A DNA stretch of 61,774 nt, the filler included, from Bdellovibrionota bacterium (GTDB lineage Bacteria; Bdellovibrionota; Bdellovibrionia; Bdellovibrionales; JAEYZS01), in the NCBI GenBank assembly GCA_963169515.1. It is 5 parts of 5 records of this genome, joined end to end, with 100 filler letters (N's around TTAATTAATTAA, not from the genome) between each part and the next. Parts side by side here need not be neighbours in the genome. Positions count along the whole stretch, not along the records: positions 1 to 5,101 come from CAUJEF010000134.1; positions 5,202 to 16,320 come from CAUJEF010000135.1; positions 16,421 to 27,400 come from CAUJEF010000136.1; positions 27,501 to 53,971 come from CAUJEF010000137.1; 1 more part is not named here. One strand, written 5' to 3'. Each line of letters begins with the position of its first letter. Positions within the stretch are counted from its first letter, which is position 1. The position numbers and the translations under genes are program-made. The notes under the pieces are model-generated. The model had not been told where the DNA came from. It saw nothing but the letters and a program-made list of their open reading frames with translations, and ran no database searches. Shown here in pieces: positions 1 to 61,774 of the stretch.

Positions 1-87
1 AAAGCAGAGCATTTGGAAAAGGCTCGTGTGTATACGTCTGAAAATTTTCAAGCTCTAAGTTATTTGAGAGGGGGAAGATTTTCTTAA
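1..87 (+). CDS. 3' end of an unidentified ORF truncated by the window edge
   Basis: Frame 1 is open from base 1 to TAA at 85-87, and the stop overlaps the next ATG (TAATG coupling). Confidence 0.4.
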   Translation, partial: KAEHLEKARVYTSENFQALSYLRGGRFS

Positions 88-338
88 TGCCGACTTTACT
101 CAGAAAAAATGGATTTAGGTTTTTCTTTTATTCAAACGAGGATGAAGGGCCTCCCCACGTTCATGTTATTGGCCGTGGGGGAGAGGCAAAGATATGGCTG
201 AATCCTATTGAAATTTCAAGGGCTTATAATTTATCACGGCGGGATCAGTTGGAAATTTTGAAAATTACTCGAGAGAATGTTAAACTCCTTACTGATGGTT
301 GGAAGGAATGGCATGAGCCACGCAATACGAAAAAGTGA
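87..338 (+). CDS. DUF4160 family protein (predicted toxin-antitoxin module component)
   Basis: MPT..GFRFFFYSNE..PPHVHV..EAKIWL signature; 83 aa; overlaps the downstream DUF2442 gene. Confidence 0.85.
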   Translation: MPTLLRKNGFRFFFYSNEDEGPPHVHVIGRGGEAKIWLNPIEISRAYNLSRRDQLEILKITRENVKLLTDGWKEWHEPRNTKK

Positions 339-558
339 TGTGCTCGCAATAGTTTTATTTGCCGTAAGTAAAAACAAACTAACGGCAACCATTAGCGACG
401 GAAGGGTGATCTCAGTGCCTCTTTCGTGGTTTCCGCGTTTGGCAAATGCCAGACCACATCAACTTCAAAGTTTTGAAATTTCTCCGGGCGGTTATGGCGT
501 ACACTGGCCTGATCTGGATGAAGATATAAGTATCAAATCATTTTTAGAAGGATTTTAG
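313..558 (+). CDS. DUF2442 family protein (partner of DUF4160)
   Basis: DGRVISVPLSWFPRL..GVHWPDLDEDIS signature; ATG at 313 preceded by GGAAGGA. Confidence 0.85.
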   Translation: MSHAIRKSDVLAIVLFAVSKNKLTATISDGRVISVPLSWFPRLANARPHQLQSFEISPGGYGVHWPDLDEDISIKSFLEGF

Positions 559-707
559 TCCAAACAACGGCCAAAAGAAACTGACTTTGTAACGCACCCC
601 CTCGTCTCCGGAGAAGTCTTGAATGTGGACTCCATTCCTACGCCCGCAGTCCAGACTTCACATTGAACTGACTGGCGATGAGTTTGAGCTGTACGTAGGA
701 ACGGATA

Positions 708-720
708 AAAACTGGCCCAC
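708..720 (+). repeat. Dispersed motif AAAACTGGCCCAC, copy 1
   Basis: Identical 13-mer at 11122(+), 12211-12223(-) and 31248-31260(-). Confidence 0.8.
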
Positions 721-822
721 TTGAAGAATAATAAATTAATGAGTCCCATTTTTGAAAAAAATTCGCTTCCAAGGGTGAGAATCAAATTTCCCCTGAAAGC
801 GAATTCGCAGATCCATAGTTAA

Positions 823-852
823 AAAATTGATCCGCTTAAGCGGATCAATTTT
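823..852. terminator. Bidirectional intrinsic terminator (perfect 30-bp palindrome) at the lexA 3' end
   Basis: AAAATTGATCCGCTTAAGCGGATCAATTTT with A/T tracts on both sides. Confidence 0.8.
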
Positions 853-1447
853 ATTTTCGAGCCTCAGCGCGGAAACGGCGAATGAGGCCAACAACAACGC
901 CCTCTATCTTAAAAGAATTTGAAGCGACAATAATAGGCTTAAAATCAGGATTAGCCGGACGTAACTCAACATATTCCCGGTGCTTGTAGAATCGTTTAAT
1001 AGTGGCCTCGTTATCGACGAGTGCCACAACAGTCTGCCCATTTTGAGCTGAGGATTGTTTTTTAATAATGACATAGTCTCCATCGTACACCCCATCGTCT
1101 TTCATGGATTGACCTGTGACTTCTAAAACAAAACAGTCCCCATGGGGGCGCAAGTATGATGGAATTTCGACGAGCTCAGGGGTTTCGATGGCTTCGATGG
1201 GTAGACCGGCAGCCACCTTGCCCAATAAGGGAAGCATCTTGGTTGAGGGTATGGGTTTGAGGGTCCGCTTCCCATTCCAGTCGCTTTTGACCAGTCCCTG
1301 GTCTTTCAAGCGGACTAAATAGTTTTGGACAGTTCCTAAAGAGTTGAAACCAAAATGTTCGGCAATTTCCCTTAGCGTGGGTGAAACCCCTTTCCGCTCT
1401 AATTGTTCATTTATAAAGTCTAATACTTTTTTCTGTTTCGGAGTCAT
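851..1447 (-). CDS. lexA: LexA SOS repressor
   Basis: N-terminal wHTH (PTLREIAEHFG), VAAG cleavage site, GQSM catalytic Ser and TIKR catalytic Lys; start MTPKQ at 1447. Confidence 0.95.
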   Translation of the reverse strand: MTPKQKKVLDFINEQLERKGVSPTLREIAEHFGFNSLGTVQNYLVRLKDQGLVKSDWNGKRTLKPIPSTKMLPLLGKVAAGLPIEAIETPELVEIPSYLRPHGDCFVLEVTGQSMKDDGVYDGDYVIIKKQSSAQNGQTVVALVDNEATIKRFYKHREYVELRPANPDFKPIIVASNSFKIEGVVVGLIRRFRAEARK

Positions 1448-1453
1448 ACAATC

Positions 1454-1482
1454 ACAATATGCGTAAGTTCTGCGTAAGTCAA
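1454..1482 (-). promoter_or_regulatory. Sigma70-type lexA promoter with direct-repeat operator candidate
   Basis: Minus strand TTGACT-N17-TATTGT-N6-ATG; ACTTACGCA repeated twice at 11-bp period across the -35 and spacer. Confidence 0.65.
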
Positions 1483-1619
1483 TACACAAATAAAATTGAC
1501 CGCACCTGACCTGCGATCAGCGCACGGAGTCTTGGGGTTAAGTTCTTGAATTCAGACAAATTCTTCATTGAGTCCAGAATACTGTGCAATAGGCTTTGCC
1601 GTCGTCATTGGAGGTTTTT

Positions 1620-1871
1620 ATGGATAGTGAAAATATGAATATGAATAATATTGAACGTGCAGTTCGATTCATTTTCGGATTTGCGATTTTTTTTGTGGGA
1701 CTTGTTATCGATTCTGTCTGGGGGTTTGCAGGATTCTTGTTAGTTTTCTCGGGTCTTTTTGGTTACGACCCAATCTATGCAATACTAAAAATTGATACGC
1801 GAAAAACGCGCGCAAAGATACGTCGACAAGCGGGGCGACCTAAAACGCCGGTCACATCCGCCGGTACTTAG
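1620..1871 (+). CDS. DUF2892 (YgaP-like) small membrane protein
   Basis: NMNNIERAVR..two TM helices..GYDPIYAILKIDT; GGAGG RBS. Confidence 0.8.
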   Translation: MDSENMNMNNIERAVRFIFGFAIFFVGLVIDSVWGFAGFLLVFSGLFGYDPIYAILKIDTRKTRAKIRRQAGRPKTPVTSAGT

Positions 1872-3513
1872 GGCCACTGCCACCTTCTCGAGGGGTCCAA
1901 CGCGGTCCCAATATGTCGGTTGCTTTGCAATCCACACAATTGGGCGCATTTATGACCAATTTGTCGCCTTGAACTTCGTAGACTCCAGCCGGACACATGT
2001 GCTGATACATTTCGGCGACCTCTTTTGAAACGTCTTTGCCAACCGTCAGGTGGCTTGGAATGTCGTCACGAGTTTTGTTTCCAGATAAATAAACGGCGTC
2101 AACTTTGCTTACGCCCTTGTGTGGATACGATAGCTTTTTATTAACGTCTTTTTTGTCAGCCGCGTCTTCTTCAGAGTGGGTGTATCCACCAAATAATGTT
2201 CCACCAGAAATTTGCATTAAGCTGGCTTTAATGCCTGCGGAGTAAAATCCTTTTTTGAAAGCCAAGCGCATATTTCGCGTGTATTTCAGATCGTCATAAA
2301 TATAACTTGATTTTACTTTGTCATCGTAAGCGGAAATTTTTGACAAATCGTTGGCTTTGATTGCATCAAAAATAGAACGTGCGGCTAAGATTCCTGCCTT
2401 CATAGCATAGTGAATTCCTTTAAGTGCGGGAACATTCACCATTCCGACACAATCGCCAGCAAATAAAATTCCATTTCCGTGAAGTTTTTCTGGCAATGCA
2501 TACAACCCGCCCTCGGGAATTGTTTTTGCCCCCCATTCAACTAATTCACCACCCTCAAGATATTTTTTAAACAATGGATGTTGCTTCATCTGTTGAAGCA
2601 ACTGATGGACATCTAGATTTGCCTCTTTATAGTCCAATCCCACAACCAACCCAAGTGCGACTAAATTATCCGCCATTGGGTACATAAAACTTCCGCCAAA
2701 GGCAGTTGTTGGCAGCGGCCAGCCCAGAGTATGAATAACATTTTTGGGAGCTTCCTTTGTCTCCCAAATTTCTTTCACGCCCAAGGCATAAATTTGTGGA
2801 TTTTGAGACTTCACATTTTGCCACTGCAAATAGCTTTGTGTGAGGTTTCCGCGAGTGCCTTCGGTTAATACGGTGACTTTTGCAGAGATATCAGTTGGGG
2901 GCATAAATTGCGGTCCCGGGCTGCCGTCGCGGTTTAGGCCTGTAGCGGTTGTGCGGACGCCCAAGATTTGATTGCCATCAACCAAAAGCGACTGAGCGGG
3001 GAATCCTGTAATGATATTAACCCCCAATTCGGTTGCTTTATCGCCCATCCAGCGAACGACTTCACAGATGGACCCAACATAATTGCCATGGTTATGCATT
3101 GTTGGTGGAGTCGGTAACCGAAGCGCCCCTGTTTGGGACATATAATAAACGGCATCACCTTGAACCGCCTTTCGAAGTGGGAACTGTGATGCATCCATTT
3201 CGGGAAATAACTCTTTCAGTGCAATAGGATTTATTACGGCACCAGACAAACAGTGTTCGCCTACATTTTGAGCTTTTTCTAAAACGCCAATTTCAAGTTG
3301 TATGTTTTCTTTTTTACAGAGTTTGACGAGTTCGATAGCACCGGCTAGTCCGGCGGGGCCTGCGCCAACAAAAACAACGTCGAGAGGGACGCTATCGGAA
3401 GATGGTTTTTCATTTATGATATGAACTTTTGTATCCAGCGGCGGTTGAAATTTTATAGGGAGAATTTCGGTAGAATTGTTTGGCGTTACGTTTATATTTG
3501 ACGGTGTTTGCAT
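1852..3513 (-). CDS. Electron transfer flavoprotein-ubiquinone oxidoreductase
   Basis: GAGPAG FAD motif, HCLSGAV, GVKEIW, C-terminal CPAGVYE/NCVDCKA..WTPREGGSGPKY Fe-S region. Confidence 0.92.
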   Translation of the reverse strand: MQTPSNINVTPNNSTEILPIKFQPPLDTKVHIINEKPSSDSVPLDVVFVGAGPAGLAGAIELVKLCKKENIQLEIGVLEKAQNVGEHCLSGAVINPIALKELFPEMDASQFPLRKAVQGDAVYYMSQTGALRLPTPPTMHNHGNYVGSICEVVRWMGDKATELGVNIITGFPAQSLLVDGNQILGVRTTATGLNRDGSPGPQFMPPTDISAKVTVLTEGTRGNLTQSYLQWQNVKSQNPQIYALGVKEIWETKEAPKNVIHTLGWPLPTTAFGGSFMYPMADNLVALGLVVGLDYKEANLDVHQLLQQMKQHPLFKKYLEGGELVEWGAKTIPEGGLYALPEKLHGNGILFAGDCVGMVNVPALKGIHYAMKAGILAARSIFDAIKANDLSKISAYDDKVKSSYIYDDLKYTRNMRLAFKKGFYSAGIKASLMQISGGTLFGGYTHSEEDAADKKDVNKKLSYPHKGVSKVDAVYLSGNKTRDDIPSHLTVGKDVSKEVAEMYQHMCPAGVYEVQGDKLVINAPNCVDCKATDILGPRWTPREGGSGPKYRRM

Positions 3514-3710
3514 AGCTTGAAAATATTCCAATTCCCAATGCGAATCAAAGACAACTTGATGGAGAAATGAGAACCTTTTTTGTCTGCACCGTTTAGGTCT
3601 TTGACAACCCAGTGGACATTATAATAGGTGCGGGGAGTGTGGTTGATAACTTAACCCAGAATGGCTTTGAAATATAAGTAAATACAGCTGGTTACGCCAC
3701 ATAGCTCAAC

Positions 3711-3726
3711 TGGCGTTTTAATTGCA
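3711..3726 (+). promoter_or_regulatory. Sigma54 (-24/-12) promoter candidate for the PLD gene
   Basis: TGGCGTTTTAATTGCA = GG-N10-GC, 60 bp upstream of the ATG. Confidence 0.55.
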
Positions 3727-3785
3727 CCCTATGGCGCTTGTAAAAGTTTAATTTTTTTAACCCTTTGCTCCTTCAGGAGAGATCC

Positions 3786-5101
3786 ATGAAAAAGTTTTTT
3801 AAAACCACTATTCTTGTGGCCCTGTTTGCAACTACTACGGTTGCGGGTATTAAAAAAGATGCCCCAATCGACATCAACGCTTCACTCAACAAGTATGCTT
3901 CAGCAAATCTAACGGGTGCGTATTCAAATGCCCGCATCGTTATCGATAACGATGAATCGTTTCGACAAAAAATCGAAATGATCCGTAAGGCAACAAAATC
4001 AATCGATATGATGTACTATATCTACGCGACGGACCAGAGTGCCTCTCTATTCACCAAAGAAATTGTAGCGGCTGCAAAGCGTGGTGTTCGCGTCAATCTA
4101 CTTTTAGATTATTTCATGAACTATAAAAATTTAGATCTATTTAATTGGATGAGGGCCCAATCGCCATTGATTGACATTCGTCTGTATGGCCGTCCGACAG
4201 AGGCAATTATCAAAGATGCTATTTATATGACCACGCCGTGCCCAAAAGCTATGGCTGAAAATAAATGCGCTGAACCAACAGGAATAGAAAATGCTTACGC
4301 AGTGATGACCCCGCAAGAGCGTGCACAAATATTAGACCAACGCCACTGCGCTAAGGATTTTGACGTGGCTTGTACAAACGAAAAGCTTGCGACAGTAGAT
4401 GCAATCATTAAAAAGGCAAAAGCGAATCATGAAACGATGTTGTCGTTTGCACCAACACAAATGATCCCGACAAAAGATCCTAAGATACAATTTCCAATTA
4501 GCGCGGGTTTATTGCTTTCGGGTATGTATGCGAAGAATCCTAAATTTATGGGCGCGGTGATGGCCTTAACACAGGCAATTGACAAAGAAGCTCAAATTGA
4601 TTGGGCGCAGGGGTTCAGTGCGGATGACAGAGCGAAGCTTAAAAAGTTTTTTAAACTCTATTGGGGTTACAAAACTGGCGATAACATGGGGATTAAACTT
4701 TATTTCGAAGCAAAAAATGACGTGGACGTGATTGAACCTGTGTTTACCCGCTTGGACCGTTACGTTCCAACCCAAAACGCGGGTCCGCTTCCGGAAGATA
4801 AGGTACGCCGCAACCAGGACTGGGATTACATTACAGATTATCTTCACCACAAAATCATCTTAGTTGACGGCAAGGCTGCAATGGTTGGTGGCCGTAACAT
4901 TGAAAACTCTTACAACATGACCGTTAATGATGCGAAATATGTTTTCATGGATACAGAATTAGCTCTAGATACTAAAGGCTCTGGTATGAAGGACGCGTAT
5001 ACCAAGATGTTCGATTTCTATCCTCTTGTCGCGCGACTTGATGAGGTGAACAAATTAATGCCGATTGACGGTCTTGTGAATTTTTATGCTGGTGCAAAAT
5101 C
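3786..5101 (+). CDS. Secreted phospholipase D / cardiolipin synthase-like protein (3' truncated by gap)
   Basis: Signal peptide, AAKRGVRVNLLLD, HKD motif HHKIILVD followed by GGRN. Confidence 0.85.
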
Positions 5102-5201
5102 NNNNNNNNNNNNNNNNNNNNNNNNNNNNNNNNNNNNNNNNNNNNTTAATTAATTAANNNNNNNNNNNNNNNNNNNNNNNNNNNNNNNNNNNNNNNNNNN
5201 N
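5102..5201. other. Artificial contig-joining spacer
   Basis: N run, TTAATTAATTAA (stops in six frames), N run. Confidence 0.98.
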
Positions 5202-5584
5202 TCAATTTGTGCCCATGCTTTTAACTTTGAATAAGGAGCTAAAATCCATTGAATAGGTTGTCTAAATGTAAACTCTGCAACAGGCTCTAAGCATGCAATA
5301 AAAATAGTTCCCTCATTTTCCAGAATGGGGATCGTATATTTGGGAAAATCATTTCGGTATCGGTTAATAAATTCTAAGTTTGGAGGCTGGCTGAAAAAGG
5401 TCGCTTTGAGCGTGGGAAGTTTATAATGATTTTTTGCCCAGGTAATGTATAAATCTTCATTTATCAATCCAGCTTCAATGCACGCATGCAAAAAGGAGGC
5501 CCCTGCAGGCAAAGCAGCGCGAACGGATTCGAGCTTATCTGGTTGGATTTTGAAGTGAATTGCCCATGGAAGATTAGTATTCAT
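5202..5584 (-). CDS. GspE/PilB N-terminal (T2SSE_N)-like domain protein, truncated
   Basis: GLINEDLYITWAKNHYKLP..IPILENEGTIFIACLEP resembles the N1 domain; runs into the gap. Confidence 0.5.
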
Positions 5585-5592
5585 CAGTTAAT

Positions 5593-5620
5593 TTTTCGGC
5601 ACATTAACAAAATGTTTTGA
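5593..5620 (-). promoter_or_regulatory. Possible sigma28 (FliA)-type promoter
   Basis: Minus strand (T)CAAA-N15-GCCGAAAA just upstream of the ATG at 5584. Confidence 0.35.
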
Positions 5621-5771
5621 GCATTATTGCTGTTATAAAAAAAATTAATTCCCATCCAAAGATCTAGCCTGGGGCTAGAGTGACACCAAAGTTGGAAAAA
5701 GATACCGATAATTTTAAGCCTGGACCATTGTTTTGTACGCGAGCGAGTAAGAGCTCTATTTTAACGGCATC

Positions 5772-6713
5772 TTGCGTGTTCTCAACAGTTGGCTCGGAAA
5801 TTGTAATACTAAAGTTGGGGAGGGGAAGGCTATGGGACAAGGGGAATCCCGCTGTCAGATAGAGAGAATAAATGCTGATAAATTGTATCTATTGATTTCA
5901 CTCTTTATATTTTTATGTCTCATGTTGATGGAGCCAGCTAGGGCCCAACAAGTAAGTTCGACCTCTGCGGCAGAATTTCCGATAAAAGATGAATTTAAAA
6001 TATTAAAAATAAAATTGATCGGTTTCTTATCTACAAATTTGTACGATGACACGAGCTCACTTAAAGCATCTTCAATGGATCTTTGGATTTTACCAGAAGT
6101 CAATTTTAGAAACGGATCAAATATTTCTCTTACCGCGATTTTGAGCCGGGACATTTCAGAAGAGCATAGGACAAAATTTTCTACTACTCGCGTAGAATAT
6201 ACTTTGAACACATTTGAAAACAAATGGCTCAAGGCAAGCCTGGTCCCAGCGCTTATATTGCCGACAGACTATGTTTTGTATGAAACGGATTCTTTACGTG
6301 GGGGCATCGGCATGACAGTGCCAATAACATTTAAGCTTCCAATGAAGAATTTAGTATTTTCATATAAACCGCGGTTTACAAAAAATATACACGAATTCAA
6401 TGTGAACGCGAATTTTAATTCAAATATCGAGTACTCGATTCGGCATCAAGTTCAAATTGCTTATAATTTGACAGAAAGAATTGAACTGGGTTTCGTGAAT
6501 AACTTTGTCCAGGGCTGGACCTATCGGGGAACAGCAAAACAGAGTTTTACATTTGAGCAGTCAATTTCCTATGCAGCCAGTAAGAATTTATCATTGGAGT
6601 TAGACCACTCAAATGAAGGGCCTGCAAAAAAACAAGGTGGGGCAGGGTCGAATGTTGAAGTTTTTAATGAGCATACATCACAAATTTCTTTTGGTGTTGG
6701 GTACGCGTTCTAG
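5772..6713 (+). CDS. Outer-membrane beta-barrel protein (true start probably near 5883)
   Basis: Signal-like hydrophobic stretch, amphipathic beta strands, C-terminal ISFGVGYAF beta-signal. Confidence 0.65.
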   Translation: MRVLNSWLGNCNTKVGEGKAMGQGESRCQIERINADKLYLLISLFIFLCLMLMEPARAQQVSSTSAAEFPIKDEFKILKIKLIGFLSTNLYDDTSSLKASSMDLWILPEVNFRNGSNISLTAILSRDISEEHRTKFSTTRVEYTLNTFENKWLKASLVPALILPTDYVLYETDSLRGGIGMTVPITFKLPMKNLVFSYKPRFTKNIHEFNVNANFNSNIEYSIRHQVQIAYNLTERIELGFVNNFVQGWTYRGTAKQSFTFEQSISYAASKNLSLELDHSNEGPAKKQGGAGSNVEVFNEHTSQISFGVGYAF

Positions 6714-6734
6714 AAGACTATTAAGGGGGACGTT

Positions 6735-9700
6735 ATGAAGAAAATTATTTTTAAAATAGGACTGGCAACCATCGCACTTATGGCGACAGCGTGTACAAAG
6801 GATGCGCCTTTTAAAAGGCTTCCAAAAAGCCAGCAGTTGGTCGATTTGAATCAACTGGACGCACTTAAGGAAAGCGAATTCCAAAAATTATCACAAAAAT
6901 TAAATGCTGAAACCGTTGTGAAAGACGATTGGTTGGCAGTGACATCATACGGGAAAAGCTCTCGGTCGAGTAGCGAAGCTCGATCGTTTTGGATGGGTTC
7001 AGAAAACCTGGTTCGATTTGTTAAAACAAAGGACGCGCTTATTTTAACAACAATCGAGGAAGATACTCGCTTTCAAGGAAATCCGACGAACCATCGACCG
7101 ATCTTAAGCATTCCTGCACGATATGTTGAATACCGTTGCAGCGCAGATGCTTTTGGCGAATGTACGAATCAAGAAGAGGAAAATAATGATATCCCTTGGC
7201 AAGATCGTCACATGGCAGAACTTGACTTTGGAAAGGCTGAATTTTTATCCCAAGAGGTTTTGCCATTAGAAATAAAGAATCTATTTGATGGCTGCTTTTC
7301 AGAGATTCAATCGAATCTTACAGGTTTAACACTCGAAGCGGGTGCGCTGAATATACAGCTTGAAAAAACAATCAAAGTTTCGCGCATAAGCCCAGACTGC
7401 CTGGGGAAGGCACATGGAATTGGGATTGAAGATTTGTCATTTAGGGTTCAATACACCCATTCGATCGTAAAAATGGATAGGTTAATATCAAAAGACTTTG
7501 AGCGTGTTTTTTACCCAGCTGGCGACGAATACACGTTTGGTTTCTTCAACACAACTGTTAATAAGCTGGCGATTGATAATCGAGATGTTCAAAATGGGAC
7601 TGTTTCTTACTTGAATCGTTGGAATCCAGCAAGAAAACACATTGCTTACAATTTATCTGATGAGTTTTTCAAACCTGAAAACAAAAAGATTCTGGATGCA
7701 ACATACATGGCTATTAATCATATAAATACAGCATTAAACAAAGCGGGATCCAATCTGGGAATCGATTTATCAGGCGAGCAGGGAAAGAATCCGAATGATC
7801 TTCGCAATAACACGATAGTTATGGTTGAAGATCCAGCGAACAGCGGTGTGATTGGTTACGGTCCATCGGTTGCAAATCCGCGTACAGGGGAAATTGTTCA
7901 TGCTCGCACTGTGATGTATCTTGGTGTCATCAAGCAATTGGCGTATCGCGGTTACGAAGAAGTTCGCCGTCAAATTTTAGAGGAAAAGACCAACGGTTCT
8001 GAGCTTGGGGGTGATGTAGAGCCAGTCGAGGCTTCGAGCGGCAAGGCGCTTCGAAATAATGAACTTTCAAAGTCAAAAGTTCTTGATGGTTTTGAGAGCA
8101 TTGTAAGGAAGCACAAAAGCACGGAGAATCTTACATTTAATTTTGATAAATACATGAGCGAGCACCTAGAATTTGTTAAGTCACAAGAAAAGGTAGCTTT
8201 TGGTAATATTAAAAAAACCTCTGCGGTCAAAGATCTGGTGACCTATAAGACAGATGCAAAGCGGGCGCTTTCCTTGTCTGATAAACTTCGCTTGGGTTAT
8301 AAGACTAACATTCAAGATGATGAACAAAGTGCAGTGATCGAAGAACAATTAAAAAAGGATTGGTCCAAGGACTGTTTATATGATGGCACAATAGCCTCAT
8401 TGAGTATTATTCGTAAAATTCTAAAAGAACGGGAAGAAATTCCGCGTCCGTGGGCACAATTATCTGATGATGAAAAGCAAGAGATAATGGATATGGTTGT
8501 GCCAGAGATCTGGATTACTACGCTGGTTCATGAATTGGGCCACAACTTAGGGCTTCGTCATAATTTTGCAGGCTCTGAAGATAAAGATAACTTTTACTCG
8601 GTTGAAGAGCTTGCAAATTTGGGCATTACCGATGAGCAAATACCGTATTCGTCTATGATGGAATACACATACCGTACGGTTGGGGCATTGCCGACGCTGG
8701 GTAAGTACGATATTGCCGCACTTCAATTTGGATACGGTCGGAAAATTGACCTCGCAAATGGACAAACAGCAGAGTTTATAAAAATAAAAGACGGAAATGG
8801 AAGATTTGTTCCGGGCATTCGAATTGGCGATAGTGAAATTAAAGTTTCAAGTGAACGAGAGCAAACGGTTGCCTTTCTTGAGGCGAATAACATTGCATTG
8901 AAGCCGTTTAAATTTTGCACTGACGAAATGGTTGGTGCAAACCCAGGGTGCAAAGTGTTTGACGAAGGTTCGACATTTTCAGAAATTGCACTCCACTTGA
9001 TTAAAACATACGAGGATTTCTATCGCATCCGTTATCAACGTAATGATCGAAGAGAATATTCTTTAATTGATGAAAACTTGCGGGCCAGTCGTACTGCGGA
9101 TCTTATGATGGATATGAGGATGTTTTTTGAAACAGTTGAACGGATTGAAAATATGTTTGGTCTTGAGCTTGACAATACCCTTTGGACCTCAAATCCTTTT
9201 TTGGCGGATCTCAGGGTGGCGGCGGACATTGCGGGTCGATTCCTTGCTAAAGTTATGTTAACGCCGGATGTGCACTGTGCGATCAGTTTAAAATCAGATC
9301 CTAAGAAGGTTGTGGATGTATTCCAGCTTAAAGATGTGAATCCACAGTGGCTGTCATGCTTTGATCAAGAGGTGAAAGAGCTTGTTAAATCTGTTGGTGA
9401 GAATCAAGATGAACCAATCGATTTAATTGTTTCTGGACAAGGAGGAAAATCCTTCCAATCTATGCGTGATATAAACAATCCTGATTCGAGAATCGATCAA
9501 ATTGATACGCAAGGTATATGGGCCGACAAATTGATTGCACAAGAAATGCTACTGGGCCGTGAAATGGGATTACTAAATTCAGATAAATACCAAGGAAATT
9601 TTTTGAATCTGCCAGAGTTGCGCCGAGATATTATCGGTACACTGGCTGGAATTGTGAATGGCGAGGTTACGGTTCCGATTGACTTTAGAAACGAATGGGG

Positions 9701-10346
9701 AATTGTTCAGCCTTACAAGGCAGTAGATAAAGAAACTAAAAAAGAGGTTCTTACCAAAGCGCTTCCCGTTAAGTTTTCTTTGGCTAAAGCGGATCACATT
9801 ATACAAAGACCGATCATGAGGGGGTTTGGTAAAGCGTTGGGTCTCCCGGATATGCAAACGAACTACAGGACTCAAGTGCTTGCGTCTTTTCATAAGCAGA
9901 TGGAAAGTATTAATGATGCAACGACAGCAGAAAATCTACTCAAGGTGTTCAGTGTTGTCCGCGCCCTTCCAAATGATAGATTAGATCCAGCAGATGGTTA
10001 TTTGACAGCAAAAGTATTAACGAAGCGATTTGCATCAAAGCCTGAGAATGGAATTGCGCATGGAATTCTTGTCGATGTTCGCGTGGGACAAATATTGAAA
10101 ACAATTAAATCGGCTGATTTATTGTCACTGCTACAGAGTCTTGAGCCTATTGAGGAAACGCATGCTGAATACGTATCACGAGCTGCTGAATTGTTCCACA
10201 AAATTGACAATGCAAATGCGGGAGAGCAACTGCCAACGGCGATTCAAATAGCCCGGGAACTTGGGTTTGATGCAATTCTAGATTTTGCATCTGGTGATTT
10301 AATTTCAGAAGAAAGAGCGTATGAGATATTTCAACACTTACTTTAG
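6735..10346 (+). CDS. Large zinc-dependent metalloprotease lipoprotein (metzincin, DUF4953/EcxA-like)
   Basis: Lipobox ATAC, NPRTGEI motif, HELGHNLGLRH zinc motif, SSMMEY Met-turn. Confidence 0.85.
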   Translation: MKKIIFKIGLATIALMATACTKDAPFKRLPKSQQLVDLNQLDALKESEFQKLSQKLNAETVVKDDWLAVTSYGKSSRSSSEARSFWMGSENLVRFVKTKDALILTTIEEDTRFQGNPTNHRPILSIPARYVEYRCSADAFGECTNQEEENNDIPWQDRHMAELDFGKAEFLSQEVLPLEIKNLFDGCFSEIQSNLTGLTLEAGALNIQLEKTIKVSRISPDCLGKAHGIGIEDLSFRVQYTHSIVKMDRLISKDFERVFYPAGDEYTFGFFNTTVNKLAIDNRDVQNGTVSYLNRWNPARKHIAYNLSDEFFKPENKKILDATYMAINHINTALNKAGSNLGIDLSGEQGKNPNDLRNNTIVMVEDPANSGVIGYGPSVANPRTGEIVHARTVMYLGVIKQLAYRGYEEVRRQILEEKTNGSELGGDVEPVEASSGKALRNNELSKSKVLDGFESIVRKHKSTENLTFNFDKYMSEHLEFVKSQEKVAFGNIKKTSAVKDLVTYKTDAKRALSLSDKLRLGYKTNIQDDEQSAVIEEQLKKDWSKDCLYDGTIASLSIIRKILKEREEIPRPWAQLSDDEKQEIMDMVVPEIWITTLVHELGHNLGLRHNFAGSEDKDNFYSVEELANLGITDEQIPYSSMMEYTYRTVGALPTLGKYDIAALQFGYGRKIDLANGQTAEFIKIKDGNGRFVPGIRIGDSEIKVSSEREQTVAFLEANNIALKPFKFCTDEMVGANPGCKVFDEGSTFSEIALHLIKTYEDFYRIRYQRNDRREYSLIDENLRASRTADLMMDMRMFFETVERIENMFGLELDNTLWTSNPFLADLRVAADIAGRFLAKVMLTPDVHCAISLKSDPKKVVDVFQLKDVNPQWLSCFDQEVKELVKSVGENQDEPIDLIVSGQGGKSFQSMRDINNPDSRIDQIDTQGIWADKLIAQEMLLGREMGLLNSDKYQGNFLNLPELRRDIIGTLAGIVNGEVTVPIDFRNEWGIVQPYKAVDKETKKEVLTKALPVKFSLAKADHIIQRPIMRGFGKALGLPDMQTNYRTQVLASFHKQMESINDATTAENLLKVFSVVRALPNDRLDPADGYLTAKVLTKRFASKPENGIAHGILVDVRVGQILKTIKSADLLSLLQSLEPIEETHAEYVSRAAELFHKIDNANAGEQLPTAIQIARELGFDAILDFASGDLISEERAYEIFQHLL

Positions 10347-10407
10347 ACTTGGATAATATCTGTGATCCTAGAATAAATAGGCAAGGGGTCTAGGGTCATA
10401 AGATGTT

Positions 10408-10448
10408 GGGGGGAGGCGAAAAGCGTGGCTTGCGCCCCCTTCTTTTTT
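10408..10448 (+). terminator. Probable intrinsic terminator
   Basis: GGGGG..GCG / CGCCCCC imperfect stem followed by a T tract. Confidence 0.55.
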
Positions 10449-10487
10449 ATTCTTGAGATTCACTATATTTAGAGTTCAAATAAAAAT

Positions 10488-11123
10488 ATGAAATGCCTCA
10501 TGTTTTTATTTCTGATTGCACCGCTGACAGTGCGGGCCGAACCTATACAGAAGATGCTGAGATCTATGAGCGCTGGATTTGAACTGGGTGGAAGCATAGA
10601 CTTTATGATTTCAGATCAAGAAACCCATGCAAATGGTATGGGGTTGGGCAGTCAGTGGGGAATCTTTGCTGTTACAAACCGAAAAGGTACGGATTGGAAC
10701 TTCAAGCTTCGTTTGGATAGCGTTGGACTTCATGAAGAAGCATGGTCAAATTCTGCAGTAAAAAGCTTAGAGCAAGACTGGTTGATGCTGGGATTCAATG
10801 TCGAAAATAGAACCGATAAAAAAAATTATTTATATTTCTGGGAGGCCGGTATCGGATATGGTATTGGCGGTTCCAGTGAGATCTTTATGTCTACAAGCAC
10901 GGTGGATGCGGCGGTTTCAAAACTAGAGACAGATACAGCATCAAATTTTTTCTTGTCGGGCGGAGTTGGATTCAAGAAAAAATATCAAAATCGCTTTTCT
11001 ATTTTTACCTCTATGAGAACATTCTTTATTTTTGGCAAGCCATATTCGGCAGTGCCGTTTCAAGGTACGTCATTGTATCCAATTCCATTTTTGTTTTCTT
11101 TGGGTGTGGAGTATCAGCTTTAA
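10488..11123 (+). CDS. Outer-membrane beta-barrel protein (OmpA/OmpW-sized)
   Basis: Signal peptide, about 8 beta strands, C-terminal LGVEYQL. Confidence 0.65.
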   Translation: MKCLMFLFLIAPLTVRAEPIQKMLRSMSAGFELGGSIDFMISDQETHANGMGLGSQWGIFAVTNRKGTDWNFKLRLDSVGLHEEAWSNSAVKSLEQDWLMLGFNVENRTDKKNYLYFWEAGIGYGIGGSSEIFMSTSTVDAAVSKLETDTASNFFLSGGVGFKKKYQNRFSIFTSMRTFFIFGKPYSAVPFQGTSLYPIPFLFSLGVEYQL

Positions 11124-12223
11124 AACTGGCCCACATGATTGTTGAAAAAAGGCCAGTTTGAACCAGAAGAACTAAGACATCCTGTCTTTAAACCCCGAAA
11201 ATTTGGCCATCCATGGCCAAACCTGTGGCGCTTGCCACAAATGGCAAGCGTTTTCGAGATTCCTAAGAACAGGGACCCTTTATGCTGTCTTTTCTAAAAG
11301 CACATGATTGTGATAATAAGCATAGAGCTCTATATGATCTTTTAAGCGTTCTATGTTTTTTGTAGTACACCAGGTTTTGCGAAATAACCGATTGATATTC
11401 GCCCGAAGCATTGCAAATGTGTGGTTAAGTGAAAATAACGGATCATAGCCTGCTTTCTTAAGCTCTCCCTGACCTGTAACACATCCTCTTGCCCCTTCGG
11501 TTGTAATATGGATTGCGCCAGAAAACCATTTTCTAATTGCTGGCGGATAGTGTGGGTTTTGATCAGACTCAATGATAGCTACTGGCGACACATACGGTGC
11601 TATTTTTTCAAACAACGCATTCCTTGCAATAGGCCGCTCGTCAGCTCTTGGGCCGTATTTCTTTAGTGCTTTCTTAACCAAAAGCCCCTTTGCAGGCATA
11701 CGGCTAACCTCAAAAGCTAGAATTTTTCTAACCCCTTTCTCTACAGCCATGGTGACAGAGACAGGCTTACACTTTGTATGTTCAATAGTTTCAAGGTCAT
11801 CAAACTGGAACTCGTGAATAGTTTGAGAGGATTTAAGACTCTCAAGGTTTTTCTTTCTAGCGATCTGGGCTAAAAAAATGAGCTTTCTACTGACCGTGGT
11901 TCGGCTGATGCCCAAGATGCGTGCAATACGACGTTGTGAGACTCCAGAGCAGAGCATTTCAAAGATTCTTGGGTTAAGACGTCGCTTTTTCTGACGATAG
12001 CAGCTGTGACTTGTAGCCTCAGAAAAGCTGATTTGGCAGCGGTTACACACAAAGCGTTGGAACCTTTTTTTGTCTGAGTTTCGGACAAAATATCCGGAAT
12101 ACGAACTATCACTGTGGGATCTGCATTGTGGACAATTACGGGTCATGACCCGTAGGAAAAAGCAAGACCTGAGCCATGACTGTTACTTGCTACATATTAA
12201 CAACAACTATGTGGGCCAGTTTT
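11122..12223 (-). mobile_element. IS-like element bounded by 23-bp imperfect inverted repeats
   Basis: AAAACTGGCCCACATGATTGTTG (11122-11144) vs reverse complement of 12201-12223 AAAACTGGCCCACATAGTTGTTG (21/23); encloses a transposase; sits between two convergent stop codons; no clear target-site duplication. Confidence 0.75.
11280..12146 (-). CDS. IS1/IS1595-like transposase (Zn ribbon + HTH + DDE-type domain)
   Basis: CPQC..CNRC, HTH SQRRIARILGISRTTV, QFDDLET, IESD, LNHTFAMLR. Confidence 0.8.
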   Translation of the reverse strand: MTRNCPQCRSHSDSSYSGYFVRNSDKKRFQRFVCNRCQISFSEATSHSCYRQKKRRLNPRIFEMLCSGVSQRRIARILGISRTTVSRKLIFLAQIARKKNLESLKSSQTIHEFQFDDLETIEHTKCKPVSVTMAVEKGVRKILAFEVSRMPAKGLLVKKALKKYGPRADERPIARNALFEKIAPYVSPVAIIESDQNPHYPPAIRKWFSGAIHITTEGARGCVTGQGELKKAGYDPLFSLNHTFAMLRANINRLFRKTWCTTKNIERLKDHIELYAYYHNHVLLEKTA

Positions 12224-12224
12224 C

Positions 12225-12854
12225 TTAGTTTTTCAACTTCTTTGCATTTTTAGCGTCGGCTTGAGCCTTTGAAGATAGCTTTTTCCACTTTTTCACTTCG
12301 TCTTGGTATGTTTTACGTTTATCAGTCCAACTCTTTTTCTCGTCATTTGCTTTTACTTGCTTTTGTTTGATCTCAGATTGGATTTGAGTCACGGAATCCT
12401 TTTGCTCATCCCACTTTTTCTTTTCGCCGTCAATTTCGACTTTTTTCTGATTGTAGGATGCTATATTTTGATTCCGTTTATCTATGTTTTTTTCTACGTC
12501 AGCAATTTTCTTTTTAAGCTCTTCGATCTGAGCCTGTTCTTTCGTGATTTTATCCTGTTCATTTTTAATCAAGCCATCCATACTTATACGTTGTTTTTCA
12601 AGCTTCTGAGAATTCGCTTGAGCATCTTTCACGGTTTGCTCGATAGACTTCTGTTTTTTTGCAAGGTCCACAAGCACGGCCTCAATTTCAGAAATATTAT
12701 TGTCCACAACTTTCAAGTTATCTTCATATTGATCTAAATTTTTCTTTGCATTTTCGGCGTTTTTCTCAAGCTCTTGTATTTGCCCCTCAACGTAGGTTGA
12801 TGCGACAGCGCCCATCCCAATGGTCAGTAATCCGATTATAATTAGCTTTTTCAT
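12225..12854 (-). CDS. Secreted long coiled-coil protein
   Basis: Signal peptide then a continuous K/E/Q-rich heptad pattern. Confidence 0.75.
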   Translation of the reverse strand: MKKLIIIGLLTIGMGAVASTYVEGQIQELEKNAENAKKNLDQYEDNLKVVDNNISEIEAVLVDLAKKQKSIEQTVKDAQANSQKLEKQRISMDGLIKNEQDKITKEQAQIEELKKKIADVEKNIDKRNQNIASYNQKKVEIDGEKKKWDEQKDSVTQIQSEIKQKQVKANDEKKSWTDKRKTYQDEVKKWKKLSSKAQADAKNAKKLKN

Positions 12855-12907
12855 AGTTTTATCCTCTTATAGTCAAAATTAAATCCGCCAAGAGATCTTG
12901 GCGTTCC

Positions 12908-15316
12908 CTAATTCACTTTTGAGTTCGCCGTCACCGCTTGCGGACAATTGTCTTTCAGGCTGCTGCGATAATGACCAATTTCATCGGCCCAAAATTCGCC
13001 GTCAAAACTCCATTTTTGTTTCGTGTCCCTTGGCTCTGCAGAAACTGGCATTCTTCTTGGCTCAGTACTGCCCGCTGCTGAAATGTAACGAATGTTTTCT
13101 CCGCTGCCGGCATAAACCTCATATCTTAAGAATTCATTATTCTCTAATATTTTGGCAAGCTGTTTTTCCGTTTTCGTCAGATGCATTTTCAATCTTTCAC
13201 CTGCCAAATCTTTCAGCCGACTTGTCCACTTTCCTAAACTAATCTTTGAGGCTCCCTCAAATTTTCCAAAATCTCCCAGTGATTGGGCATAAGTTATCTT
13301 TTCAAACTCATAAAAACTTTGCATTTCTCTTTCAAAGTCACGCGAACGCTTCCATTCCTCAACAAACTTCCGGTCATCGACCTTCTTCTTTGCGCCTTCA
13401 ATCCTCATACTCAAATCACTGATACGGGTCTTCACTTGAGCAATTTTTGAATCAACTTTTCGTTGCTCTTTTCGAACTAGATCCTTAATAAATCCATACT
13501 GGACCCCTTGATCAAAGGCATTATTAATTGCCGACTGTAAGTTGACAAAGTCTTTTTGGCGTCCAACTTCCTTAATAATAGTCATCGGTAAACGTCCGTC
13601 AGTTTCTTTTGCTTTTGATTTTAGATTGCCAATGACATAATCATAATACGCCTTGTTCGCCGAATTTGATTTTCGAAAACTTTCCATTGTTGTTAGCCAT
13701 GGCTTGTAAAAATTTTCGAGATACGTAAGACTTCGGTAAGCATCACCATACTGGCAGATATTAATATAACCGATGGTTCGAACAACATAGCTCTCTGGTT
13801 TGTAAATTGCGTTGAAAAATGGCGAATGTAACGAATGCATATTACCAATTGCACCCAACGCGTCTTTTGCAAGAATCTGCATCCAACCTTGTTCAGTCAA
13901 TGCTTGAATCCACATTGGACTATCCTTATCAATGAACTGATAACTTTCGATCGCTCTTTTATAATCTTTTTGACGGTAAGCGATCCGACCCAAGTTTAAT
14001 TTAATCAAAGCTTGGATTGGGGCGTCGACTTTGTATTTTGGAAGAGCTTTTAATATCCTTTCTTGTCGAGCAACGGAATCATTCACCCTATCCAACATAT
14101 ACTCAGCCACAACTGCAAGATACTGTGCTTCTGGGTACTTCGGGCTTTCTTCCTTCACCTTCACAGCGTATGCCAATGAGCTTTCGTATTTCCTTTTCAT
14201 TGATTCTGACAAAGCAATGTAATAAAAGAATCCATTTTTAGCTTTTTCTGTAACAAGAGATTCATCAACGGTTTTAAAGGCAGCTCCAACTTCTTTTACA
14301 TATTCACGCGGAATATCCTTAGAAAGCGTCTCGATGGCTAATGTTGCATACTGTGGAACTCCTTTTTTCATAACAGAAATCAACGCATCAATAGAATCCG
14401 AGAAAAAACCCATTTCATGCAAACAAGCCGCGCGATGATAATCTTTCAGCTGCATTTCCTCTGAAGCCATTTTTTCTGGAAGCGCATTCAAAAGTCCAAC
14501 AGCCAAATGGCATTTCTTTTGGTATTCGGCCAAGATAAGACCTTTGAGCAAATTCATTTGGTCTTCGCTAAATTCTTTAAACGGCACTTCTTGGACTACA
14601 AGCTCAGAGGCCAGCGAGTAATTTATCTTTTGCACAAGCTCAAGATTGATCCCTTCTGGAAGTGCCAGACGAATCGTCTCTAATTTGGCCTGGATCTTGG
14701 CCTTTTCAAACGGTTTCATAACCAGGGCTTGTATTTGTTTGTGTGGATAAACGCCTGGGGAAGGCAGCGCCTTTGTGGGAACCACATCCAATTTAGAAAT
14801 TTGAGGAGATGTTAAAGCCCAATCAGTTCTTGAAACATGGGCTTCTTCGCCAATATCTAACAATGGAATTGTTTTTACAGCGATTCGTTTAATGCCCTTC
14901 TTTGTTTTTACTTCCGATTCCATATTGAAAACAGGAACACCTGATCTTGTTTTTGCCAAAGACGCATCACCTGTGCGTGCGGCTTTAGAAATCGCAAATG
15001 GTTGAGCTGCTTTTACTTGTTGTGCGATCTGTTTCAATTCGGTAACTTCTGGAACTGGTGCTGTGGCTGGCTGCTGTGGAGTAACAGATTGATCGGATGC
15101 CGTATTTTGAACGGCTGCGGGTTCAGAGCTTGGCGTCCGATTGTCCTCTGCCCTCCATTTTTCCCAATACGCCTGGGCCTTCGTTTTGAGCTCGACCCAA
15201 GTCACCTGAGCTTTCGCCTTCCAGCGCGCCCAAATTCCGTCTTCGTGAGCTTCTTGCGCCCAAACGCTGCCGGCACTCAACATTAAAACAGTGACTAGTA
15301 TTAAAAATCTGTTCAT
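12908..15316 (-). CDS. TPR protein, GltC-like (adventurous gliding motility cluster)
   Basis: Signal peptide, TPR helices, GNMHSLHSPFF..PESYVVR, C-terminal WSFDGEFWADEIGHYRSSLKDNC. Confidence 0.7.
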   Translation of the reverse strand: MNRFLILVTVLMLSAGSVWAQEAHEDGIWARWKAKAQVTWVELKTKAQAYWEKWRAEDNRTPSSEPAAVQNTASDQSVTPQQPATAPVPEVTELKQIAQQVKAAQPFAISKAARTGDASLAKTRSGVPVFNMESEVKTKKGIKRIAVKTIPLLDIGEEAHVSRTDWALTSPQISKLDVVPTKALPSPGVYPHKQIQALVMKPFEKAKIQAKLETIRLALPEGINLELVQKINYSLASELVVQEVPFKEFSEDQMNLLKGLILAEYQKKCHLAVGLLNALPEKMASEEMQLKDYHRAACLHEMGFFSDSIDALISVMKKGVPQYATLAIETLSKDIPREYVKEVGAAFKTVDESLVTEKAKNGFFYYIALSESMKRKYESSLAYAVKVKEESPKYPEAQYLAVVAEYMLDRVNDSVARQERILKALPKYKVDAPIQALIKLNLGRIAYRQKDYKRAIESYQFIDKDSPMWIQALTEQGWMQILAKDALGAIGNMHSLHSPFFNAIYKPESYVVRTIGYINICQYGDAYRSLTYLENFYKPWLTTMESFRKSNSANKAYYDYVIGNLKSKAKETDGRLPMTIIKEVGRQKDFVNLQSAINNAFDQGVQYGFIKDLVRKEQRKVDSKIAQVKTRISDLSMRIEGAKKKVDDRKFVEEWKRSRDFEREMQSFYEFEKITYAQSLGDFGKFEGASKISLGKWTSRLKDLAGERLKMHLTKTEKQLAKILENNEFLRYEVYAGSGENIRYISAAGSTEPRRMPVSAEPRDTKQKWSFDGEFWADEIGHYRSSLKDNCPQAVTANSKVN

Positions 15317-15364
15317 AACTTCATCCTTTTATAGTCCATTTTAACCAAGCCAAATCTTTTCCAC

Positions 15365-16222
15365 CTAAAAGAAATATTCCACGCCCACATTGAGCGTTGT
15401 GATAATTCGCGAATTATCCCCAACTTCGAAATCCGAGCCTGGGGTTAATGGATTGTTATTCCAGTTGCGAGTTTCTTCGTTAAAAAATCTATTACGGAAA
15501 TCAAATTTTACAGCGAAATGATCATCAATATAAAAGTGCTGAGCAATGTCGATTCCCACTGTGAAATAGGGATCCGTTAATTTTGGATCATATCTTTGGT
15601 GATATCGTTGCCAGCTCATACCAAGAACTGGGGAAATCGACATATCGAAATAAATAATATGGCTATCCAAAATACTTAATTTTGCGTAAACCGGACTCCA
15701 TATGAATGCAGCGCCCATAAACGAATCCGGCTCATTATGGTTTACGGTTACAGTCGCTTGATTTTCTAATTTTGTAAGAGCCTTCGCACTTTCTGTATCA
15801 AACTTGTTGTACATCAGCTCAACGCCATACTGCTCGGTAAGATAGTAACCCATACCTAAATTATACACATAACCCGTGCTGTTTTCGTCACCGATCAAGC
15901 TGCCTGCACCGCCCGAAACGTAAAAACGTTTTTCTTTGGTGTATCGACGATTTTGGACAACTTTGAATTCTGTATCCTTTGAAGACCAATATTGCTGTTC
16001 AATTTCTTTGATGTCGACCTTTTCATCCTTTGCAGGCGCTGTGGCAGTTCCCGATTTAGGAGCTGCAACGGGAGCTCCTGACGAAACGGCAGAGCCACTC
16101 GCAGTTGATTTCTTTGGGCGCTTATATTGGTTAGACTGTCCCAATGAATATTGCGAAAATACTAAGATGCACGCAAATGCAAAGCTTGCGCGAAGAGCAG
16201 AGCTCTTTAAAAATGTTGTCAT
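15365..16222 (-). CDS. Outer-membrane beta-barrel protein, GltA/GltB-like (gliding motility)
   Basis: VVQNRRYTK motif, WSPVYAKL..IIYFD, C-terminal VGVEYFF; upstream of the GltC-like gene. Confidence 0.75.
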   Translation of the reverse strand: MTTFLKSSALRASFAFACILVFSQYSLGQSNQYKRPKKSTASGSAVSSGAPVAAPKSGTATAPAKDEKVDIKEIEQQYWSSKDTEFKVVQNRRYTKEKRFYVSGGAGSLIGDENSTGYVYNLGMGYYLTEQYGVELMYNKFDTESAKALTKLENQATVTVNHNEPDSFMGAAFIWSPVYAKLSILDSHIIYFDMSISPVLGMSWQRYHQRYDPKLTDPYFTVGIDIAQHFYIDDHFAVKFDFRNRFFNEETRNWNNNPLTPGSDFEVGDNSRIITTLNVGVEYFF

Positions 16223-16320
16223 GGGGCCTCCTTCGGCTCAAGCCGAACTCTAAAGGATGGGGGCTACTGAGTGCTCTTAAATAAGAACGGGTATGTCACC
16301 AGTACGGAAGTCCCCGACGG

Positions 16321-16420
16321 NNNNNNNNNNNNNNNNNNNNNNNNNNNNNNNNNNNNNNNNNNNNTTAATTAATTAANNNNNNNNNNNNNNNNNNNNNNNN
16401 NNNNNNNNNNNNNNNNNNNN
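16321..16420. other. Artificial contig-joining spacer
   Basis: N run, TTAATTAATTAA, N run. Confidence 0.98.
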
Positions 16421-16890
16421 GATTCGGTCCAAGGGGGGGCACTTGATTTTAAAGGCGAAACGCTTACGTAAGAGTTGTTCGGAGCTGATAAAAATAAATC
16501 CAAATCAGCTCTAAGCACTTCAATTTGGGTTGCACAAATTTCTCCGCTATTTAACATATCCGATGTTAGCCCTGAGACATTAAATGAGATTAATCCGTAA
16601 CTCCTCTGTGTTGGGGATGCCCCGGTATCAATCGCGGATCCGGCACCGGTAGCTGTCGGCGCCGAACCAACCACACCTAAACTTGTCCAATCGCTAGCGT
16701 CTTTGTAGACGGTGGTATCACGTGTTCCTGAATAGTTTTGGTAGCCATCACGCAGAACAACAACCTTGTCCGTTAATACAGAGGTTTGAATTGTGGCGTT
16801 TGGTCCTCCAGACGAATCAGTGCATGAAAAGTTAAAAAAGGTAATACTAATTGCGGCGACTGCCGTGGCGTAACTTACAAACTTGCCCAC
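16421..16890 (-). CDS. Lipoprotein with DNRLRE-like domain, truncated
   Basis: Lipobox-like NFSC; LRDGYQNYSGTRDT, GLISFNVS, ADLDL and WTE motifs. Confidence 0.6.
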
Positions 16891-17106
16891 GAACCTACCC
16901 CCTAATATTAGGAAAACCCAACACAAAAAATTGGGTAAATTTCAAAGATATAAAAAGTATCTTAAACATACTTGATTTCAAGACCTATCACGGAGAAGAA
17001 TAACTGCGTCATTTCCCCTTTACGCTAAAATCCTTAAAATTGTTGCATATGCTTATCTTAAGATGGTACCTCAACAGATACGTTTAGAAAAAAAAGGGGG
17101 GCCGGG

Positions 17107-17547
17107 ATGTCTAAATTTTTTTATTTTGTTTTAGCCTTAAATATTTATGCTTTCAACGCTTCTGCTGAGGAGCTATCTAGCAGCTGTCGTGGCACAGTAT
17201 TTCTTACCGCAAACTATGTAAATGGGTACTGCTCTGGCGACAATTGCAGCGGAAGCCTGCCCACTCAATTCATCCACGTCAACGGCACATGTTCTGATGG
17301 CAAATCGTTTTCAGCAAATGGATCTGTTCCATCCCAACACGTAAGTAGCTTTTGCAGTATGGGATCCTTTTCCTCATCTGTTTTTGTCTTTCCAGTTCAT
17401 TTGAATGGAAATTGCTCCGGCGGTGCAATGTTCCGAGGCTCAACCGACAGCACCACATTCTTTGTGCGCGGCACATGCAATACAAACGCATCTTTAAATG
17501 CCAGCACAGATGGGGGTACACTTTTTGTTACTGGCAATTGCAATTAG
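17107..17547 (+). CDS. Secreted Cys/Gly/Ser-rich repeat protein
   Basis: Signal peptide, then about six 19-23 aa repeats centred on VxGxC. Confidence 0.75.
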   Translation: MSKFFYFVLALNIYAFNASAEELSSSCRGTVFLTANYVNGYCSGDNCSGSLPTQFIHVNGTCSDGKSFSANGSVPSQHVSSFCSMGSFSSSVFVFPVHLNGNCSGGAMFRGSTDSTTFFVRGTCNTNASLNASTDGGTLFVTGNCN

Positions 17548-17577
17548 TTCCTCAATTCCAATACAAGGTTAATCTTC

Positions 17578-17892
17578 ATGTCCGAATTTAAACAACGCCG
17601 TGTCGCTCGCATCAGACCAGAACGCTCCGATACGGCATTTCTTTGTTTTAAACCCAACGATCTTCCTGCACTTATTCTCGACATATCAGAGCTTGGGTGC
17701 TGCCTTGCTTTAGTTGGAACCGTCCATGAATTTGAATTACAACAAAATATCGAGATCAAACTTTCAAGGACAGGTCCTAAGCATTCTGAAATCCGATGGA
17801 TGGAAAAAATTGACGACAGTATGTTCAAAATGGGGGTCGAATTTTCACCAGCAGAAGAATTGCCACTTATTCACCCAACCGCCCGCAAGTAA
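17578..17892 (+). CDS. PilZ domain protein
   Basis: RRVAR (RxxxR) and DISELG (DxSxxG) c-di-GMP motifs, GVEF. Confidence 0.85.
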   Translation: MSEFKQRRVARIRPERSDTAFLCFKPNDLPALILDISELGCCLALVGTVHEFELQQNIEIKLSRTGPKHSEIRWMEKIDDSMFKMGVEFSPAEELPLIHPTARK

Positions 17893-17902
17893 TTTAAATA
17901 CT

Positions 17903-18100
17903 TTAAGATATCACTTTAACATTAGCGGCTTGTGGGCCTTTTTTGCCTTGGGTGACTTCAAACTGAACTTTGTCGCCATCTTTTAGCTGAGCGCCGCCTA
18001 TGTCATTGGCATGAACGAACACGTCTTTGCTGCCATCGTCTGGCGTAATAAATCCGAAACCTTTGCCTGCATTGAAAAACTTAACTGTACCTGTCTGCAT
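17903..18100 (-). CDS. cspA: Cold-shock protein
   Basis: [37 protein letters not shown]. Confidence 0.93.
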
Positions 18101-18184
18101 ATTCTCTCTCTTTTTATTCAATGGCCCCATGCCATGAAGTCAACATTAACTATGACCTGTTATTTCCAAGAAGTTAACAAAAAT

Positions 18185-19582
18185 TCATCGTCGATTTCGA
18201 GAATCTTGCTTCCACTTGCCACGACGGTTCCTGCGAGCCTGCGAATCCGCCGCAACGTGGGCTTGCAATGGCTTGCCCCGTTCTTGATTTTCAAAAATTT
18301 CTGGTGACATGACGCCTAAAAAGCGGCCTACAATTTCTTCGGCCTTCATTTGAGCAATGACGTTTTTCCATTCAGGGGTTAGAAGCTCTATTGCACGAGC
18401 ATAATTCTTCTGCGCTTGAAATGGTGTCAGCATTTTAGCGACTTTCTTAATCCCGATCTCTTTACGTGTCGGGACAATCCCCTCTTCCATACGGGTTTTT
18501 GTGTGTCGCTCAATCCGAGCGACTAGATCACGATGGCTGGGGGTTACTAAGCTGATCGCCGTTCCCGTCTTACCGCTGCGAGCAGTTCGACCAATGCGGT
18601 GTACATAAACCTCTAACTCTCGCGGAAGCGAATAATTGATCACGTGGGTGATGTCTTTCACATCAAGTCCACGTGAAGCAACATCCGTGCAAACTAATAT
18701 GGAAACCCGTCTATCACGGAAGGCTTGAACCGTTCTCTCTCGATCTTTTTGCGTCTTATCCCCGTGCAGAGAATCCACTCGGTACCCACGGTTAGAAAGG
18801 TATTGGGTAAGATCCATTACAAGATTTTTTGTCTGACAAAATATTAGACCATAGAAATTATCGGCGGCTTCAATTATTTTACACAAAATCTCAGGCTTAT
18901 CAGATTCACGCGTCCGATAGAAAACTTGCTCAACAGTTGTTGAAAGCATTTCAGTTCGATTCACCTGCACAAATTTAGGCTGAAACAGGTAATTATCGGC
19001 CACACGTCGAACGTCTTTGTTCATGGTCGCAGAGAATAGCCACGTCTGGCAACTTTCTCCGGTTGCGGCCTGCAAGATTGTTTCAAGATCATCTTTGAAG
19101 CCCATCGAAATCATTTCATCGGCCTCATCCAGTATGATTGTTTTTACTTTTGAAATATCCAGTATCCCACGTTCCAGATGATCAATCACGCGTCCTGGTG
19201 TACCCACAACAACCTGGCTCCCGGATCGTAATCCATTGATTTGTTCGCGGTAACTTGCCCCACCATAAATCGACAAGGCGTTCACATTTTTATATTTACC
19301 CAACAAATTAATTTGCCCCGTCACCTGAAGAGCCAATTCCCGAGTCGGACAAAGAATAAGCACCTGAACCTGCTTTTTACCCGGCTCGATTTGCTCTAAC
19401 AGCGGAATCCCAAACGCTGCTGTTTTTCCCGTGCCCGTCGCAGCTAAGCCTATAAAGTCCGTTGGTTCGGCTAAAAGAATCGGTAAAGCTTGAACCTGTA
19501 TCGGGCTTGGCGATTCATAACCCAAATCTTTAATGGCGCGCGCCAATTCCGGCGATAAATTTAATTCTTCAAAGGACCTCAT
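18185..19582 (-). CDS. DEAD-box RNA helicase (DeaD/CshA-like)
   Basis: Q motif, TGTGKT, PTRELA, DEAD, SAT, HRIGRTAR. Confidence 0.95.
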   Translation of the reverse strand: MRSFEELNLSPELARAIKDLGYESPSPIQVQALPILLAEPTDFIGLAATGTGKTAAFGIPLLEQIEPGKKQVQVLILCPTRELALQVTGQINLLGKYKNVNALSIYGGASYREQINGLRSGSQVVVGTPGRVIDHLERGILDISKVKTIILDEADEMISMGFKDDLETILQAATGESCQTWLFSATMNKDVRRVADNYLFQPKFVQVNRTEMLSTTVEQVFYRTRESDKPEILCKIIEAADNFYGLIFCQTKNLVMDLTQYLSNRGYRVDSLHGDKTQKDRERTVQAFRDRRVSILVCTDVASRGLDVKDITHVINYSLPRELEVYVHRIGRTARSGKTGTAISLVTPSHRDLVARIERHTKTRMEEGIVPTRKEIGIKKVAKMLTPFQAQKNYARAIELLTPEWKNVIAQMKAEEIVGRFLGVMSPEIFENQERGKPLQAHVAADSQARRNRRGKWKQDSRNRR

Positions 19583-19731
19583 TTGGACTCCACTCTAGAG
19601 ATTATGTGAGCGGACCGTAACACGGAGCGCTAAAAAGTACTACTGCTTTTTACTTAAAATTGGTGCTCTAGAAATGTTTCAAGAAATGCCGTATCTAGCT
19701 TAATTTACAGACAAACTTCACCCAAAGGGTC

Positions 19732-21534
19732 TCATTTTTCTGACAGCTCCGTCCAGCGGGCGTATTTTCTTTCGATTTCCGACTGAAGCGCACCGATATC
19801 GGTATAAATTTTTTGAAGTTTTTTGGAATCGCTTAAAACTTCCAGAAGAGTACTTTGTGCCGTCAGTTCTTCCAGTTGTTTTTCTAAAGTCTGAATGGTT
19901 GATTCCATATTATCCAGTTCAAATTTTTCTTTGTAGGATAATTTCTTTTTTAATTTTACGGGCTTTTCTGATAACGGTTTTGTCGCATTTTGCTGGCCTA
20001 GGCTCTGGTACCATTCTTCCCATTGCATATAGCTCGAAAATTTTTGCAATCGCCGATCGGACATATAGTCCGGTGGAAACGCCAAAATCTGGTTGGCCAC
20101 AGCGTCCATAAAGTAACGGTCATGGGTTACTAAAATCACTGCCCCGTTAAACTCTGTTAGAGCACTTTCTAAAACATCCAGAGTATCTGCATCCAAATCG
20201 TTTGTGGGCTCGTCCAGGATTAAAACTTGGGCTTCTTTTAGCATTAACTGTGCAATCCGCAGTCGCGCCTGTTCGCCACCCGATAGCTTTGCAACAGGCA
20301 GTTCAGCCTTTTCATGGGAAAATAAAAACCGATCCAAATAGCTTCGTGCGTGCATAGAACTTCCGCGATAGCTTACAAAATCACCTTCGGAACAGATATT
20401 TTTAAATACACTCAAATTCGGTTTTAGAGTTTCACGCGTTTGTTCAAAATAAGAAATCTTAATATCCCCAGCCGCTGACGAAACCGTGGCACCAATTTTG
20501 ACTGTGCCCGTGTCTGGCTTTTCCATCCCCAGCAAGACTCGAATCAAAGTCGATTTCCCAGATCCGTTATGTCCCAACAAAGCCAATCGCGTTTTGGGAG
20601 TAATGACCAAATCAAGGTCTTGAAATAAAAGTTTGTCGTAGGTCTTTGAAATTGCCTTTGCCTCGATTAATTTCCTAGGGGATTTTTCGATTTCGCCAAA
20701 ATCTAAATCGACAGATTGATGACGATTTTTTATTTGTAGATCGCTTACCTTTTCTGCCAAATCGCGCGCCCCATCTATTCGAGCCTTTTGTTTTGTCTGC
20801 CTGGCTTGAGCCCCACGGCGCAACCATTCCGTTTCTCGGCGCAATGTATTTTTCAAAACTGTTTCTTGTCGCTTTAGGGCATTTAATTCGTATTTTTTGG
20901 CTTCTAAAAATTGGACATAGCCCCCAGCAACACTCAAAATGTAATTTGGGTTTTTAGGATCAAGGTCGATAATTCGAGTCGCCACCCGAGTCAAAAATAA
21001 ACGATCGTGAGTTATCATTAAAATGGAGGCTGACGTTGATTTTAAAAATTCTTCAAGCCACAAAATACTGGCAACATCCAAATGGTTCGTAGGCTCATCA
21101 AGCAGCAACAGCTCCGGTTCTAAAACCAACTCACGAGCCAACGCGACCCGCTTCTGCCAACCACCGGATAGTTTTAAAACTTCAAAGTCTTCCCCAAACG
21201 ATGTCAGCTCTAACAGTCCCATTAACTCGTAGGCCTTGGCATAAGCATCTTCTGGATGTGGGCATTTTGAAATAATACATGATAAAATGCTCTCGCCGAC
21301 CTTAAACTGGGGTGTTTGCTCCAGATACCCTAGGCGCAACCCCTTTTTCCTTGTAACCAGGCCACCGTCAGAATCTATAGCGCCAGAGAGAATTTTTAAG
21401 AGCGTCGTTTTGCCCGCTCCGTTGGGCCCGATCAAACCCACGCGCTCTTTACTGTCGACGCTAAAGCTGACCTTCTTGAATAAGGTTTTGTTTGCAAAGC
21501 TCTTTTCCAATTCATGGCAGTTTATGAGAATCAT
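19732..21534 (-). CDS. uup: ABC-F family ATPase Uup
   Basis: Two ABC domains (LSGGWQKR, LSGGEQAR), EWLRRGAQARQTKQKAR linker, KKLSYKEKFEL C-terminal coil. Confidence 0.88.
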   Translation of the reverse strand: MILINCHELEKSFANKTLFKKVSFSVDSKERVGLIGPNGAGKTTLLKILSGAIDSDGGLVTRKKGLRLGYLEQTPQFKVGESILSCIISKCPHPEDAYAKAYELMGLLELTSFGEDFEVLKLSGGWQKRVALARELVLEPELLLLDEPTNHLDVASILWLEEFLKSTSASILMITHDRLFLTRVATRIIDLDPKNPNYILSVAGGYVQFLEAKKYELNALKRQETVLKNTLRRETEWLRRGAQARQTKQKARIDGARDLAEKVSDLQIKNRHQSVDLDFGEIEKSPRKLIEAKAISKTYDKLLFQDLDLVITPKTRLALLGHNGSGKSTLIRVLLGMEKPDTGTVKIGATVSSAAGDIKISYFEQTRETLKPNLSVFKNICSEGDFVSYRGSSMHARSYLDRFLFSHEKAELPVAKLSGGEQARLRIAQLMLKEAQVLILDEPTNDLDADTLDVLESALTEFNGAVILVTHDRYFMDAVANQILAFPPDYMSDRRLQKFSSYMQWEEWYQSLGQQNATKPLSEKPVKLKKKLSYKEKFELDNMESTIQTLEKQLEELTAQSTLLEVLSDSKKLQKIYTDIGALQSEIERKYARWTELSEK

Positions 21535-21691
21535 TCATGATGAACCTACCCGAAGAGTCATCACGATTCTACACAATTTTCTGATTTGTTCTCGCCCATG
21601 GTCCAGATTCCACCGCCTTTTTATCTAGGCAAATGCCCACTTTGGCAAAGTCTGCAAAACTTTTTATGGATCACCACTTAAGGGGGGAGCT

Positions 21692-23023
21692 ATGGGGAAG
21701 TTTCTACTTAGTTTTTTATTTGCTCTGATCTCAAATGCTGGGGATTTACAAAAAACCCCTCCCGCATTCGTGAACGGAGATAAAAAATTTATTTTTGTCG
21801 ATTTTGAAAAAGCTGAATACAATATCGCCTTTGATATCACGACCCAAAAAACAATGGTTCACTCTGTGATTCGATTTGCAACGATCGAAAATGGATTTCC
21901 ATTATTTGATTCTGTTCATGCACCAACAAAAAGCTTCCTTGATGGCGAAGTGGTTCAAACGGCGGGCGTAATCGATCCTACCAATCAAACCGCCTACATT
22001 GGCATCAACAAAATGGTACCGGCGGGCACCCATGTGCTTGAAGTTGACACTCCACTTTTAACAGGAGTCAAATACGATGCAACCGGGGTTCGAAGCGGTT
22101 TTTTTATGTCAGACCTGGACGACAGACAGTTTCTTGAGCTCTATGTTCCTGCAAACTTAGAATACGATCAATTTCAAATGGTCTTCAACGTAACAGTAAA
22201 AGGTGCAGTTACTGAGCATGAATTTTTCACAAATGGCATGGTCAAAAACATATCAAACAATCAATGGCAAATTACTTACCCAAGCCGTTATGTCTCTTCA
22301 AGCATATATTTTCATATGGCACCAAAGGGCGCTTTTAGAGTCATTTCCGATCGCTTTAAATCAGTCGATGGCCGATCCATTTCTGTAACAGTCTATGGAA
22401 TCGGTAGCGACCTTCAAAATTTCCAATTCAAAGCGAAGAAAGTGTTTGATGAACTCGAAATGGATTATGGCCCATGGCTACATAATAGCCTTACCATTTA
22501 CGCTGGCCCCATCGATGGCGGAATGGAATATTGTGGCGCTACGATAACAAACCTTTGGGCGCTCGGGCATGAAATGGCCCACAGTTATTTCGCACGTGGA
22601 TTTATGCCTGCAAATGGCAATAGCGGTTGGATGGATGAAGCCATCGCAAGCTGGCGCGACAACGGGTATCCGCAACAAAGCTCCCTTACCGACCATACTG
22701 ATATGGCAAATCAATCTCCTTATTTAAGAATCACGGATTATCGCGCTTATAACGCTGGGGCGCGCTTCATTGCACACTTGGATTATTTGTCACAAGCTAA
22801 TGGTGGATTGAAATTGTTTTTGAAAAACCTTGCGCAAACACATTCCTTTGACCCGGCGTTCACGCAAGATTTTCAAGGCTTGCTTGAAAGTTTTAACGGC
22901 AAGAGCCTGCAAAATGAATTCAATCAAGGGGTCTATGGATATGCTGGAAATGACAAGCCTACAAAGCGACGCAGTCCATTCCACCCAAAGTTGACCCAAA
23001 AACAATTAGATAATTTACTCTAA
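21692..23023 (+). CDS. Secreted M1-family (gluzincin) metallopeptidase
   Basis: GGMEY exopeptidase motif, HEMAH, downstream WMDE. Confidence 0.8.
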   Translation: MGKFLLSFLFALISNAGDLQKTPPAFVNGDKKFIFVDFEKAEYNIAFDITTQKTMVHSVIRFATIENGFPLFDSVHAPTKSFLDGEVVQTAGVIDPTNQTAYIGINKMVPAGTHVLEVDTPLLTGVKYDATGVRSGFFMSDLDDRQFLELYVPANLEYDQFQMVFNVTVKGAVTEHEFFTNGMVKNISNNQWQITYPSRYVSSSIYFHMAPKGAFRVISDRFKSVDGRSISVTVYGIGSDLQNFQFKAKKVFDELEMDYGPWLHNSLTIYAGPIDGGMEYCGATITNLWALGHEMAHSYFARGFMPANGNSGWMDEAIASWRDNGYPQQSSLTDHTDMANQSPYLRITDYRAYNAGARFIAHLDYLSQANGGLKLFLKNLAQTHSFDPAFTQDFQGLLESFNGKSLQNEFNQGVYGYAGNDKPTKRRSPFHPKLTQKQLDNLL

Positions 23024-23487
23024 TTCCCGATGGGGCATTTGATCAGCAGCCCCTTTTTTGGTTTTTCAGGTTGCAGTCGAACCTTCCCCTTGGCACATAA
23101 CCATTTTGGAATCCACTCCGGAATTTCAAACGTCCTCGCATCATCATAGTATTCTTCTATATAATCTCCAAGATCCTCATGCTTCCGCATTTTAATTTGA
23201 AAATCTTGAGCCTCTACAAATCGATATTTGGCCTCATCTTCCTTTAGCTTTTCTAATTTTGGAGAAATGTCGATAATGCTTTTTAAATTCTTGTTTGAAA
23301 AATACTGCTTTTGACATTTTTCACATTCAATAAATTTCACGGCTGCTTCTGTAGCCTTTTGGGCCGCAGGATCAAACCAAACCTTCTCAAGATCTACATT
23401 TTCTTCTTCCTTCTGCACAGGGGTCTTTGTAGGCTCTTCAGCTTTTACGGCCAAGCTAACAAAAATAAGAAGTAACAAAATTTTCAT
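23020..23487 (-). CDS. Secreted hypothetical protein
   Basis: Signal peptide; 155 aa; CxxC. Confidence 0.6.
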   Translation of the reverse strand: MKILLLLIFVSLAVKAEEPTKTPVQKEEENVDLEKVWFDPAAQKATEAAVKFIECEKCQKQYFSNKNLKSIIDISPKLEKLKEDEAKYRFVEAQDFQIKMRKHEDLGDYIEEYYDDARTFEIPEWIPKWLCAKGKVRLQPEKPKKGLLIKCPIGN

Positions 23488-23505
23488 TCTGCTTTTGATT
23501 TTAAA

Positions 23506-26220
23506 TCAATTTGGTGGGTGGTTAAAGGCCAGTTTGCCTGTCCTATTCCATCGATCTGAACTCGCATGTTTTGCCAGACAGCTCTGGAACTCTTTAAGAT
23601 TGATTGGTTTACAGAGATAATCATCAAATCCGCTACTTAAACAGTGTTCTTTGTCCCCTTTCATTGCATGGGCCGTAAGTGCAATTATCAGTTCGTTATA
23701 ATTTTTTGTCCTCAATGTTTTTACTGCTTCGTAGCCATCCATTCCCGGCATTTGGATGTCCATCAAAACCAGGTTGTAAGAATTTTGAAGGACCTTCCGA
23801 ACGCCCTCGGCACCTGTCTCGGCCTCATCGACCTCAAGCCCACCTATCCGGGCAATAAAGTGATGTATAAGGGCTCGATTATCCGCTGAGTCATCGACGA
23901 CCAAAATGCGTCCCTTAGCACGGAATGGAACAGCCTCGGATACTAATGGCGCAACCTCAAACCCACTCCCATACTGCGAAACAATTTCAATAGTCATAAC
24001 AAAACGGCTACCTTGGCCCGGAACACTTTCAGCAAGAACCAGGTCTCCACCCAAAAGCTGCGCAAGTTTCTTTGAAAGAAACAATCCCAAACCTGTTCCG
24101 CCAAATCTTCGCGTCATGGAACTATCCGCCTGGCTGAACGGCTGGAACAATCTCCGGGCCTGTTCCTCTGTAATACCGATGCCCGTGTCCACCACCGTAA
24201 TTTTTAATGTTTCCTGACTGTTCCGAATCAATTCAACCTTGACTTCAATTTTTCCCCGTTCGGTAAATTTAATAGCATTTCCAATAACATTTATTAGGAT
24301 TTGTCTTAATCGAGTCGGATCCGTAATAATTCGATCAGGCAATTTCGATTGGACACTAACTATAAGCTCGATAGGTTTTTCTTCTATCTGTGCCTGTAGC
24401 AAAGATGTCACGTCCTTGATCAGCGGTGCCAATGCAAACGGGACCTTTTCGATAAAGATGCGCTCTGATTCCACCTTTGAAATGTCTAAAATTTCGTCGA
24501 CTATTCTTAATAGCTGCTGGCCATTCCTGCGGATCGTATTAGCGAATTCGCTTTGATCAGATGGTAAATTGCTGTTTTGAAGCATTAGCTCAGCAAAGCC
24601 CAGCATCGCTCCTAATGGGGTACGAATTTCATGGCTCATATTTGCCAAGAACGCACTCTTTGCGCGGTTTGCCTCTTGAGCCCGCGTGTAAAGCCGCGCA
24701 TTTTCCAATGAATAAAATGTTCGCCTTGCTAAATCTTCGGCAATTGACAAATGAATATCTGTGTATGACCGCGTGGTTGAGATAAGCGTAATAGCTCCAA
24801 TAATTTTCCCATAGTTTTTTATCGGTACAATAATCACAGATTTTATTCCAATACTTTTTGCCAGTTTAAACTGATCCTCTGACCTGCATCCGCTTCGCAA
24901 ATGTTCATCTGTGCAATCGGTAATCATTTTCGATATTCCCAGCTGAAGGGCTCGCGTAATACTCGAGTCCCTATGCCAATCAATCGGATATTTTTCTTTA
25001 AGCTCAGAAAGTAATTTCATTTTCTCTGGGTCTCGATGCTTGACTACAGAACTTTCATCCTCACCCATGTCATTAAGCACATCAATAACACACCAATCCG
25101 CAAAATCTGGCACTACAACGTCCGCAAACGACGTAAGCATTTTTTTCGTATCTAACGACTGCGTAAGGGCCGCACTCACTCGCGCAAGAAATTTTAATTT
25201 TTCGCTAGAGGCCTGTTCGCGAATCAAAGCAATTCTTTGTTGTTCGATTTGTTTTTGTTGGGTGACGTCTTCAGAAATGGTTAACAGGTACTCCGGCTCG
25301 TGGCTAGCGTTCACGATGGGAATCTTTTTTGTGTGAAGATACCGAACCTCTCCGTTTAGGTTCAGTGGCTCTTCCGGGATGTCAACAGCTGAACCTTGGG
25401 CAAAAACAGCTCTGTCTTTTTTTGCAAAAAGATCTGCTTCCGCTTTGGAAAGTAAATCATAGTCACTTTTCCCAATTATTTCTTCCTGTGGATGTCCCAA
25501 CAGCCTCTCAGATGCCCTATTGATGCGAACGTAACGCAGTTCTTTAGCATCTTTTACAAAAATCATGTGCGGAATGTTTTCAATTACAGAGTCCAGGAAT
25601 TGTTGAGCTTGTTTAGACCTTTCCGACTCTTTTTCCCGATCCTCAACTGCCTTTTTTAGGTCTTCGTTCAGCTTCTGTAATTGCTGCGTTCGGATTGCCA
25701 CACGCTCTTCCAGCATCGAACGCGCCTCTGCAAGTTCCCTTTCGTGCAATTTACGCTCAGTAATATCAACTACAAACCCAATAAAATTTCGCTGGCCGAC
25801 CCGTGTTGCGCCCACCAGAACAGAAACACGCTGCCCATCTGATCGAATATATTCTTTTTCAAATGGCGCAACGAATCCGCTACCCAATCCCTCTATCAAC
25901 GCCACTCGGCCCCGGCCTTCGAATTCTGGCGGAGTCAGCTTTTTCCAATTTAATTTTCCAGCTAATAAATCTTCCCTGCTGTATTTAACCAAATTCAAAA
26001 AGTAGTCATTTGCGCTGAAAATCTGTCCTTCAGCATCTGAAAAAAGAAAGCCCATCATGTTGGATTCAAAAATGTGATTAAATTTTAATTTAGACTCTGC
26101 GAGAGTTTTCTTTATGCTTTCGATTGCCTCATTATGACTGGGTTCACGCTTGCCGCGCCAAAATGCCGATACAAGCCTCGAGGCCAAGATTTGGTTGAAG
26201 AAAAAGAAACTTTTTTTCAT
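23506..26220 (-). CDS. PAS-PAS-GAF hybrid sensor histidine kinase / response regulator
   Basis: FLANMSHEIRTPL H-box, GNAIKFT, GGTGLGL, receiver VLMDIQMP. Confidence 0.93.
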   Translation of the reverse strand: MKKSFFFFNQILASRLVSAFWRGKREPSHNEAIESIKKTLAESKLKFNHIFESNMMGFLFSDAEGQIFSANDYFLNLVKYSREDLLAGKLNWKKLTPPEFEGRGRVALIEGLGSGFVAPFEKEYIRSDGQRVSVLVGATRVGQRNFIGFVVDITERKLHERELAEARSMLEERVAIRTQQLQKLNEDLKKAVEDREKESERSKQAQQFLDSVIENIPHMIFVKDAKELRYVRINRASERLLGHPQEEIIGKSDYDLLSKAEADLFAKKDRAVFAQGSAVDIPEEPLNLNGEVRYLHTKKIPIVNASHEPEYLLTISEDVTQQKQIEQQRIALIREQASSEKLKFLARVSAALTQSLDTKKMLTSFADVVVPDFADWCVIDVLNDMGEDESSVVKHRDPEKMKLLSELKEKYPIDWHRDSSITRALQLGISKMITDCTDEHLRSGCRSEDQFKLAKSIGIKSVIIVPIKNYGKIIGAITLISTTRSYTDIHLSIAEDLARRTFYSLENARLYTRAQEANRAKSAFLANMSHEIRTPLGAMLGFAELMLQNSNLPSDQSEFANTIRRNGQQLLRIVDEILDISKVESERIFIEKVPFALAPLIKDVTSLLQAQIEEKPIELIVSVQSKLPDRIITDPTRLRQILINVIGNAIKFTERGKIEVKVELIRNSQETLKITVVDTGIGITEEQARRLFQPFSQADSSMTRRFGGTGLGLFLSKKLAQLLGGDLVLAESVPGQGSRFVMTIEIVSQYGSGFEVAPLVSEAVPFRAKGRILVVDDSADNRALIHHFIARIGGLEVDEAETGAEGVRKVLQNSYNLVLMDIQMPGMDGYEAVKTLRTKNYNELIIALTAHAMKGDKEHCLSSGFDDYLCKPINLKEFQSCLAKHASSDRWNRTGKLAFNHPPN

Positions 26221-26323
26221 GTGTTAAAGACTTTTCTCGTTAAAAACTGAATTTTATTCGAAAAGAGGCAAAATCCCTATATCAATCATAGGGTTTGAAG
26301 ATATCGTAAAGACACTTGGGACT

Positions 26324-27160
26324 CTAGCGCACCAGGCGGACTTGATTTTCAAAGATTTCCAATGCCTTACCACGATTCATGAGGGTTACTGATTCAATAT
26401 AAGGCCGATGTTCGGCGATTTTCTTTTGAACTGCCGCTATATCTTCACGATTGATTTCAGCAACGTCCACCTTGTAGACATGAACGACGACACGAGTCCT
26501 CCGGGGGCGGCACTGGTCACATTTCGAAGTTTTTACACCTAAAATACGTGTTAAATATACGATGCTTTTAAACGTGTGCTCATAATAATTAGGCCAGCGA
26601 TCGCGTTGAAAGCTAAAACTTCGATTCTCTGCAAACCTCTGCCCCGTTAGGCTATTGAACCATGGCCTCTCGCTCAAAGAATAATGATAGGCTTTTGAAA
26701 TTGCCAGATCTGTTGCCCCCCGCCAGTCGTAGTCCGTCCCCTTAAGAGAGTAATTCGCAATGGGTTCATTGTCTTGAGAATAAACAATGCCATCAAACCC
26801 AGGCACAAAAATTTGGTCATATTTAGAAAGAAAAAGAAGTTTTTCATTGCGTGGCAACAGTACAAGGCGTGCGTATTGGTCTGATTGTTTGAGCTCGCTT
26901 ACGATCTGCTCATCTTCAAGCTTAAATTCTTTGAGCGCAAAGAGCGGCGAACGATCCGACATTATCCGTACATCGCGGTCTGTGAGCCGAACATCTCGTG
27001 CCGTGACAGCGTCATACTCGTGAAAAAACATGGATGAAATATCTGCGCGCGAAAAAGAAATTTTAGGCTCGTAAGAAAAAAAGGCCTCACAAACATTATT
27101 AAGCGTTCGTGCCCCGCAGGTTGAACCTATGCAAACCCCTAAAACAGCCCCTAAAATCAT
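26324..27160 (-). CDS. Secreted hypothetical protein, possible nuclease-fold domain
   Basis: Signal-like N-terminus from ATG 27160; PGFDG..NYSLK motif. Confidence 0.55.
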   Translation of the reverse strand: MILGAVLGVCIGSTCGARTLNNVCEAFFSYEPKISFSRADISSMFFHEYDAVTARDVRLTDRDVRIMSDRSPLFALKEFKLEDEQIVSELKQSDQYARLVLLPRNEKLLFLSKYDQIFVPGFDGIVYSQDNEPIANYSLKGTDYDWRGATDLAISKAYHYSLSERPWFNSLTGQRFAENRSFSFQRDRWPNYYEHTFKSIVYLTRILGVKTSKCDQCRPRRTRVVVHVYKVDVAEINREDIAAVQKKIAEHRPYIESVTLMNRGKALEIFENQVRLVR

Positions 27161-27281
27161 TACCCTCAAATGTCCCGCCTCGCTAAAGAAAGTTATAGGG
27201 AGTGCCGTAGCGTATGGCAACGGCAGCACTGTGACTGTGAAACCTTTACTTTTATCCCAGACTTAGATTACTATCTTTTTT

Positions 27282-27400
27282 ATGACAATTCCTGAAATAC
27301 TAAGAACTTACAAAAAAATAGCTGTCATCGGGCTCAGCCCCGATGAAAGCCGACCCAGTAACGGTGTCACTCGATACATGATCGCTCATGGCTACGAAAT
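27282..27400 (+). CDS. CoA-binding protein (YccU-like), truncated
   Basis: Translated by hand: MTIPEILRTYKKIAVIGLSPDESRPSNGVTRYMIAHGYE. Confidence 0.8.
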
Positions 27401-27500
27401 NNNNNNNNNNNNNNNNNNNNNNNNNNNNNNNNNNNNNNNNNNNNTTAATTAATTAANNNNNNNNNNNNNNNNNNNNNNNNNNNNNNNNNNNNNNNNNNNN
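27401..27500. other. Artificial contig-joining spacer
   Basis: N run, TTAATTAATTAA, N run. Confidence 0.98.
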
Positions 27501-27870
27501 GCATATTTTCAACTTGAAATTTTAAACAATTCCACAGAGATCGAACATTCACATCCATCACATTGTCGAAATCCTCCAGTGAAAGTTTCGAAATCGCGCT
27601 CCATTTTCCCTCAGTCCCCGCGCTATTGACTGCAACATGAATGGGGCCCATTGTCTTAAAGCTTCTTTCAACGGCCTTTGTGTCGGTTACATCCAAAATC
27701 TCAAAGGTTACATTTTTCTGACAATCCTTTGCTGTTTTTTTTAAATCCTTTTCAGATCGGGCCACCAAATGGACCGATGCACCCAGCTCAGAAAATGCAA
27801 GCGCACAGGCGCGACCAATGCCACGGCTTGCCCCAGATATCCATATTTTTTTATTTTTAAATTCGTACAT
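27501..27870 (-). CDS. SDR family oxidoreductase, truncated
   Basis: SGASRGIG, VNSAG. Confidence 0.88.
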
Positions 27871-29539
27871 AGGGTGCCACATCCGGATATTTTTTTATTG
27901 TTTCTCGTACATTTGTACGAACGGATTCATACAGTGGGCCATTCCATTTTCTTTTGCTGGACAGCTGTAAAATTTCAAATCTCAAAAGCCATGCGTCTGG
28001 AAACTCTTCTGCCTTTTTAAGCAAATCCTTCAGTTGATTTTCAGTGTACTCTCCGCCACCGGCCCATTTATTCACTTGATCATACAATTTGAATAATTTG
28101 TTTTCGGCACTTGAGTATTTGGGAGCAGGCAATTTTTTGGCTACAAAATCATCGGCCTGTCCATAAGCTTTTCGATCCGCAGCGCCGCCAAATACAGAAG
28201 TGACCGACGTCCCTATTGCAAGATCATAGGTGCCCCATTCACGTAAAAATAATTTTTCATTGATCCACTGAACATTGCAATCTGTGAATGATAGCACAAG
28301 GATACGGCCACTACGTTTTGTGATTTTTTTTAGCTTGCCCTCAACAATAACGCCAGATTCATACATCAATCGCACAGGTTTACCAGCTACGATCCCCTTT
28401 TCTTTTAATGCTCGCGTCCCCAAGCGCGAAATATCTCCAATATTTTTTATCGGCCCAATCGCTGTTCCAAAGCCTTGTGGATGTTGTCTTTTTCCCTGCC
28501 CGACAATCTCTTTTCCAGAGTAGGCCAGCTGGCATGGCCCCGAGAGCTGAACATAAATCGGCTTGTTATCGAGTTCATAGAACTTGCTGAGAACACCTGA
28601 GATTTGAACCCCAGAAGACAATTCAATTGTATTTACGGTCTCTGCGTCTTTCATGCGTTTTAAGCCGCTTATACCACCTATTTTATAGGACAGCATGTTT
28701 TCTAAGTCTCGCAGTCCAGACTCTAATTCTTTAAAATTTTTTGTCACAAATAGTTGTGGTTGCGGGTCTGTAATGTCGTATGGAAAATTTGTGCAATCAA
28801 TTGAAAATGGAATTTTTCGAACGTGCGGCTTTAGGCAGTTTTGGCTTTCGCCCACTGATGACAACAGCCCTGCTCCAAATATTTTATTGTCACCCACAAG
28901 ACCATATTCTGTCGTCCACCATGCCATCCTAGATAGTAAAACAGCTTCGGTTGGTTCCGCAATGGCCTCATTTGCCGCTCTTAAGCGTTGATAGGCATTG
29001 TCTACGGAGTCTTTGGTTGCGCTTGGATTTTCTTTTAAATCTGAAAGCTCACGAACAGCCTCATACTGTTCTAAGTCCTTCTTTGTGATAATGGCCTTGC
29101 GGGCGACCTCAGCATAGCGACGTAGATAGCGCGAATACGTTTTATTTGAAAGCATCGGAGCGTGTCCCGCAGCCTCATGTACAATATCCGGAGCTGGAGT
29201 ATAATCCAAATTTTCTACCCGCCGCATTTCTGTCGCAATTGGAAGCACACCATGTGATTGCAATTCCATAAATGCTGCCGGGGGGATAAAACCACTTACA
29301 CATCCCGCGCGCCATCCAAACTTTTTCAAGCACCGGTCAATGTAGCCTATGCTCGGAATTTTATTAAGGGTAATCCCCGTTTTCTTTAAACCCCTTTTAT
29401 ACGCAGGATGGGCATTTTCATTCAAAAAACTTGTCAGTTCGCGCATGATAAATCGCCAAACCGCGTGGTCTTCTGGCGTGTAGCGCTTATAGTTCTGCTT
29501 TACCAGGTATCTTTTTAAATGATTCGGAAGTTTCCCCAT
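27857..29539 (-). CDS. phhA: Aromatic amino acid (phenylalanine 4-) hydroxylase, long form
   Basis: YTPAPDIVHEAAGHAP, WWTTEYG iron ligands, GAGLLSS. Confidence 0.88.
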   Translation of the reverse strand: MGKLPNHLKRYLVKQNYKRYTPEDHAVWRFIMRELTSFLNENAHPAYKRGLKKTGITLNKIPSIGYIDRCLKKFGWRAGCVSGFIPPAAFMELQSHGVLPIATEMRRVENLDYTPAPDIVHEAAGHAPMLSNKTYSRYLRRYAEVARKAIITKKDLEQYEAVRELSDLKENPSATKDSVDNAYQRLRAANEAIAEPTEAVLLSRMAWWTTEYGLVGDNKIFGAGLLSSVGESQNCLKPHVRKIPFSIDCTNFPYDITDPQPQLFVTKNFKELESGLRDLENMLSYKIGGISGLKRMKDAETVNTIELSSGVQISGVLSKFYELDNKPIYVQLSGPCQLAYSGKEIVGQGKRQHPQGFGTAIGPIKNIGDISRLGTRALKEKGIVAGKPVRLMYESGVIVEGKLKKITKRSGRILVLSFTDCNVQWINEKLFLREWGTYDLAIGTSVTSVFGGAADRKAYGQADDFVAKKLPAPKYSSAENKLFKLYDQVNKWAGGGEYTENQLKDLLKKAEEFPDAWLLRFEILQLSSKRKWNGPLYESVRTNVRETIKKYPDVAPYVRI

Positions 29540-29643
29540 AACAGAAGACTATTCAATATTACTGCTATTGTCTATGTACCATAACCGTGTTAAACCAATC
29601 GCGGGTCGTTGCAGCAACCTTTGGCTTGCAAAAAGGAGAAGGC

Positions 29644-31098
29644 ATGAAACACCTGATTATTTTCACATTTGGTTTGGCGATTACAGTTCCTGCAATTGCC
29701 CAAGAAATTACCTTTGATTTAATGCACACAAAACAAAACTGCCAGCACACGGGTTATCAGCCGACGTTCTGTGAAATGAACGCCGACATCGACGATGCAA
29801 CGAAGCTGTCTGACATGGTACCAAAAATCAATGCTCAAATTGACCGCGCAATCAATGCACCAGATCCTACTCTGGCACACATTTTTATCGCTTACTTAAG
29901 TTTTTCAAACAGATTGATTCATAGCAAACTCTGCGAAGCACTCCAAAAAGGTGTTCACATTCGTATTGTGCTAGATAGCGGCTCTGCCTCGAGTATTGAT
30001 TCAATGTTAAGCAATAACGCGTGCAAAGGGGTGACCAATTTGCCGCGTTTTTCACAATTGGGCGGCTTGACCAGCAGCCCTTGGCGTCTTCACCACAATA
30101 AATTTTTATACGTAGATCCAGGAACGGGAGAAGGCGTAAATATTAATGCTTCCTCTGGCAACTTGTCGGCATTTGGAACCAGCCTGCACGAGGACCATTG
30201 GATTATGATGACAGCGCCTAAACATTCTAATCTGATAAAAACACATCTGTGCGTTATGCAAGCCCTAGATGAGACAACAAACTACGCAGATTCAATTGGC
30301 GGACACGACGGAACAAATGACAAACGGGTCGCCAATAAATACATTGCCTCTCTTACAAAATGCTACGCTCAAAATAACGTGATCCCCATGGATCAACCTG
30401 AAATGGCCATTGCAAAAGAAAAGGTGGCCATGCTTTTTTCGCCAAACGCAAATGATGAAGTTTTCACCGTATTTAACAATGAAATCCGTACAGTCGAAAA
30501 AACCGGATCAAACGGATATATTTACATCGCAATTCAACATTTTCTGGACAACGGAATTGGAAATGCGCTTGCCCGAGCCTCAAACGCCGGCGTTGACGTT
30601 CGTATCATTATGGATGACGACGTCGTAACTAACAAAGGCGAGGTCCAAGGAGCCGAGAATTTTTTAAAAAGATTAAAACAACAAGCCCCAAGAATACAAA
30701 TTCGTTATATTGAAACAAATCGAAATGCAGGCGGCAACGGTCAGATGATGCACAATAAATTTGCCATCCTGAACGGCAAGCGCGTTTTTTCAGGCGCAGG
30801 TCAATACACAGGCGCTGCACTTCGTAAAAATTGGGAGAACTTTGTCTTAACCCAAGTCCCAACACTGACAAAAAAATATGGCGAGTATTTTAAGGAACTT
30901 TGGGATGAATCAGTCGACGAAGATTACGTCCGGAGACAACTGCAGTACAACGAAGACATCACAAATACGCACCAGCAACCACCGATCACATTCACCTCTG
31001 CAGAAAAAACTTATCACAAAAGATTTTTAGATTTGCTGGGTGGCGAAAACTCAGCCGTGCATGCTCGCCCCACTTGCGTGTTCCATCATACATCGTAA
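29644..31098 (+). CDS. Secreted phospholipase D-family (Nuc-like) protein with two HKD domains
   Basis: Signal peptide, HNKFLYVD and HNKFAILN motifs, NWEN. Confidence 0.82.
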   Translation: MKHLIIFTFGLAITVPAIAQEITFDLMHTKQNCQHTGYQPTFCEMNADIDDATKLSDMVPKINAQIDRAINAPDPTLAHIFIAYLSFSNRLIHSKLCEALQKGVHIRIVLDSGSASSIDSMLSNNACKGVTNLPRFSQLGGLTSSPWRLHHNKFLYVDPGTGEGVNINASSGNLSAFGTSLHEDHWIMMTAPKHSNLIKTHLCVMQALDETTNYADSIGGHDGTNDKRVANKYIASLTKCYAQNNVIPMDQPEMAIAKEKVAMLFSPNANDEVFTVFNNEIRTVEKTGSNGYIYIAIQHFLDNGIGNALARASNAGVDVRIIMDDDVVTNKGEVQGAENFLKRLKQQAPRIQIRYIETNRNAGGNGQMMHNKFAILNGKRVFSGAGQYTGAALRKNWENFVLTQVPTLTKKYGEYFKELWDESVDEDYVRRQLQYNEDITNTHQQPPITFTSAEKTYHKRFLDLLGGENSAVHARPTCVFHHTS

Positions 31099-31099
31099 T

Positions 31100-31220
31100 A
31101 CCCTCGGCTAATTATACTCCTTGAAAAAATCTCGGACAGTCCTCAGGCAGCGCCGCTCACTACCGTGAGCATCGCACCTTGCGGAACTCGTTTTTACAAG
31201 GAGAATAATAAGCCGAGGGT
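31100..31220. mobile_element. 121-bp MITE/REPIN-like non-autonomous element
   Basis: 30-bp terminal inverted repeats (27/30) with internal GCTCAC-tacc-GTGAGC hairpin. Confidence 0.65.
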
Positions 31221-31247
31221 TTCTAGTCTTTCGGCACCAACGTGCAA

Positions 31248-31260
31248 GTGGGCCAGTTTT
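31248..31260 (-). repeat. Dispersed motif AAAACTGGCCCAC, copy 4, overlapping the transposase stop codon
   Basis: GGATAAAACTGGCCCACTTG here vs GGATAAAAACTGGCCCACTTG at 703-723. Confidence 0.8.
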
Positions 31261-31798
31261 ATCCCGACTGCGATAGTTGACGTTGAATAAGAACTTTGGC
31301 AATATCACGTTTAAAACCTTGCCCCTCAAGGCGATTTATTTTTATGTAATCTTTTAATGACAATTGCGCCCTCCGGCCAACCACCACTCGGGTAAAAGGA
31401 CGCAAATCCCAGAACTTTGTTATACCAACTTGTGCTTTCGTTTTCCATCTACTGACGCCCGTTATTTTCATCGCAATGGCTGCCGTCACCGCACGAATAA
31501 ATGGCTTGTATGTATACCTATTGGTGAGTTGAATTTCCAAGTGAATATGATTGCCAACGTTTGCTCCATGAAGAAGTTTAACACCATATTTTGCAGCAAA
31601 TTTTTTTAATATCTCCCTGGTGATTACTTTGTTTTTGGGTTCTAAAAAAGACCATTTACCCTTTGCCCTAGATGATCTCAGGACCAAATGCATCGTATGC
31701 CTGGTTACAATAGGCCTTCCCGAGACACGCCCATTTCGCTTCTTAAGGAGTTCGCCACCGTAAGCAAGTTCTTGTTTTTTAAAAAACTCTTTCTGCAT
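31259..31798 (-). CDS. HUH Y1 tyrosine transposase (IS200-like / REP-associated RAYT-like)
   Basis: MHLVLRS, GNHIHL HUH motif, FWDLRPFTRVV, catalytic YIKIN. Confidence 0.8.
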   Translation of the reverse strand: MQKEFFKKQELAYGGELLKKRNGRVSGRPIVTRHTMHLVLRSSRAKGKWSFLEPKNKVITREILKKFAAKYGVKLLHGANVGNHIHLEIQLTNRYTYKPFIRAVTAAIAMKITGVSRWKTKAQVGITKFWDLRPFTRVVVGRRAQLSLKDYIKINRLEGQGFKRDIAKVLIQRQLSQSG

Positions 31799-32116
31799 GT
31801 GAACGAAGGTATATAAACTTTGCTAAAAGAGCAAGAAAAATGTAATGAGAAAAGAAAAAAGTTATGGGACATGGTGTTTTGAATTCTGATACGGGGATTC
31901 GACGGACATTCGTGCTTTGGTTGCGAATGTTTCCAATATATCGAGTGCCCGATTGGTCACGGGACCGCATTTCTAATCTCCATCATGGAGACAAAAGACT
32001 TGCGTCTTGCAGCTAATCTTAGGGGTAAGGTTATAGGGTTATAAGATTATTTTGTGTATTGTGATTTATTGCAAAAAATGAATTTTCTAACCCCGTTTTC
32101 GATTCACCAGCTAATA

Positions 32117-32155
32117 CAAAAACGCCGACCCCAAATATCTCTTTGGGGCCAGCGA
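32117..32155 (-). terminator. Probable terminator of the porin-like gene
   Basis: Minus strand CGCTGGCCCCAAAG..TTTGGGGTCGGCG followed by TTTTT. Confidence 0.6.
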
Positions 32156-32177
32156 GGGTTAGAGAGCTTAAGTTTTT

Positions 32178-33281
32178 TTACTTCTGCTGACGAGCTTTAT
32201 TAGCTCTGCTTGATTCATTCATCTTTTCACGTTGTTTATTCACGCGATCTTGGATGTGCGGGAATAAGCTTCGTGTTTCGATGTTTTTTGCCTGCCCAAA
32301 GTGCCCATTGACAGACAGATATCCAGTTACATCATCGCCGTCTTTTTCAGCGTTCACTTCAGCGCCAACGGTGACGTATTTCCCAACTGGGCGTTGATAG
32401 CTGACGCCAATACGGTCGTCGGCCAAATCGCTGCCTTTAACTTTAGAATATTCAAGCGCAGCCTTTCCACCCATAACGGCTTTCGATACGCCCACAGTGG
32501 CTGCCGATTCTAAATCTGGATTCATAGCATTGTTTTTATAGCTTTGATATTCGCCATAAATATTGAATCCTTTTGGAAGTGCAACCCCACTTGCAAAGCT
32601 CCATCGCGTTTCACCATCTTTTTCATCCAGGTAAGACGCTTGGTAAAACAGGTTTTTCAAGCCACCCGAAATTCGCGCAGCATAGTTTTTATAATCACTT
32701 GTCTCTTTAAAATCGGACAAGTCATCAGATGCAGACGAATAGGCCGCCACCTCAACCAGTGAAAAAAGCTCATTCATAACCTGAGCAGCTCTTGAATCCC
32801 CACCTACGTGCGGAGCCCATTGAATCATAATCACTTTTTTACGTTCAAGCTCACGGTCCGTTTGGTTGAGTGGATCATTTGTCACAACGGTACGTTGAGT
32901 AATGTTTCCGCCAAATGGAAGTTCGGTCTTACCAACCAGCAAAACCATCTTTTGCCCCCCGAATTCAGGAATGGCAATACCAACCGTAAAGTCCTTCAAC
33001 ACGTCACGAGCAGATTGGACACAGTCGTCGATTTCTTTGACCGGTTTATCATTACAGGCCACGATCGCACGTACTGTAAGCCATTCAGTAAGACTTGAAT
33101 CTGCCCTAAACTCTAAATCCCGAATCATGGTAAAGGATCCAATGTCGCCAAGATCACTTAAGTCATCGACATTAATATCCAAACTACCCGTTCCAGAGAA
33201 ATCAATGGTCGGAGCCGCCTGTGTAATCACAGGCCCCATGGCCATCATATAAATGAGTGCCATCAATTTTAATGTTTTCAT
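32178..33281 (-). CDS. Porin-like outer-membrane beta-barrel protein
   Basis: Signal peptide, VGKTELPFG porin-like motif, amphipathic strands. Confidence 0.65.
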   Translation of the reverse strand: MKTLKLMALIYMMAMGPVITQAAPTIDFSGTGSLDINVDDLSDLGDIGSFTMIRDLEFRADSSLTEWLTVRAIVACNDKPVKEIDDCVQSARDVLKDFTVGIAIPEFGGQKMVLLVGKTELPFGGNITQRTVVTNDPLNQTDRELERKKVIMIQWAPHVGGDSRAAQVMNELFSLVEVAAYSSASDDLSDFKETSDYKNYAARISGGLKNLFYQASYLDEKDGETRWSFASGVALPKGFNIYGEYQSYKNNAMNPDLESAATVGVSKAVMGGKAALEYSKVKGSDLADDRIGVSYQRPVGKYVTVGAEVNAEKDGDDVTGYLSVNGHFGQAKNIETRSLFPHIQDRVNKQREKMNESSRANKARQQK

Positions 33282-33401
33282 AACTTTCCCCTTTCGTTGT
33301 AGACTTTCTAAGGACAAAAAAATGCCAATCGTTTCACATGTGAATCGAAATCAACGACTAACTTTTTTATTATCGCCCCAAAAAAATCTGAAAGCCTCTT
33401 G

Positions 33402-33417
33402 AGCAAGCCCCGTGCCG
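33402..33417 (-). promoter_or_regulatory. Sigma54 promoter candidate for the porin-like gene
   Basis: CGGCACGGGGCTTGCT, one mismatch to TGGCACG-N4-TTGCW. Confidence 0.65.
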
Positions 33418-33617
33418 CTCCGCTGCCACTTTATTAGACCTCAAGTTCAAATTTTGATTTTGACTAACCTTTTTTCCAAACAGCCCAGAAAAAAGAAGAA
33501 TTAAAATTTTTGATTAGGTTTGGGTTATAAAAAGCAGTCCTTATGTCAGAGCCTTGAAAGATTTCAATTGCCACGACATTCCTAAGCCTATTCCAATAGA
33601 TAAAAGTTCCGAAAAAC

Positions 33618-35120
33618 TTAAATCGACGGCTGCTTTCGAACAAACAAAATTCCATCTGTTTTTTTTACCACTTCCACATTGGACAGACTGTCAATAGAGG
33701 ATTGGAAACGCTCAGGCACAACAAAACAAATTGGGGCATCCAAATGTCCTTTTTCGATTTTAGCGAAAAATTGATTTTTCTCTAAAGCCTGAATCGCAGT
33801 GCTGACACTTCCTATTGGGCTCCAAAACATTTTATTTAAATTGGGATTTACAAAGCTGAAACCATACAATTCAAAGTTAAGAAATAATGCGTTTGGAATT
33901 AAGAAAGAATTTCCACGATTTATCAATTTGTCATTATCGTTATTCGGAATATACAATGCTTCTTGATTCGGAATAAACAATGTATCTTGTGACTTACAAA
34001 AGCCTTTTTGTGTTAGGTCATCTAATGTCCGCTTTAAATTTTGGGCGCGCTGGAAATAGGCGTTATTTATGACTGGGTGTCTTAAATAATGAGCAATTGT
34101 CCGCCAGTTAAATCCCCCCAAGGATGGGAAGAAAAGCAACAACATCGAAATAAAGAGAAGGCCGCGAAAGTTTTTAAGCGGAACAAAAAGAACCATAGCC
34201 CCAAGGAATACCGCTGCCGGAGCGCTAAATTTAAATGCATAGTAACTGAAATTCATATTATTTATATGCAATGCAAGAAATAAAATACAAACGAGATTAA
34301 AACTTATTACTGCAACAGCCTCGGCTGGCTTGATTTTTCTTAAATCTTTCGCAAAGAAAATATTTGCAATGGTTAAAAATATCAAAGGATAGATCGAATA
34401 GACGTCTGTGCCTGCAAGAGCAATCCGATGATAAACTGTGAGTACTAACAGCACCCATATGATCAAAAAACAAAGGCGCCAGAACCATCGAATATTTTTT
34501 CTAGACAAAATAAAAACTGGCAACAACCACAACAAAAAATCAGGATAAGAAAGGATGGCCACCAAAACCACAGCGGCAGCAAGGTGACGCCGCCCTGACT
34601 TCCACTGCCAATACGCCAGCATCCATAAGGCAATGGAAAAAATTTGCCCCAGAAAGCCACTTTCAACTCCTTGTGCAAAGTTAGGTAAAAACATTCCGAG
34701 CAGAATACCTATGGCAAGAACTTGATTTAAAAGTGGAGCCTTACTCGAATCAAAAATTTTATAAAAAATCCAAAGAATGACAATCAAACTAATGTCCATT
34801 AACAGCAGAAATGCGCCCAGTAACGGGATACCTAATTTTTCTAGCAAAATGGCAGCCGCATGATACGCAATAAGGCCATGATATACAGGCAAGTACTTTG
34901 AAACCGAATGTCGCCCTACGGTAGATTTGTTCCATCCTGGAAAAAAATTAAGATTCTTTAGATTTTCTACGATCAAAACATGGGTCGAAAGATCAACGCG
35001 AGTTGGGCTCCCTGCGCGTAGATCAAGATATCGAAAATAAAAAATTATAAATAAACATATGCACAGAAATACATAAAGGCCCAGCTTTATTCCTTTAATT
35101 CTAGTCACATCCATAATCAA
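33618..35120 (-). CDS. Polytopic membrane protein, possibly a GT-C glycosyltransferase
   Basis: Many TM helices, RVDLSTH loop after TM1, soluble C-terminal domain; AT-rich. Confidence 0.55.
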   Translation of the reverse strand: MIMDVTRIKGIKLGLYVFLCICLFIIFYFRYLDLRAGSPTRVDLSTHVLIVENLKNLNFFPGWNKSTVGRHSVSKYLPVYHGLIAYHAAAILLEKLGIPLLGAFLLLMDISLIVILWIFYKIFDSSKAPLLNQVLAIGILLGMFLPNFAQGVESGFLGQIFSIALWMLAYWQWKSGRRHLAAAVVLVAILSYPDFLLWLLPVFILSRKNIRWFWRLCFLIIWVLLVLTVYHRIALAGTDVYSIYPLIFLTIANIFFAKDLRKIKPAEAVAVISFNLVCILFLALHINNMNFSYYAFKFSAPAAVFLGAMVLFVPLKNFRGLLFISMLLLFFPSLGGFNWRTIAHYLRHPVINNAYFQRAQNLKRTLDDLTQKGFCKSQDTLFIPNQEALYIPNNDNDKLINRGNSFLIPNALFLNFELYGFSFVNPNLNKMFWSPIGSVSTAIQALEKNQFFAKIEKGHLDAPICFVVPERFQSSIDSLSNVEVVKKTDGILFVRKQPSI

Positions 35121-35265
35121 ATTTTAAACCCGGCCCATCAATAACAACAATGGGTTTAATCACCCACCTCCACATAGCCTTAAGTTATGAGTTTCATCAC
35201 TATTGTCAGGGACTTAAAAGAATTCAATTGCAAATTAACATTTATATCTATATTCAAATAGATAG

Positions 35266-35703
35266 ATGACAATTAAAACCTCAATTTTGCTTGTTATTTT
35301 TGCCCTTATTGTTGTGGTGGTTGCACAGACTGAATCAAAAACCACGACGTGTACTCCAAAAATCGCCAAAAAAGCGTTGCGTGAAACTCACCGTTTACAA
35401 AAAGCGGCCCCCGCCGTCTGGGTTAATACTCTGTACGATTCATACAAAAAATATAAAGTATGCGAAGAAGAATCCATCGAAGCAGGCTACAGTACGGCCA
35501 TAAATACATTGATGCGAAAAAACTGGAAAACGACTCCAAAGCTCGTCAAATATATGCAAAACGACACTCAATTTAATGAATTTATTTTTTCTCACGCTCT
35601 GTCAGAGCATAATTCTATCGAAGATATCGAAAGCCTTAAAAAACTCGCCACCGAAAAATGTCCAAAAGGCCAGCAGGATTTTTGCAAAAAAATTATTGAA
35701 TGA
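35266..35703 (+). CDS. Secreted helical hypothetical protein
   Basis: Signal peptide, four Cys, 145 aa. Confidence 0.65.
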   Translation: MTIKTSILLVIFALIVVVVAQTESKTTTCTPKIAKKALRETHRLQKAAPAVWVNTLYDSYKKYKVCEEESIEAGYSTAINTLMRKNWKTTPKLVKYMQNDTQFNEFIFSHALSEHNSIEDIESLKKLATEKCPKGQQDFCKKIIE

Positions 35704-35760
35704 GTTTTTTAGATTTACAAGAAAGAGCGCGCCAAAAACGCGCCCCTTTTTTTGCTAAGA

Positions 35761-36006
35761 TTACTTGGTTACAGGCGGAGCTTCCTCTGCGCCAGTAGTT
35801 GTATCTGTTTTTACTCCATCAGTGGTTGCATCTGTTGTCGCTGTCGCACCACCTTTTGTAGTTGTAGCTTTGACCGCTTTTTTTGCAACTTTCTTTGTTC
35901 TAGCCACTTTTCCGGTGTGGCCTGGTGTTTGATCTCCAGACGCAAGCACAGGTGCAGATGCCAATAGCCCCAAGGCTGCAACTACAACTATTAATTGTTT
36001 TTTCAT
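35761..36006 (-). CDS. Small secreted low-complexity (K/A/T-rich) protein
   Basis: Signal peptide MKKQLIVVVAALGLLASAPVLA; GGAG RBS. Confidence 0.65.
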   Translation of the reverse strand: MKKQLIVVVAALGLLASAPVLASGDQTPGHTGKVARTKKVAKKAVKATTTKGGATATTDATTDGVKTDTTTGAEEAPPVTK

Positions 36007-36051
36007 GATGTTCTCCATTTTTAAAAATCACGTAATTGTGATTTTTTTAAT

Positions 36052-36660
36052 TTACTTTGCTGCAATTTTATCTTTGATCGCCTCAACCTCGATCATCATT
36101 TCGACGTCGTTGCCAACGGTTAGACCCTTTGCTTTGTCTAGGGGCTTATTCCAGCTGACACCGAAATCCAACCGATTGATTTTGCCATGCGCGCTGAAGC
36201 CAACTCTTTCGTTGCCCCAAGGGTCAATCGTAGTGCCACCCCACTCAGTTACCGCCAACTTAACATCTTTGGTCACTCCTTTGATGGTAAGCTTGCCAAG
36301 TATCTCAACCGGCTTGCTTCCTTTTGTAATCACGTTGGTGGATTCAAATTTCATTTCTTTGTGCTTTTCAACGTCAAAAAAATCGGAAGTTCTTAGGTGT
36401 TTATCGCGATCGGCTTCTCGTGTATCGACAGAGGCCGGATCAATGGTGAATTTAATATTTGCGACCTTCCCATTTTTCTCGTCGAAGGAGCCCGTTCCCT
36501 CAAATTTTGTGAACTGGCCTTTCACGTTAGAAATTCCCATGTGTCTTACTTTAAAACCAATGGAAGAATGTGCTGGATCAACTTTGTAAGTTGCCCCAGC
36601 GGCAAGCGCTTCCCCAGCAGCAAAAAACAATGCCATTAAAACTGTTCGTTGAATGATCAT
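36052..36660 (-). CDS. yceI: YceI family polyisoprenoid-binding protein
   Basis: DPAHSSIGFKVRHMG, RDKHLRTSDFFD, DPWGNERVGF. Confidence 0.92.
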   Translation of the reverse strand: MIIQRTVLMALFFAAGEALAAGATYKVDPAHSSIGFKVRHMGISNVKGQFTKFEGTGSFDEKNGKVANIKFTIDPASVDTREADRDKHLRTSDFFDVEKHKEMKFESTNVITKGSKPVEILGKLTIKGVTKDVKLAVTEWGGTTIDPWGNERVGFSAHGKINRLDFGVSWNKPLDKAKGLTVGNDVEMMIEVEAIKDKIAAK

Positions 36661-36814
36661 GTCGCTCTCCTTATAGAATTAAGGCTTATTTCAATCCCAA
36701 CGACATCTCACAGGCAAGCTAATACTGGTGACGTATGTCGCCGTCAGGCCAACAGGCAGGGATAAGGGCATATTATGTAACGGACGCTTATAAAGCTGGC
36801 TGAATTAAAATGTT

Positions 36815-37288
36815 TTAATTCAATTTCCCGCCGCTTAGGATGGTTTCCAAACTCTTCTTAAGTTGGCTATTTTCCATCGAATGTTCACGAATCGTTTGAT
36901 CTGCTCGGCTTAGACGATCCACCAATGTTTTGATCATAGAAAAGGCCCAATCTGGAAGTTCTTTTAGAAGATGGTAATATCCTTCTTCAGAAATCTTTAC
37001 GAGTTCAACCGGAGTAACTGCAACGGCAGATGCTGATCTTGGTCGTTTCGTTATCATGGCGAACTCGCCCACAGCCTCTCCGGGTTCTGATATCGAAAGT
37101 ATTATTTTTTTTCCAGACGAATCATGAGTAAAAATTTCGACATTGCCGTGTTGGATAATATAAAAAAAATATGATTTTTCTCCCTCTTTAAAAAGAAAAT
37201 CTCCGGGCTTTAGTTTTATATGTTCAAGATGTTCCGCCGCCTGCATCGCTGCCTCCGAATATGCATCCAGACTGGCACCCCTATCCAT
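36815..37288 (-). CDS. Cyclic nucleotide-binding (Crp-like) domain protein
   Basis: LFKEGE, GEFAMI..PRSASA; no clear HTH. Confidence 0.85.
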   Translation of the reverse strand: MDRGASLDAYSEAAMQAAEHLEHIKLKPGDFLFKEGEKSYFFYIIQHGNVEIFTHDSSGKKIILSISEPGEAVGEFAMITKRPRSASAVAVTPVELVKISEEGYYHLLKELPDWAFSMIKTLVDRLSRADQTIREHSMENSQLKKSLETILSGGKLN

Positions 37289-37380
37289 CTGAGGTCAACT
37301 TGAGAATTAAAAATAATTCCATTGACTGAGGTGCAAAAATTCCAAGAAAATAACATAAACAAACAAGAACAGGAGATACC

Positions 37381-37725
37381 ATGAGAATTCTTGCAGCAAC
37401 AATTCTTGCGTTGGCGCTTTCGGGTTGTGCATCATCCGCAAAAAAAGATGGAAAAGCTACGACCCCACCCCCAACTGCAGCAACTGGGAAAGCCAAGTCG
37501 AGTGGGGCATCAGCCACCGTGACCGAGGGGCAGTTGACCTGCAAATCAGGAAGCGATACACGCACCCTACACGTAGTTAAAGACGAACGCGGATGCAAAA
37601 CGATTTACAACAAATACGGCGCAGACAATGAAGTCGCAAGCGGAAAGGCAAGCGGCGAATTTTGCCTGGCTACCTTGAACAAAATAAAAACAAATCTTGA
37701 AGGATCAGGGTTTTCTTGTAACTAA
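37381..37725 (+). CDS. Small lipoprotein
   Basis: Lipobox LSGC, four further Cys, C-terminal GFSCN; AGGAG RBS. Confidence 0.8.
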   Translation: MRILAATILALALSGCASSAKKDGKATTPPPTAATGKAKSSGASATVTEGQLTCKSGSDTRTLHVVKDERGCKTIYNKYGADNEVASGKASGEFCLATLNKIKTNLEGSGFSCN

Positions 37726-37740
37726 CAAATTCCTGTAACT

Positions 37741-37776
37741 AAAAAAAGGTGGGTGGCCTACCAGAACCACCCACCT
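37741..37776 (-). terminator. Intrinsic terminator
   Basis: 10-bp stem AGGTGGGTGG/CCACCCACCT with T7 on the minus strand. Confidence 0.8.
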
Positions 37777-37909
37777 AAAACTTTACGTTTTGGCAGAAGA
37801 AGTATGCGCCAGACTAGATCTGGACACTAACCCCCACTGCCCACGTCATTTTATAAAGTGTCTTACTCATGGGCATCACCTCCTTTTCCAGCGTACGAAC
37901 GCCTACGCT
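37741..37909 (-). ncRNA. Candidate sRNA or dual-function RNA with 18-aa sORF (37814-37870)
   Basis: 5' hairpin, AAAGGAGGTGAT, long imperfect hairpin, GC-rich terminator with U7; GG-N10-GC upstream. Confidence 0.55.
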
Positions 37910-38100
37910 CCTGGCAGGCACTAACAATGCCCCGAGCGCAAAAGTTAAAAATATTTAATTTTTTTAAATTTAGTTTAGGGAGACATTTGGCTTTAGAACT
38001 ATTCAGAAAACTCAACCGCATCTGAATCATACCCCTTTAATCTAACCTGTCGTCTTCGCAAACAGCAAATAAATAATTTTTCTAGACCAATAAACAAGAC

Positions 38101-39957
38101 TTAATAATCATATCGTCCGCTTATTTTCAAATAAACTGGCCATTCACGATCACCCAGCAAGTTTTCGCCTTTTGCATTTAGCACTTCAACATGAGTATTC
38201 AACCAACGAGTAAGTCGTTGCGATTCAAATTCGTCTACAGGAGAAGAAACGTCAACGCCATGGAAGGCCGCGATGGGAACATCCACTGATTCTTTGTAAA
38301 AACATTCTCGTGGAGCTGTATTATACTTATAGATTTTGCAGTAACGATCTTTGGTCGGATCAAAAATTGTAAATTTTAAATGAACGTAATCTTTCTTTTT
38401 AAGCGCTTGGAACTCTACGTTGGACTGAAGGTTGTTTTTGTTAAGGTGTTTGCTTAACGGATACTTTTTGTACCTCAAGTAATTCTTCAAATTTACCTGA
38501 ACAGTGTCATTGAGCCCGTCCACATTCTTAGAATGGGAAAGAAAATAGGTTCGGAACAAAGAAGATATCGTAGGCCATCCGCTTGAAATCGCAGCCGCGC
38601 AGTGATTCCCTTTTTGAAACTTAACAACCCCCAAATTGGGGTTCGGTGAATTTTTAAGTTTTTCGAGCAATGTATTTGAATTCAAATTTGGCAACACTAA
38701 ATAATCATCTCCAGAATAGGCGACCATTGTTGGTGTAGAAACCTTATCGGCCTGATCGACAAATTGAGATAGATTCCATAGGTCTTCGGGTTTTCGTATT
38801 TTGAATTCGCTAAATGGAGGATAAGTCCATTCATCGTACTGTGAAATCGCGCGATAGTGACGGAAGCTCATTTCCTTCACAGCCACCCTCATCGTTTCAC
38901 GAGACCAATTTTCGTTCTTTTTTAGAACTTGCCCCAGAACTGGAACATAGTCGTAGACCTCTTTGAAAAGTTTTTTAGTGAGCATATTATAGTAAACTCC
39001 ACGAAGCGTATTATCGAACACACTGTCCATAGTCGGCCCCAGATTATTTACAGGACAGAACGCCATAACGCTTTCAATGGCTTTTTCCTTGAGAAATGAA
39101 TTGTATAACGATGAGTAAAGCGCCCCGTGACCACCCAGGCTGATTCCAAGAACATGAATTTCAGAAACGATATCTTTAAATGGAGCATCGTTTTTTATCA
39201 TACGCGCTATTTCGATTAGATTTCTGCCTTCATCGAGCCCCCCCAATGTAAGCATTCCATTATCCATCATAAAATCTTTTCCAGTTACACTGCCGATAAA
39301 TAAAACATTGAACGGTGATTCATCAAAAAGTTGCATGATAATATTTCGCGCCGACGGGCCGTCGTCAGCGTTATTGTGCACTCCAGATTGAATCAAAATC
39401 AATGGGCGTTTTTCCCCATCCCTCTTTAGCCCCAAGATACCGCGCAAAATATAACCGTTGGATAAATTGATTTTTACTTTCGTCAAATTTTCATTGTCTC
39501 GCATTGAGTATTTTGTCAGGGCATAATTAAGAAGCACGGTAAATTTATCACCCGCGTACCGAGAAAGCTGAGGCTCACACTTATTAACCCAGCCCTGAAA
39601 ATCTTCAGCTTGCTTTTGATTTGTTATCCCTGGATGGCTTAAAATCTTTTCTACTTGTGAAAAATGACATGCTTTTGTGATGTTTGCTTTATACGCGCCA
39701 CTAGGCACCCAACTGATAAGCTTTGTGAGCCAAGAGGATTTATCATTGTCATGGCCAGATAAATTTTCATTTGTAAATGGCGGCGTAAAAACGCTGGGTT
39801 CAACTTCTGTTTTCGTTTCCTCTATATTTGTGTAAACCTTAAAGTCCTTAAAGCTCAAGTCTTCGCGAACCAGCCTTTCGTCATCTCGGTCCATAGGCGC
39901 ACAGCCCACAAAGGTCAGGCTTAGTAGCAAAATTTTTAGATGTTTTTCATATCGCAT
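38101..39957 (-). CDS. Alpha/beta hydrolase-fold lipoprotein
   Basis: Lipobox FVGC, GISLGG nucleophile elbow, DDYLV, GNHC. Confidence 0.8.
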   Translation of the reverse strand: MRYEKHLKILLLSLTFVGCAPMDRDDERLVREDLSFKDFKVYTNIEETKTEVEPSVFTPPFTNENLSGHDNDKSSWLTKLISWVPSGAYKANITKACHFSQVEKILSHPGITNQKQAEDFQGWVNKCEPQLSRYAGDKFTVLLNYALTKYSMRDNENLTKVKINLSNGYILRGILGLKRDGEKRPLILIQSGVHNNADDGPSARNIIMQLFDESPFNVLFIGSVTGKDFMMDNGMLTLGGLDEGRNLIEIARMIKNDAPFKDIVSEIHVLGISLGGHGALYSSLYNSFLKEKAIESVMAFCPVNNLGPTMDSVFDNTLRGVYYNMLTKKLFKEVYDYVPVLGQVLKKNENWSRETMRVAVKEMSFRHYRAISQYDEWTYPPFSEFKIRKPEDLWNLSQFVDQADKVSTPTMVAYSGDDYLVLPNLNSNTLLEKLKNSPNPNLGVVKFQKGNHCAAAISSGWPTISSLFRTYFLSHSKNVDGLNDTVQVNLKNYLRYKKYPLSKHLNKNNLQSNVEFQALKKKDYVHLKFTIFDPTKDRYCKIYKYNTAPRECFYKESVDVPIAAFHGVDVSSPVDEFESQRLTRWLNTHVEVLNAKGENLLGDREWPVYLKISGRYDY

Positions 39958-40105
39958 GACCTTTGGATCGGGATCAAAGGTCTTGGAATTTAGGACTGAA
40001 GGCGTGAATCTGGACGAACGAACCGTCCAGTTTGGCTTGGCTTTTAGCTAGCTCTTTATAAGAACAAGAAACAGGATGTTTGTCTTGCCTGTAACATAAT
40101 CTTAA

Positions 40106-41113
40106 TTACCGCTCAATACCAGTTGCCATACGCACTCTTTTCAAAACTTCTTGTGCAATCGTACGCGCCCGTTTCGCACCATCCGCCAAAATAGCATCCA
40201 GTTTTGATTGATCAGACATCAGAAGGTTATAGGTTTCTCGTGGGGTTTTCAAATTTTCTTCCAGAACTTCGTAGAGTGCCAATTTTGCTTCTCCCCACCC
40301 GATCCCAGACGCATATCGCTTTTTAAAAATCTCAATCTGTTCTGGTTTTGCAAAATGCTGATACAACGTAAATATTAATGAGTCTTCTGTGTTTTTTGGA
40401 GCTTCAGGTGGAAGTGAATCAGTCTTGATTTTCATTACGATTTTTTTTAATTTATTTGTATCACAAAATGCAGGTATCGTGTTGTCATAGCTCTTACTCA
40501 TTTTGCGCCCATCCAGCCCCGGAATGACAGCCGCATTTTTTTGAACAAATCCCGTTGGGATTTTTAAAATAGCCTTTTTGTAATTGTGATTTATTTTCTG
40601 TGCAATATCGCGCGCAATTTCGATGTGTTGCATTTGATCTTCACCAACTGGAACCATATCGCTATCAAATGACAAAATATCACTCGCCATCAAAATCGGA
40701 TAAGTATAAATGCCAGCGGTGACGTTAGAGTCAACGTCTTGCTCGCCCCTTTCTTGATTTTGCTGAAGGATGGCTTTGTACGCATGAGCACGATTCATCA
40801 AACCCTTTGGGGAAAAACACGCCAAAATCCAGGCAAGCTCAAAAATTTCAGGAACATCGGACTGGCGATACAAAATCGTATGCTTGGTGTCCAGACCAAA
40901 GGCAATCCATGTTGCCGCGACATCATATACCATTTGGTTTAGTTTTTTAGCTTCGTGTACGGTTGTGAGGGCATGATAATCGGCAACAAAAAACAATGAG
41001 CGGTTGGCTTTGTCGTTCGCGAGCTCCAGAGCCGGACGAATGGCGCCGATATAGTTCCCAATATGGACTTCACCGGTTGGCTTTACTCCTGTAAGAATTG
41101 TCTTCAAATGCAA
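40106..41113 (-). CDS. trpS: Tryptophan--tRNA ligase
   Basis: TGVKPTGEVHIGN, VPVGEDQ, KMSKS. Confidence 0.96.
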   Translation of the reverse strand: MHLKTILTGVKPTGEVHIGNYIGAIRPALELANDKANRSLFFVADYHALTTVHEAKKLNQMVYDVAATWIAFGLDTKHTILYRQSDVPEIFELAWILACFSPKGLMNRAHAYKAILQQNQERGEQDVDSNVTAGIYTYPILMASDILSFDSDMVPVGEDQMQHIEIARDIAQKINHNYKKAILKIPTGFVQKNAAVIPGLDGRKMSKSYDNTIPAFCDTNKLKKIVMKIKTDSLPPEAPKNTEDSLIFTLYQHFAKPEQIEIFKKRYASGIGWGEAKLALYEVLEENLKTPRETYNLLMSDQSKLDAILADGAKRARTIAQEVLKRVRMATGIER

Positions 41114-41212
41114 CCTCTTTTTTACCCCTTTGATCGACAGTCAATTGTAATTCCTGGCCCTACGGCCAGTCAATCCAGTATCCAATTTAAAACTGAAAAA
41201 ACCGATACAAAA

Positions 41213-42205
41213 ATGATGAGCAATGCCCCTGTTAAACTGGATAATATGGTCGCCGTTCCCTTAGAAAGTTTCTTTCAGGGACTCAAAGCCGACGTAGACG
41301 TGTATATACGACTCGCTGACGAAAAGTTTGTCTTGTTGATTCGCTCAAACGAATCTTTTGACCATGAGCAATTAAAGCGTTACCAAATCAAAAATCTAAC
41401 CCATCTGCATATCAGAAAAGAAGACTACTCAGTCTTTATCAAACGACAAATCATCATTGCCGGAATTGTAGTCGATCACGAACAAATCAGTAACAAGAAA
41501 AAAACCGAAGTGCTTACTCATACAGCAAGTGATATTTACAAAGAAATCGCAGAACTGGGTATTAACGAAGAGACCTATCACAACGCTAAACAGATCACCC
41601 AGCACATTGCCAATTTTATTGAGACTCAAGAACGTCTGACTAAAATTTTTGAAAGCCTAAGCCAGCTCTCAGACGAGATCGTAAAGCACTCTATTGCAAC
41701 AAGCTTATTTTCAACAATGATTGCCAAACAACTGGGGTGGACGCGAAGAGAAACTCTGGAAAAAATCAATCTAGGGGCGTTCCTGCACGACATAGGGAAA
41801 AAGGAGCTTCCTCCTGAGCTTTTGAAAAAATCACGCGATCAAATGAGCCGCGATGAAGTTAAGGAATACGAAAGCCATCCTTATCGCGGAATGATGATCC
41901 TCAATTCCATGAACACTGTCCCGCAAGACATTGTGTCGATCGTATACGAACACCATGAAAACTCGTTCGGTCAAGGTTTTCCACGACGTCTAAAAGACAT
42001 GAATATTCATCCGCTAGCCAAAGTGGTCTCTATCGCAAATACATTTGCAAATTTGACAATAAAATCTCACGCAAATCCAACCCCTAAAAAAGCACCCGAT
42101 GCCATCGTCTACATTGAATTGACTATGGGCCAACCATTCAGTAAGGAATCTTTCGAAGCATTAAAAGCTATCGTATTCAGCACCAAACAAAAGCAATCAG
42201 CTTAA
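41213..42205 (+). CDS. HD-GYP domain protein (c-di-GMP phosphodiesterase-like)
   Basis: LHDIGK, HHE..GQGFP. Confidence 0.85.
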   Translation: MMSNAPVKLDNMVAVPLESFFQGLKADVDVYIRLADEKFVLLIRSNESFDHEQLKRYQIKNLTHLHIRKEDYSVFIKRQIIIAGIVVDHEQISNKKKTEVLTHTASDIYKEIAELGINEETYHNAKQITQHIANFIETQERLTKIFESLSQLSDEIVKHSIATSLFSTMIAKQLGWTRRETLEKINLGAFLHDIGKKELPPELLKKSRDQMSRDEVKEYESHPYRGMMILNSMNTVPQDIVSIVYEHHENSFGQGFPRRLKDMNIHPLAKVVSIANTFANLTIKSHANPTPKKAPDAIVYIELTMGQPFSKESFEALKAIVFSTKQKQSA

Positions 42206-42219
42206 GAGAATCCTCCATC

Positions 42220-43086
42220 ATGAACACCGCAGGCCTTGTCTTTACAGTTTCAAGTTTCCTAATTTGGGGGCTAGTACCGATCTACTGGAAACTTCTTAAG
42301 GGCACCTCGGCATTCTTGATTGTGAATCACCGCGCAGTTTGGACTGCGACCATTCTTCTTATCTTTCTTGGTGTTCGAAAAAAAATTCCTTCTTTGATAG
42401 AGACATTCAAAGACCGGAAAAAAATTCTTTCCCTACTGCTTTCCACCGCTTGTATCAGTACGAATTGGGGAATTTTTGTTTGGACCGTAAACGCCGATAA
42501 AATTTTAGACACCAGCTTAGGCTATTATATAAATCCATTACTCAATGTTCTTTTCGGAGCAACTATTTTGAAAGAAAAATTTTCAAAAATTCAATTTATC
42601 GCAATTCTTTCCGCCTCCATCGGGGTTTTGATAATGGCGTTTGCTCATGGTGATTTCCCATGGATTGCGCTTTCACTGGCCGGAACTTTTGGGTTGTATG
42701 GCCTGGTTCGAAAAATGATTCCAGTGTCATCTGACGTAGGGCTAACTACGGAATCTGTTGTTCTTTTTTTACCTGCGCTGATCTACATTTTTGGAATCAG
42801 CTCTGATTCAGGCTTCACAAGTGACGCTCGAATCGCAATGCTTTTAGTTGGCGGCGGGTTTATCACCACCATTCCACTATTACTGTATTTAGAGGGCGTA
42901 CGGCGTATCCCTTACTCTACGGTGGGTATATTACAGTTTTTGACTCCAACTACGACCTTTCTTATAGCCGTGTTTATTTACAAGGAATCTTTTGGTGCAA
43001 AACAACTCATTAGCTTCAGTTTTATATGGCTTGCTGTAATCATTTATATTATAGATATCAGTATTTTAAAAAGGACAAAGGCGTGA
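42220..43086 (+). CDS. rarD: EamA family transporter RarD
   Basis: WGLVPIYWK, SLGYYINPL, YGLVRK. Confidence 0.92.
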   Translation: MNTAGLVFTVSSFLIWGLVPIYWKLLKGTSAFLIVNHRAVWTATILLIFLGVRKKIPSLIETFKDRKKILSLLLSTACISTNWGIFVWTVNADKILDTSLGYYINPLLNVLFGATILKEKFSKIQFIAILSASIGVLIMAFAHGDFPWIALSLAGTFGLYGLVRKMIPVSSDVGLTTESVVLFLPALIYIFGISSDSGFTSDARIAMLLVGGGFITTIPLLLYLEGVRRIPYSTVGILQFLTPTTTFLIAVFIYKESFGAKQLISFSFIWLAVIIYIIDISILKRTKA

Positions 43087-43790
43087 TTTTAATATCGGTA
43101 GGACTCCTGTTCCTAGTCACTTTATTCTCAGGGTGGCTGCCACTTTTCACATATAAGAAAAAGCTAAATTTAGATCTTCTTATTTCGTTTTGCAGTGGTG
43201 CGATGATTGCCATGTCTTTTGTCCATATGCTACCAATGACATTCGAACAGCTGGGCTTGGATAGTGGTTATTATATCCTTACAGGGTTTTTGTTTGTTTA
43301 TTTATTAGAGAAGTTTTCTATGGTTCACCCTTGCCAAGAAGGAGACTGTACCACCCATCACTTGGGATTACCCGCATTCGTAGGCCTGTCTATTCATGGC
43401 ATCATTTCCGGTCTATCTGTCGGTGTGGCCTTGGTCTCAGCACAAAGTTTTTCCGAAGGTTTTCCAATCATATTTGCATTTATCTTACATAAAATCCCCG
43501 AAGCATTTATTTTAGCAACACTATTGATGCAAACACGGTTCAGTCAAAAAAATCGCTACTTTTTACTGCTTTTATTTTCCATGATTGCTCCACTCGGAGT
43601 TCTAATCTCAGATTACTCACTACACCACTTGGTTTCGACAGGACTAAATTTACTTCTCGGAGTTTCAACAGGGACATTTATTTACATCGCTTCAAGCGAT
43701 CTTCTCCCTAACATTCACGTTAGTGGCAAAAACCGCTGGCTCTATCTCATTGCATTTGTGGCAGGCGTTGTTGTGTTAGCAATGCTTTAA
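43083..43790 (+). CDS. ZIP family metal transporter
   Basis: HKIPEAF, GTFIYIASSDLLP; GTG start overlapping the rarD stop. Confidence 0.88.
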   Translation: MILISVGLLFLVTLFSGWLPLFTYKKKLNLDLLISFCSGAMIAMSFVHMLPMTFEQLGLDSGYYILTGFLFVYLLEKFSMVHPCQEGDCTTHHLGLPAFVGLSIHGIISGLSVGVALVSAQSFSEGFPIIFAFILHKIPEAFILATLLMQTRFSQKNRYFLLLLFSMIAPLGVLISDYSLHHLVSTGLNLLLGVSTGTFIYIASSDLLPNIHVSGKNRWLYLIAFVAGVVVLAML

Positions 43791-43859
43791 GAAATGGCCG
43801 GCCTTAGGCTATCATGGAGACGAAGCTCTGCGCTGCAGAAGCAATCGCGAGCCGCGCAT

Positions 43860-44996
43860 TTATTTATTTTTAATTTGGAACAAACGTCTTTTTACAGGAT
43901 TTTTTATGGCGGATTCTTCGGCCTTTTTGTATTTTATGAACTCTTTTTGAGTTTCATTTGGAAAAGTAGACTCAATGTACGGAACAAATATTGAGCTAAA
44001 CACATTGAAACGAGGGTTTTCCTCTGGTTCGCTCCACTGGGAATTCTCAAGCAGAATACTGGAATGTCGTAGCTCTGGTGTCACAATAAAATTCACATCA
44101 GGAATTTTGTGCTTTCCGCCGCCCCCCGCTCCGCTGTAAATTATAATTTTTTTTGGACCCTTAAGATAATTCTGAACATAATCCAAAGCATAGTCGACGT
44201 CGATGGTATTATCATACTCTGTCACAGCAAGAAAGATCGGCAATTCTTCTGCTGGACGATTTTTGTCTTTAAATTCTTGAAGCTTTTTGCCCAACAGAAC
44301 AGCCTCATAGGACCCCTCTGCAGAAATTTTTTGATATCGAACTCCGTAGCCATAATTCTTATTTCCACCGTAAATTCTATGTAGTGGAGAACTAAAGAAT
44401 GCGGCAAACTTGACCTTGGCAACAAATCTTCTATGCAACTTGAACGCCGGCGACACTAAAAGCAAACCAGCAAAGTCTTCTATCTTTTGAAAAACAGCAT
44501 AGGTTGCCAGTGCCCCGCCCAATGAAAAACCACCAATGTAAATTTTCTCTCCGAACTTTTTTGCCTCTTCGATAGCCCAAGGGACATCTCCGCGGTGCTT
44601 GCCTCCGCCGATCCAATCACTGAGTTGAGTAAAATTATTATTCAAATGTTCCGCACACGTTCCATGGCCTGTCAGTCGCGGGATCATTACATTCATGCCA
44701 GCTTTGAATAACTGATAGCCGATATCTTTCAAAAAATAAGGAGAATCACTGAGACCATGGAATAAGACCGCAACGTATTCTGTCTTTTTACCATGATTGA
44801 ATTCAACGGGAAGATCGGCGTTTTCATTGGTCGGCCTTGTACAGTTTTCAAAATTATCACGGCCACAAATTGTTCTAGATGACCATGATGTCTCTGCCGT
44901 CGTAATGTGTGTGTTTTTTACGCAATCCGAATCATTCAAAGCGCCAAATACCGGGGGAAAAATCAATAAAATCAATAAAATGCCTAGTCGATGCAC
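43860..44996 (-). CDS. Secreted alpha/beta hydrolase (esterase/lipase)
   Basis: HGLSDSP, GFSLGG; GTG start with GGAGG RBS. Confidence 0.85.
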   Translation of the reverse strand: MHRLGILLILLIFPPVFGALNDSDCVKNTHITTAETSWSSRTICGRDNFENCTRPTNENADLPVEFNHGKKTEYVAVLFHGLSDSPYFLKDIGYQLFKAGMNVMIPRLTGHGTCAEHLNNNFTQLSDWIGGGKHRGDVPWAIEEAKKFGEKIYIGGFSLGGALATYAVFQKIEDFAGLLLVSPAFKLHRRFVAKVKFAAFFSSPLHRIYGGNKNYGYGVRYQKISAEGSYEAVLLGKKLQEFKDKNRPAEELPIFLAVTEYDNTIDVDYALDYVQNYLKGPKKIIIYSGAGGGGKHKIPDVNFIVTPELRHSSILLENSQWSEPEENPRFNVFSSIFVPYIESTFPNETQKEFIKYKKAEESAIKNPVKRRLFQIKNK

Positions 44997-45103
44997 GTCG
45001 CCTCCGCGATCAGCCGTTTGCCCATTTATTAGACTTTTCCCTCTTGGACGGGTCAAGTCAATTAGATGCCAATAAAATTCTAATATCAAATGATTTTTTG
45101 AGG

Positions 45104-45808
45104 CTAGTTAAACATTGCTTTAACAGTTTGTACCCGGACATTGTAATTTGAGATTTGTTCTTGAAGACCTTTTTCATTTGCTACAGAAGTTTTATCCCCA
45201 TCTTTGAGAGGCTTCCCCTTGGCGATCTTTTCCACCATGTCTTCGTTCGCTTTGACAAGCTCGGCTGGGACCAGCTTTTCCCTTCCAAAAAAAGAGCCAT
45301 CCATTTCATAACAACGCTTGCGAAGATCGCTCTTTACGACCTTTTTTGCTTTCAACGATTCCAGAGCGTCTTCATAAAACGCTTTTTGACAGGTATAAAC
45401 CGCGCCAATATTGGTTTCGAACATTTTTTTCGCTTCGGACGTCGCGAATAGATTTGAGTAACGTGCGAACAAGTCGTCCTTCATTTGGACAGTAACTTGA
45501 GTTGGGTTTCCCAACCAATTATTTAACGTATTCAAAAAATCCGCTTTCATTTTCTGCAAATCAGATGGGTCTGATGGTACCGCCGCATGGTTTGCCGCAG
45601 AAGACGTCCGTGATGCATTATAAACAATCAAATTTTGTCCCGTAAAATGAAGGGTAATAAGAAGCGCAAACCCGACCGGGAGATAGATAGGAAAATTCGA
45701 ATTTGCATAAGCTCTTTTTAGAAAAAACCATGCACAAAAGCACAAAAATAAACAAAGCCCAAAGTAGATTGCCACCGACGGCAACATAAACTTAAGTTGT
45801 GACCACAT
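45104..45808 (-). CDS. Membrane-anchored hypothetical protein
   Basis: Two N-terminal TM helices and a helical soluble domain. Confidence 0.7.
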   Translation of the reverse strand: MWSQLKFMLPSVAIYFGLCLFLCFCAWFFLKRAYANSNFPIYLPVGFALLITLHFTGQNLIVYNASRTSSAANHAAVPSDPSDLQKMKADFLNTLNNWLGNPTQVTVQMKDDLFARYSNLFATSEAKKMFETNIGAVYTCQKAFYEDALESLKAKKVVKSDLRKRCYEMDGSFFGREKLVPAELVKANEDMVEKIAKGKPLKDGDKTSVANEKGLQEQISNYNVRVQTVKAMFN

Positions 45809-45854
45809 AGCGCCCCCCTAATCCCCTTATGGTAACTCCATATTTTACGATTTT

Positions 45855-46535
45855 CTACTTTTTCTTACTTGTGGGATAGCCCGACCTTGGGTCGGCTTTT
45901 ACATCTGTGGTTTCAGCGGGTACCGGCTTTGACGGCTCTGTATGGATAGCAGATCCCGTTGCCTTGCGTACGGATTTCACATCCACTTTGCCTATCAAGT
46001 CCTGAATGCTGACTGCGCCGAAAATGCCGCTATCAAAACCGCCTGGCGGGTGGTTTGAAAATAGAAGTACTGTGTCTGAATCAAGTAAGCCATTGCTTGA
46101 TTTTTCGTACAGCGACAGTACAGGGCTCACTTCGGCTCCAAAAAAATAGGGCTCGTCACCAGCCTTTAAAATACGCCCCCCGATTTCAACATTCCATCTA
46201 TTCGTTGCACGAATCAGTTTGAACACTTCACCAGGAATTGCTCGGATTACTCTGGGAACTGGATCTCTTGTATTTGAAAACCTATAAAGAACCACATCAC
46301 CTTTTTCAACAGGGTGACATTTATACCAGTTCATCTCAACATCAAACTCCTGGCCATTTTCTATCAATCCCGCCATATTATCGTCAGAAGCCGCGAAAGT
46401 TTTTTTCTCTATATTACATTCGGTTTCAGTAATCAGATTGTGCTGAATGCTTTTCTTTTTAAAAAAAAGATCATAGGCCGAATAGCCCACAAGCAAAAGG
46501 CCGATGGTTAGTACCAAATAACCCACATATTTCAT
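45855..46535 (-). CDS. Signal peptidase I (S26)-like protein with degenerate active site
   Basis: One TM, GDVVLYR, RVIRAIPGE, DSGIFGAV..LIGKV boxes. Confidence 0.65.
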   Translation of the reverse strand: MKYVGYLVLTIGLLLVGYSAYDLFFKKKSIQHNLITETECNIEKKTFAASDDNMAGLIENGQEFDVEMNWYKCHPVEKGDVVLYRFSNTRDPVPRVIRAIPGEVFKLIRATNRWNVEIGGRILKAGDEPYFFGAEVSPVLSLYEKSSNGLLDSDTVLLFSNHPPGGFDSGIFGAVSIQDLIGKVDVKSVRKATGSAIHTEPSKPVPAETTDVKADPRSGYPTSKKK

Positions 46536-46690
46536 AGCTCCCCCAATCCCTAGATTCTAAGGGGAACTGTGATTATGAAGCAATCCATTCGAGCAAGAAA
46601 CCCTGCTTTTAATATGGTCACTGCCTTATAACAAAGCACAATGAAACTAAGGTCCAAGCCCCTTAAACAGGTACTGTTTTCCAAATTGAT

Positions 46691-46748
46691 TCAAATGATC
46701 ATTTGATTTTTTTAAATGTTTGTTTGAATTATTCAAATAAATATCTAA
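46691..46748. promoter_or_regulatory. Three phased 16-bp TetR operator candidates
   Basis: TCAAATGATCATTTGA (perfect palindrome), TTAAATGTTTGTTTGA and TCAAATAAATATCTAA at 46691, 46712, 46733. Confidence 0.6.
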
Positions 46749-46785
46749 ACTGGCTAACGCACACAAACAAACTGAGGACTATCGT

Positions 46786-47421
46786 ATGAAAACAGAAGCT
46801 ACCGCAAAAGGCGGCGACCGAACCCGGGATCAGCTCCTTGAGGCCGCGACCTTTCTGTTTGCAAAGCAAGGCTTTTCCGGAACAAGCGTAAAGAAAATCG
46901 CTGAGCGCGCCAAAGCAAATATCAGCCTTGTTAGTTACCATTTCGGCGGCAAGGAAGGTATTTATCGCGAGTGTTTGCTGCCATACATTGAAAGCAAACT
47001 AGAGTTTTTAAAAACAAAAATGCAAACGCCAGCAACGCTCTCGGAATTCAAGCTGTGCATGAAGATTTTTTTAGAAGCCATGATCGACGAAGAAATCAGA
47101 AATTTGGATACCGGCTGCATTATCCGTCGTGAAATCGAAACCGATGATCCGATTGCAATGGAAATTTTTAAAAAATCAATTCAAAAACTGTTTGAAACTT
47201 TTGTAGGGTTTATCAAACAAGCCCAAGACGCAAACTTTATCCGTAATGACCTTCCACCACGAACCGTTAGCGTTTTCTTGATGGGCGGAGTACAATACGC
47301 CCTGCGCACAGATAAACTGAGAAAAAAACTTTATAGCGAAAGTATCGTGGACCCTCAAATCCGCGATGAATTTATCAATACGACCTTAGAAATTTTTTTC
47401 CATGGAATGGAGCCCAGATAA
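46786..47421 (+). CDS. TetR/AcrR family regulator
   Basis: LFAKQGFSGTSVKKIAERAKANISLVSYHFGGKEG. Confidence 0.93.
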   Translation: MKTEATAKGGDRTRDQLLEAATFLFAKQGFSGTSVKKIAERAKANISLVSYHFGGKEGIYRECLLPYIESKLEFLKTKMQTPATLSEFKLCMKIFLEAMIDEEIRNLDTGCIIRREIETDDPIAMEIFKKSIQKLFETFVGFIKQAQDANFIRNDLPPRTVSVFLMGGVQYALRTDKLRKKLYSESIVDPQIRDEFINTTLEIFFHGMEPR

Positions 47422-47425
47422 AACT

Positions 47426-48823
47426 ATGAATTTCATTATAGCCATCCTTACAATCATATCAGCACAGGCAAAAGATCTCACAATTGACAATTTTCTGACT
47501 CAAGTTCAGGCAAATCATGCGGGCTTCAAAGCATCCCAAACAGCGCAAGAAGGTGCTGATCTTCGATCGAAAGGGGCCGCTCTCCTTACCTTGCCACAAT
47601 TAGAATTGACCGCTCAAACCGGCGTCGATGAAAGGCCGCCATCCAATATCGCACTCGGTGACTATAAAAGCAGTCAAGCTGCACAGATTGCGATTAGCGA
47701 ACAAACTTCTTTTGGGACAAAAGCAAAGCTAAAATACGATTGGATGTTTCAAAACACAGAACACGCAAGCGGTTCGTTTTTGCCTGTTCCGGAATACTAT
47801 ACCGCATCCCCGTCAATTGAAATATCACAATCGCTATGGAGGAACGGATTTGGCAGCGAAACGCGTGCGCAGAAAAATGCAATCCAAGCCGAAGCCAAGT
47901 CCAAGCATTTCGAAGAAAATTTCAAAGCCAAAACCTACATGATGGAGGCTAAGAATGTTTTTTTGAACTTGTACTTCACACGCCAGACAATGGCCGCAAT
48001 TCAGGAAAGCTTAAATCTATCTGGAAAACTTAAACAATGGGCGCAGGGGCGCGCGTCGACTAATCTTGGAGACCGTTCTGACTTTTTACAGACCAAAACT
48101 GTTTATGAATCACGGCAATTAGATTTAAGCAGGGCTCAGCTTGAGGAAAAGACTTTGTCTCGATATTTTAATTCTCTCCGTGGAGTTGACTCTGACACCG
48201 TGACAGAACAGTTAGCCCGCCCACAAGTTTACTTCTATAAAAAAGAAAATTTAGATGAATCAAAATACCGTGACGACGTTAAGTCTGCAATTGAGGGCTT
48301 AAAAGCCGCTAAATCTGAAAGCCTTATCAATAAAGAGAGCAACAAGCCGACTCTTGATATATACGGAAGCTATTCTCTTAACGGCCTGGATATTGAGTCC
48401 CAGAAAGCCATCAGCTCTTCGTTTGAATCCAACCACCCTGCATACGCTGTTGGAATTCGCTTTTCAATGCCACTCGCACTTGAGAAATCTTCAGATGTAC
48501 GCATGGGATATGAAAAGGAAGCCTTAGCAGCTGACCTCTATTTGCAACGAAAATATTTAGAACAAGAACGGGACTTTAAAAGCCTTCAATCAAAAATTGA
48601 TAACACCTTGGAACGCATGAGGCTTGCAAAAACTTTGGAAGCCTCCCAAAAAGAAAAACTTGAAGCAGAAAAAAAGCGGCATGCAAAGGGAAGAACGACG
48701 TTGTTCCAAGTTTTACAATTCGAACAAGAATACGTCGATTCACAGCTAAATATGATAAAAACTGAAAGCGATTACCACACTCTTATGAATGAACTTCAAC
48801 TCTATAAAGGTGGCAGCCTATGA
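47426..48823 (+). CDS. TolC family outer-membrane efflux protein
   Basis: Signal peptide, duplicated OEP architecture, GRTTLFQVL; upstream of the RND gene. Confidence 0.85.
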   Translation: MNFIIAILTIISAQAKDLTIDNFLTQVQANHAGFKASQTAQEGADLRSKGAALLTLPQLELTAQTGVDERPPSNIALGDYKSSQAAQIAISEQTSFGTKAKLKYDWMFQNTEHASGSFLPVPEYYTASPSIEISQSLWRNGFGSETRAQKNAIQAEAKSKHFEENFKAKTYMMEAKNVFLNLYFTRQTMAAIQESLNLSGKLKQWAQGRASTNLGDRSDFLQTKTVYESRQLDLSRAQLEEKTLSRYFNSLRGVDSDTVTEQLARPQVYFYKKENLDESKYRDDVKSAIEGLKAAKSESLINKESNKPTLDIYGSYSLNGLDIESQKAISSSFESNHPAYAVGIRFSMPLALEKSSDVRMGYEKEALAADLYLQRKYLEQERDFKSLQSKIDNTLERMRLAKTLEASQKEKLEAEKKRHAKGRTTLFQVLQFEQEYVDSQLNMIKTESDYHTLMNELQLYKGGSL

Positions 48824-51800
48824 ATCTCGCCGATATATCCATTAAACGACCTGTCTTCATCACAAGTATTCTGACCTTGATGTTGGTTTCTGGTTATATT
48901 TTTATGAACCGACTGCCAGTCGATTTGTTTCCCGAAGTCACCTTCCCCGTCGTTGCGGTGACAGTACCCTATCCCGGAGCGGGGCCTGCTGAAATTGAAA
49001 CCCTGATCGCAAAACCATTAGAAAATGAAATCAGTACAATATCTGGAATCAAACGCTTAAGTGCCATTGCACAGGAAGGCGTTGGCCAGGTCTGGGCAGA
49101 GTTTACCCTGGAAACAGATGTAAAATACGCAGAAGATCAAATCAAAAGTGCCGTTCAGCGAGCACGTCGAAACCTTCCAAAGGATATTGAAGAACCGACA
49201 ACGCGACGGCTCGATCCATCGGATCAACCCGTTATTGTTCTCGCTGTCAGCGCTAACCTTCCAGAGGCCGATCTTTTTGATTTAGCAAACGAAATTGTAA
49301 AACCAAAAATTGAACAAGTTAATAAAGTGGGCATGGTTGAAGTGCTTGGTGGACGCAAAAGGGAAATCCATGTATTGCTTGACCGAAACAAGTTAAAATC
49401 CCACGAAATTTCTGCATCCCAGGTCGCTGCTCGCATACAGGCATCTGGCGAAAATATTCCCGTCGGAAAGACAAACGACTCTGAAAAAGAGCTCGTGTAT
49501 CGCAGTATGGGGCAATTTCAAAAAATTGAAGATATCAAATCTGTCATAGTAAATTTTTTCGGTAACGATGTCCCTGTAACTGTTGACGAAGTGGGAACCA
49601 TTCAGGACGCTCTTAAGGACGAGACATCCCGAGCGTTTCTAAATGGCAAAAAAAGTCTCTTTATCAATGTGTATCGACAATCCGGGGCCAATACAGTTGC
49701 CGTGGTTGATTCTGTCTTAAAAAAGATCAAAAAAATCAATGACGAGCTAAAGACAAATCCAGCAAAACCGGACATCCACGTTGTTCGTGATGCTTCCACA
49801 TGGATTCGCGCCAACCTACTTGATGTCTCTGAATCGATCGGAATCGGAATCCTTCTTGCAATCTTTGTTGTTTATTTATTTTTGGGTAACGGGCGTTCGA
49901 CATTTATCACCGCTATGGCCCTCCCCAATTCATTAATTGGTGCATTTATTTTGATAGCGTTGGCTGGTTTTTCTATCAATATCATGAGCCTTTTAGCTCT
50001 TAGCCTATCCGTTGGTCTTTTGGTGGACGATGCGATCGTGGTGCGAGAAAATATTTTTCGCCACTTGGAAATGGGCAAATCTCCCCTTCGTGCTGCATTG
50101 GATGGAACCGGCGAGGTTCGACTAGCTGTAATTGCGACTACGTTTACCGTAATTGCTGTATTCGGGCCCGTCGGGTTTTTACAAGGTGTCGTCGGACAAT
50201 TCTTTAAACAATTTGGGCTGACAATCTGTTTTGCAATGATGATCAGCTTGTTTGACGCAATGACTGTGGCTCCGATGCTTTCTGCGTATCTGGCTGGGAT
50301 TAGCCAACACGGTGAAAAACGCAACTTTATACAACGAATCCTGCTGGATCCATTTGAACGCTTTTACTCAAGACTTGAAAATTTCTACGGAAGACTCGTG
50401 GCAAAGGTTATAGTGCATCCATTCAAAACGATTGGACTTGCCGTTGCCGTCTTCGCTTTCAGTATTTTTGTTAATGTAAAATGGGTTGTTAAAACATTTT
50501 TGCCACAACAAGACGCTGGCGAATTTGCAGTATCTATTCAACTTCCCCCGGGAACCAGCTTAGACCACACCGCTGAGGTGGCCTCAAAAATAGACGAGGT
50601 CATCCGTAAGAATAAAGAGGTAATTGTTTCTGCGTTCACCGTAGGAAGCCGCGACGGAGACGCAAGTGTGGCCGAAGCCTATGTGAAGCTTGTTCCCTTT
50701 GCGCAAAGAACAATGAATACGGGTGACTTTAAGGACATGGTACGCGCACAATTGAAAGAATTTGAGTTTGCCAATCCAAAGGTAAAAGATTTTGATGCCA
50801 TTGGCGGGGGTATGCGTCCATTCACAGTTAACATCGTTGGTACCGATCAAAAAGAAATTGAAAAAGCGGGTCTAGCATTGTTAGAAAAATTAAAAAAATA
50901 TCCAAAGCTTGTGGATGTGGATATTAATTTCCGACCAGGAAAGCCAGAGTTCCAAGTGCAATTTGACAAACGAATGCAGGAACAAATGGGTGTGTCTTCA
51001 GCAGAGGCAGGGATGGAGATGCGCGCACTCGTGGACGGAGTTACCGCTGCGAAATACCGGGCAAACGATCGAGAATACGACATCCGTGTCCGCTTACAAG
51101 AAGATCAGCGGGCACTGGATGATAATTTTAATGTCACCTATGTTCCAAACATAAACCGTACGCTTGTTCCCCTAAGCCGAATTGCAAAACCGGTTGAAAC
51201 AGAAGGACCATCGCGAATTAATCGTCAAGATCGCAACCGTTATGTACAAGTGAATGGCGACATAGCCGCTGGCGCCGGTTTTGCTGACATTTTAAAAGAA
51301 GTCGGCCAAATGCTCACCACTGAAGAAGATACAAAACTTCCACCCGGAATGACCTTCGCATTTGTAGGACAAGCCGAAAACTTTGAAGAGCTTGGTCAAA
51401 ATATGGCAATGGCAATGGGACTCGGGGTTCTATTTATCTACTTCGTGCTTGCAAGCTTATATGAATCATTTATTACTCCATTTACAATTATGCTCGCACT
51501 TCCGTTAGCAATTTGCGGAGCCTTCTTCTCGCTTGCAATTATGCACCAATCCCTGAATATCTTTTCATGGATTGGAATTATTATGTTGCTTGGCGTATCT
51601 ACAAAAAATTCTATCCTTCTGGTCGACTATGCAAACCAGCTCGTTGCCCAAGGTATGGATCGCGCAGAAGCGCTTGTTAAGTCTGGAAAGACTCGACTGC
51701 GTCCGATCCTCATGACAACGCTTGCGCTCATTGCAGGCAGCTTGCCAATTGCAATCGGTCTAAACGAAGCCTCACGCCAACGCGTCAGTATGGGTATTGC

Positions 51801-51984
51801 CATTATCGGCGGATTGATTACAACTACACTTCTAACACTGGTTGTCGTCCCAGCCGCCTATACTTATGTTGACCGGTTTCGCGTATGGTCTCTGAAGTGG
51901 ATGAAGAAAACCTTTGGAAGCAAAGATGTTAACAAGGACATACTAAATGGGAAGATGGAAGATGTTAAAATGCTGGGCAAATAG
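48820..51984 (+). CDS. RND efflux transporter permease (AcrB family)
   Basis: SIKRPVF, GLLVDDAIVVREN, RLRPILMT. Confidence 0.95.
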   Translation: MNLADISIKRPVFITSILTLMLVSGYIFMNRLPVDLFPEVTFPVVAVTVPYPGAGPAEIETLIAKPLENEISTISGIKRLSAIAQEGVGQVWAEFTLETDVKYAEDQIKSAVQRARRNLPKDIEEPTTRRLDPSDQPVIVLAVSANLPEADLFDLANEIVKPKIEQVNKVGMVEVLGGRKREIHVLLDRNKLKSHEISASQVAARIQASGENIPVGKTNDSEKELVYRSMGQFQKIEDIKSVIVNFFGNDVPVTVDEVGTIQDALKDETSRAFLNGKKSLFINVYRQSGANTVAVVDSVLKKIKKINDELKTNPAKPDIHVVRDASTWIRANLLDVSESIGIGILLAIFVVYLFLGNGRSTFITAMALPNSLIGAFILIALAGFSINIMSLLALSLSVGLLVDDAIVVRENIFRHLEMGKSPLRAALDGTGEVRLAVIATTFTVIAVFGPVGFLQGVVGQFFKQFGLTICFAMMISLFDAMTVAPMLSAYLAGISQHGEKRNFIQRILLDPFERFYSRLENFYGRLVAKVIVHPFKTIGLAVAVFAFSIFVNVKWVVKTFLPQQDAGEFAVSIQLPPGTSLDHTAEVASKIDEVIRKNKEVIVSAFTVGSRDGDASVAEAYVKLVPFAQRTMNTGDFKDMVRAQLKEFEFANPKVKDFDAIGGGMRPFTVNIVGTDQKEIEKAGLALLEKLKKYPKLVDVDINFRPGKPEFQVQFDKRMQEQMGVSSAEAGMEMRALVDGVTAAKYRANDREYDIRVRLQEDQRALDDNFNVTYVPNINRTLVPLSRIAKPVETEGPSRINRQDRNRYVQVNGDIAAGAGFADILKEVGQMLTTEEDTKLPPGMTFAFVGQAENFEELGQNMAMAMGLGVLFIYFVLASLYESFITPFTIMLALPLAICGAFFSLAIMHQSLNIFSWIGIIMLLGVSTKNSILLVDYANQLVAQGMDRAEALVKSGKTRLRPILMTTLALIAGSLPIAIGLNEASRQRVSMGIAIIGGLITTTLLTLVVVPAAYTYVDRFRVWSLKWMKKTFGSKDVNKDILNGKMEDVKMLGK

Positions 51985-52573
51985 ATCGCTTGTCGTTTCC
52001 GCTTTCCTATTTTCTGCCCTTGCATTAGCCGAAACTAAAATAATTGCTCTTGGTGACTCACTCACCGAGGGTTATGGAATTTCAGAAGAACAGGCCTACC
52101 CCGCTCTTTTACAAGATCGTCTTTCCAAAGAAGGTTTCAACATAAAAATCATCAATGCCGGAGTTAGCGGTGCCACATCCGCAAGCGGCCCCAGCCGCTT
52201 AAAATGGCATTTGAAAGCAAAACCAAGCATCCTGATTCTTGCACTCGGTGCAAACGATGGCCTTCGAGGGATTAGTTCAGAAAAAATGGAAAAAAATTTG
52301 ATAGAGACCCTAAGGATAGCCCAAAAAAATTCAATGAAAATATTATTTGTCGGAATGCAAATGCCGCCTAACTATGGAAAAAAATACAGAGACGATTATC
52401 AAAACGTCTTTTCTAAAATTGCAAAAAAAGAGCGGCTAGAATTTGTCCCTTTTCTTCTTGAAGGCGTTGCCGGAAATCCAAAACTGAATCTTCCTGATGG
52501 CATTCACCCCAATGAAGAAGGACATAAAGTTCTGGCAGAAACTATCTACAAGCACCTGAAGAAGCTGTTATGA
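51947..52573 (+). CDS. tesA: Arylesterase / acyl-CoA thioesterase I (GDSL)
   Basis: GDSL, GANDGLRG, DGIHPN. Confidence 0.88.
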   Translation: MGRWKMLKCWANRSLVVSAFLFSALALAETKIIALGDSLTEGYGISEEQAYPALLQDRLSKEGFNIKIINAGVSGATSASGPSRLKWHLKAKPSILILALGANDGLRGISSEKMEKNLIETLRIAQKNSMKILFVGMQMPPNYGKKYRDDYQNVFSKIAKKERLEFVPFLLEGVAGNPKLNLPDGIHPNEEGHKVLAETIYKHLKKLL

Positions 52574-53259
52574 TTTTAAAAGTGAACAATCTTTCTAAAA
52601 AGTTCAACCAAGGCAGTAATGTCATAGAGGTTTTTAAAAATATCAATTTATCTGTCGAAAAAGGCGATACCGTTGCTGTGATCGGTCCATCCGGCAGCGG
52701 CAAGACAACATTTCTCAGTCTCGTGGCAGGACTTGATCATCCGACGGCAGGCGAGATTGTCATCGATGGACAAAATCTGGCTCTCCTTTCGGAAAGTCAA
52801 CTTACGCAATTTCGAGCACAACGGATCGGAATAATTTTTCAACAGTTCAACTTATTCTCACATCTTACTGCTCTAGAAAATATCGCTCTCCCCTTAGAGC
52901 TAAAAAACGATCCGGCCGCCCTAGAAAAAGCCCAAAAAGCGATCTCAAGCGTCGGGCTCGATCACAGAAAGAACCACTTTCCATCGCAAATGAGTGGCGG
53001 CGAACAGCAGCGGGTTGCAATTGCACGCGCGTTTATTGTTGAACCAGCACTTCTGCTGGCTGATGAGCCGAGCGGAAATTTAGATTCCAAAACAGGTGAT
53101 CAAGTCATGCAGCTTTTGTTTGATTTGGTCGAAAAAAACAAAATGACGCTCTTATTGATTACCCACAACGAAACCTTAGCCGAAAAATGTAATCATCGCT
53201 TTTTCATTGATAAAAACAGACTCACCGACGCTAAACATCCGCTAGATATACGGGCTTAA
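52570..53259 (+). CDS. ABC transporter ATP-binding protein (YbbA-like)
   Basis: [26 protein letters not shown]; adjacent to tesA and a YbbP-like permease. Confidence 0.9.
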
Positions 53260-53260
53260 T

Positions 53261-53965
53261 ATGCTCCTAAGACTTGCATTTAAAGAACTCTGGAATAATA
53301 AAAAATTTGTATTGTTCTTTGTTGCAAACCTTAGCTTAGGCCTGGCTTGCTTTATTGGATTGGATTCATTTAAAAACTCAATCCAAGATACTCTCTATAA
53401 ACAATCCCGTGAAATTCTGGCTGCAGACCTGCGGGTCGGGGGACGCCGCGGCCTAACTATCGATGAGCGCAAGGCGTTTTTGCAAGCGCTTCCTGCTGGC
53501 TCAAAGGTCAGCTCTGTTACGGAACTTTATTCAATGCTCAGTTTTAAAAATGTATCCCGCCTTGTGCAGGTAAAAGTCATCGAAGACAGTTACCCGTACT
53601 ATGGAGAGCTCACCCTAGCTGATGGATCTTCAGTAACAGAATACAGCCCAAAAGATATTTCTATTGAAAACGGGGTTTGGGTTCAACCGGAACTCTTGAT
53701 TCAGCTTGGAGCCAAATTAGGAGATACGATCTCTCTTGGTGATAGCAAATTTAAAATATTGAACTCTGTAATAAAAGACAGCTCCTCTGCATGGTCAGGC
53801 ATTGCCCTGGCTCCTCGAATATATGTATCGGCAAAGTTTATATCTGGCACAAACCTCGTTAAATTTGGCACCACTGCTTTTTACTCAAATCTCATAAAAC
53901 TTCCACCAAAGGCTGATGAATTTGAGCTCGAAAAAAAATTAAATGTGCTTCTGCCCGATCAATGA
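53261..53965 (+). CDS. YbbP-like ABC permease, N-terminal part (ends at contig edge)
   Basis: LAFKELW, ILAADL, YPYYGEL; much shorter than a full permease. Confidence 0.8.
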   Translation: MLLRLAFKELWNNKKFVLFFVANLSLGLACFIGLDSFKNSIQDTLYKQSREILAADLRVGGRRGLTIDERKAFLQALPAGSKVSSVTELYSMLSFKNVSRLVQVKVIEDSYPYYGELTLADGSSVTEYSPKDISIENGVWVQPELLIQLGAKLGDTISLGDSKFKILNSVIKDSSSAWSGIALAPRIYVSAKFISGTNLVKFGTTAFYSNLIKLPPKADEFELEKKLNVLLPDQ

Positions 53966-53971
53966 ATTGAT

Positions 53972-54071
53972 NNNNNNNNNNNNNNNNNNNNNNNNNNNNN
54001 NNNNNNNNNNNNNNNTTAATTAATTAANNNNNNNNNNNNNNNNNNNNNNNNNNNNNNNNNNNNNNNNNNNN
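53972..54071. other. Artificial contig-joining spacer
   Basis: N run, TTAATTAATTAA, N run. Confidence 0.98.
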
Positions 54072-55212
54072 TCCCACTATTGAGACCGCTGTCTGCAATT
54101 GCAAACATTGGCAACCCGGCCCCATTGGTGTGGGAATTTGTTAGCTTTTCCAAGCGCCGCTCTGATATTGAAGCCAACGCAGCAACAGCAATGGCTGAAA
54201 AGTCCATTTGAAATGCAATCGGCTGACCGTGAAAGTTCCCGCCAGATAAAATTTTATCTTCTTTATGAAATACAAGCGGATTATCCGTTGCTGAGTTGGC
54301 CTCTCGCTCTAAAACCTCCACGGCATTTCGAAGCGTATCCTTTGCCGCTCCATGGACCTGTGGCATACATCGCAAGGAATAGGAATCTTGCACACGATCG
54401 CAGCCTTCGTGACTTTTTGAAATTTTCGATTGCCGCCCTAAAATTTTAATTAAGTTTTTTGCGGTCTTTGATTCGCCCGGATGGGGGCGCACACTCGAAA
54501 TCAATGGATCGAATGCGTTTCGGCTCCCGAGCAAAGCTTCGACACTCATCGCTCCTGCAAGATCACTAAGCCAACACAATCGACGCGCTCGGGAAAGATT
54601 TAACAGACCGACGCCGGTCATCACTTGACAGCCGTTGATAAGAGAAAGTCCCTCTTTTGCTTGCAGTTCCAATGGTTTAATTTTTTTAGCCCCTAGAACT
54701 TTAGCTGTTGCAGTTTTTTTTCCATCACCCCACACATAACCTTCGCCAATTATTGCCAACGCTAAATGGGACAATGGCGCAAGATCTCCGCTCGCGCCAA
54801 CGCTCCCTTGTTGAGGAATGTAGGGGACGATATCAGCATTTAAAAATTCCAGGATCTTTTCAATAACCTCAGGACGAACACCACTATTACCGCAGGCAAG
54901 CGCATTTGCTCGCAGTAACATGATCGCACGAGTTTCTTCAGCCGAAAACGGTTCCCCAACGCCCGTTGAATGGGAACGTATTAAATTCTTTTGAAGTTGC
55001 GTAAGTCTTTTGTCATCAATTCTAACTCGGGCCGCAGCACCAAACCCTGTGTTGACCCCGTACACAGCCTCCTGAGATTTCAGTTTCTTTTCAATATAAG
55101 CTCGTGAGTCGGAGACCTTTTTTTTTGCAGCTGATGAAAGCTCTACTTTTTCCTTTTCTAAGGCGATTTGAATGACGTGTTCTAAATTCAGCCCTTTGCC
55201 CTCGATTTTCAT
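54072..55212 (-). CDS. hutH: Histidine ammonia-lyase, 3' truncated
   Basis: YGVNTGFG, GSVGASGDLAPL (MIO), QDSYSLRC, GGNFHG. Confidence 0.95.
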
Positions 55213-55850
55213 TTTTGCCCTCTTAAGTTTTCAATGGCTGCCTTGTAATCGTTTTTAAATACGTAACTGCCAGCAACCATCACATTTGCTCCCGCATCCC
55301 GACAAATCTTTGATGTTTTTTCATCGATACCGCCATCGACCTCAATAAACACATTGGGCTTTACGTGCTTGCGCACATAGCGAATTTTATCCACTTGATC
55401 AGTCAAGAAACTTTGCCCGCCAAACCCAGGTTCGACGGTCATTATCAAAACCAGATCGACAAGATCAAAAAAAGATTCTATTTTTTTGATATCGGTTCCA
55501 GGTCGCAAAGTGATTCCAACTTTTGCACCTAATTTTCGGACTTCTTTTAAGACTGAAGCTGGATCTTTTGTTGATTCTTGATGAATTGTAACAATGTCCG
55601 CACCCGCCTTAATAAAAGCAGCAATATAATCTTCTGGATTTACGATCATTAGATGCACATCCAATGGAATTTTTGAAACTTTCTTGATCGAAGCCACGAC
55701 CGGGGGACCAATTGTAATATTTTTTACAAATTGTCCATCCATAACATCAACGTGTAGCCAATCAGCTCCGGCCGCGGTAACCTTTTTAATTTCTGATTGA
55801 AGATTTGCAAAATCAGAAGACAACAAGCTGGGTGCGACGAGTGTTTTCAA
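55209..55850 (-). CDS. rpe: Ribulose-phosphate 3-epimerase
   Basis: HVDVMDG, MTVEPGFGGQ, EVDGG. Confidence 0.96.
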   Translation of the reverse strand: MKTLVAPSLLSSDFANLQSEIKKVTAAGADWLHVDVMDGQFVKNITIGPPVVASIKKVSKIPLDVHLMIVNPEDYIAAFIKAGADIVTIHQESTKDPASVLKEVRKLGAKVGITLRPGTDIKKIESFFDLVDLVLIMTVEPGFGGQSFLTDQVDKIRYVRKHVKPNVFIEVDGGIDEKTSKICRDAGANVMVAGSYVFKNDYKAAIENLRGQK

Positions 55851-56779
55851 AACTTTTCACCTTTTTGCAGTGGATAGCCTAATAAATATTGCTCCACATT
55901 CATTTTAGATTTCGACTCTGGATGTACTTCCAAGACTTTTAACGCTCCACTGCCACACGATACAACAAAAAATTTCTTATCCACCTGAATAACGTGGCCT
56001 GGCTTTCCGCCTGTGTCAGTAAGGCACTCCGCTTGTGTGATTTTCAAAATACCGTTGCGTTGGGTCCAAACCCCGGGCCAAATTGAAAAAGCTCTGAGAC
56101 GATTAAAAATAGTACGCGCAGGATCGTTCCAATTAATTTGCCCCTCTTCTTTTTCAATTTTTTTTGCGATTGTTACTTCGGATTCGTTTTGTTCTCGCGG
56201 CGATAAATTTCCGCGCAAATAATCCATGTAATCCACCTTAAGCAAATCACACGCCATCATTTTCATTTTATTATAAAGCACGCCCGCATCAATATCATCG
56301 GTCAGGTCCATTTTTCGAACCCCGATCACAGGTCCAGCATCCAATTTTAAAACAATCTTTTGCAATGAAACACCTGTTTCCCTGTCACCGGCCTCGATTG
56401 ACCTCTGTATGGGAGCCGCCCCACGCCATCTCGGCAAAAGACTCGCGTGAACATTAACTACCCCAAGAGGGAATAGATCTAAAAAATCCTGCTTAAGAAT
56501 TTGACCAAACGCAATCACAACCGCGCTATCACAACGAAAAGATCTTATTTTTTCCAGAAACTCAGGCGAATTGACTTTGTCTGTTGTTTCGACTTTCAGC
56601 CCGAGCCGCAATGCCGCTTCCTTTACCGGTGACGACTGCACTTTCATGTTCCTACCACGCTGTCTGTCGGGTTGACTAACCACAGCCGCGATTTCAAAGT
56701 GCTCATCTTTTGCAAGCGATTCAAGCGGTTCAACAGCAAAATCCGGGGTCCCGAGATAGAGGATGCGAATCTTACTCAT
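55847..56779 (-). CDS. fmt: Methionyl-tRNA formyltransferase
   Basis: GTPDFA, NVHASLLPRWRGAAPI. Confidence 0.96.
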   Translation of the reverse strand: MSKIRILYLGTPDFAVEPLESLAKDEHFEIAAVVSQPDRQRGRNMKVQSSPVKEAALRLGLKVETTDKVNSPEFLEKIRSFRCDSAVVIAFGQILKQDFLDLFPLGVVNVHASLLPRWRGAAPIQRSIEAGDRETGVSLQKIVLKLDAGPVIGVRKMDLTDDIDAGVLYNKMKMMACDLLKVDYMDYLRGNLSPREQNESEVTIAKKIEKEEGQINWNDPARTIFNRLRAFSIWPGVWTQRNGILKITQAECLTDTGGKPGHVIQVDKKFFVVSCGSGALKVLEVHPESKSKMNVEQYLLGYPLQKGEKF

Positions 56780-56788
56780 GGGTTGTGC

Positions 56789-57361
56789 CTATAGAATCCG
56801 TCTTTCCTGCTTACGCTCAGGGTAGCCGTGTTTTTTGATGCTGGATTTGATTTTACTGCTTTTAAGAAAGCTGATGCGATCGATAAAAAGCTTCCCATCG
56901 AGATGGTCAATTTCGTGTTGTATACAAATTGCAAGCAACCCATCAGTTTTGATTTCAATTTTTTTGCCATTTTCATCGAGTGCAGACACCTCTATGTAGT
57001 TCGCACGCTCCACAGTTTCGATAAAACCTGGCACGCTCAAACACCCTTCCCCGTAAGTAGTCTTGCCCTCACGCTTTGTGATCTCGGGATTAATAACGAT
57101 CAGTGGCTGTGAGTACTTTTTTTCAAGCTCTGTCATGTCTTCCATCGTTGGATTGCCCTCTTCATCCGAAGATCTCGTATCAATCACAACCATTCGAATT
57201 TGGCGATCGACTTGGGGGGCCGCTAGCCCCACCCCACGCTCGTAATACATGGTTTCAAGCATATCCTGTGCCAGCGTGCGAATTTCAGGGGTGACATCTT
57301 TAACGCGCGTTGATTTTTTGCGCAAATTTGGGTGGGGAAATGTCAAAACTTTCAATATCAT
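56789..57361 (-). CDS. def: Peptide deformylase
   Basis: GVGLAAPQ, EGCLS, QHEIDHL. Confidence 0.96.
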   Translation of the reverse strand: MILKVLTFPHPNLRKKSTRVKDVTPEIRTLAQDMLETMYYERGVGLAAPQVDRQIRMVVIDTRSSDEEGNPTMEDMTELEKKYSQPLIVINPEITKREGKTTYGEGCLSVPGFIETVERANYIEVSALDENGKKIEIKTDGLLAICIQHEIDHLDGKLFIDRISFLKSSKIKSSIKKHGYPERKQERRIL

Positions 57362-57405
57362 AAATAGCCCTAATACCGAGGAAAACTAACGATAATTTTA
57401 ACGCA

Positions 57406-58485
57406 TTATTTCTTAAGGCGCAATAAGAAGAAGATTGTGACAGACACCATAGCGATGTTGGGCAACCAAGCCGCAATTACTGGGGGCAAAGACCCGTGGC
57501 GGCCCATCGCCAGCCCAGAGCTAAAAAGAATCCAATATGAAAATGCAAGCGCAAGACAAATTGCGACCCCCTTCATTCGTCCCACCGAGCGGTTGTTTTG
57601 AACGCTAAATGGAATCCCTATAAAAGACATTACAAAGGCCGCAAATGAAAACCCAAATTTACCATGATAATCTACCTCGTAACGCAGAGTATCCAGTCCC
57701 GCCTCTTTGTTTTTTTGAACGTAACGACGAAGTTCTCTTGCAGATAGAGTGTCGGAATATTGAGTCGTATTCTGAATATCCTCAACGATATTTTCTAAGG
57801 ATATTACCTTTTCTTTGAACTCTTGATTCAGAGGAAAGCTCGAGTCTTGAGTAAACAAGGTAATAGTTCCGTCGTTTAGAGTCCAATGATCTTCTTTAAC
57901 AAGAGCATCGCGTGCCGAAATCAATTGAACCAAATCCCAATTGTTGTCGAAATAATAAAAGGTCACGCCCTGTGCGAGTTTTTTTTCTGCATTGTAGGTC
58001 TGCAAATTTAGAATGATATTTTTGTCTCGGTACCAAATTTTGTTAGTTTTAATCGTTGAAAAATGTCCCGGCTTTTTCTTAATTTCAGAATAAAAAATAT
58101 AATTTTTTTTCGAATTTGCTAGTGGCAGGACCTGGTCCCCAATCCAAAAAGCCAGGACCGAAAGTACCGCAACGATGATCAGTATAGGCGCACTCACACG
58201 GGCTAAACTGTTGCCAAAAGTGAACAGAGCTACAAGTTCATTGGACTTATTCATCCCGCTCAAGGTGAAAAGCGTGCCCACCAAACACGCGGCCGGCAGC
58301 ATCTGATAAATCACGGATGGGGTGTAATAAAGATAGTACTTGATGAGCGTCGCAATCGGCGGAGACTCGCGCACCAACAAGGAAAGCGCATCAACCGCTA
58401 TAAACAAAGTCAATAATGCCACCAAACTTGACACTAGGTAGACGAAAAAAACCTTTAAAATGTGCCGGTCAATGATATCGAACAT
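57406..58485 (-). CDS. lptG: LPS export ABC transporter permease LptG
   Basis: IIDRHI, SNELVAL, AAWLPN; LptF/G topology. Confidence 0.82.
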   Translation of the reverse strand: MFDIIDRHILKVFFVYLVSSLVALLTLFIAVDALSLLVRESPPIATLIKYYLYYTPSVIYQMLPAACLVGTLFTLSGMNKSNELVALFTFGNSLARVSAPILIIVAVLSVLAFWIGDQVLPLANSKKNYIFYSEIKKKPGHFSTIKTNKIWYRDKNIILNLQTYNAEKKLAQGVTFYYFDNNWDLVQLISARDALVKEDHWTLNDGTITLFTQDSSFPLNQEFKEKVISLENIVEDIQNTTQYSDTLSARELRRYVQKNKEAGLDTLRYEVDYHGKFGFSFAAFVMSFIGIPFSVQNNRSVGRMKGVAICLALAFSYWILFSSGLAMGRHGSLPPVIAAWLPNIAMVSVTIFFLLRLKK

Positions 58486-58571
58486 ATACTTTCATTTATA
58501 AACCGTAGCACCCCATATTCCGAAGCACTTTCTCTTGACTCCTATTTTAAAAATAAGTTTACTGAAGGCGA

Positions 58572-59534
58572 ATGGCTTTACGCGTCTTACTCGCTGATAA
58601 TAGCGAATCTATTAAAAAAGTGGTTTTGATTTCCCTTCAGGAACATGGTGTTGACCTCAAAGTCGTCGGTTCCGGGCTGGATGTCATCGACGTCGCAACA
58701 AAGTTCAATCCAGAAATTATTTTTGTCGACATTCTCTTGCAAAAGCAATCGGGTTATGATGTCAGCCGTCTTTTGAAAACCCACCCTGTTTTAAAATCAA
58801 TCCCTGTCGTTTTGATGTGGAGCGGGTTCATGGACCTTGACGAAGACAAGGCACGGGACTCATTGGCAGACGCAAAGCTTGAAAAGCCTTTTGAGGCGGA
58901 AGCTCTTCGAAATTTAGTTAAGAATTTAGTCACTCCAAAAGCCTCGTCAAAACCAGTCTCTAAATCGACGACATCAACGCCAACAAACTTGAGCGCTCAC
59001 TTGGAAATGCCAGATGACTCGCCTTCAGGCGGTCCAATCAACATTCGTGATCACTTGGACCAACCGGATGAAAGTCCTCTCCCAGAAGTTGATCTTCAAA
59101 ACCATGCAGAGGAGTTTCAGCAAGTAGAAATTGGATCTGTGCCAGAATTTGCAAACCAAGAACCTTCTATTGCACAACCTATGGCAGAGCACAGCCCATT
59201 TGAATTGGCGCTACCCGAAAATTCATCTGCGGACGATATAAATATTGAATATAACGAGCCAGAAGCCGTGAAAAATATGGATTTCTTGCTCAATAAACAA
59301 GAAAATCCAAGTTTTAATGTTGAACCTCCTCCGACAGTCACTGCCATCGGTTCTGAAGTGGTGATCAAGGGGCAAAACGGTGGAAGCTCGCTTTCACATA
59401 TGCAATTAGAAGAACTTGTAAAACAGCAGTGCCAAGAAATTATTGAAAAAATGGCATGGAAAATCGTTCCGGATTTAGCCTCTAAAATCGTAAAAGAAGA
59501 ACTAAATCGGTTGATTCGCGATATAGAAAACTAA
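58572..59534 (+). CDS. romR: RomR-like polarity response regulator
   Basis: Receiver domain, Pro/acidic linker, C-terminal IIEKMAWKIVPDLASKIVKEELNRL. Confidence 0.75.
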   Translation: MALRVLLADNSESIKKVVLISLQEHGVDLKVVGSGLDVIDVATKFNPEIIFVDILLQKQSGYDVSRLLKTHPVLKSIPVVLMWSGFMDLDEDKARDSLADAKLEKPFEAEALRNLVKNLVTPKASSKPVSKSTTSTPTNLSAHLEMPDDSPSGGPINIRDHLDQPDESPLPEVDLQNHAEEFQQVEIGSVPEFANQEPSIAQPMAEHSPFELALPENSSADDINIEYNEPEAVKNMDFLLNKQENPSFNVEPPPTVTAIGSEVVIKGQNGGSSLSHMQLEELVKQQCQEIIEKMAWKIVPDLASKIVKEELNRLIRDIEN

Positions 59535-60356
59535 ATGATCGAACTAATAAAAAAAGCCTTTGAAGAAGATCTGCCCAATGGTGATCTGACAACCCTTTCG
59601 CTTCAACTGGGTTCCGTGCCCGGACAGGCAAAGCTTTTGGCAAAACAAGATTTGATTCTCACTGGAACCGAAGTTTTCACAGGGTGCATTTTATATATGG
59701 ATCCTGAAGCAAAAATATCTTGGCAATTCAAAAGTGGAGATCAAGTTTTAAAAAACCAAATTATTGCGCTCGTCACGGGTGATCTTACGCTCATACTGCA
59801 AGCCGAACGAGTGGCTTTGAATTTTCTTTGTCATCTATGTGGGATTGCAACGCTCACAAAACAATTCGTGGCTCAAATCAGGCACACAGACACACAAATT
59901 TTAGACACCCGAAAGACCACCCCAGGGATGCGAGAGATTGAAAAACAAGCCGTTCGCGATGGTGGTGGAACAAACCATCGCATGAATTTAAGCGATGCAA
60001 TTTTAATCAAAGACAATCACATAGCCGCAGCTGGTGGAATTAAAGATGCCATTATTCGCATACGCAGGGCCACAAAAAGACCCATCGAAGTTGAGTGTAA
60101 AAATATCGAAGAAGTTCAAATTGCCGTCCAACATGACGTCCAGCAGATCTTACTCGACAATATGGATGTTGAAATGTTGAAAAAATGCCTAAAGGAAATT
60201 CCAAAGCCGATAAAAACAGAAGCTAGCGGTAACATGACCTTGAATCGCGTCCGCGAAGTAGCCGAATTGGGTGTGGATTTCATTAGTGTTGGAGCGCTTA
60301 CCCATTCTGCGGCGTATGCAGACATGAGTCTTAAATTTGATTGGAATTTAAAATGA
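59535..60356 (+). CDS. nadC: Quinolinate phosphoribosyltransferase
   Basis: DTRKTTPG, NHRMNLSD, LIKDNH, EASG. Confidence 0.95.
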   Translation: MIELIKKAFEEDLPNGDLTTLSLQLGSVPGQAKLLAKQDLILTGTEVFTGCILYMDPEAKISWQFKSGDQVLKNQIIALVTGDLTLILQAERVALNFLCHLCGIATLTKQFVAQIRHTDTQILDTRKTTPGMREIEKQAVRDGGGTNHRMNLSDAILIKDNHIAAAGGIKDAIIRIRRATKRPIEVECKNIEEVQIAVQHDVQQILLDNMDVEMLKKCLKEIPKPIKTEASGNMTLNRVREVAELGVDFISVGALTHSAAYADMSLKFDWNLK

Positions 60357-61057
60357 TCGGCCAATGGACAGCAGAATGGGCTCAGAAAGTAAAGATTTCC
60401 TTTAAATATTTCGAAAGTATTGAAAGCACAAATAGCTACGCCAAGTCCCTGGCCGAAGAAGAACACTACGATCTAATTATTGCCGACATCCAAACAAAAG
60501 GCCGCGGTCGTGGACAAAATACGTGGCTGAATGCTGCCGAGGGAACACAACTGCTTTCGTCATGGGTATTTCAAACGGAAAAGCCTCCGCAGCCTATCAT
60601 TTCACCAATGTTGGGGCTTCACGTATATAAAGCGTTGAAATCCCGTTGGCACGATTTGATCTGGAGCGTGAAAGCCCCTAACGACATTTATATAAACAAT
60701 AAAAAAGTTGCTGGGATTTTGATAGAGTCGGTTACCGTTAAGAAAAAACATCGCATAATTGTTGGTTTAGGAATCAATGTGCAGGCTGCACCAAACTTAC
60801 CGAACGCAGGCGACCTTCAGAGCCAACTGCCCGGCCCCGTAACACAAGAAATGTGGACCGTTTTTTTAAAGCGCCTTCAGTTAGAAATCCATGAAGCAGT
60901 TTCCGGTGGCTTGCTTGAAAAAATTAATCCCCTGTCTGCTGCGGAATTACTGCAAGCTCTCAACTTAAATCCACTTGTAAAAACTCCATTTATTAAAGTT
61001 TTACCAGACGGCAGCTTAAGAAATAACGAGGGAATTATTCCTTGGACACAAATTTAA
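60353..61057 (+). CDS. birA: Biotin--protein ligase
   Basis: STN, QTKGRGR, KAPND, KKVAGILIE. Confidence 0.9.
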   Translation: MIGQWTAEWAQKVKISFKYFESIESTNSYAKSLAEEEHYDLIIADIQTKGRGRGQNTWLNAAEGTQLLSSWVFQTEKPPQPIISPMLGLHVYKALKSRWHDLIWSVKAPNDIYINNKKVAGILIESVTVKKKHRIIVGLGINVQAAPNLPNAGDLQSQLPGPVTQEMWTVFLKRLQLEIHEAVSGGLLEKINPLSAAELLQALNLNPLVKTPFIKVLPDGSLRNNEGIIPWTQI

Positions 61058-61070
61058 ACTCGGAGGCAAC

Positions 61071-61622
61071 ATGGCGCTTACACAAACACCAGATCCTGAA
61101 ATCGGAAAACCTTGCCCTGATTTCGAATTGCCTTTTGTTGATTATAAAAAAAATTATTCTTTAAAAGATTTTGAAAAATACAAAGCTCTGCTGGTAATGT
61201 TTATCTGCAACCATTGTCCCTATGTGAAAGCCATTGAAGATCGCCTGCTGAGTTTAGCTGCAGACGTCCAAGAAGAGGGCTGCGGCATCGTTGCAGTTTG
61301 TTCCAATGAAACTTCAAAATACAAAGAGGACGAGCCCGCAGCTCTCTTTGCGCGCTGGAAAGAAAAAAAATATCCTTTTCCATATTTGCATGACGCTAAA
61401 CAAGAGATAGCGAGAAAATTTGGAGCCGTCTGTACCCCCGATTTCTTTTTGTACGATAAAAATAGAAAATTAGTTTATCGCGGGCGCCTGGACGACAACT
61501 GGAAAGAGGCAGCAAAGGTCCATCGTCAAGAATTAAGGGAGGCCATTGAAGCGGTGCTTTACAATAACGAGGTTCCAAAAAAACAGAATCCCTCTATGGG
61601 TTGCAGTATTAAATGGTTGTAG
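61071..61622 (+). CDS. Thioredoxin/AhpC-TSA family protein
   Basis: CNHCPYV, CTPDFF, GCSIKW. Confidence 0.9.
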   Translation: MALTQTPDPEIGKPCPDFELPFVDYKKNYSLKDFEKYKALLVMFICNHCPYVKAIEDRLLSLAADVQEEGCGIVAVCSNETSKYKEDEPAALFARWKEKKYPFPYLHDAKQEIARKFGAVCTPDFFLYDKNRKLVYRGRLDDNWKEAAKVHRQELREAIEAVLYNNEVPKKQNPSMGCSIKWL

Positions 61623-61774
61623 CTCTTTTTAATACACAAAATATAGTTCTTTTTGTCGCAGCTTTTTTTACAGCTTCTATTTCTGGTGCATTCGGAATGG
61701 TGGGTGGTGCCATTCTTTTGTCCGTCATGGCCCAGTTTTACAAAATGGACGTGCTGATACCCCTGCACGGAATG
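61613..61774 (+). CDS. TauE/SafE (TSUP) family transporter, truncated by window end
   Basis: Translated by hand: ..FTASISGAFGMVGGAILL..IPLHG. Confidence 0.7.
   Translation, partial: MVVALFNTQNIVLFVAAFFTASISGAFGMVGGAILLSVMAQFYKMDVLIPLHGM

Follow-up and report, generated by a model that had tools for sequence, protein, structure and literature searches.

Insertion sequences of the IS1 family have TIRs that start with GG, a D-D-E catalytic triad and target duplications of 8-9 bp. The IS1595 family reportedly includes groups with a DDNK catalytic set, MITEs and derivatives that carry passenger genes. Several further systems are relevant here. Chunjie, a MITE found in Geobacter uraniireducens, is 178-235 bp long, with a 21-bp TIR, 9-bp direct repeats and a very stable hairpin, and many of its copies are partial, with neither TIR nor repeats (PMC3184786, PMC10969869). 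Integron mobilization units consist of two MITE-like ends around passenger genes and would be moved by a transposase acting in trans (PMC3184786); the mobile insertion cassette MIC231 belongs to the same class of comparison (PMC2266710). RAYT enzymes carry the signature Y-x3-NP (PMC6006769). In mostly open-access main texts on Bdellovibrio MITEs, transposases and RAYTs, on IS1, IS1595 and Chunjie, and on adjacent deletion and insertion at stop codons, we found no paper on the IS1-like family described below; supplements of MITE surveys such as PMC11602168 may list it.

The DNA analysed here (the window, 61,774 nt) joins five contigs of a Bdellovibrionota bacterium, assembly GCA_963169515.1, which we call the source genome. 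The initial annotation had listed four copies of a 13-mer on three contigs, and a motif search returned the same four: AAAACTGGCCCAC occurs exactly at 708-720 (+) on contig C134 (copy 1), at 11122-11134 (+) and 12211-12223 (-) on C135 (copies 2 and 3), and at 31248-31260 (-) on C137 (copy 4). With up to two mismatches, the window holds 7 matches where 1.66 are expected, a number reached by 0 of 100 shuffles. The motif is also genome-wide, as had been proposed, with 9 exact copies and 28 at up to one mismatch. Three other observations of the annotation were borne out: copies 2 and 3, on either side of an IS1-like transposase, pair up over 23 bp (21/23 positions identical); copies 1 and 4 share a longer match, in which GGAT precedes and TTG follows the motif; and three copies sit at TAA stops, which copies 2 and 4 overlap and copy 3 misses by 1 bp. 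The features are as follows.

87..558 (+): DUF4160/DUF2442 gene pair (Pfam PF13711 and PF10387), a putative toxin-antitoxin pair; a neighbour, and at most a candidate for cargo
708..723 (+): copy 1, a 16-bp TIR remnant that has no partner end and faces away from the toxin-antitoxin pair
11121..11123 (+): TAA stop of the ORF at 10488-11123, which in the sequence is made of one flanking T and the first two TIR bases
11122..11144 (+): copy 2, the TIR (23 bp) at the downstream end of the IS1-like element
11190..11275 (unstranded): two-hairpin structured segment within the IS, located 3' of the transposase and not related to the MITE core
11280..12146 (-): IS1-like transposase, 288 aa, with Zn ribbon, HTH and RNase H-like fold; invariant D116, D195, N241 and K263
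12201..12223 (-): copy 3, the upstream 23-bp TIR; the IS is 1102 bp long
12224..12232 (+): 9-bp flank equal to the other-side flank of an IS end on contig C17, likely the true target duplication
31063..31260 (unstranded): hairpin MITE, 198 bp, built as TIR-bulge-arm-core-arm-bulge-TIR, with a decayed left TIR
31100..31130 (+): left inner arm, the pairing partner of 31191-31220
31131..31190 (+): asymmetric stem-loop core, 60 nt, conserved in 27/150 genomes of the order
31191..31220 (+): right inner arm
31238..31260 (-): copy 4, the intact TIR of the MITE, whose first two bases finish the TAA stop of the HUH gene
31259..31798 (-): Y1 HUH transposase-like gene, 179 aa (H84-x-H86, Y151, N155), one of the genome's 8 paralogues

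IS, HUH and core families were counted in 150 genomes of the order Bdellovibrionales. The motif was found to form the 5' end of a TIR of 23 bp that belongs to a widespread IS1-like family. In relatives, NAAACTG(G/A/C)CC forms the 5' end of the TIR of IS copies from many families, and a weight matrix of the 23-bp TIR matches 32 times in the source genome against 4 times in the reversed genome. The family is present in 58 of the 150 genomes and comprises 4995 clusters at E <= 1e-10; one source calls a 62% relative an "IS1 family transposase". The suggestion that the motif is not an IS's own end is therefore largely contradicted: it is an IS1-like TIR and scars of one, the outcome that the annotation itself had named as contrary.

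The transposase, whose activity is predicted, is modelled with an RNase H-like fold of the integrase/transposase type. Its structure model (pLDDT 87.7) matched integrases and transposases with a best E of 7.6e-5 and low TM-scores of 0.3-0.4. The Zn ribbon cysteines C5, C8, C34 and C37 are conserved and the HTH is matched in Pfam. D116, D195 and N241 are invariant in 30/30 aligned transposases, N241 occupying what, judged from the IS1 motif, is probably the third catalytic position, with N in place of E. Together with the invariant K263 these may correspond to the DDNK set of IS1595. NCBIfam NF033558 is matched by all 30 aligned members, the window's transposase scoring 54.8 bits, below the curated cut-off of 100. 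The Zn ribbon-HTH model NF050000 is matched by 7/30 members, and no IS1595-type DDE model (DDE_Tnp_IS1595) was matched in Pfam or NCBIfam.

Target duplications fix the end of the element. Among relatives' IS copies, a 9-bp duplication (up to one mismatch) starts from the first base of the motif in 13 of 48 scored, nine of these 13 coming from two similar assemblies; 8-bp and 10-bp windows in the same register gave no match. An independent set of 29 inspected loci added 5 duplications in 23 TIR-paired copies. The duplication sets the end at NAAACTG, not at GG. It is absent from 35/48 and 18/23 IS copies, from 14/16 paired elements of genome G273 and, read by eye, from all six two-armed MITEs of the source genome. 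The window's IS also has no target duplication on its own contig, and rescuing it takes a cross-contig pairing: because the flank at 12224..12232 is identical to that on C17, it is likely the true target duplication, and the left flank of the window's IS probably comes from another copy. Most copies may have lost their duplications when adjacent DNA was deleted, when copies recombined with each other or when the assembly collapsed them, processes that would also have left remnants such as copy 1.

Copy 4 belongs to a different kind of element with the same ends. The outer 23 bp of the MITE match the TIR of the same genome's IS, and the same is true in genome G013, where TIR-arm-core-arm-TIR elements of 202-205 bp show the 9-bp duplication in 5/7 TIR-paired copies. 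The source genome holds about 13 full or partial MITE copies, all short, non-coding and dispersed, 8 of them with an intact core. The IS itself holds the core hairpin in G089 and G148, where the hairpin is placed between the transposase stop and the TIR, and five lineages (G000, G013, G089/G273, G148, G267) have a TIR at 70-80 bp from the core. The MITE may derive from the downstream end of the IS, from which it would have taken the structured core about 70 bp inside the TIR and a mirrored arm. The initial annotation had placed a structured segment beside the motif at each locus. The structures are real, with z = -8.2 at 31063-31260 (folded as DNA), -3.8/-3.3 at 625-710 and -4.8/-3.3 at 11185-11280 (both as RNA); the three are not related to one another, and within the window only 31123-31200 matches the core model. 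The hairpin at 629-705 was tried as a distant core and gave no match even with search filters off. The repeat at 550-626, examined as a possible attC site and as a component of the motif system, proved instead to be the end of a separate repeat of about 415 bp.

Paired ends also enclose longer DNA. G273 contains 81 cores, mostly in inverted pairs around transposase fragments (22 matches) or cargo. Among its units, one of 1958 bp (L277) has a perfect 9-bp duplication, another (L278) encloses a HipA-type pair, and a third (L218) has an empty counterpart site in G089. The duplication is found, then, on three kinds of unit: IS copies, MITE copies and, in one case, a cargo unit of 2 kb. These data support the proposal that motif ends delimit non-autonomous units with swappable cargo, toxin-antitoxin genes included. 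Copy 1 faces away from the window's DUF4160/DUF2442 pair and therefore does not bracket it.

Taken together, it is very probable that the 13-mer is the outer TIR end of an IS1-like family making 9-bp duplications, and that the same transposase likely moves the MITE and larger cargo units in trans. The enzyme would act on ends starting AAAACTGG, duplicating 9 bp of target, and would mobilise the roughly 200-bp MITE of copy 4 as well as larger units with the same ends.

The tie between motif and gene 3' ends, also claimed at the outset, holds. In the source genome, 10/30 TIR sites lie on stop codons against a background of 2.65%, and in reconstructed empty sites a native stop lies inside or adjoins the 9-bp target in 16/21 (13/16 and 3/5), against backgrounds of 6.7-11.3%. 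TIR starts read TAAAC, TGAAC, CTAAC, (T)AAAAC or (T)AGAAC. The first bases of the TIR rebuild a stop codon, and we infer that insertion there would spare the host protein. That the abutment arises by adjacent deletion alone was ruled out, because copies with intact duplications abut stops equally (13/22 ends vs 38/60). The link could reflect survival alone: insertions would occur anywhere AT-rich, and only those on or just past stops would be tolerated in compact genomes. This fits with 3'-terminal insertions being harmless since the TIR brings its own stop, with the 5/21 duplicated sites that lie away from any stop, and with every counted site being a fixed insertion in a natural genome. However, the background is only 8.5% once promoter zones are removed and 11.3% for AT-rich sites with a stop-like triplet; native stops bunch within about 15 bp and are not spread across the tolerated 3' ends; and only 3/18 roughly placed ends of an unrelated repeat in the same genome, a weak control, lie within 8 bp of a stop. 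We give survival alone an equal chance of being right or wrong, and hold selection with AT preference to be a little more probable than stop-seeking by the enzyme. A bolder proposal, which we think rather unlikely, is that an unnamed IS1/IS1595-like D-D-N family actively targets the stops of arbitrary translated genes through a termination or coding-to-noncoding cue and not through sequence, that its TIR evolved to rebuild the stop, that its downstream end docks interchangeable cores, one of them independent and conserved, and that paired ends capture toxin-antitoxin and HUH cargo. If this were true, a protein-only DDE-type transposase landing on the stops of unrelated genes would choose harmless positions in a new way and be of practical use as a tool for placing DNA at gene 3' ends.

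The preferred reading derives the MITE from an IS end. Alternatively, the 60-nt core could be an independent structured unit, either a mobile hairpin with another enzyme or a host-selected RNA or DNA element, that repeatedly colonises IS ends, making the MITE a hybrid. The core is conserved across families while the arms, though self-complementary, differ by lineage or by copy, and unrelated cores occupy the same position in other IS lineages. It is multicopy without a TIR in G009 (where it forms tandem arrays), G121, G175, G065 and G085, and its gene contexts (n=68) are convergent in 33 cases, tandem in 32 and divergent in 3. All of this favors independence. The core stem has two-sided changes at 6/15 pairs and 89% of cells pair, but a slid control matches the covariation score. 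The TIR spacing seen in five lineages would also be expected of a single old, decaying IS-end module, Rfam returned no family for the core (only sub-threshold microRNA-like matches and an unrelated 6S RNA), and the 62 of 104 adjoining ORFs that were scanned, including those beside TIR-less cores, showed no recurring transposase or other mobility gene. At G121 the arms are missing from empty relatives, and therefore arrived with the insert; this sole informative site (that of G142 is too diverged) rules out arms as inverted target DNA copied at insertion. On balance, we consider an independent core doubtful. The IS1-like family occurs in 8/27 core genomes vs 50/123 others, showing no co-occurrence with the core, and at the thresholds used 6/14 genomes with at least 6 cores have neither the IS nor the HUH enzyme. 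Two core patterns gave 0 matches in viral contigs. A by-eye impression of strand bias relative to the upstream gene disappeared on counting (17 vs 15, tandem contexts). The conserved core in TIR-less genomes offers a well-delimited case in which to ask why the fold of MITE interiors is retained.

The IS1-like reading alone does not predict that, in the source genome, HUH genes adjoin MITEs. This adjacency is real there: an HUH gene lies no more than 400 bp from 5/8 cores (P about 3e-7), each of the seven close paralogues has a TIR or MITE at a distance of up to about 300 bp, and a decayed one adjoins the divergent eighth. It does not extend to four other genomes with both, where by eye cores and HUH genes are never within 400 bp of each other (0/7 in G016, 0/7 in G085, 0/8 in G179, and 0/3 among those listed in G011). 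One explanation, which we rate at about even odds, is that the HUH gene was once flanked by two MITEs in this lineage and would have spread as their passenger. The similar placing of a distal TIR at the C7, C69 and C145 paralogues (-292, -253, -230) fits one ancestral bracketed unit, and copy 4 lies on the HUH stop codon, much as other family insertions lie on host stops. The converse, that this lineage's HUH element inserts beside MITE hairpins or takes them as ends, is unlikely given these placements and the missing adjacency elsewhere. In its favor, MITE offsets vary among paralogues (62, 89 and 214 bp upstream; 0, 20 and 94 bp downstream), a second HUH subfamily (37% identical) also has a decayed MITE upstream, and in other genomes the HUH family is multicopy without MITEs.

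The initial annotation had instead cast the motif as a REP-like site that the HUH enzyme spreads or uses, by cutting it, with the IS merely lying between such sites. Besides the adjacency, this is favored by intact paralogues in which synonymous changes outnumber replacements, and by the Y1 HUH fold, whose structure model has its top TM-score (0.58) with the REP-associated enzyme 4ER8. However, none of 44 related HUH loci has the motif, a MITE arm or a core; the HUH profile, matched in 66/150 genomes, is not enriched with the core (10/27 core genomes vs 56/123 others) and found no match in five core-rich genomes, a search run without a positive control; and the reverse-strand GTGG is followed by CCAGTTTT and flank, with no hairpin or REP palindrome. 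With a 9-bp duplication in register from the first base of the motif, a DDE signature, we regard this scenario as very unlikely, and the HUH enzyme is probably not the spreader of the motif. Other, lineage-specific hairpins adjoin a few of the 44 loci.

Elements of these kinds, namely IS ends, MITEs that fold as hairpins and cargo bounded by MITEs, are already known, and we close by comparing the present ones with them. Like RAYT/TnpA-REP systems, the HUH protein has a Y1 fold, HxH and Y-x3-N and adjoins hairpins in the source genome; unlike them, there is no GT(A/G)G-footed palindrome here (PMC6006769, PMC3116915), the conserved Y151-x3-N155 has no proline after N, there are 8 copies and the hairpin link is missing in relatives (PMC6006769). 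A conserved centre with variable arms is the reverse of a REPIN (PMC6006769). The bcr1 element of the Bacillus cereus group is likewise a dispersed repeat in which compensatory changes preserve the fold, but it has 5-bp repeats, a cruciform-like fold and known transcription (PMC3184786). As in integron mobilization units and mobile insertion cassettes, MITE-like end pairs enclose passengers that are putatively mobilised in trans (PMC3184786); here the ends probably come from the IS's downstream hairpin module, and the cargo includes toxin-antitoxin genes and scrambled transposase fragments. Chunjie, compared by description and not by sequence, agrees in size, TIR, 9-bp repeats, hairpin and partial copies (PMC3184786, PMC10969869), while here the core is followed into an autonomous IS end and into TIR-less lineages. 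With IS1595 the family shares the Zn ribbon-HTH build, putatively the D-D-N-K residues, and non-autonomous and cargo derivatives, but it matches no IS1595 DDE model and makes 9-bp duplications. With IS1 (E. coli IS1; the single-ORF ISMhu11 group) it shares the Zn ribbon and HTH, the RNase H-like core, a TIR of about 23 bp, the 9-bp duplication, a length of about 1 kb and the NF033558 match in all 30 members; it differs in its sub-cut-off score, its invariant N in place of the third catalytic E, its TIR start of NAAACTG in place of GG, the long hairpin often present in its downstream end and its strong link to stop codons.

The 13-bp motif occurs in the window as four exact copies, at the positions reported in the initial annotation and in a number above chance. 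The extensions, stop-codon overlaps and structured neighbours described there were also recovered. The window joins five contigs of a 2.38-Mb assembly, with motif copies on contigs C134, C135 and C137. Genome-wide, the motif occurs 9 times exactly and 28 times when up to one mismatch is allowed; a weight matrix gave 32 matches, compared with 4 in the reversed genome. We conclude that the motif is the terminal inverted repeat (TIR) of an IS1-like family. The features concerned are as follows:

708-720 (+): motif copy 1, part of a 16-bp TIR remnant (708-723) oriented away from the DUF4160/DUF2442 pair
11122-11134 (+) and 12211-12223 (-): motif copies 2 and 3, the ends of an IS
31248-31260 (-): motif copy 4, the end of a hairpin MITE (31063-31260)
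31131-31190: conserved 60-nt stem-loop core of the MITE
31259-31798 (-): HUH gene, encoding a 179-aa Y1 transposase-like protein

The three structured segments beside motif copies have no relation to one another. One, a 77-nt hairpin (629-705; z about -3.5) between copy 1 and a repeat remnant, belongs to neither repeat family, and a search of the genome found no further copies. The remnant (550-626), directly after the DUF2442 stop, consists of the first ~75 bp of a ~415-bp repeat. This repeat belongs to another, unrelated family, of which at least five copies are nearly full-length (87-91% identity; contigs C30, C31, C58, C65 and C166) and others, elsewhere, are partial; no partner enzyme was identified for it. 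The lexA 3' end has a perfect inverted repeat flanked by A/T runs (823-852), probably a bidirectional terminator. On contig C8 (about 7322-7352), two TIR heads fused into a perfect palindrome without an interior, 1 bp from a stop codon, are a collapsed element.

Copies 2 and 3 enclose a 1102-bp element with a 288-aa ORF. The assembly holds at least six downstream and at least two upstream ends of this IS; its depth in four public runs is roughly 3-5x that of its flanks, several alternative flanks exist, and no contig spans it. The window's copy has no target duplication. Because the flank on its right is identical to the left-hand flank of an IS end on C17, the contig is probably a collapsed join, and the right flank of C135 would then pair with the left flank of C17. 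The transposase combines an RNase H-like fold with a Zn ribbon and an HTH, and D116, D195, N241 and K263 are invariant in all 30 aligned family members (30 given of 52 full-length proteins). The IS1 model matches all 30, with the window's protein scoring under the cut-off. Of 150 genomes from the order, 58 carry the family, which comprises 4995 clusters in the protein collection.

IS copies of relatives terminate in NAAACTG(G/A/C)CC. When the element's end is set at the motif's first base, 13 of 48 scored copies show a duplication of 9 bp with no more than one mismatch; three loci had no detectable TIR and six were at contig edges. Two similar assemblies account for nine of the 13. A second set of 29 loci, from which 11 further loci were excluded as apparent duplicates of counted ones, gave 5 among 23 TIR-paired copies. 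Absent duplications are commonly ascribed to decay, inter-copy recombination or adjacent deletion (PMC11708052).

The proposed link between the motif and gene 3' ends was upheld. Of 30 TIR sites in the window's genome, 10 are no more than 8 bp from the stop codon of a gene that is read towards the site (background 2.65%), and in relatives 51 of 82 ends lie at such a stop, partly since the TIR itself provides TAA, TAG or TGA. To exclude TIR-supplied stops, we reconstructed empty sites for insertions with intact duplications. A native host stop lay between positions -3 and +12 relative to the target start, an interval picked after the 51/82 count, in 13 of 16 and then 3 of 5 rebuilt sites, distributed over 9 of 11 assemblies. 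Backgrounds, drawn from the window's genome and fetched loci rather than from each host, were 6.7% and 6.9% for positions in non-coding DNA or the last 30 bp, 8.5% once promoter zones had been removed, and 11.3% at AT-rich sites with a stop-like triplet. Copy 4 is consistent with this pattern: HUH paralogues share the position of their stop codon, which is TAG or TAA, and at copy 4 the TIR completes a TAA. Fixed insertions fit targeting and survival alike, and these data do not separate the two.

The MITE ending at copy 4 forms a single long hairpin (z = -8.2) ordered as 23-bp TIR, unpaired bulge, 30-bp arm, 60-nt core, arm, bulge and TIR. The genome has about 13 full or partial copies, with identities of 85% in the core, 79% in the TIR, 78% in the inner arm and 46% in the bulge. 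By eye, none of its six two-armed copies has a duplication. Relative G013 has the same architecture (202-205 bp); five of its seven TIR-paired copies carry the 9-bp duplication, and of another 10 core loci there, seven lack a TIR pair. In relatives G089 and G148, the IS itself contains the core hairpin, located after the transposase stop and before the TIR, and also a decayed mirror copy of the TIR in its interior. Unrelated cores occupy the same position in other IS lineages. At loci L024, L029 and L031, the IS end 3' of the transposase is a ~200-bp hairpin extending to the TIR with a different core, which includes a stretch resembling the E. coli REP consensus. Between L104 and L145 of G013, core and inner arms are inverted relative to the outer bulges, which suggests an inversion between the arms.

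The core is present in 27 of the 150 genomes and has no match in Rfam. In an alignment of 19 copies, 89% of stem cells are paired, and both sides vary in 6 of the 15 pairs; because a slid control gives a similar covariation score, support for the fold is moderate. In 77 copies, the core is nearly always in the loop of a near-perfect 20-80-bp inverted repeat. TIR-less lineages have arms with a fixed frame and a variable yet self-complementary middle, and at one site the arms are missing from empty relatives. Cores are found preferentially in convergent and tandem gene gaps rather than divergent ones (33, 32 and 3 of 68), and their neighbours are ordinary genes. The core may be either a decayed module of the IS end or an independent unit. 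In single-contig genome G009, where neither IS nor any Y1 gene was found, the core unit is arrayed in tandem at loci L107, L181 and L173, with periods of 169 and 187 bp, and short tandem repeats come after the arrays. A 6S RNA gene (L106, 150-317) lies near a core copy in G267.

The idea that the motif delimits cargo gained support from relative G273, whose 81 cores form mostly inverted pairs spaced 385-1800 bp. Each pair is two IS downstream-end modules around transposase fragments or genes (a HipA-type pair, a PadR gene, unannotated ORFs). Duplications were seen in two of 16 paired elements and not in the other 14: that of L277 is perfect and 9 bp long, while that of L218, which also has an empty site in G089, is 8 bp long with one mismatch. 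The L210 cargo was looked for in G089 without success. The window's genome has TIR remnants followed by toxin-antitoxin pairs on three contigs, C8, C23 and C79; on the first two, a 10-bp closing remnant faces back. No duplication supports these sets as units. The interiors of L204, L218, L221 and L224 of G273 are mosaics of 20-60-bp transposase fragments in varying order, reminiscent of Pack-MULE fragment capture.

That the HUH enzyme spreads or uses the motif was not supported. All 44 related HUH loci lack arm and core, and there is no co-occurrence with the core: the HUH family, found in 66 of the 150 genomes, is in 10 of 27 core genomes vs 56 of 123 others (IS, 8 of 27 vs 50 of 123). Among 14 genomes with at least six cores, five have the IS, five have HUH and six have neither at strict thresholds, one of these six having other Y1 genes. 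HUH-core adjacency is absent in four other genomes having both. Counting against our reading, an HUH gene is no more than 400 bp away from 5 of the 8 cores in the window's genome (P about 3e-7), and all seven close HUH paralogues, each with a TIR or MITE nearby, are intact and under purifying selection. The similar distal TIR positions would fit an ancestral unit, MITE-HUH-MITE, that the transposase moved; alternatively, HUH might insert beside hairpins. The protein is closest by TM-score to a REP-associated enzyme and has Y-x3-N but lacks NP, the signature given for that class in PMC6006769. The family reaches 12-40 matches per genome in G011, G022, G035, G040 and G179. Hairpins of their own, AT-rich or GC-rich, lie near a few of these copies (L071, L077, L080, L088, L097), so the family may be self-mobile with lineage-specific ends.

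Our literature search, which covered sources other than ISfinder, subscription papers and supplements, returned nothing on this IS1-like family or its stop-codon link; for Bdellovibrio, the accessible part of PMC3539863 names no element other than an IS2-like one. PMC3184786 and PMC10969869 describe hairpin MITEs with 9-bp repeats (Chunjie), compensatory folds (bcr1) and MITE-bounded cargo (IMU).
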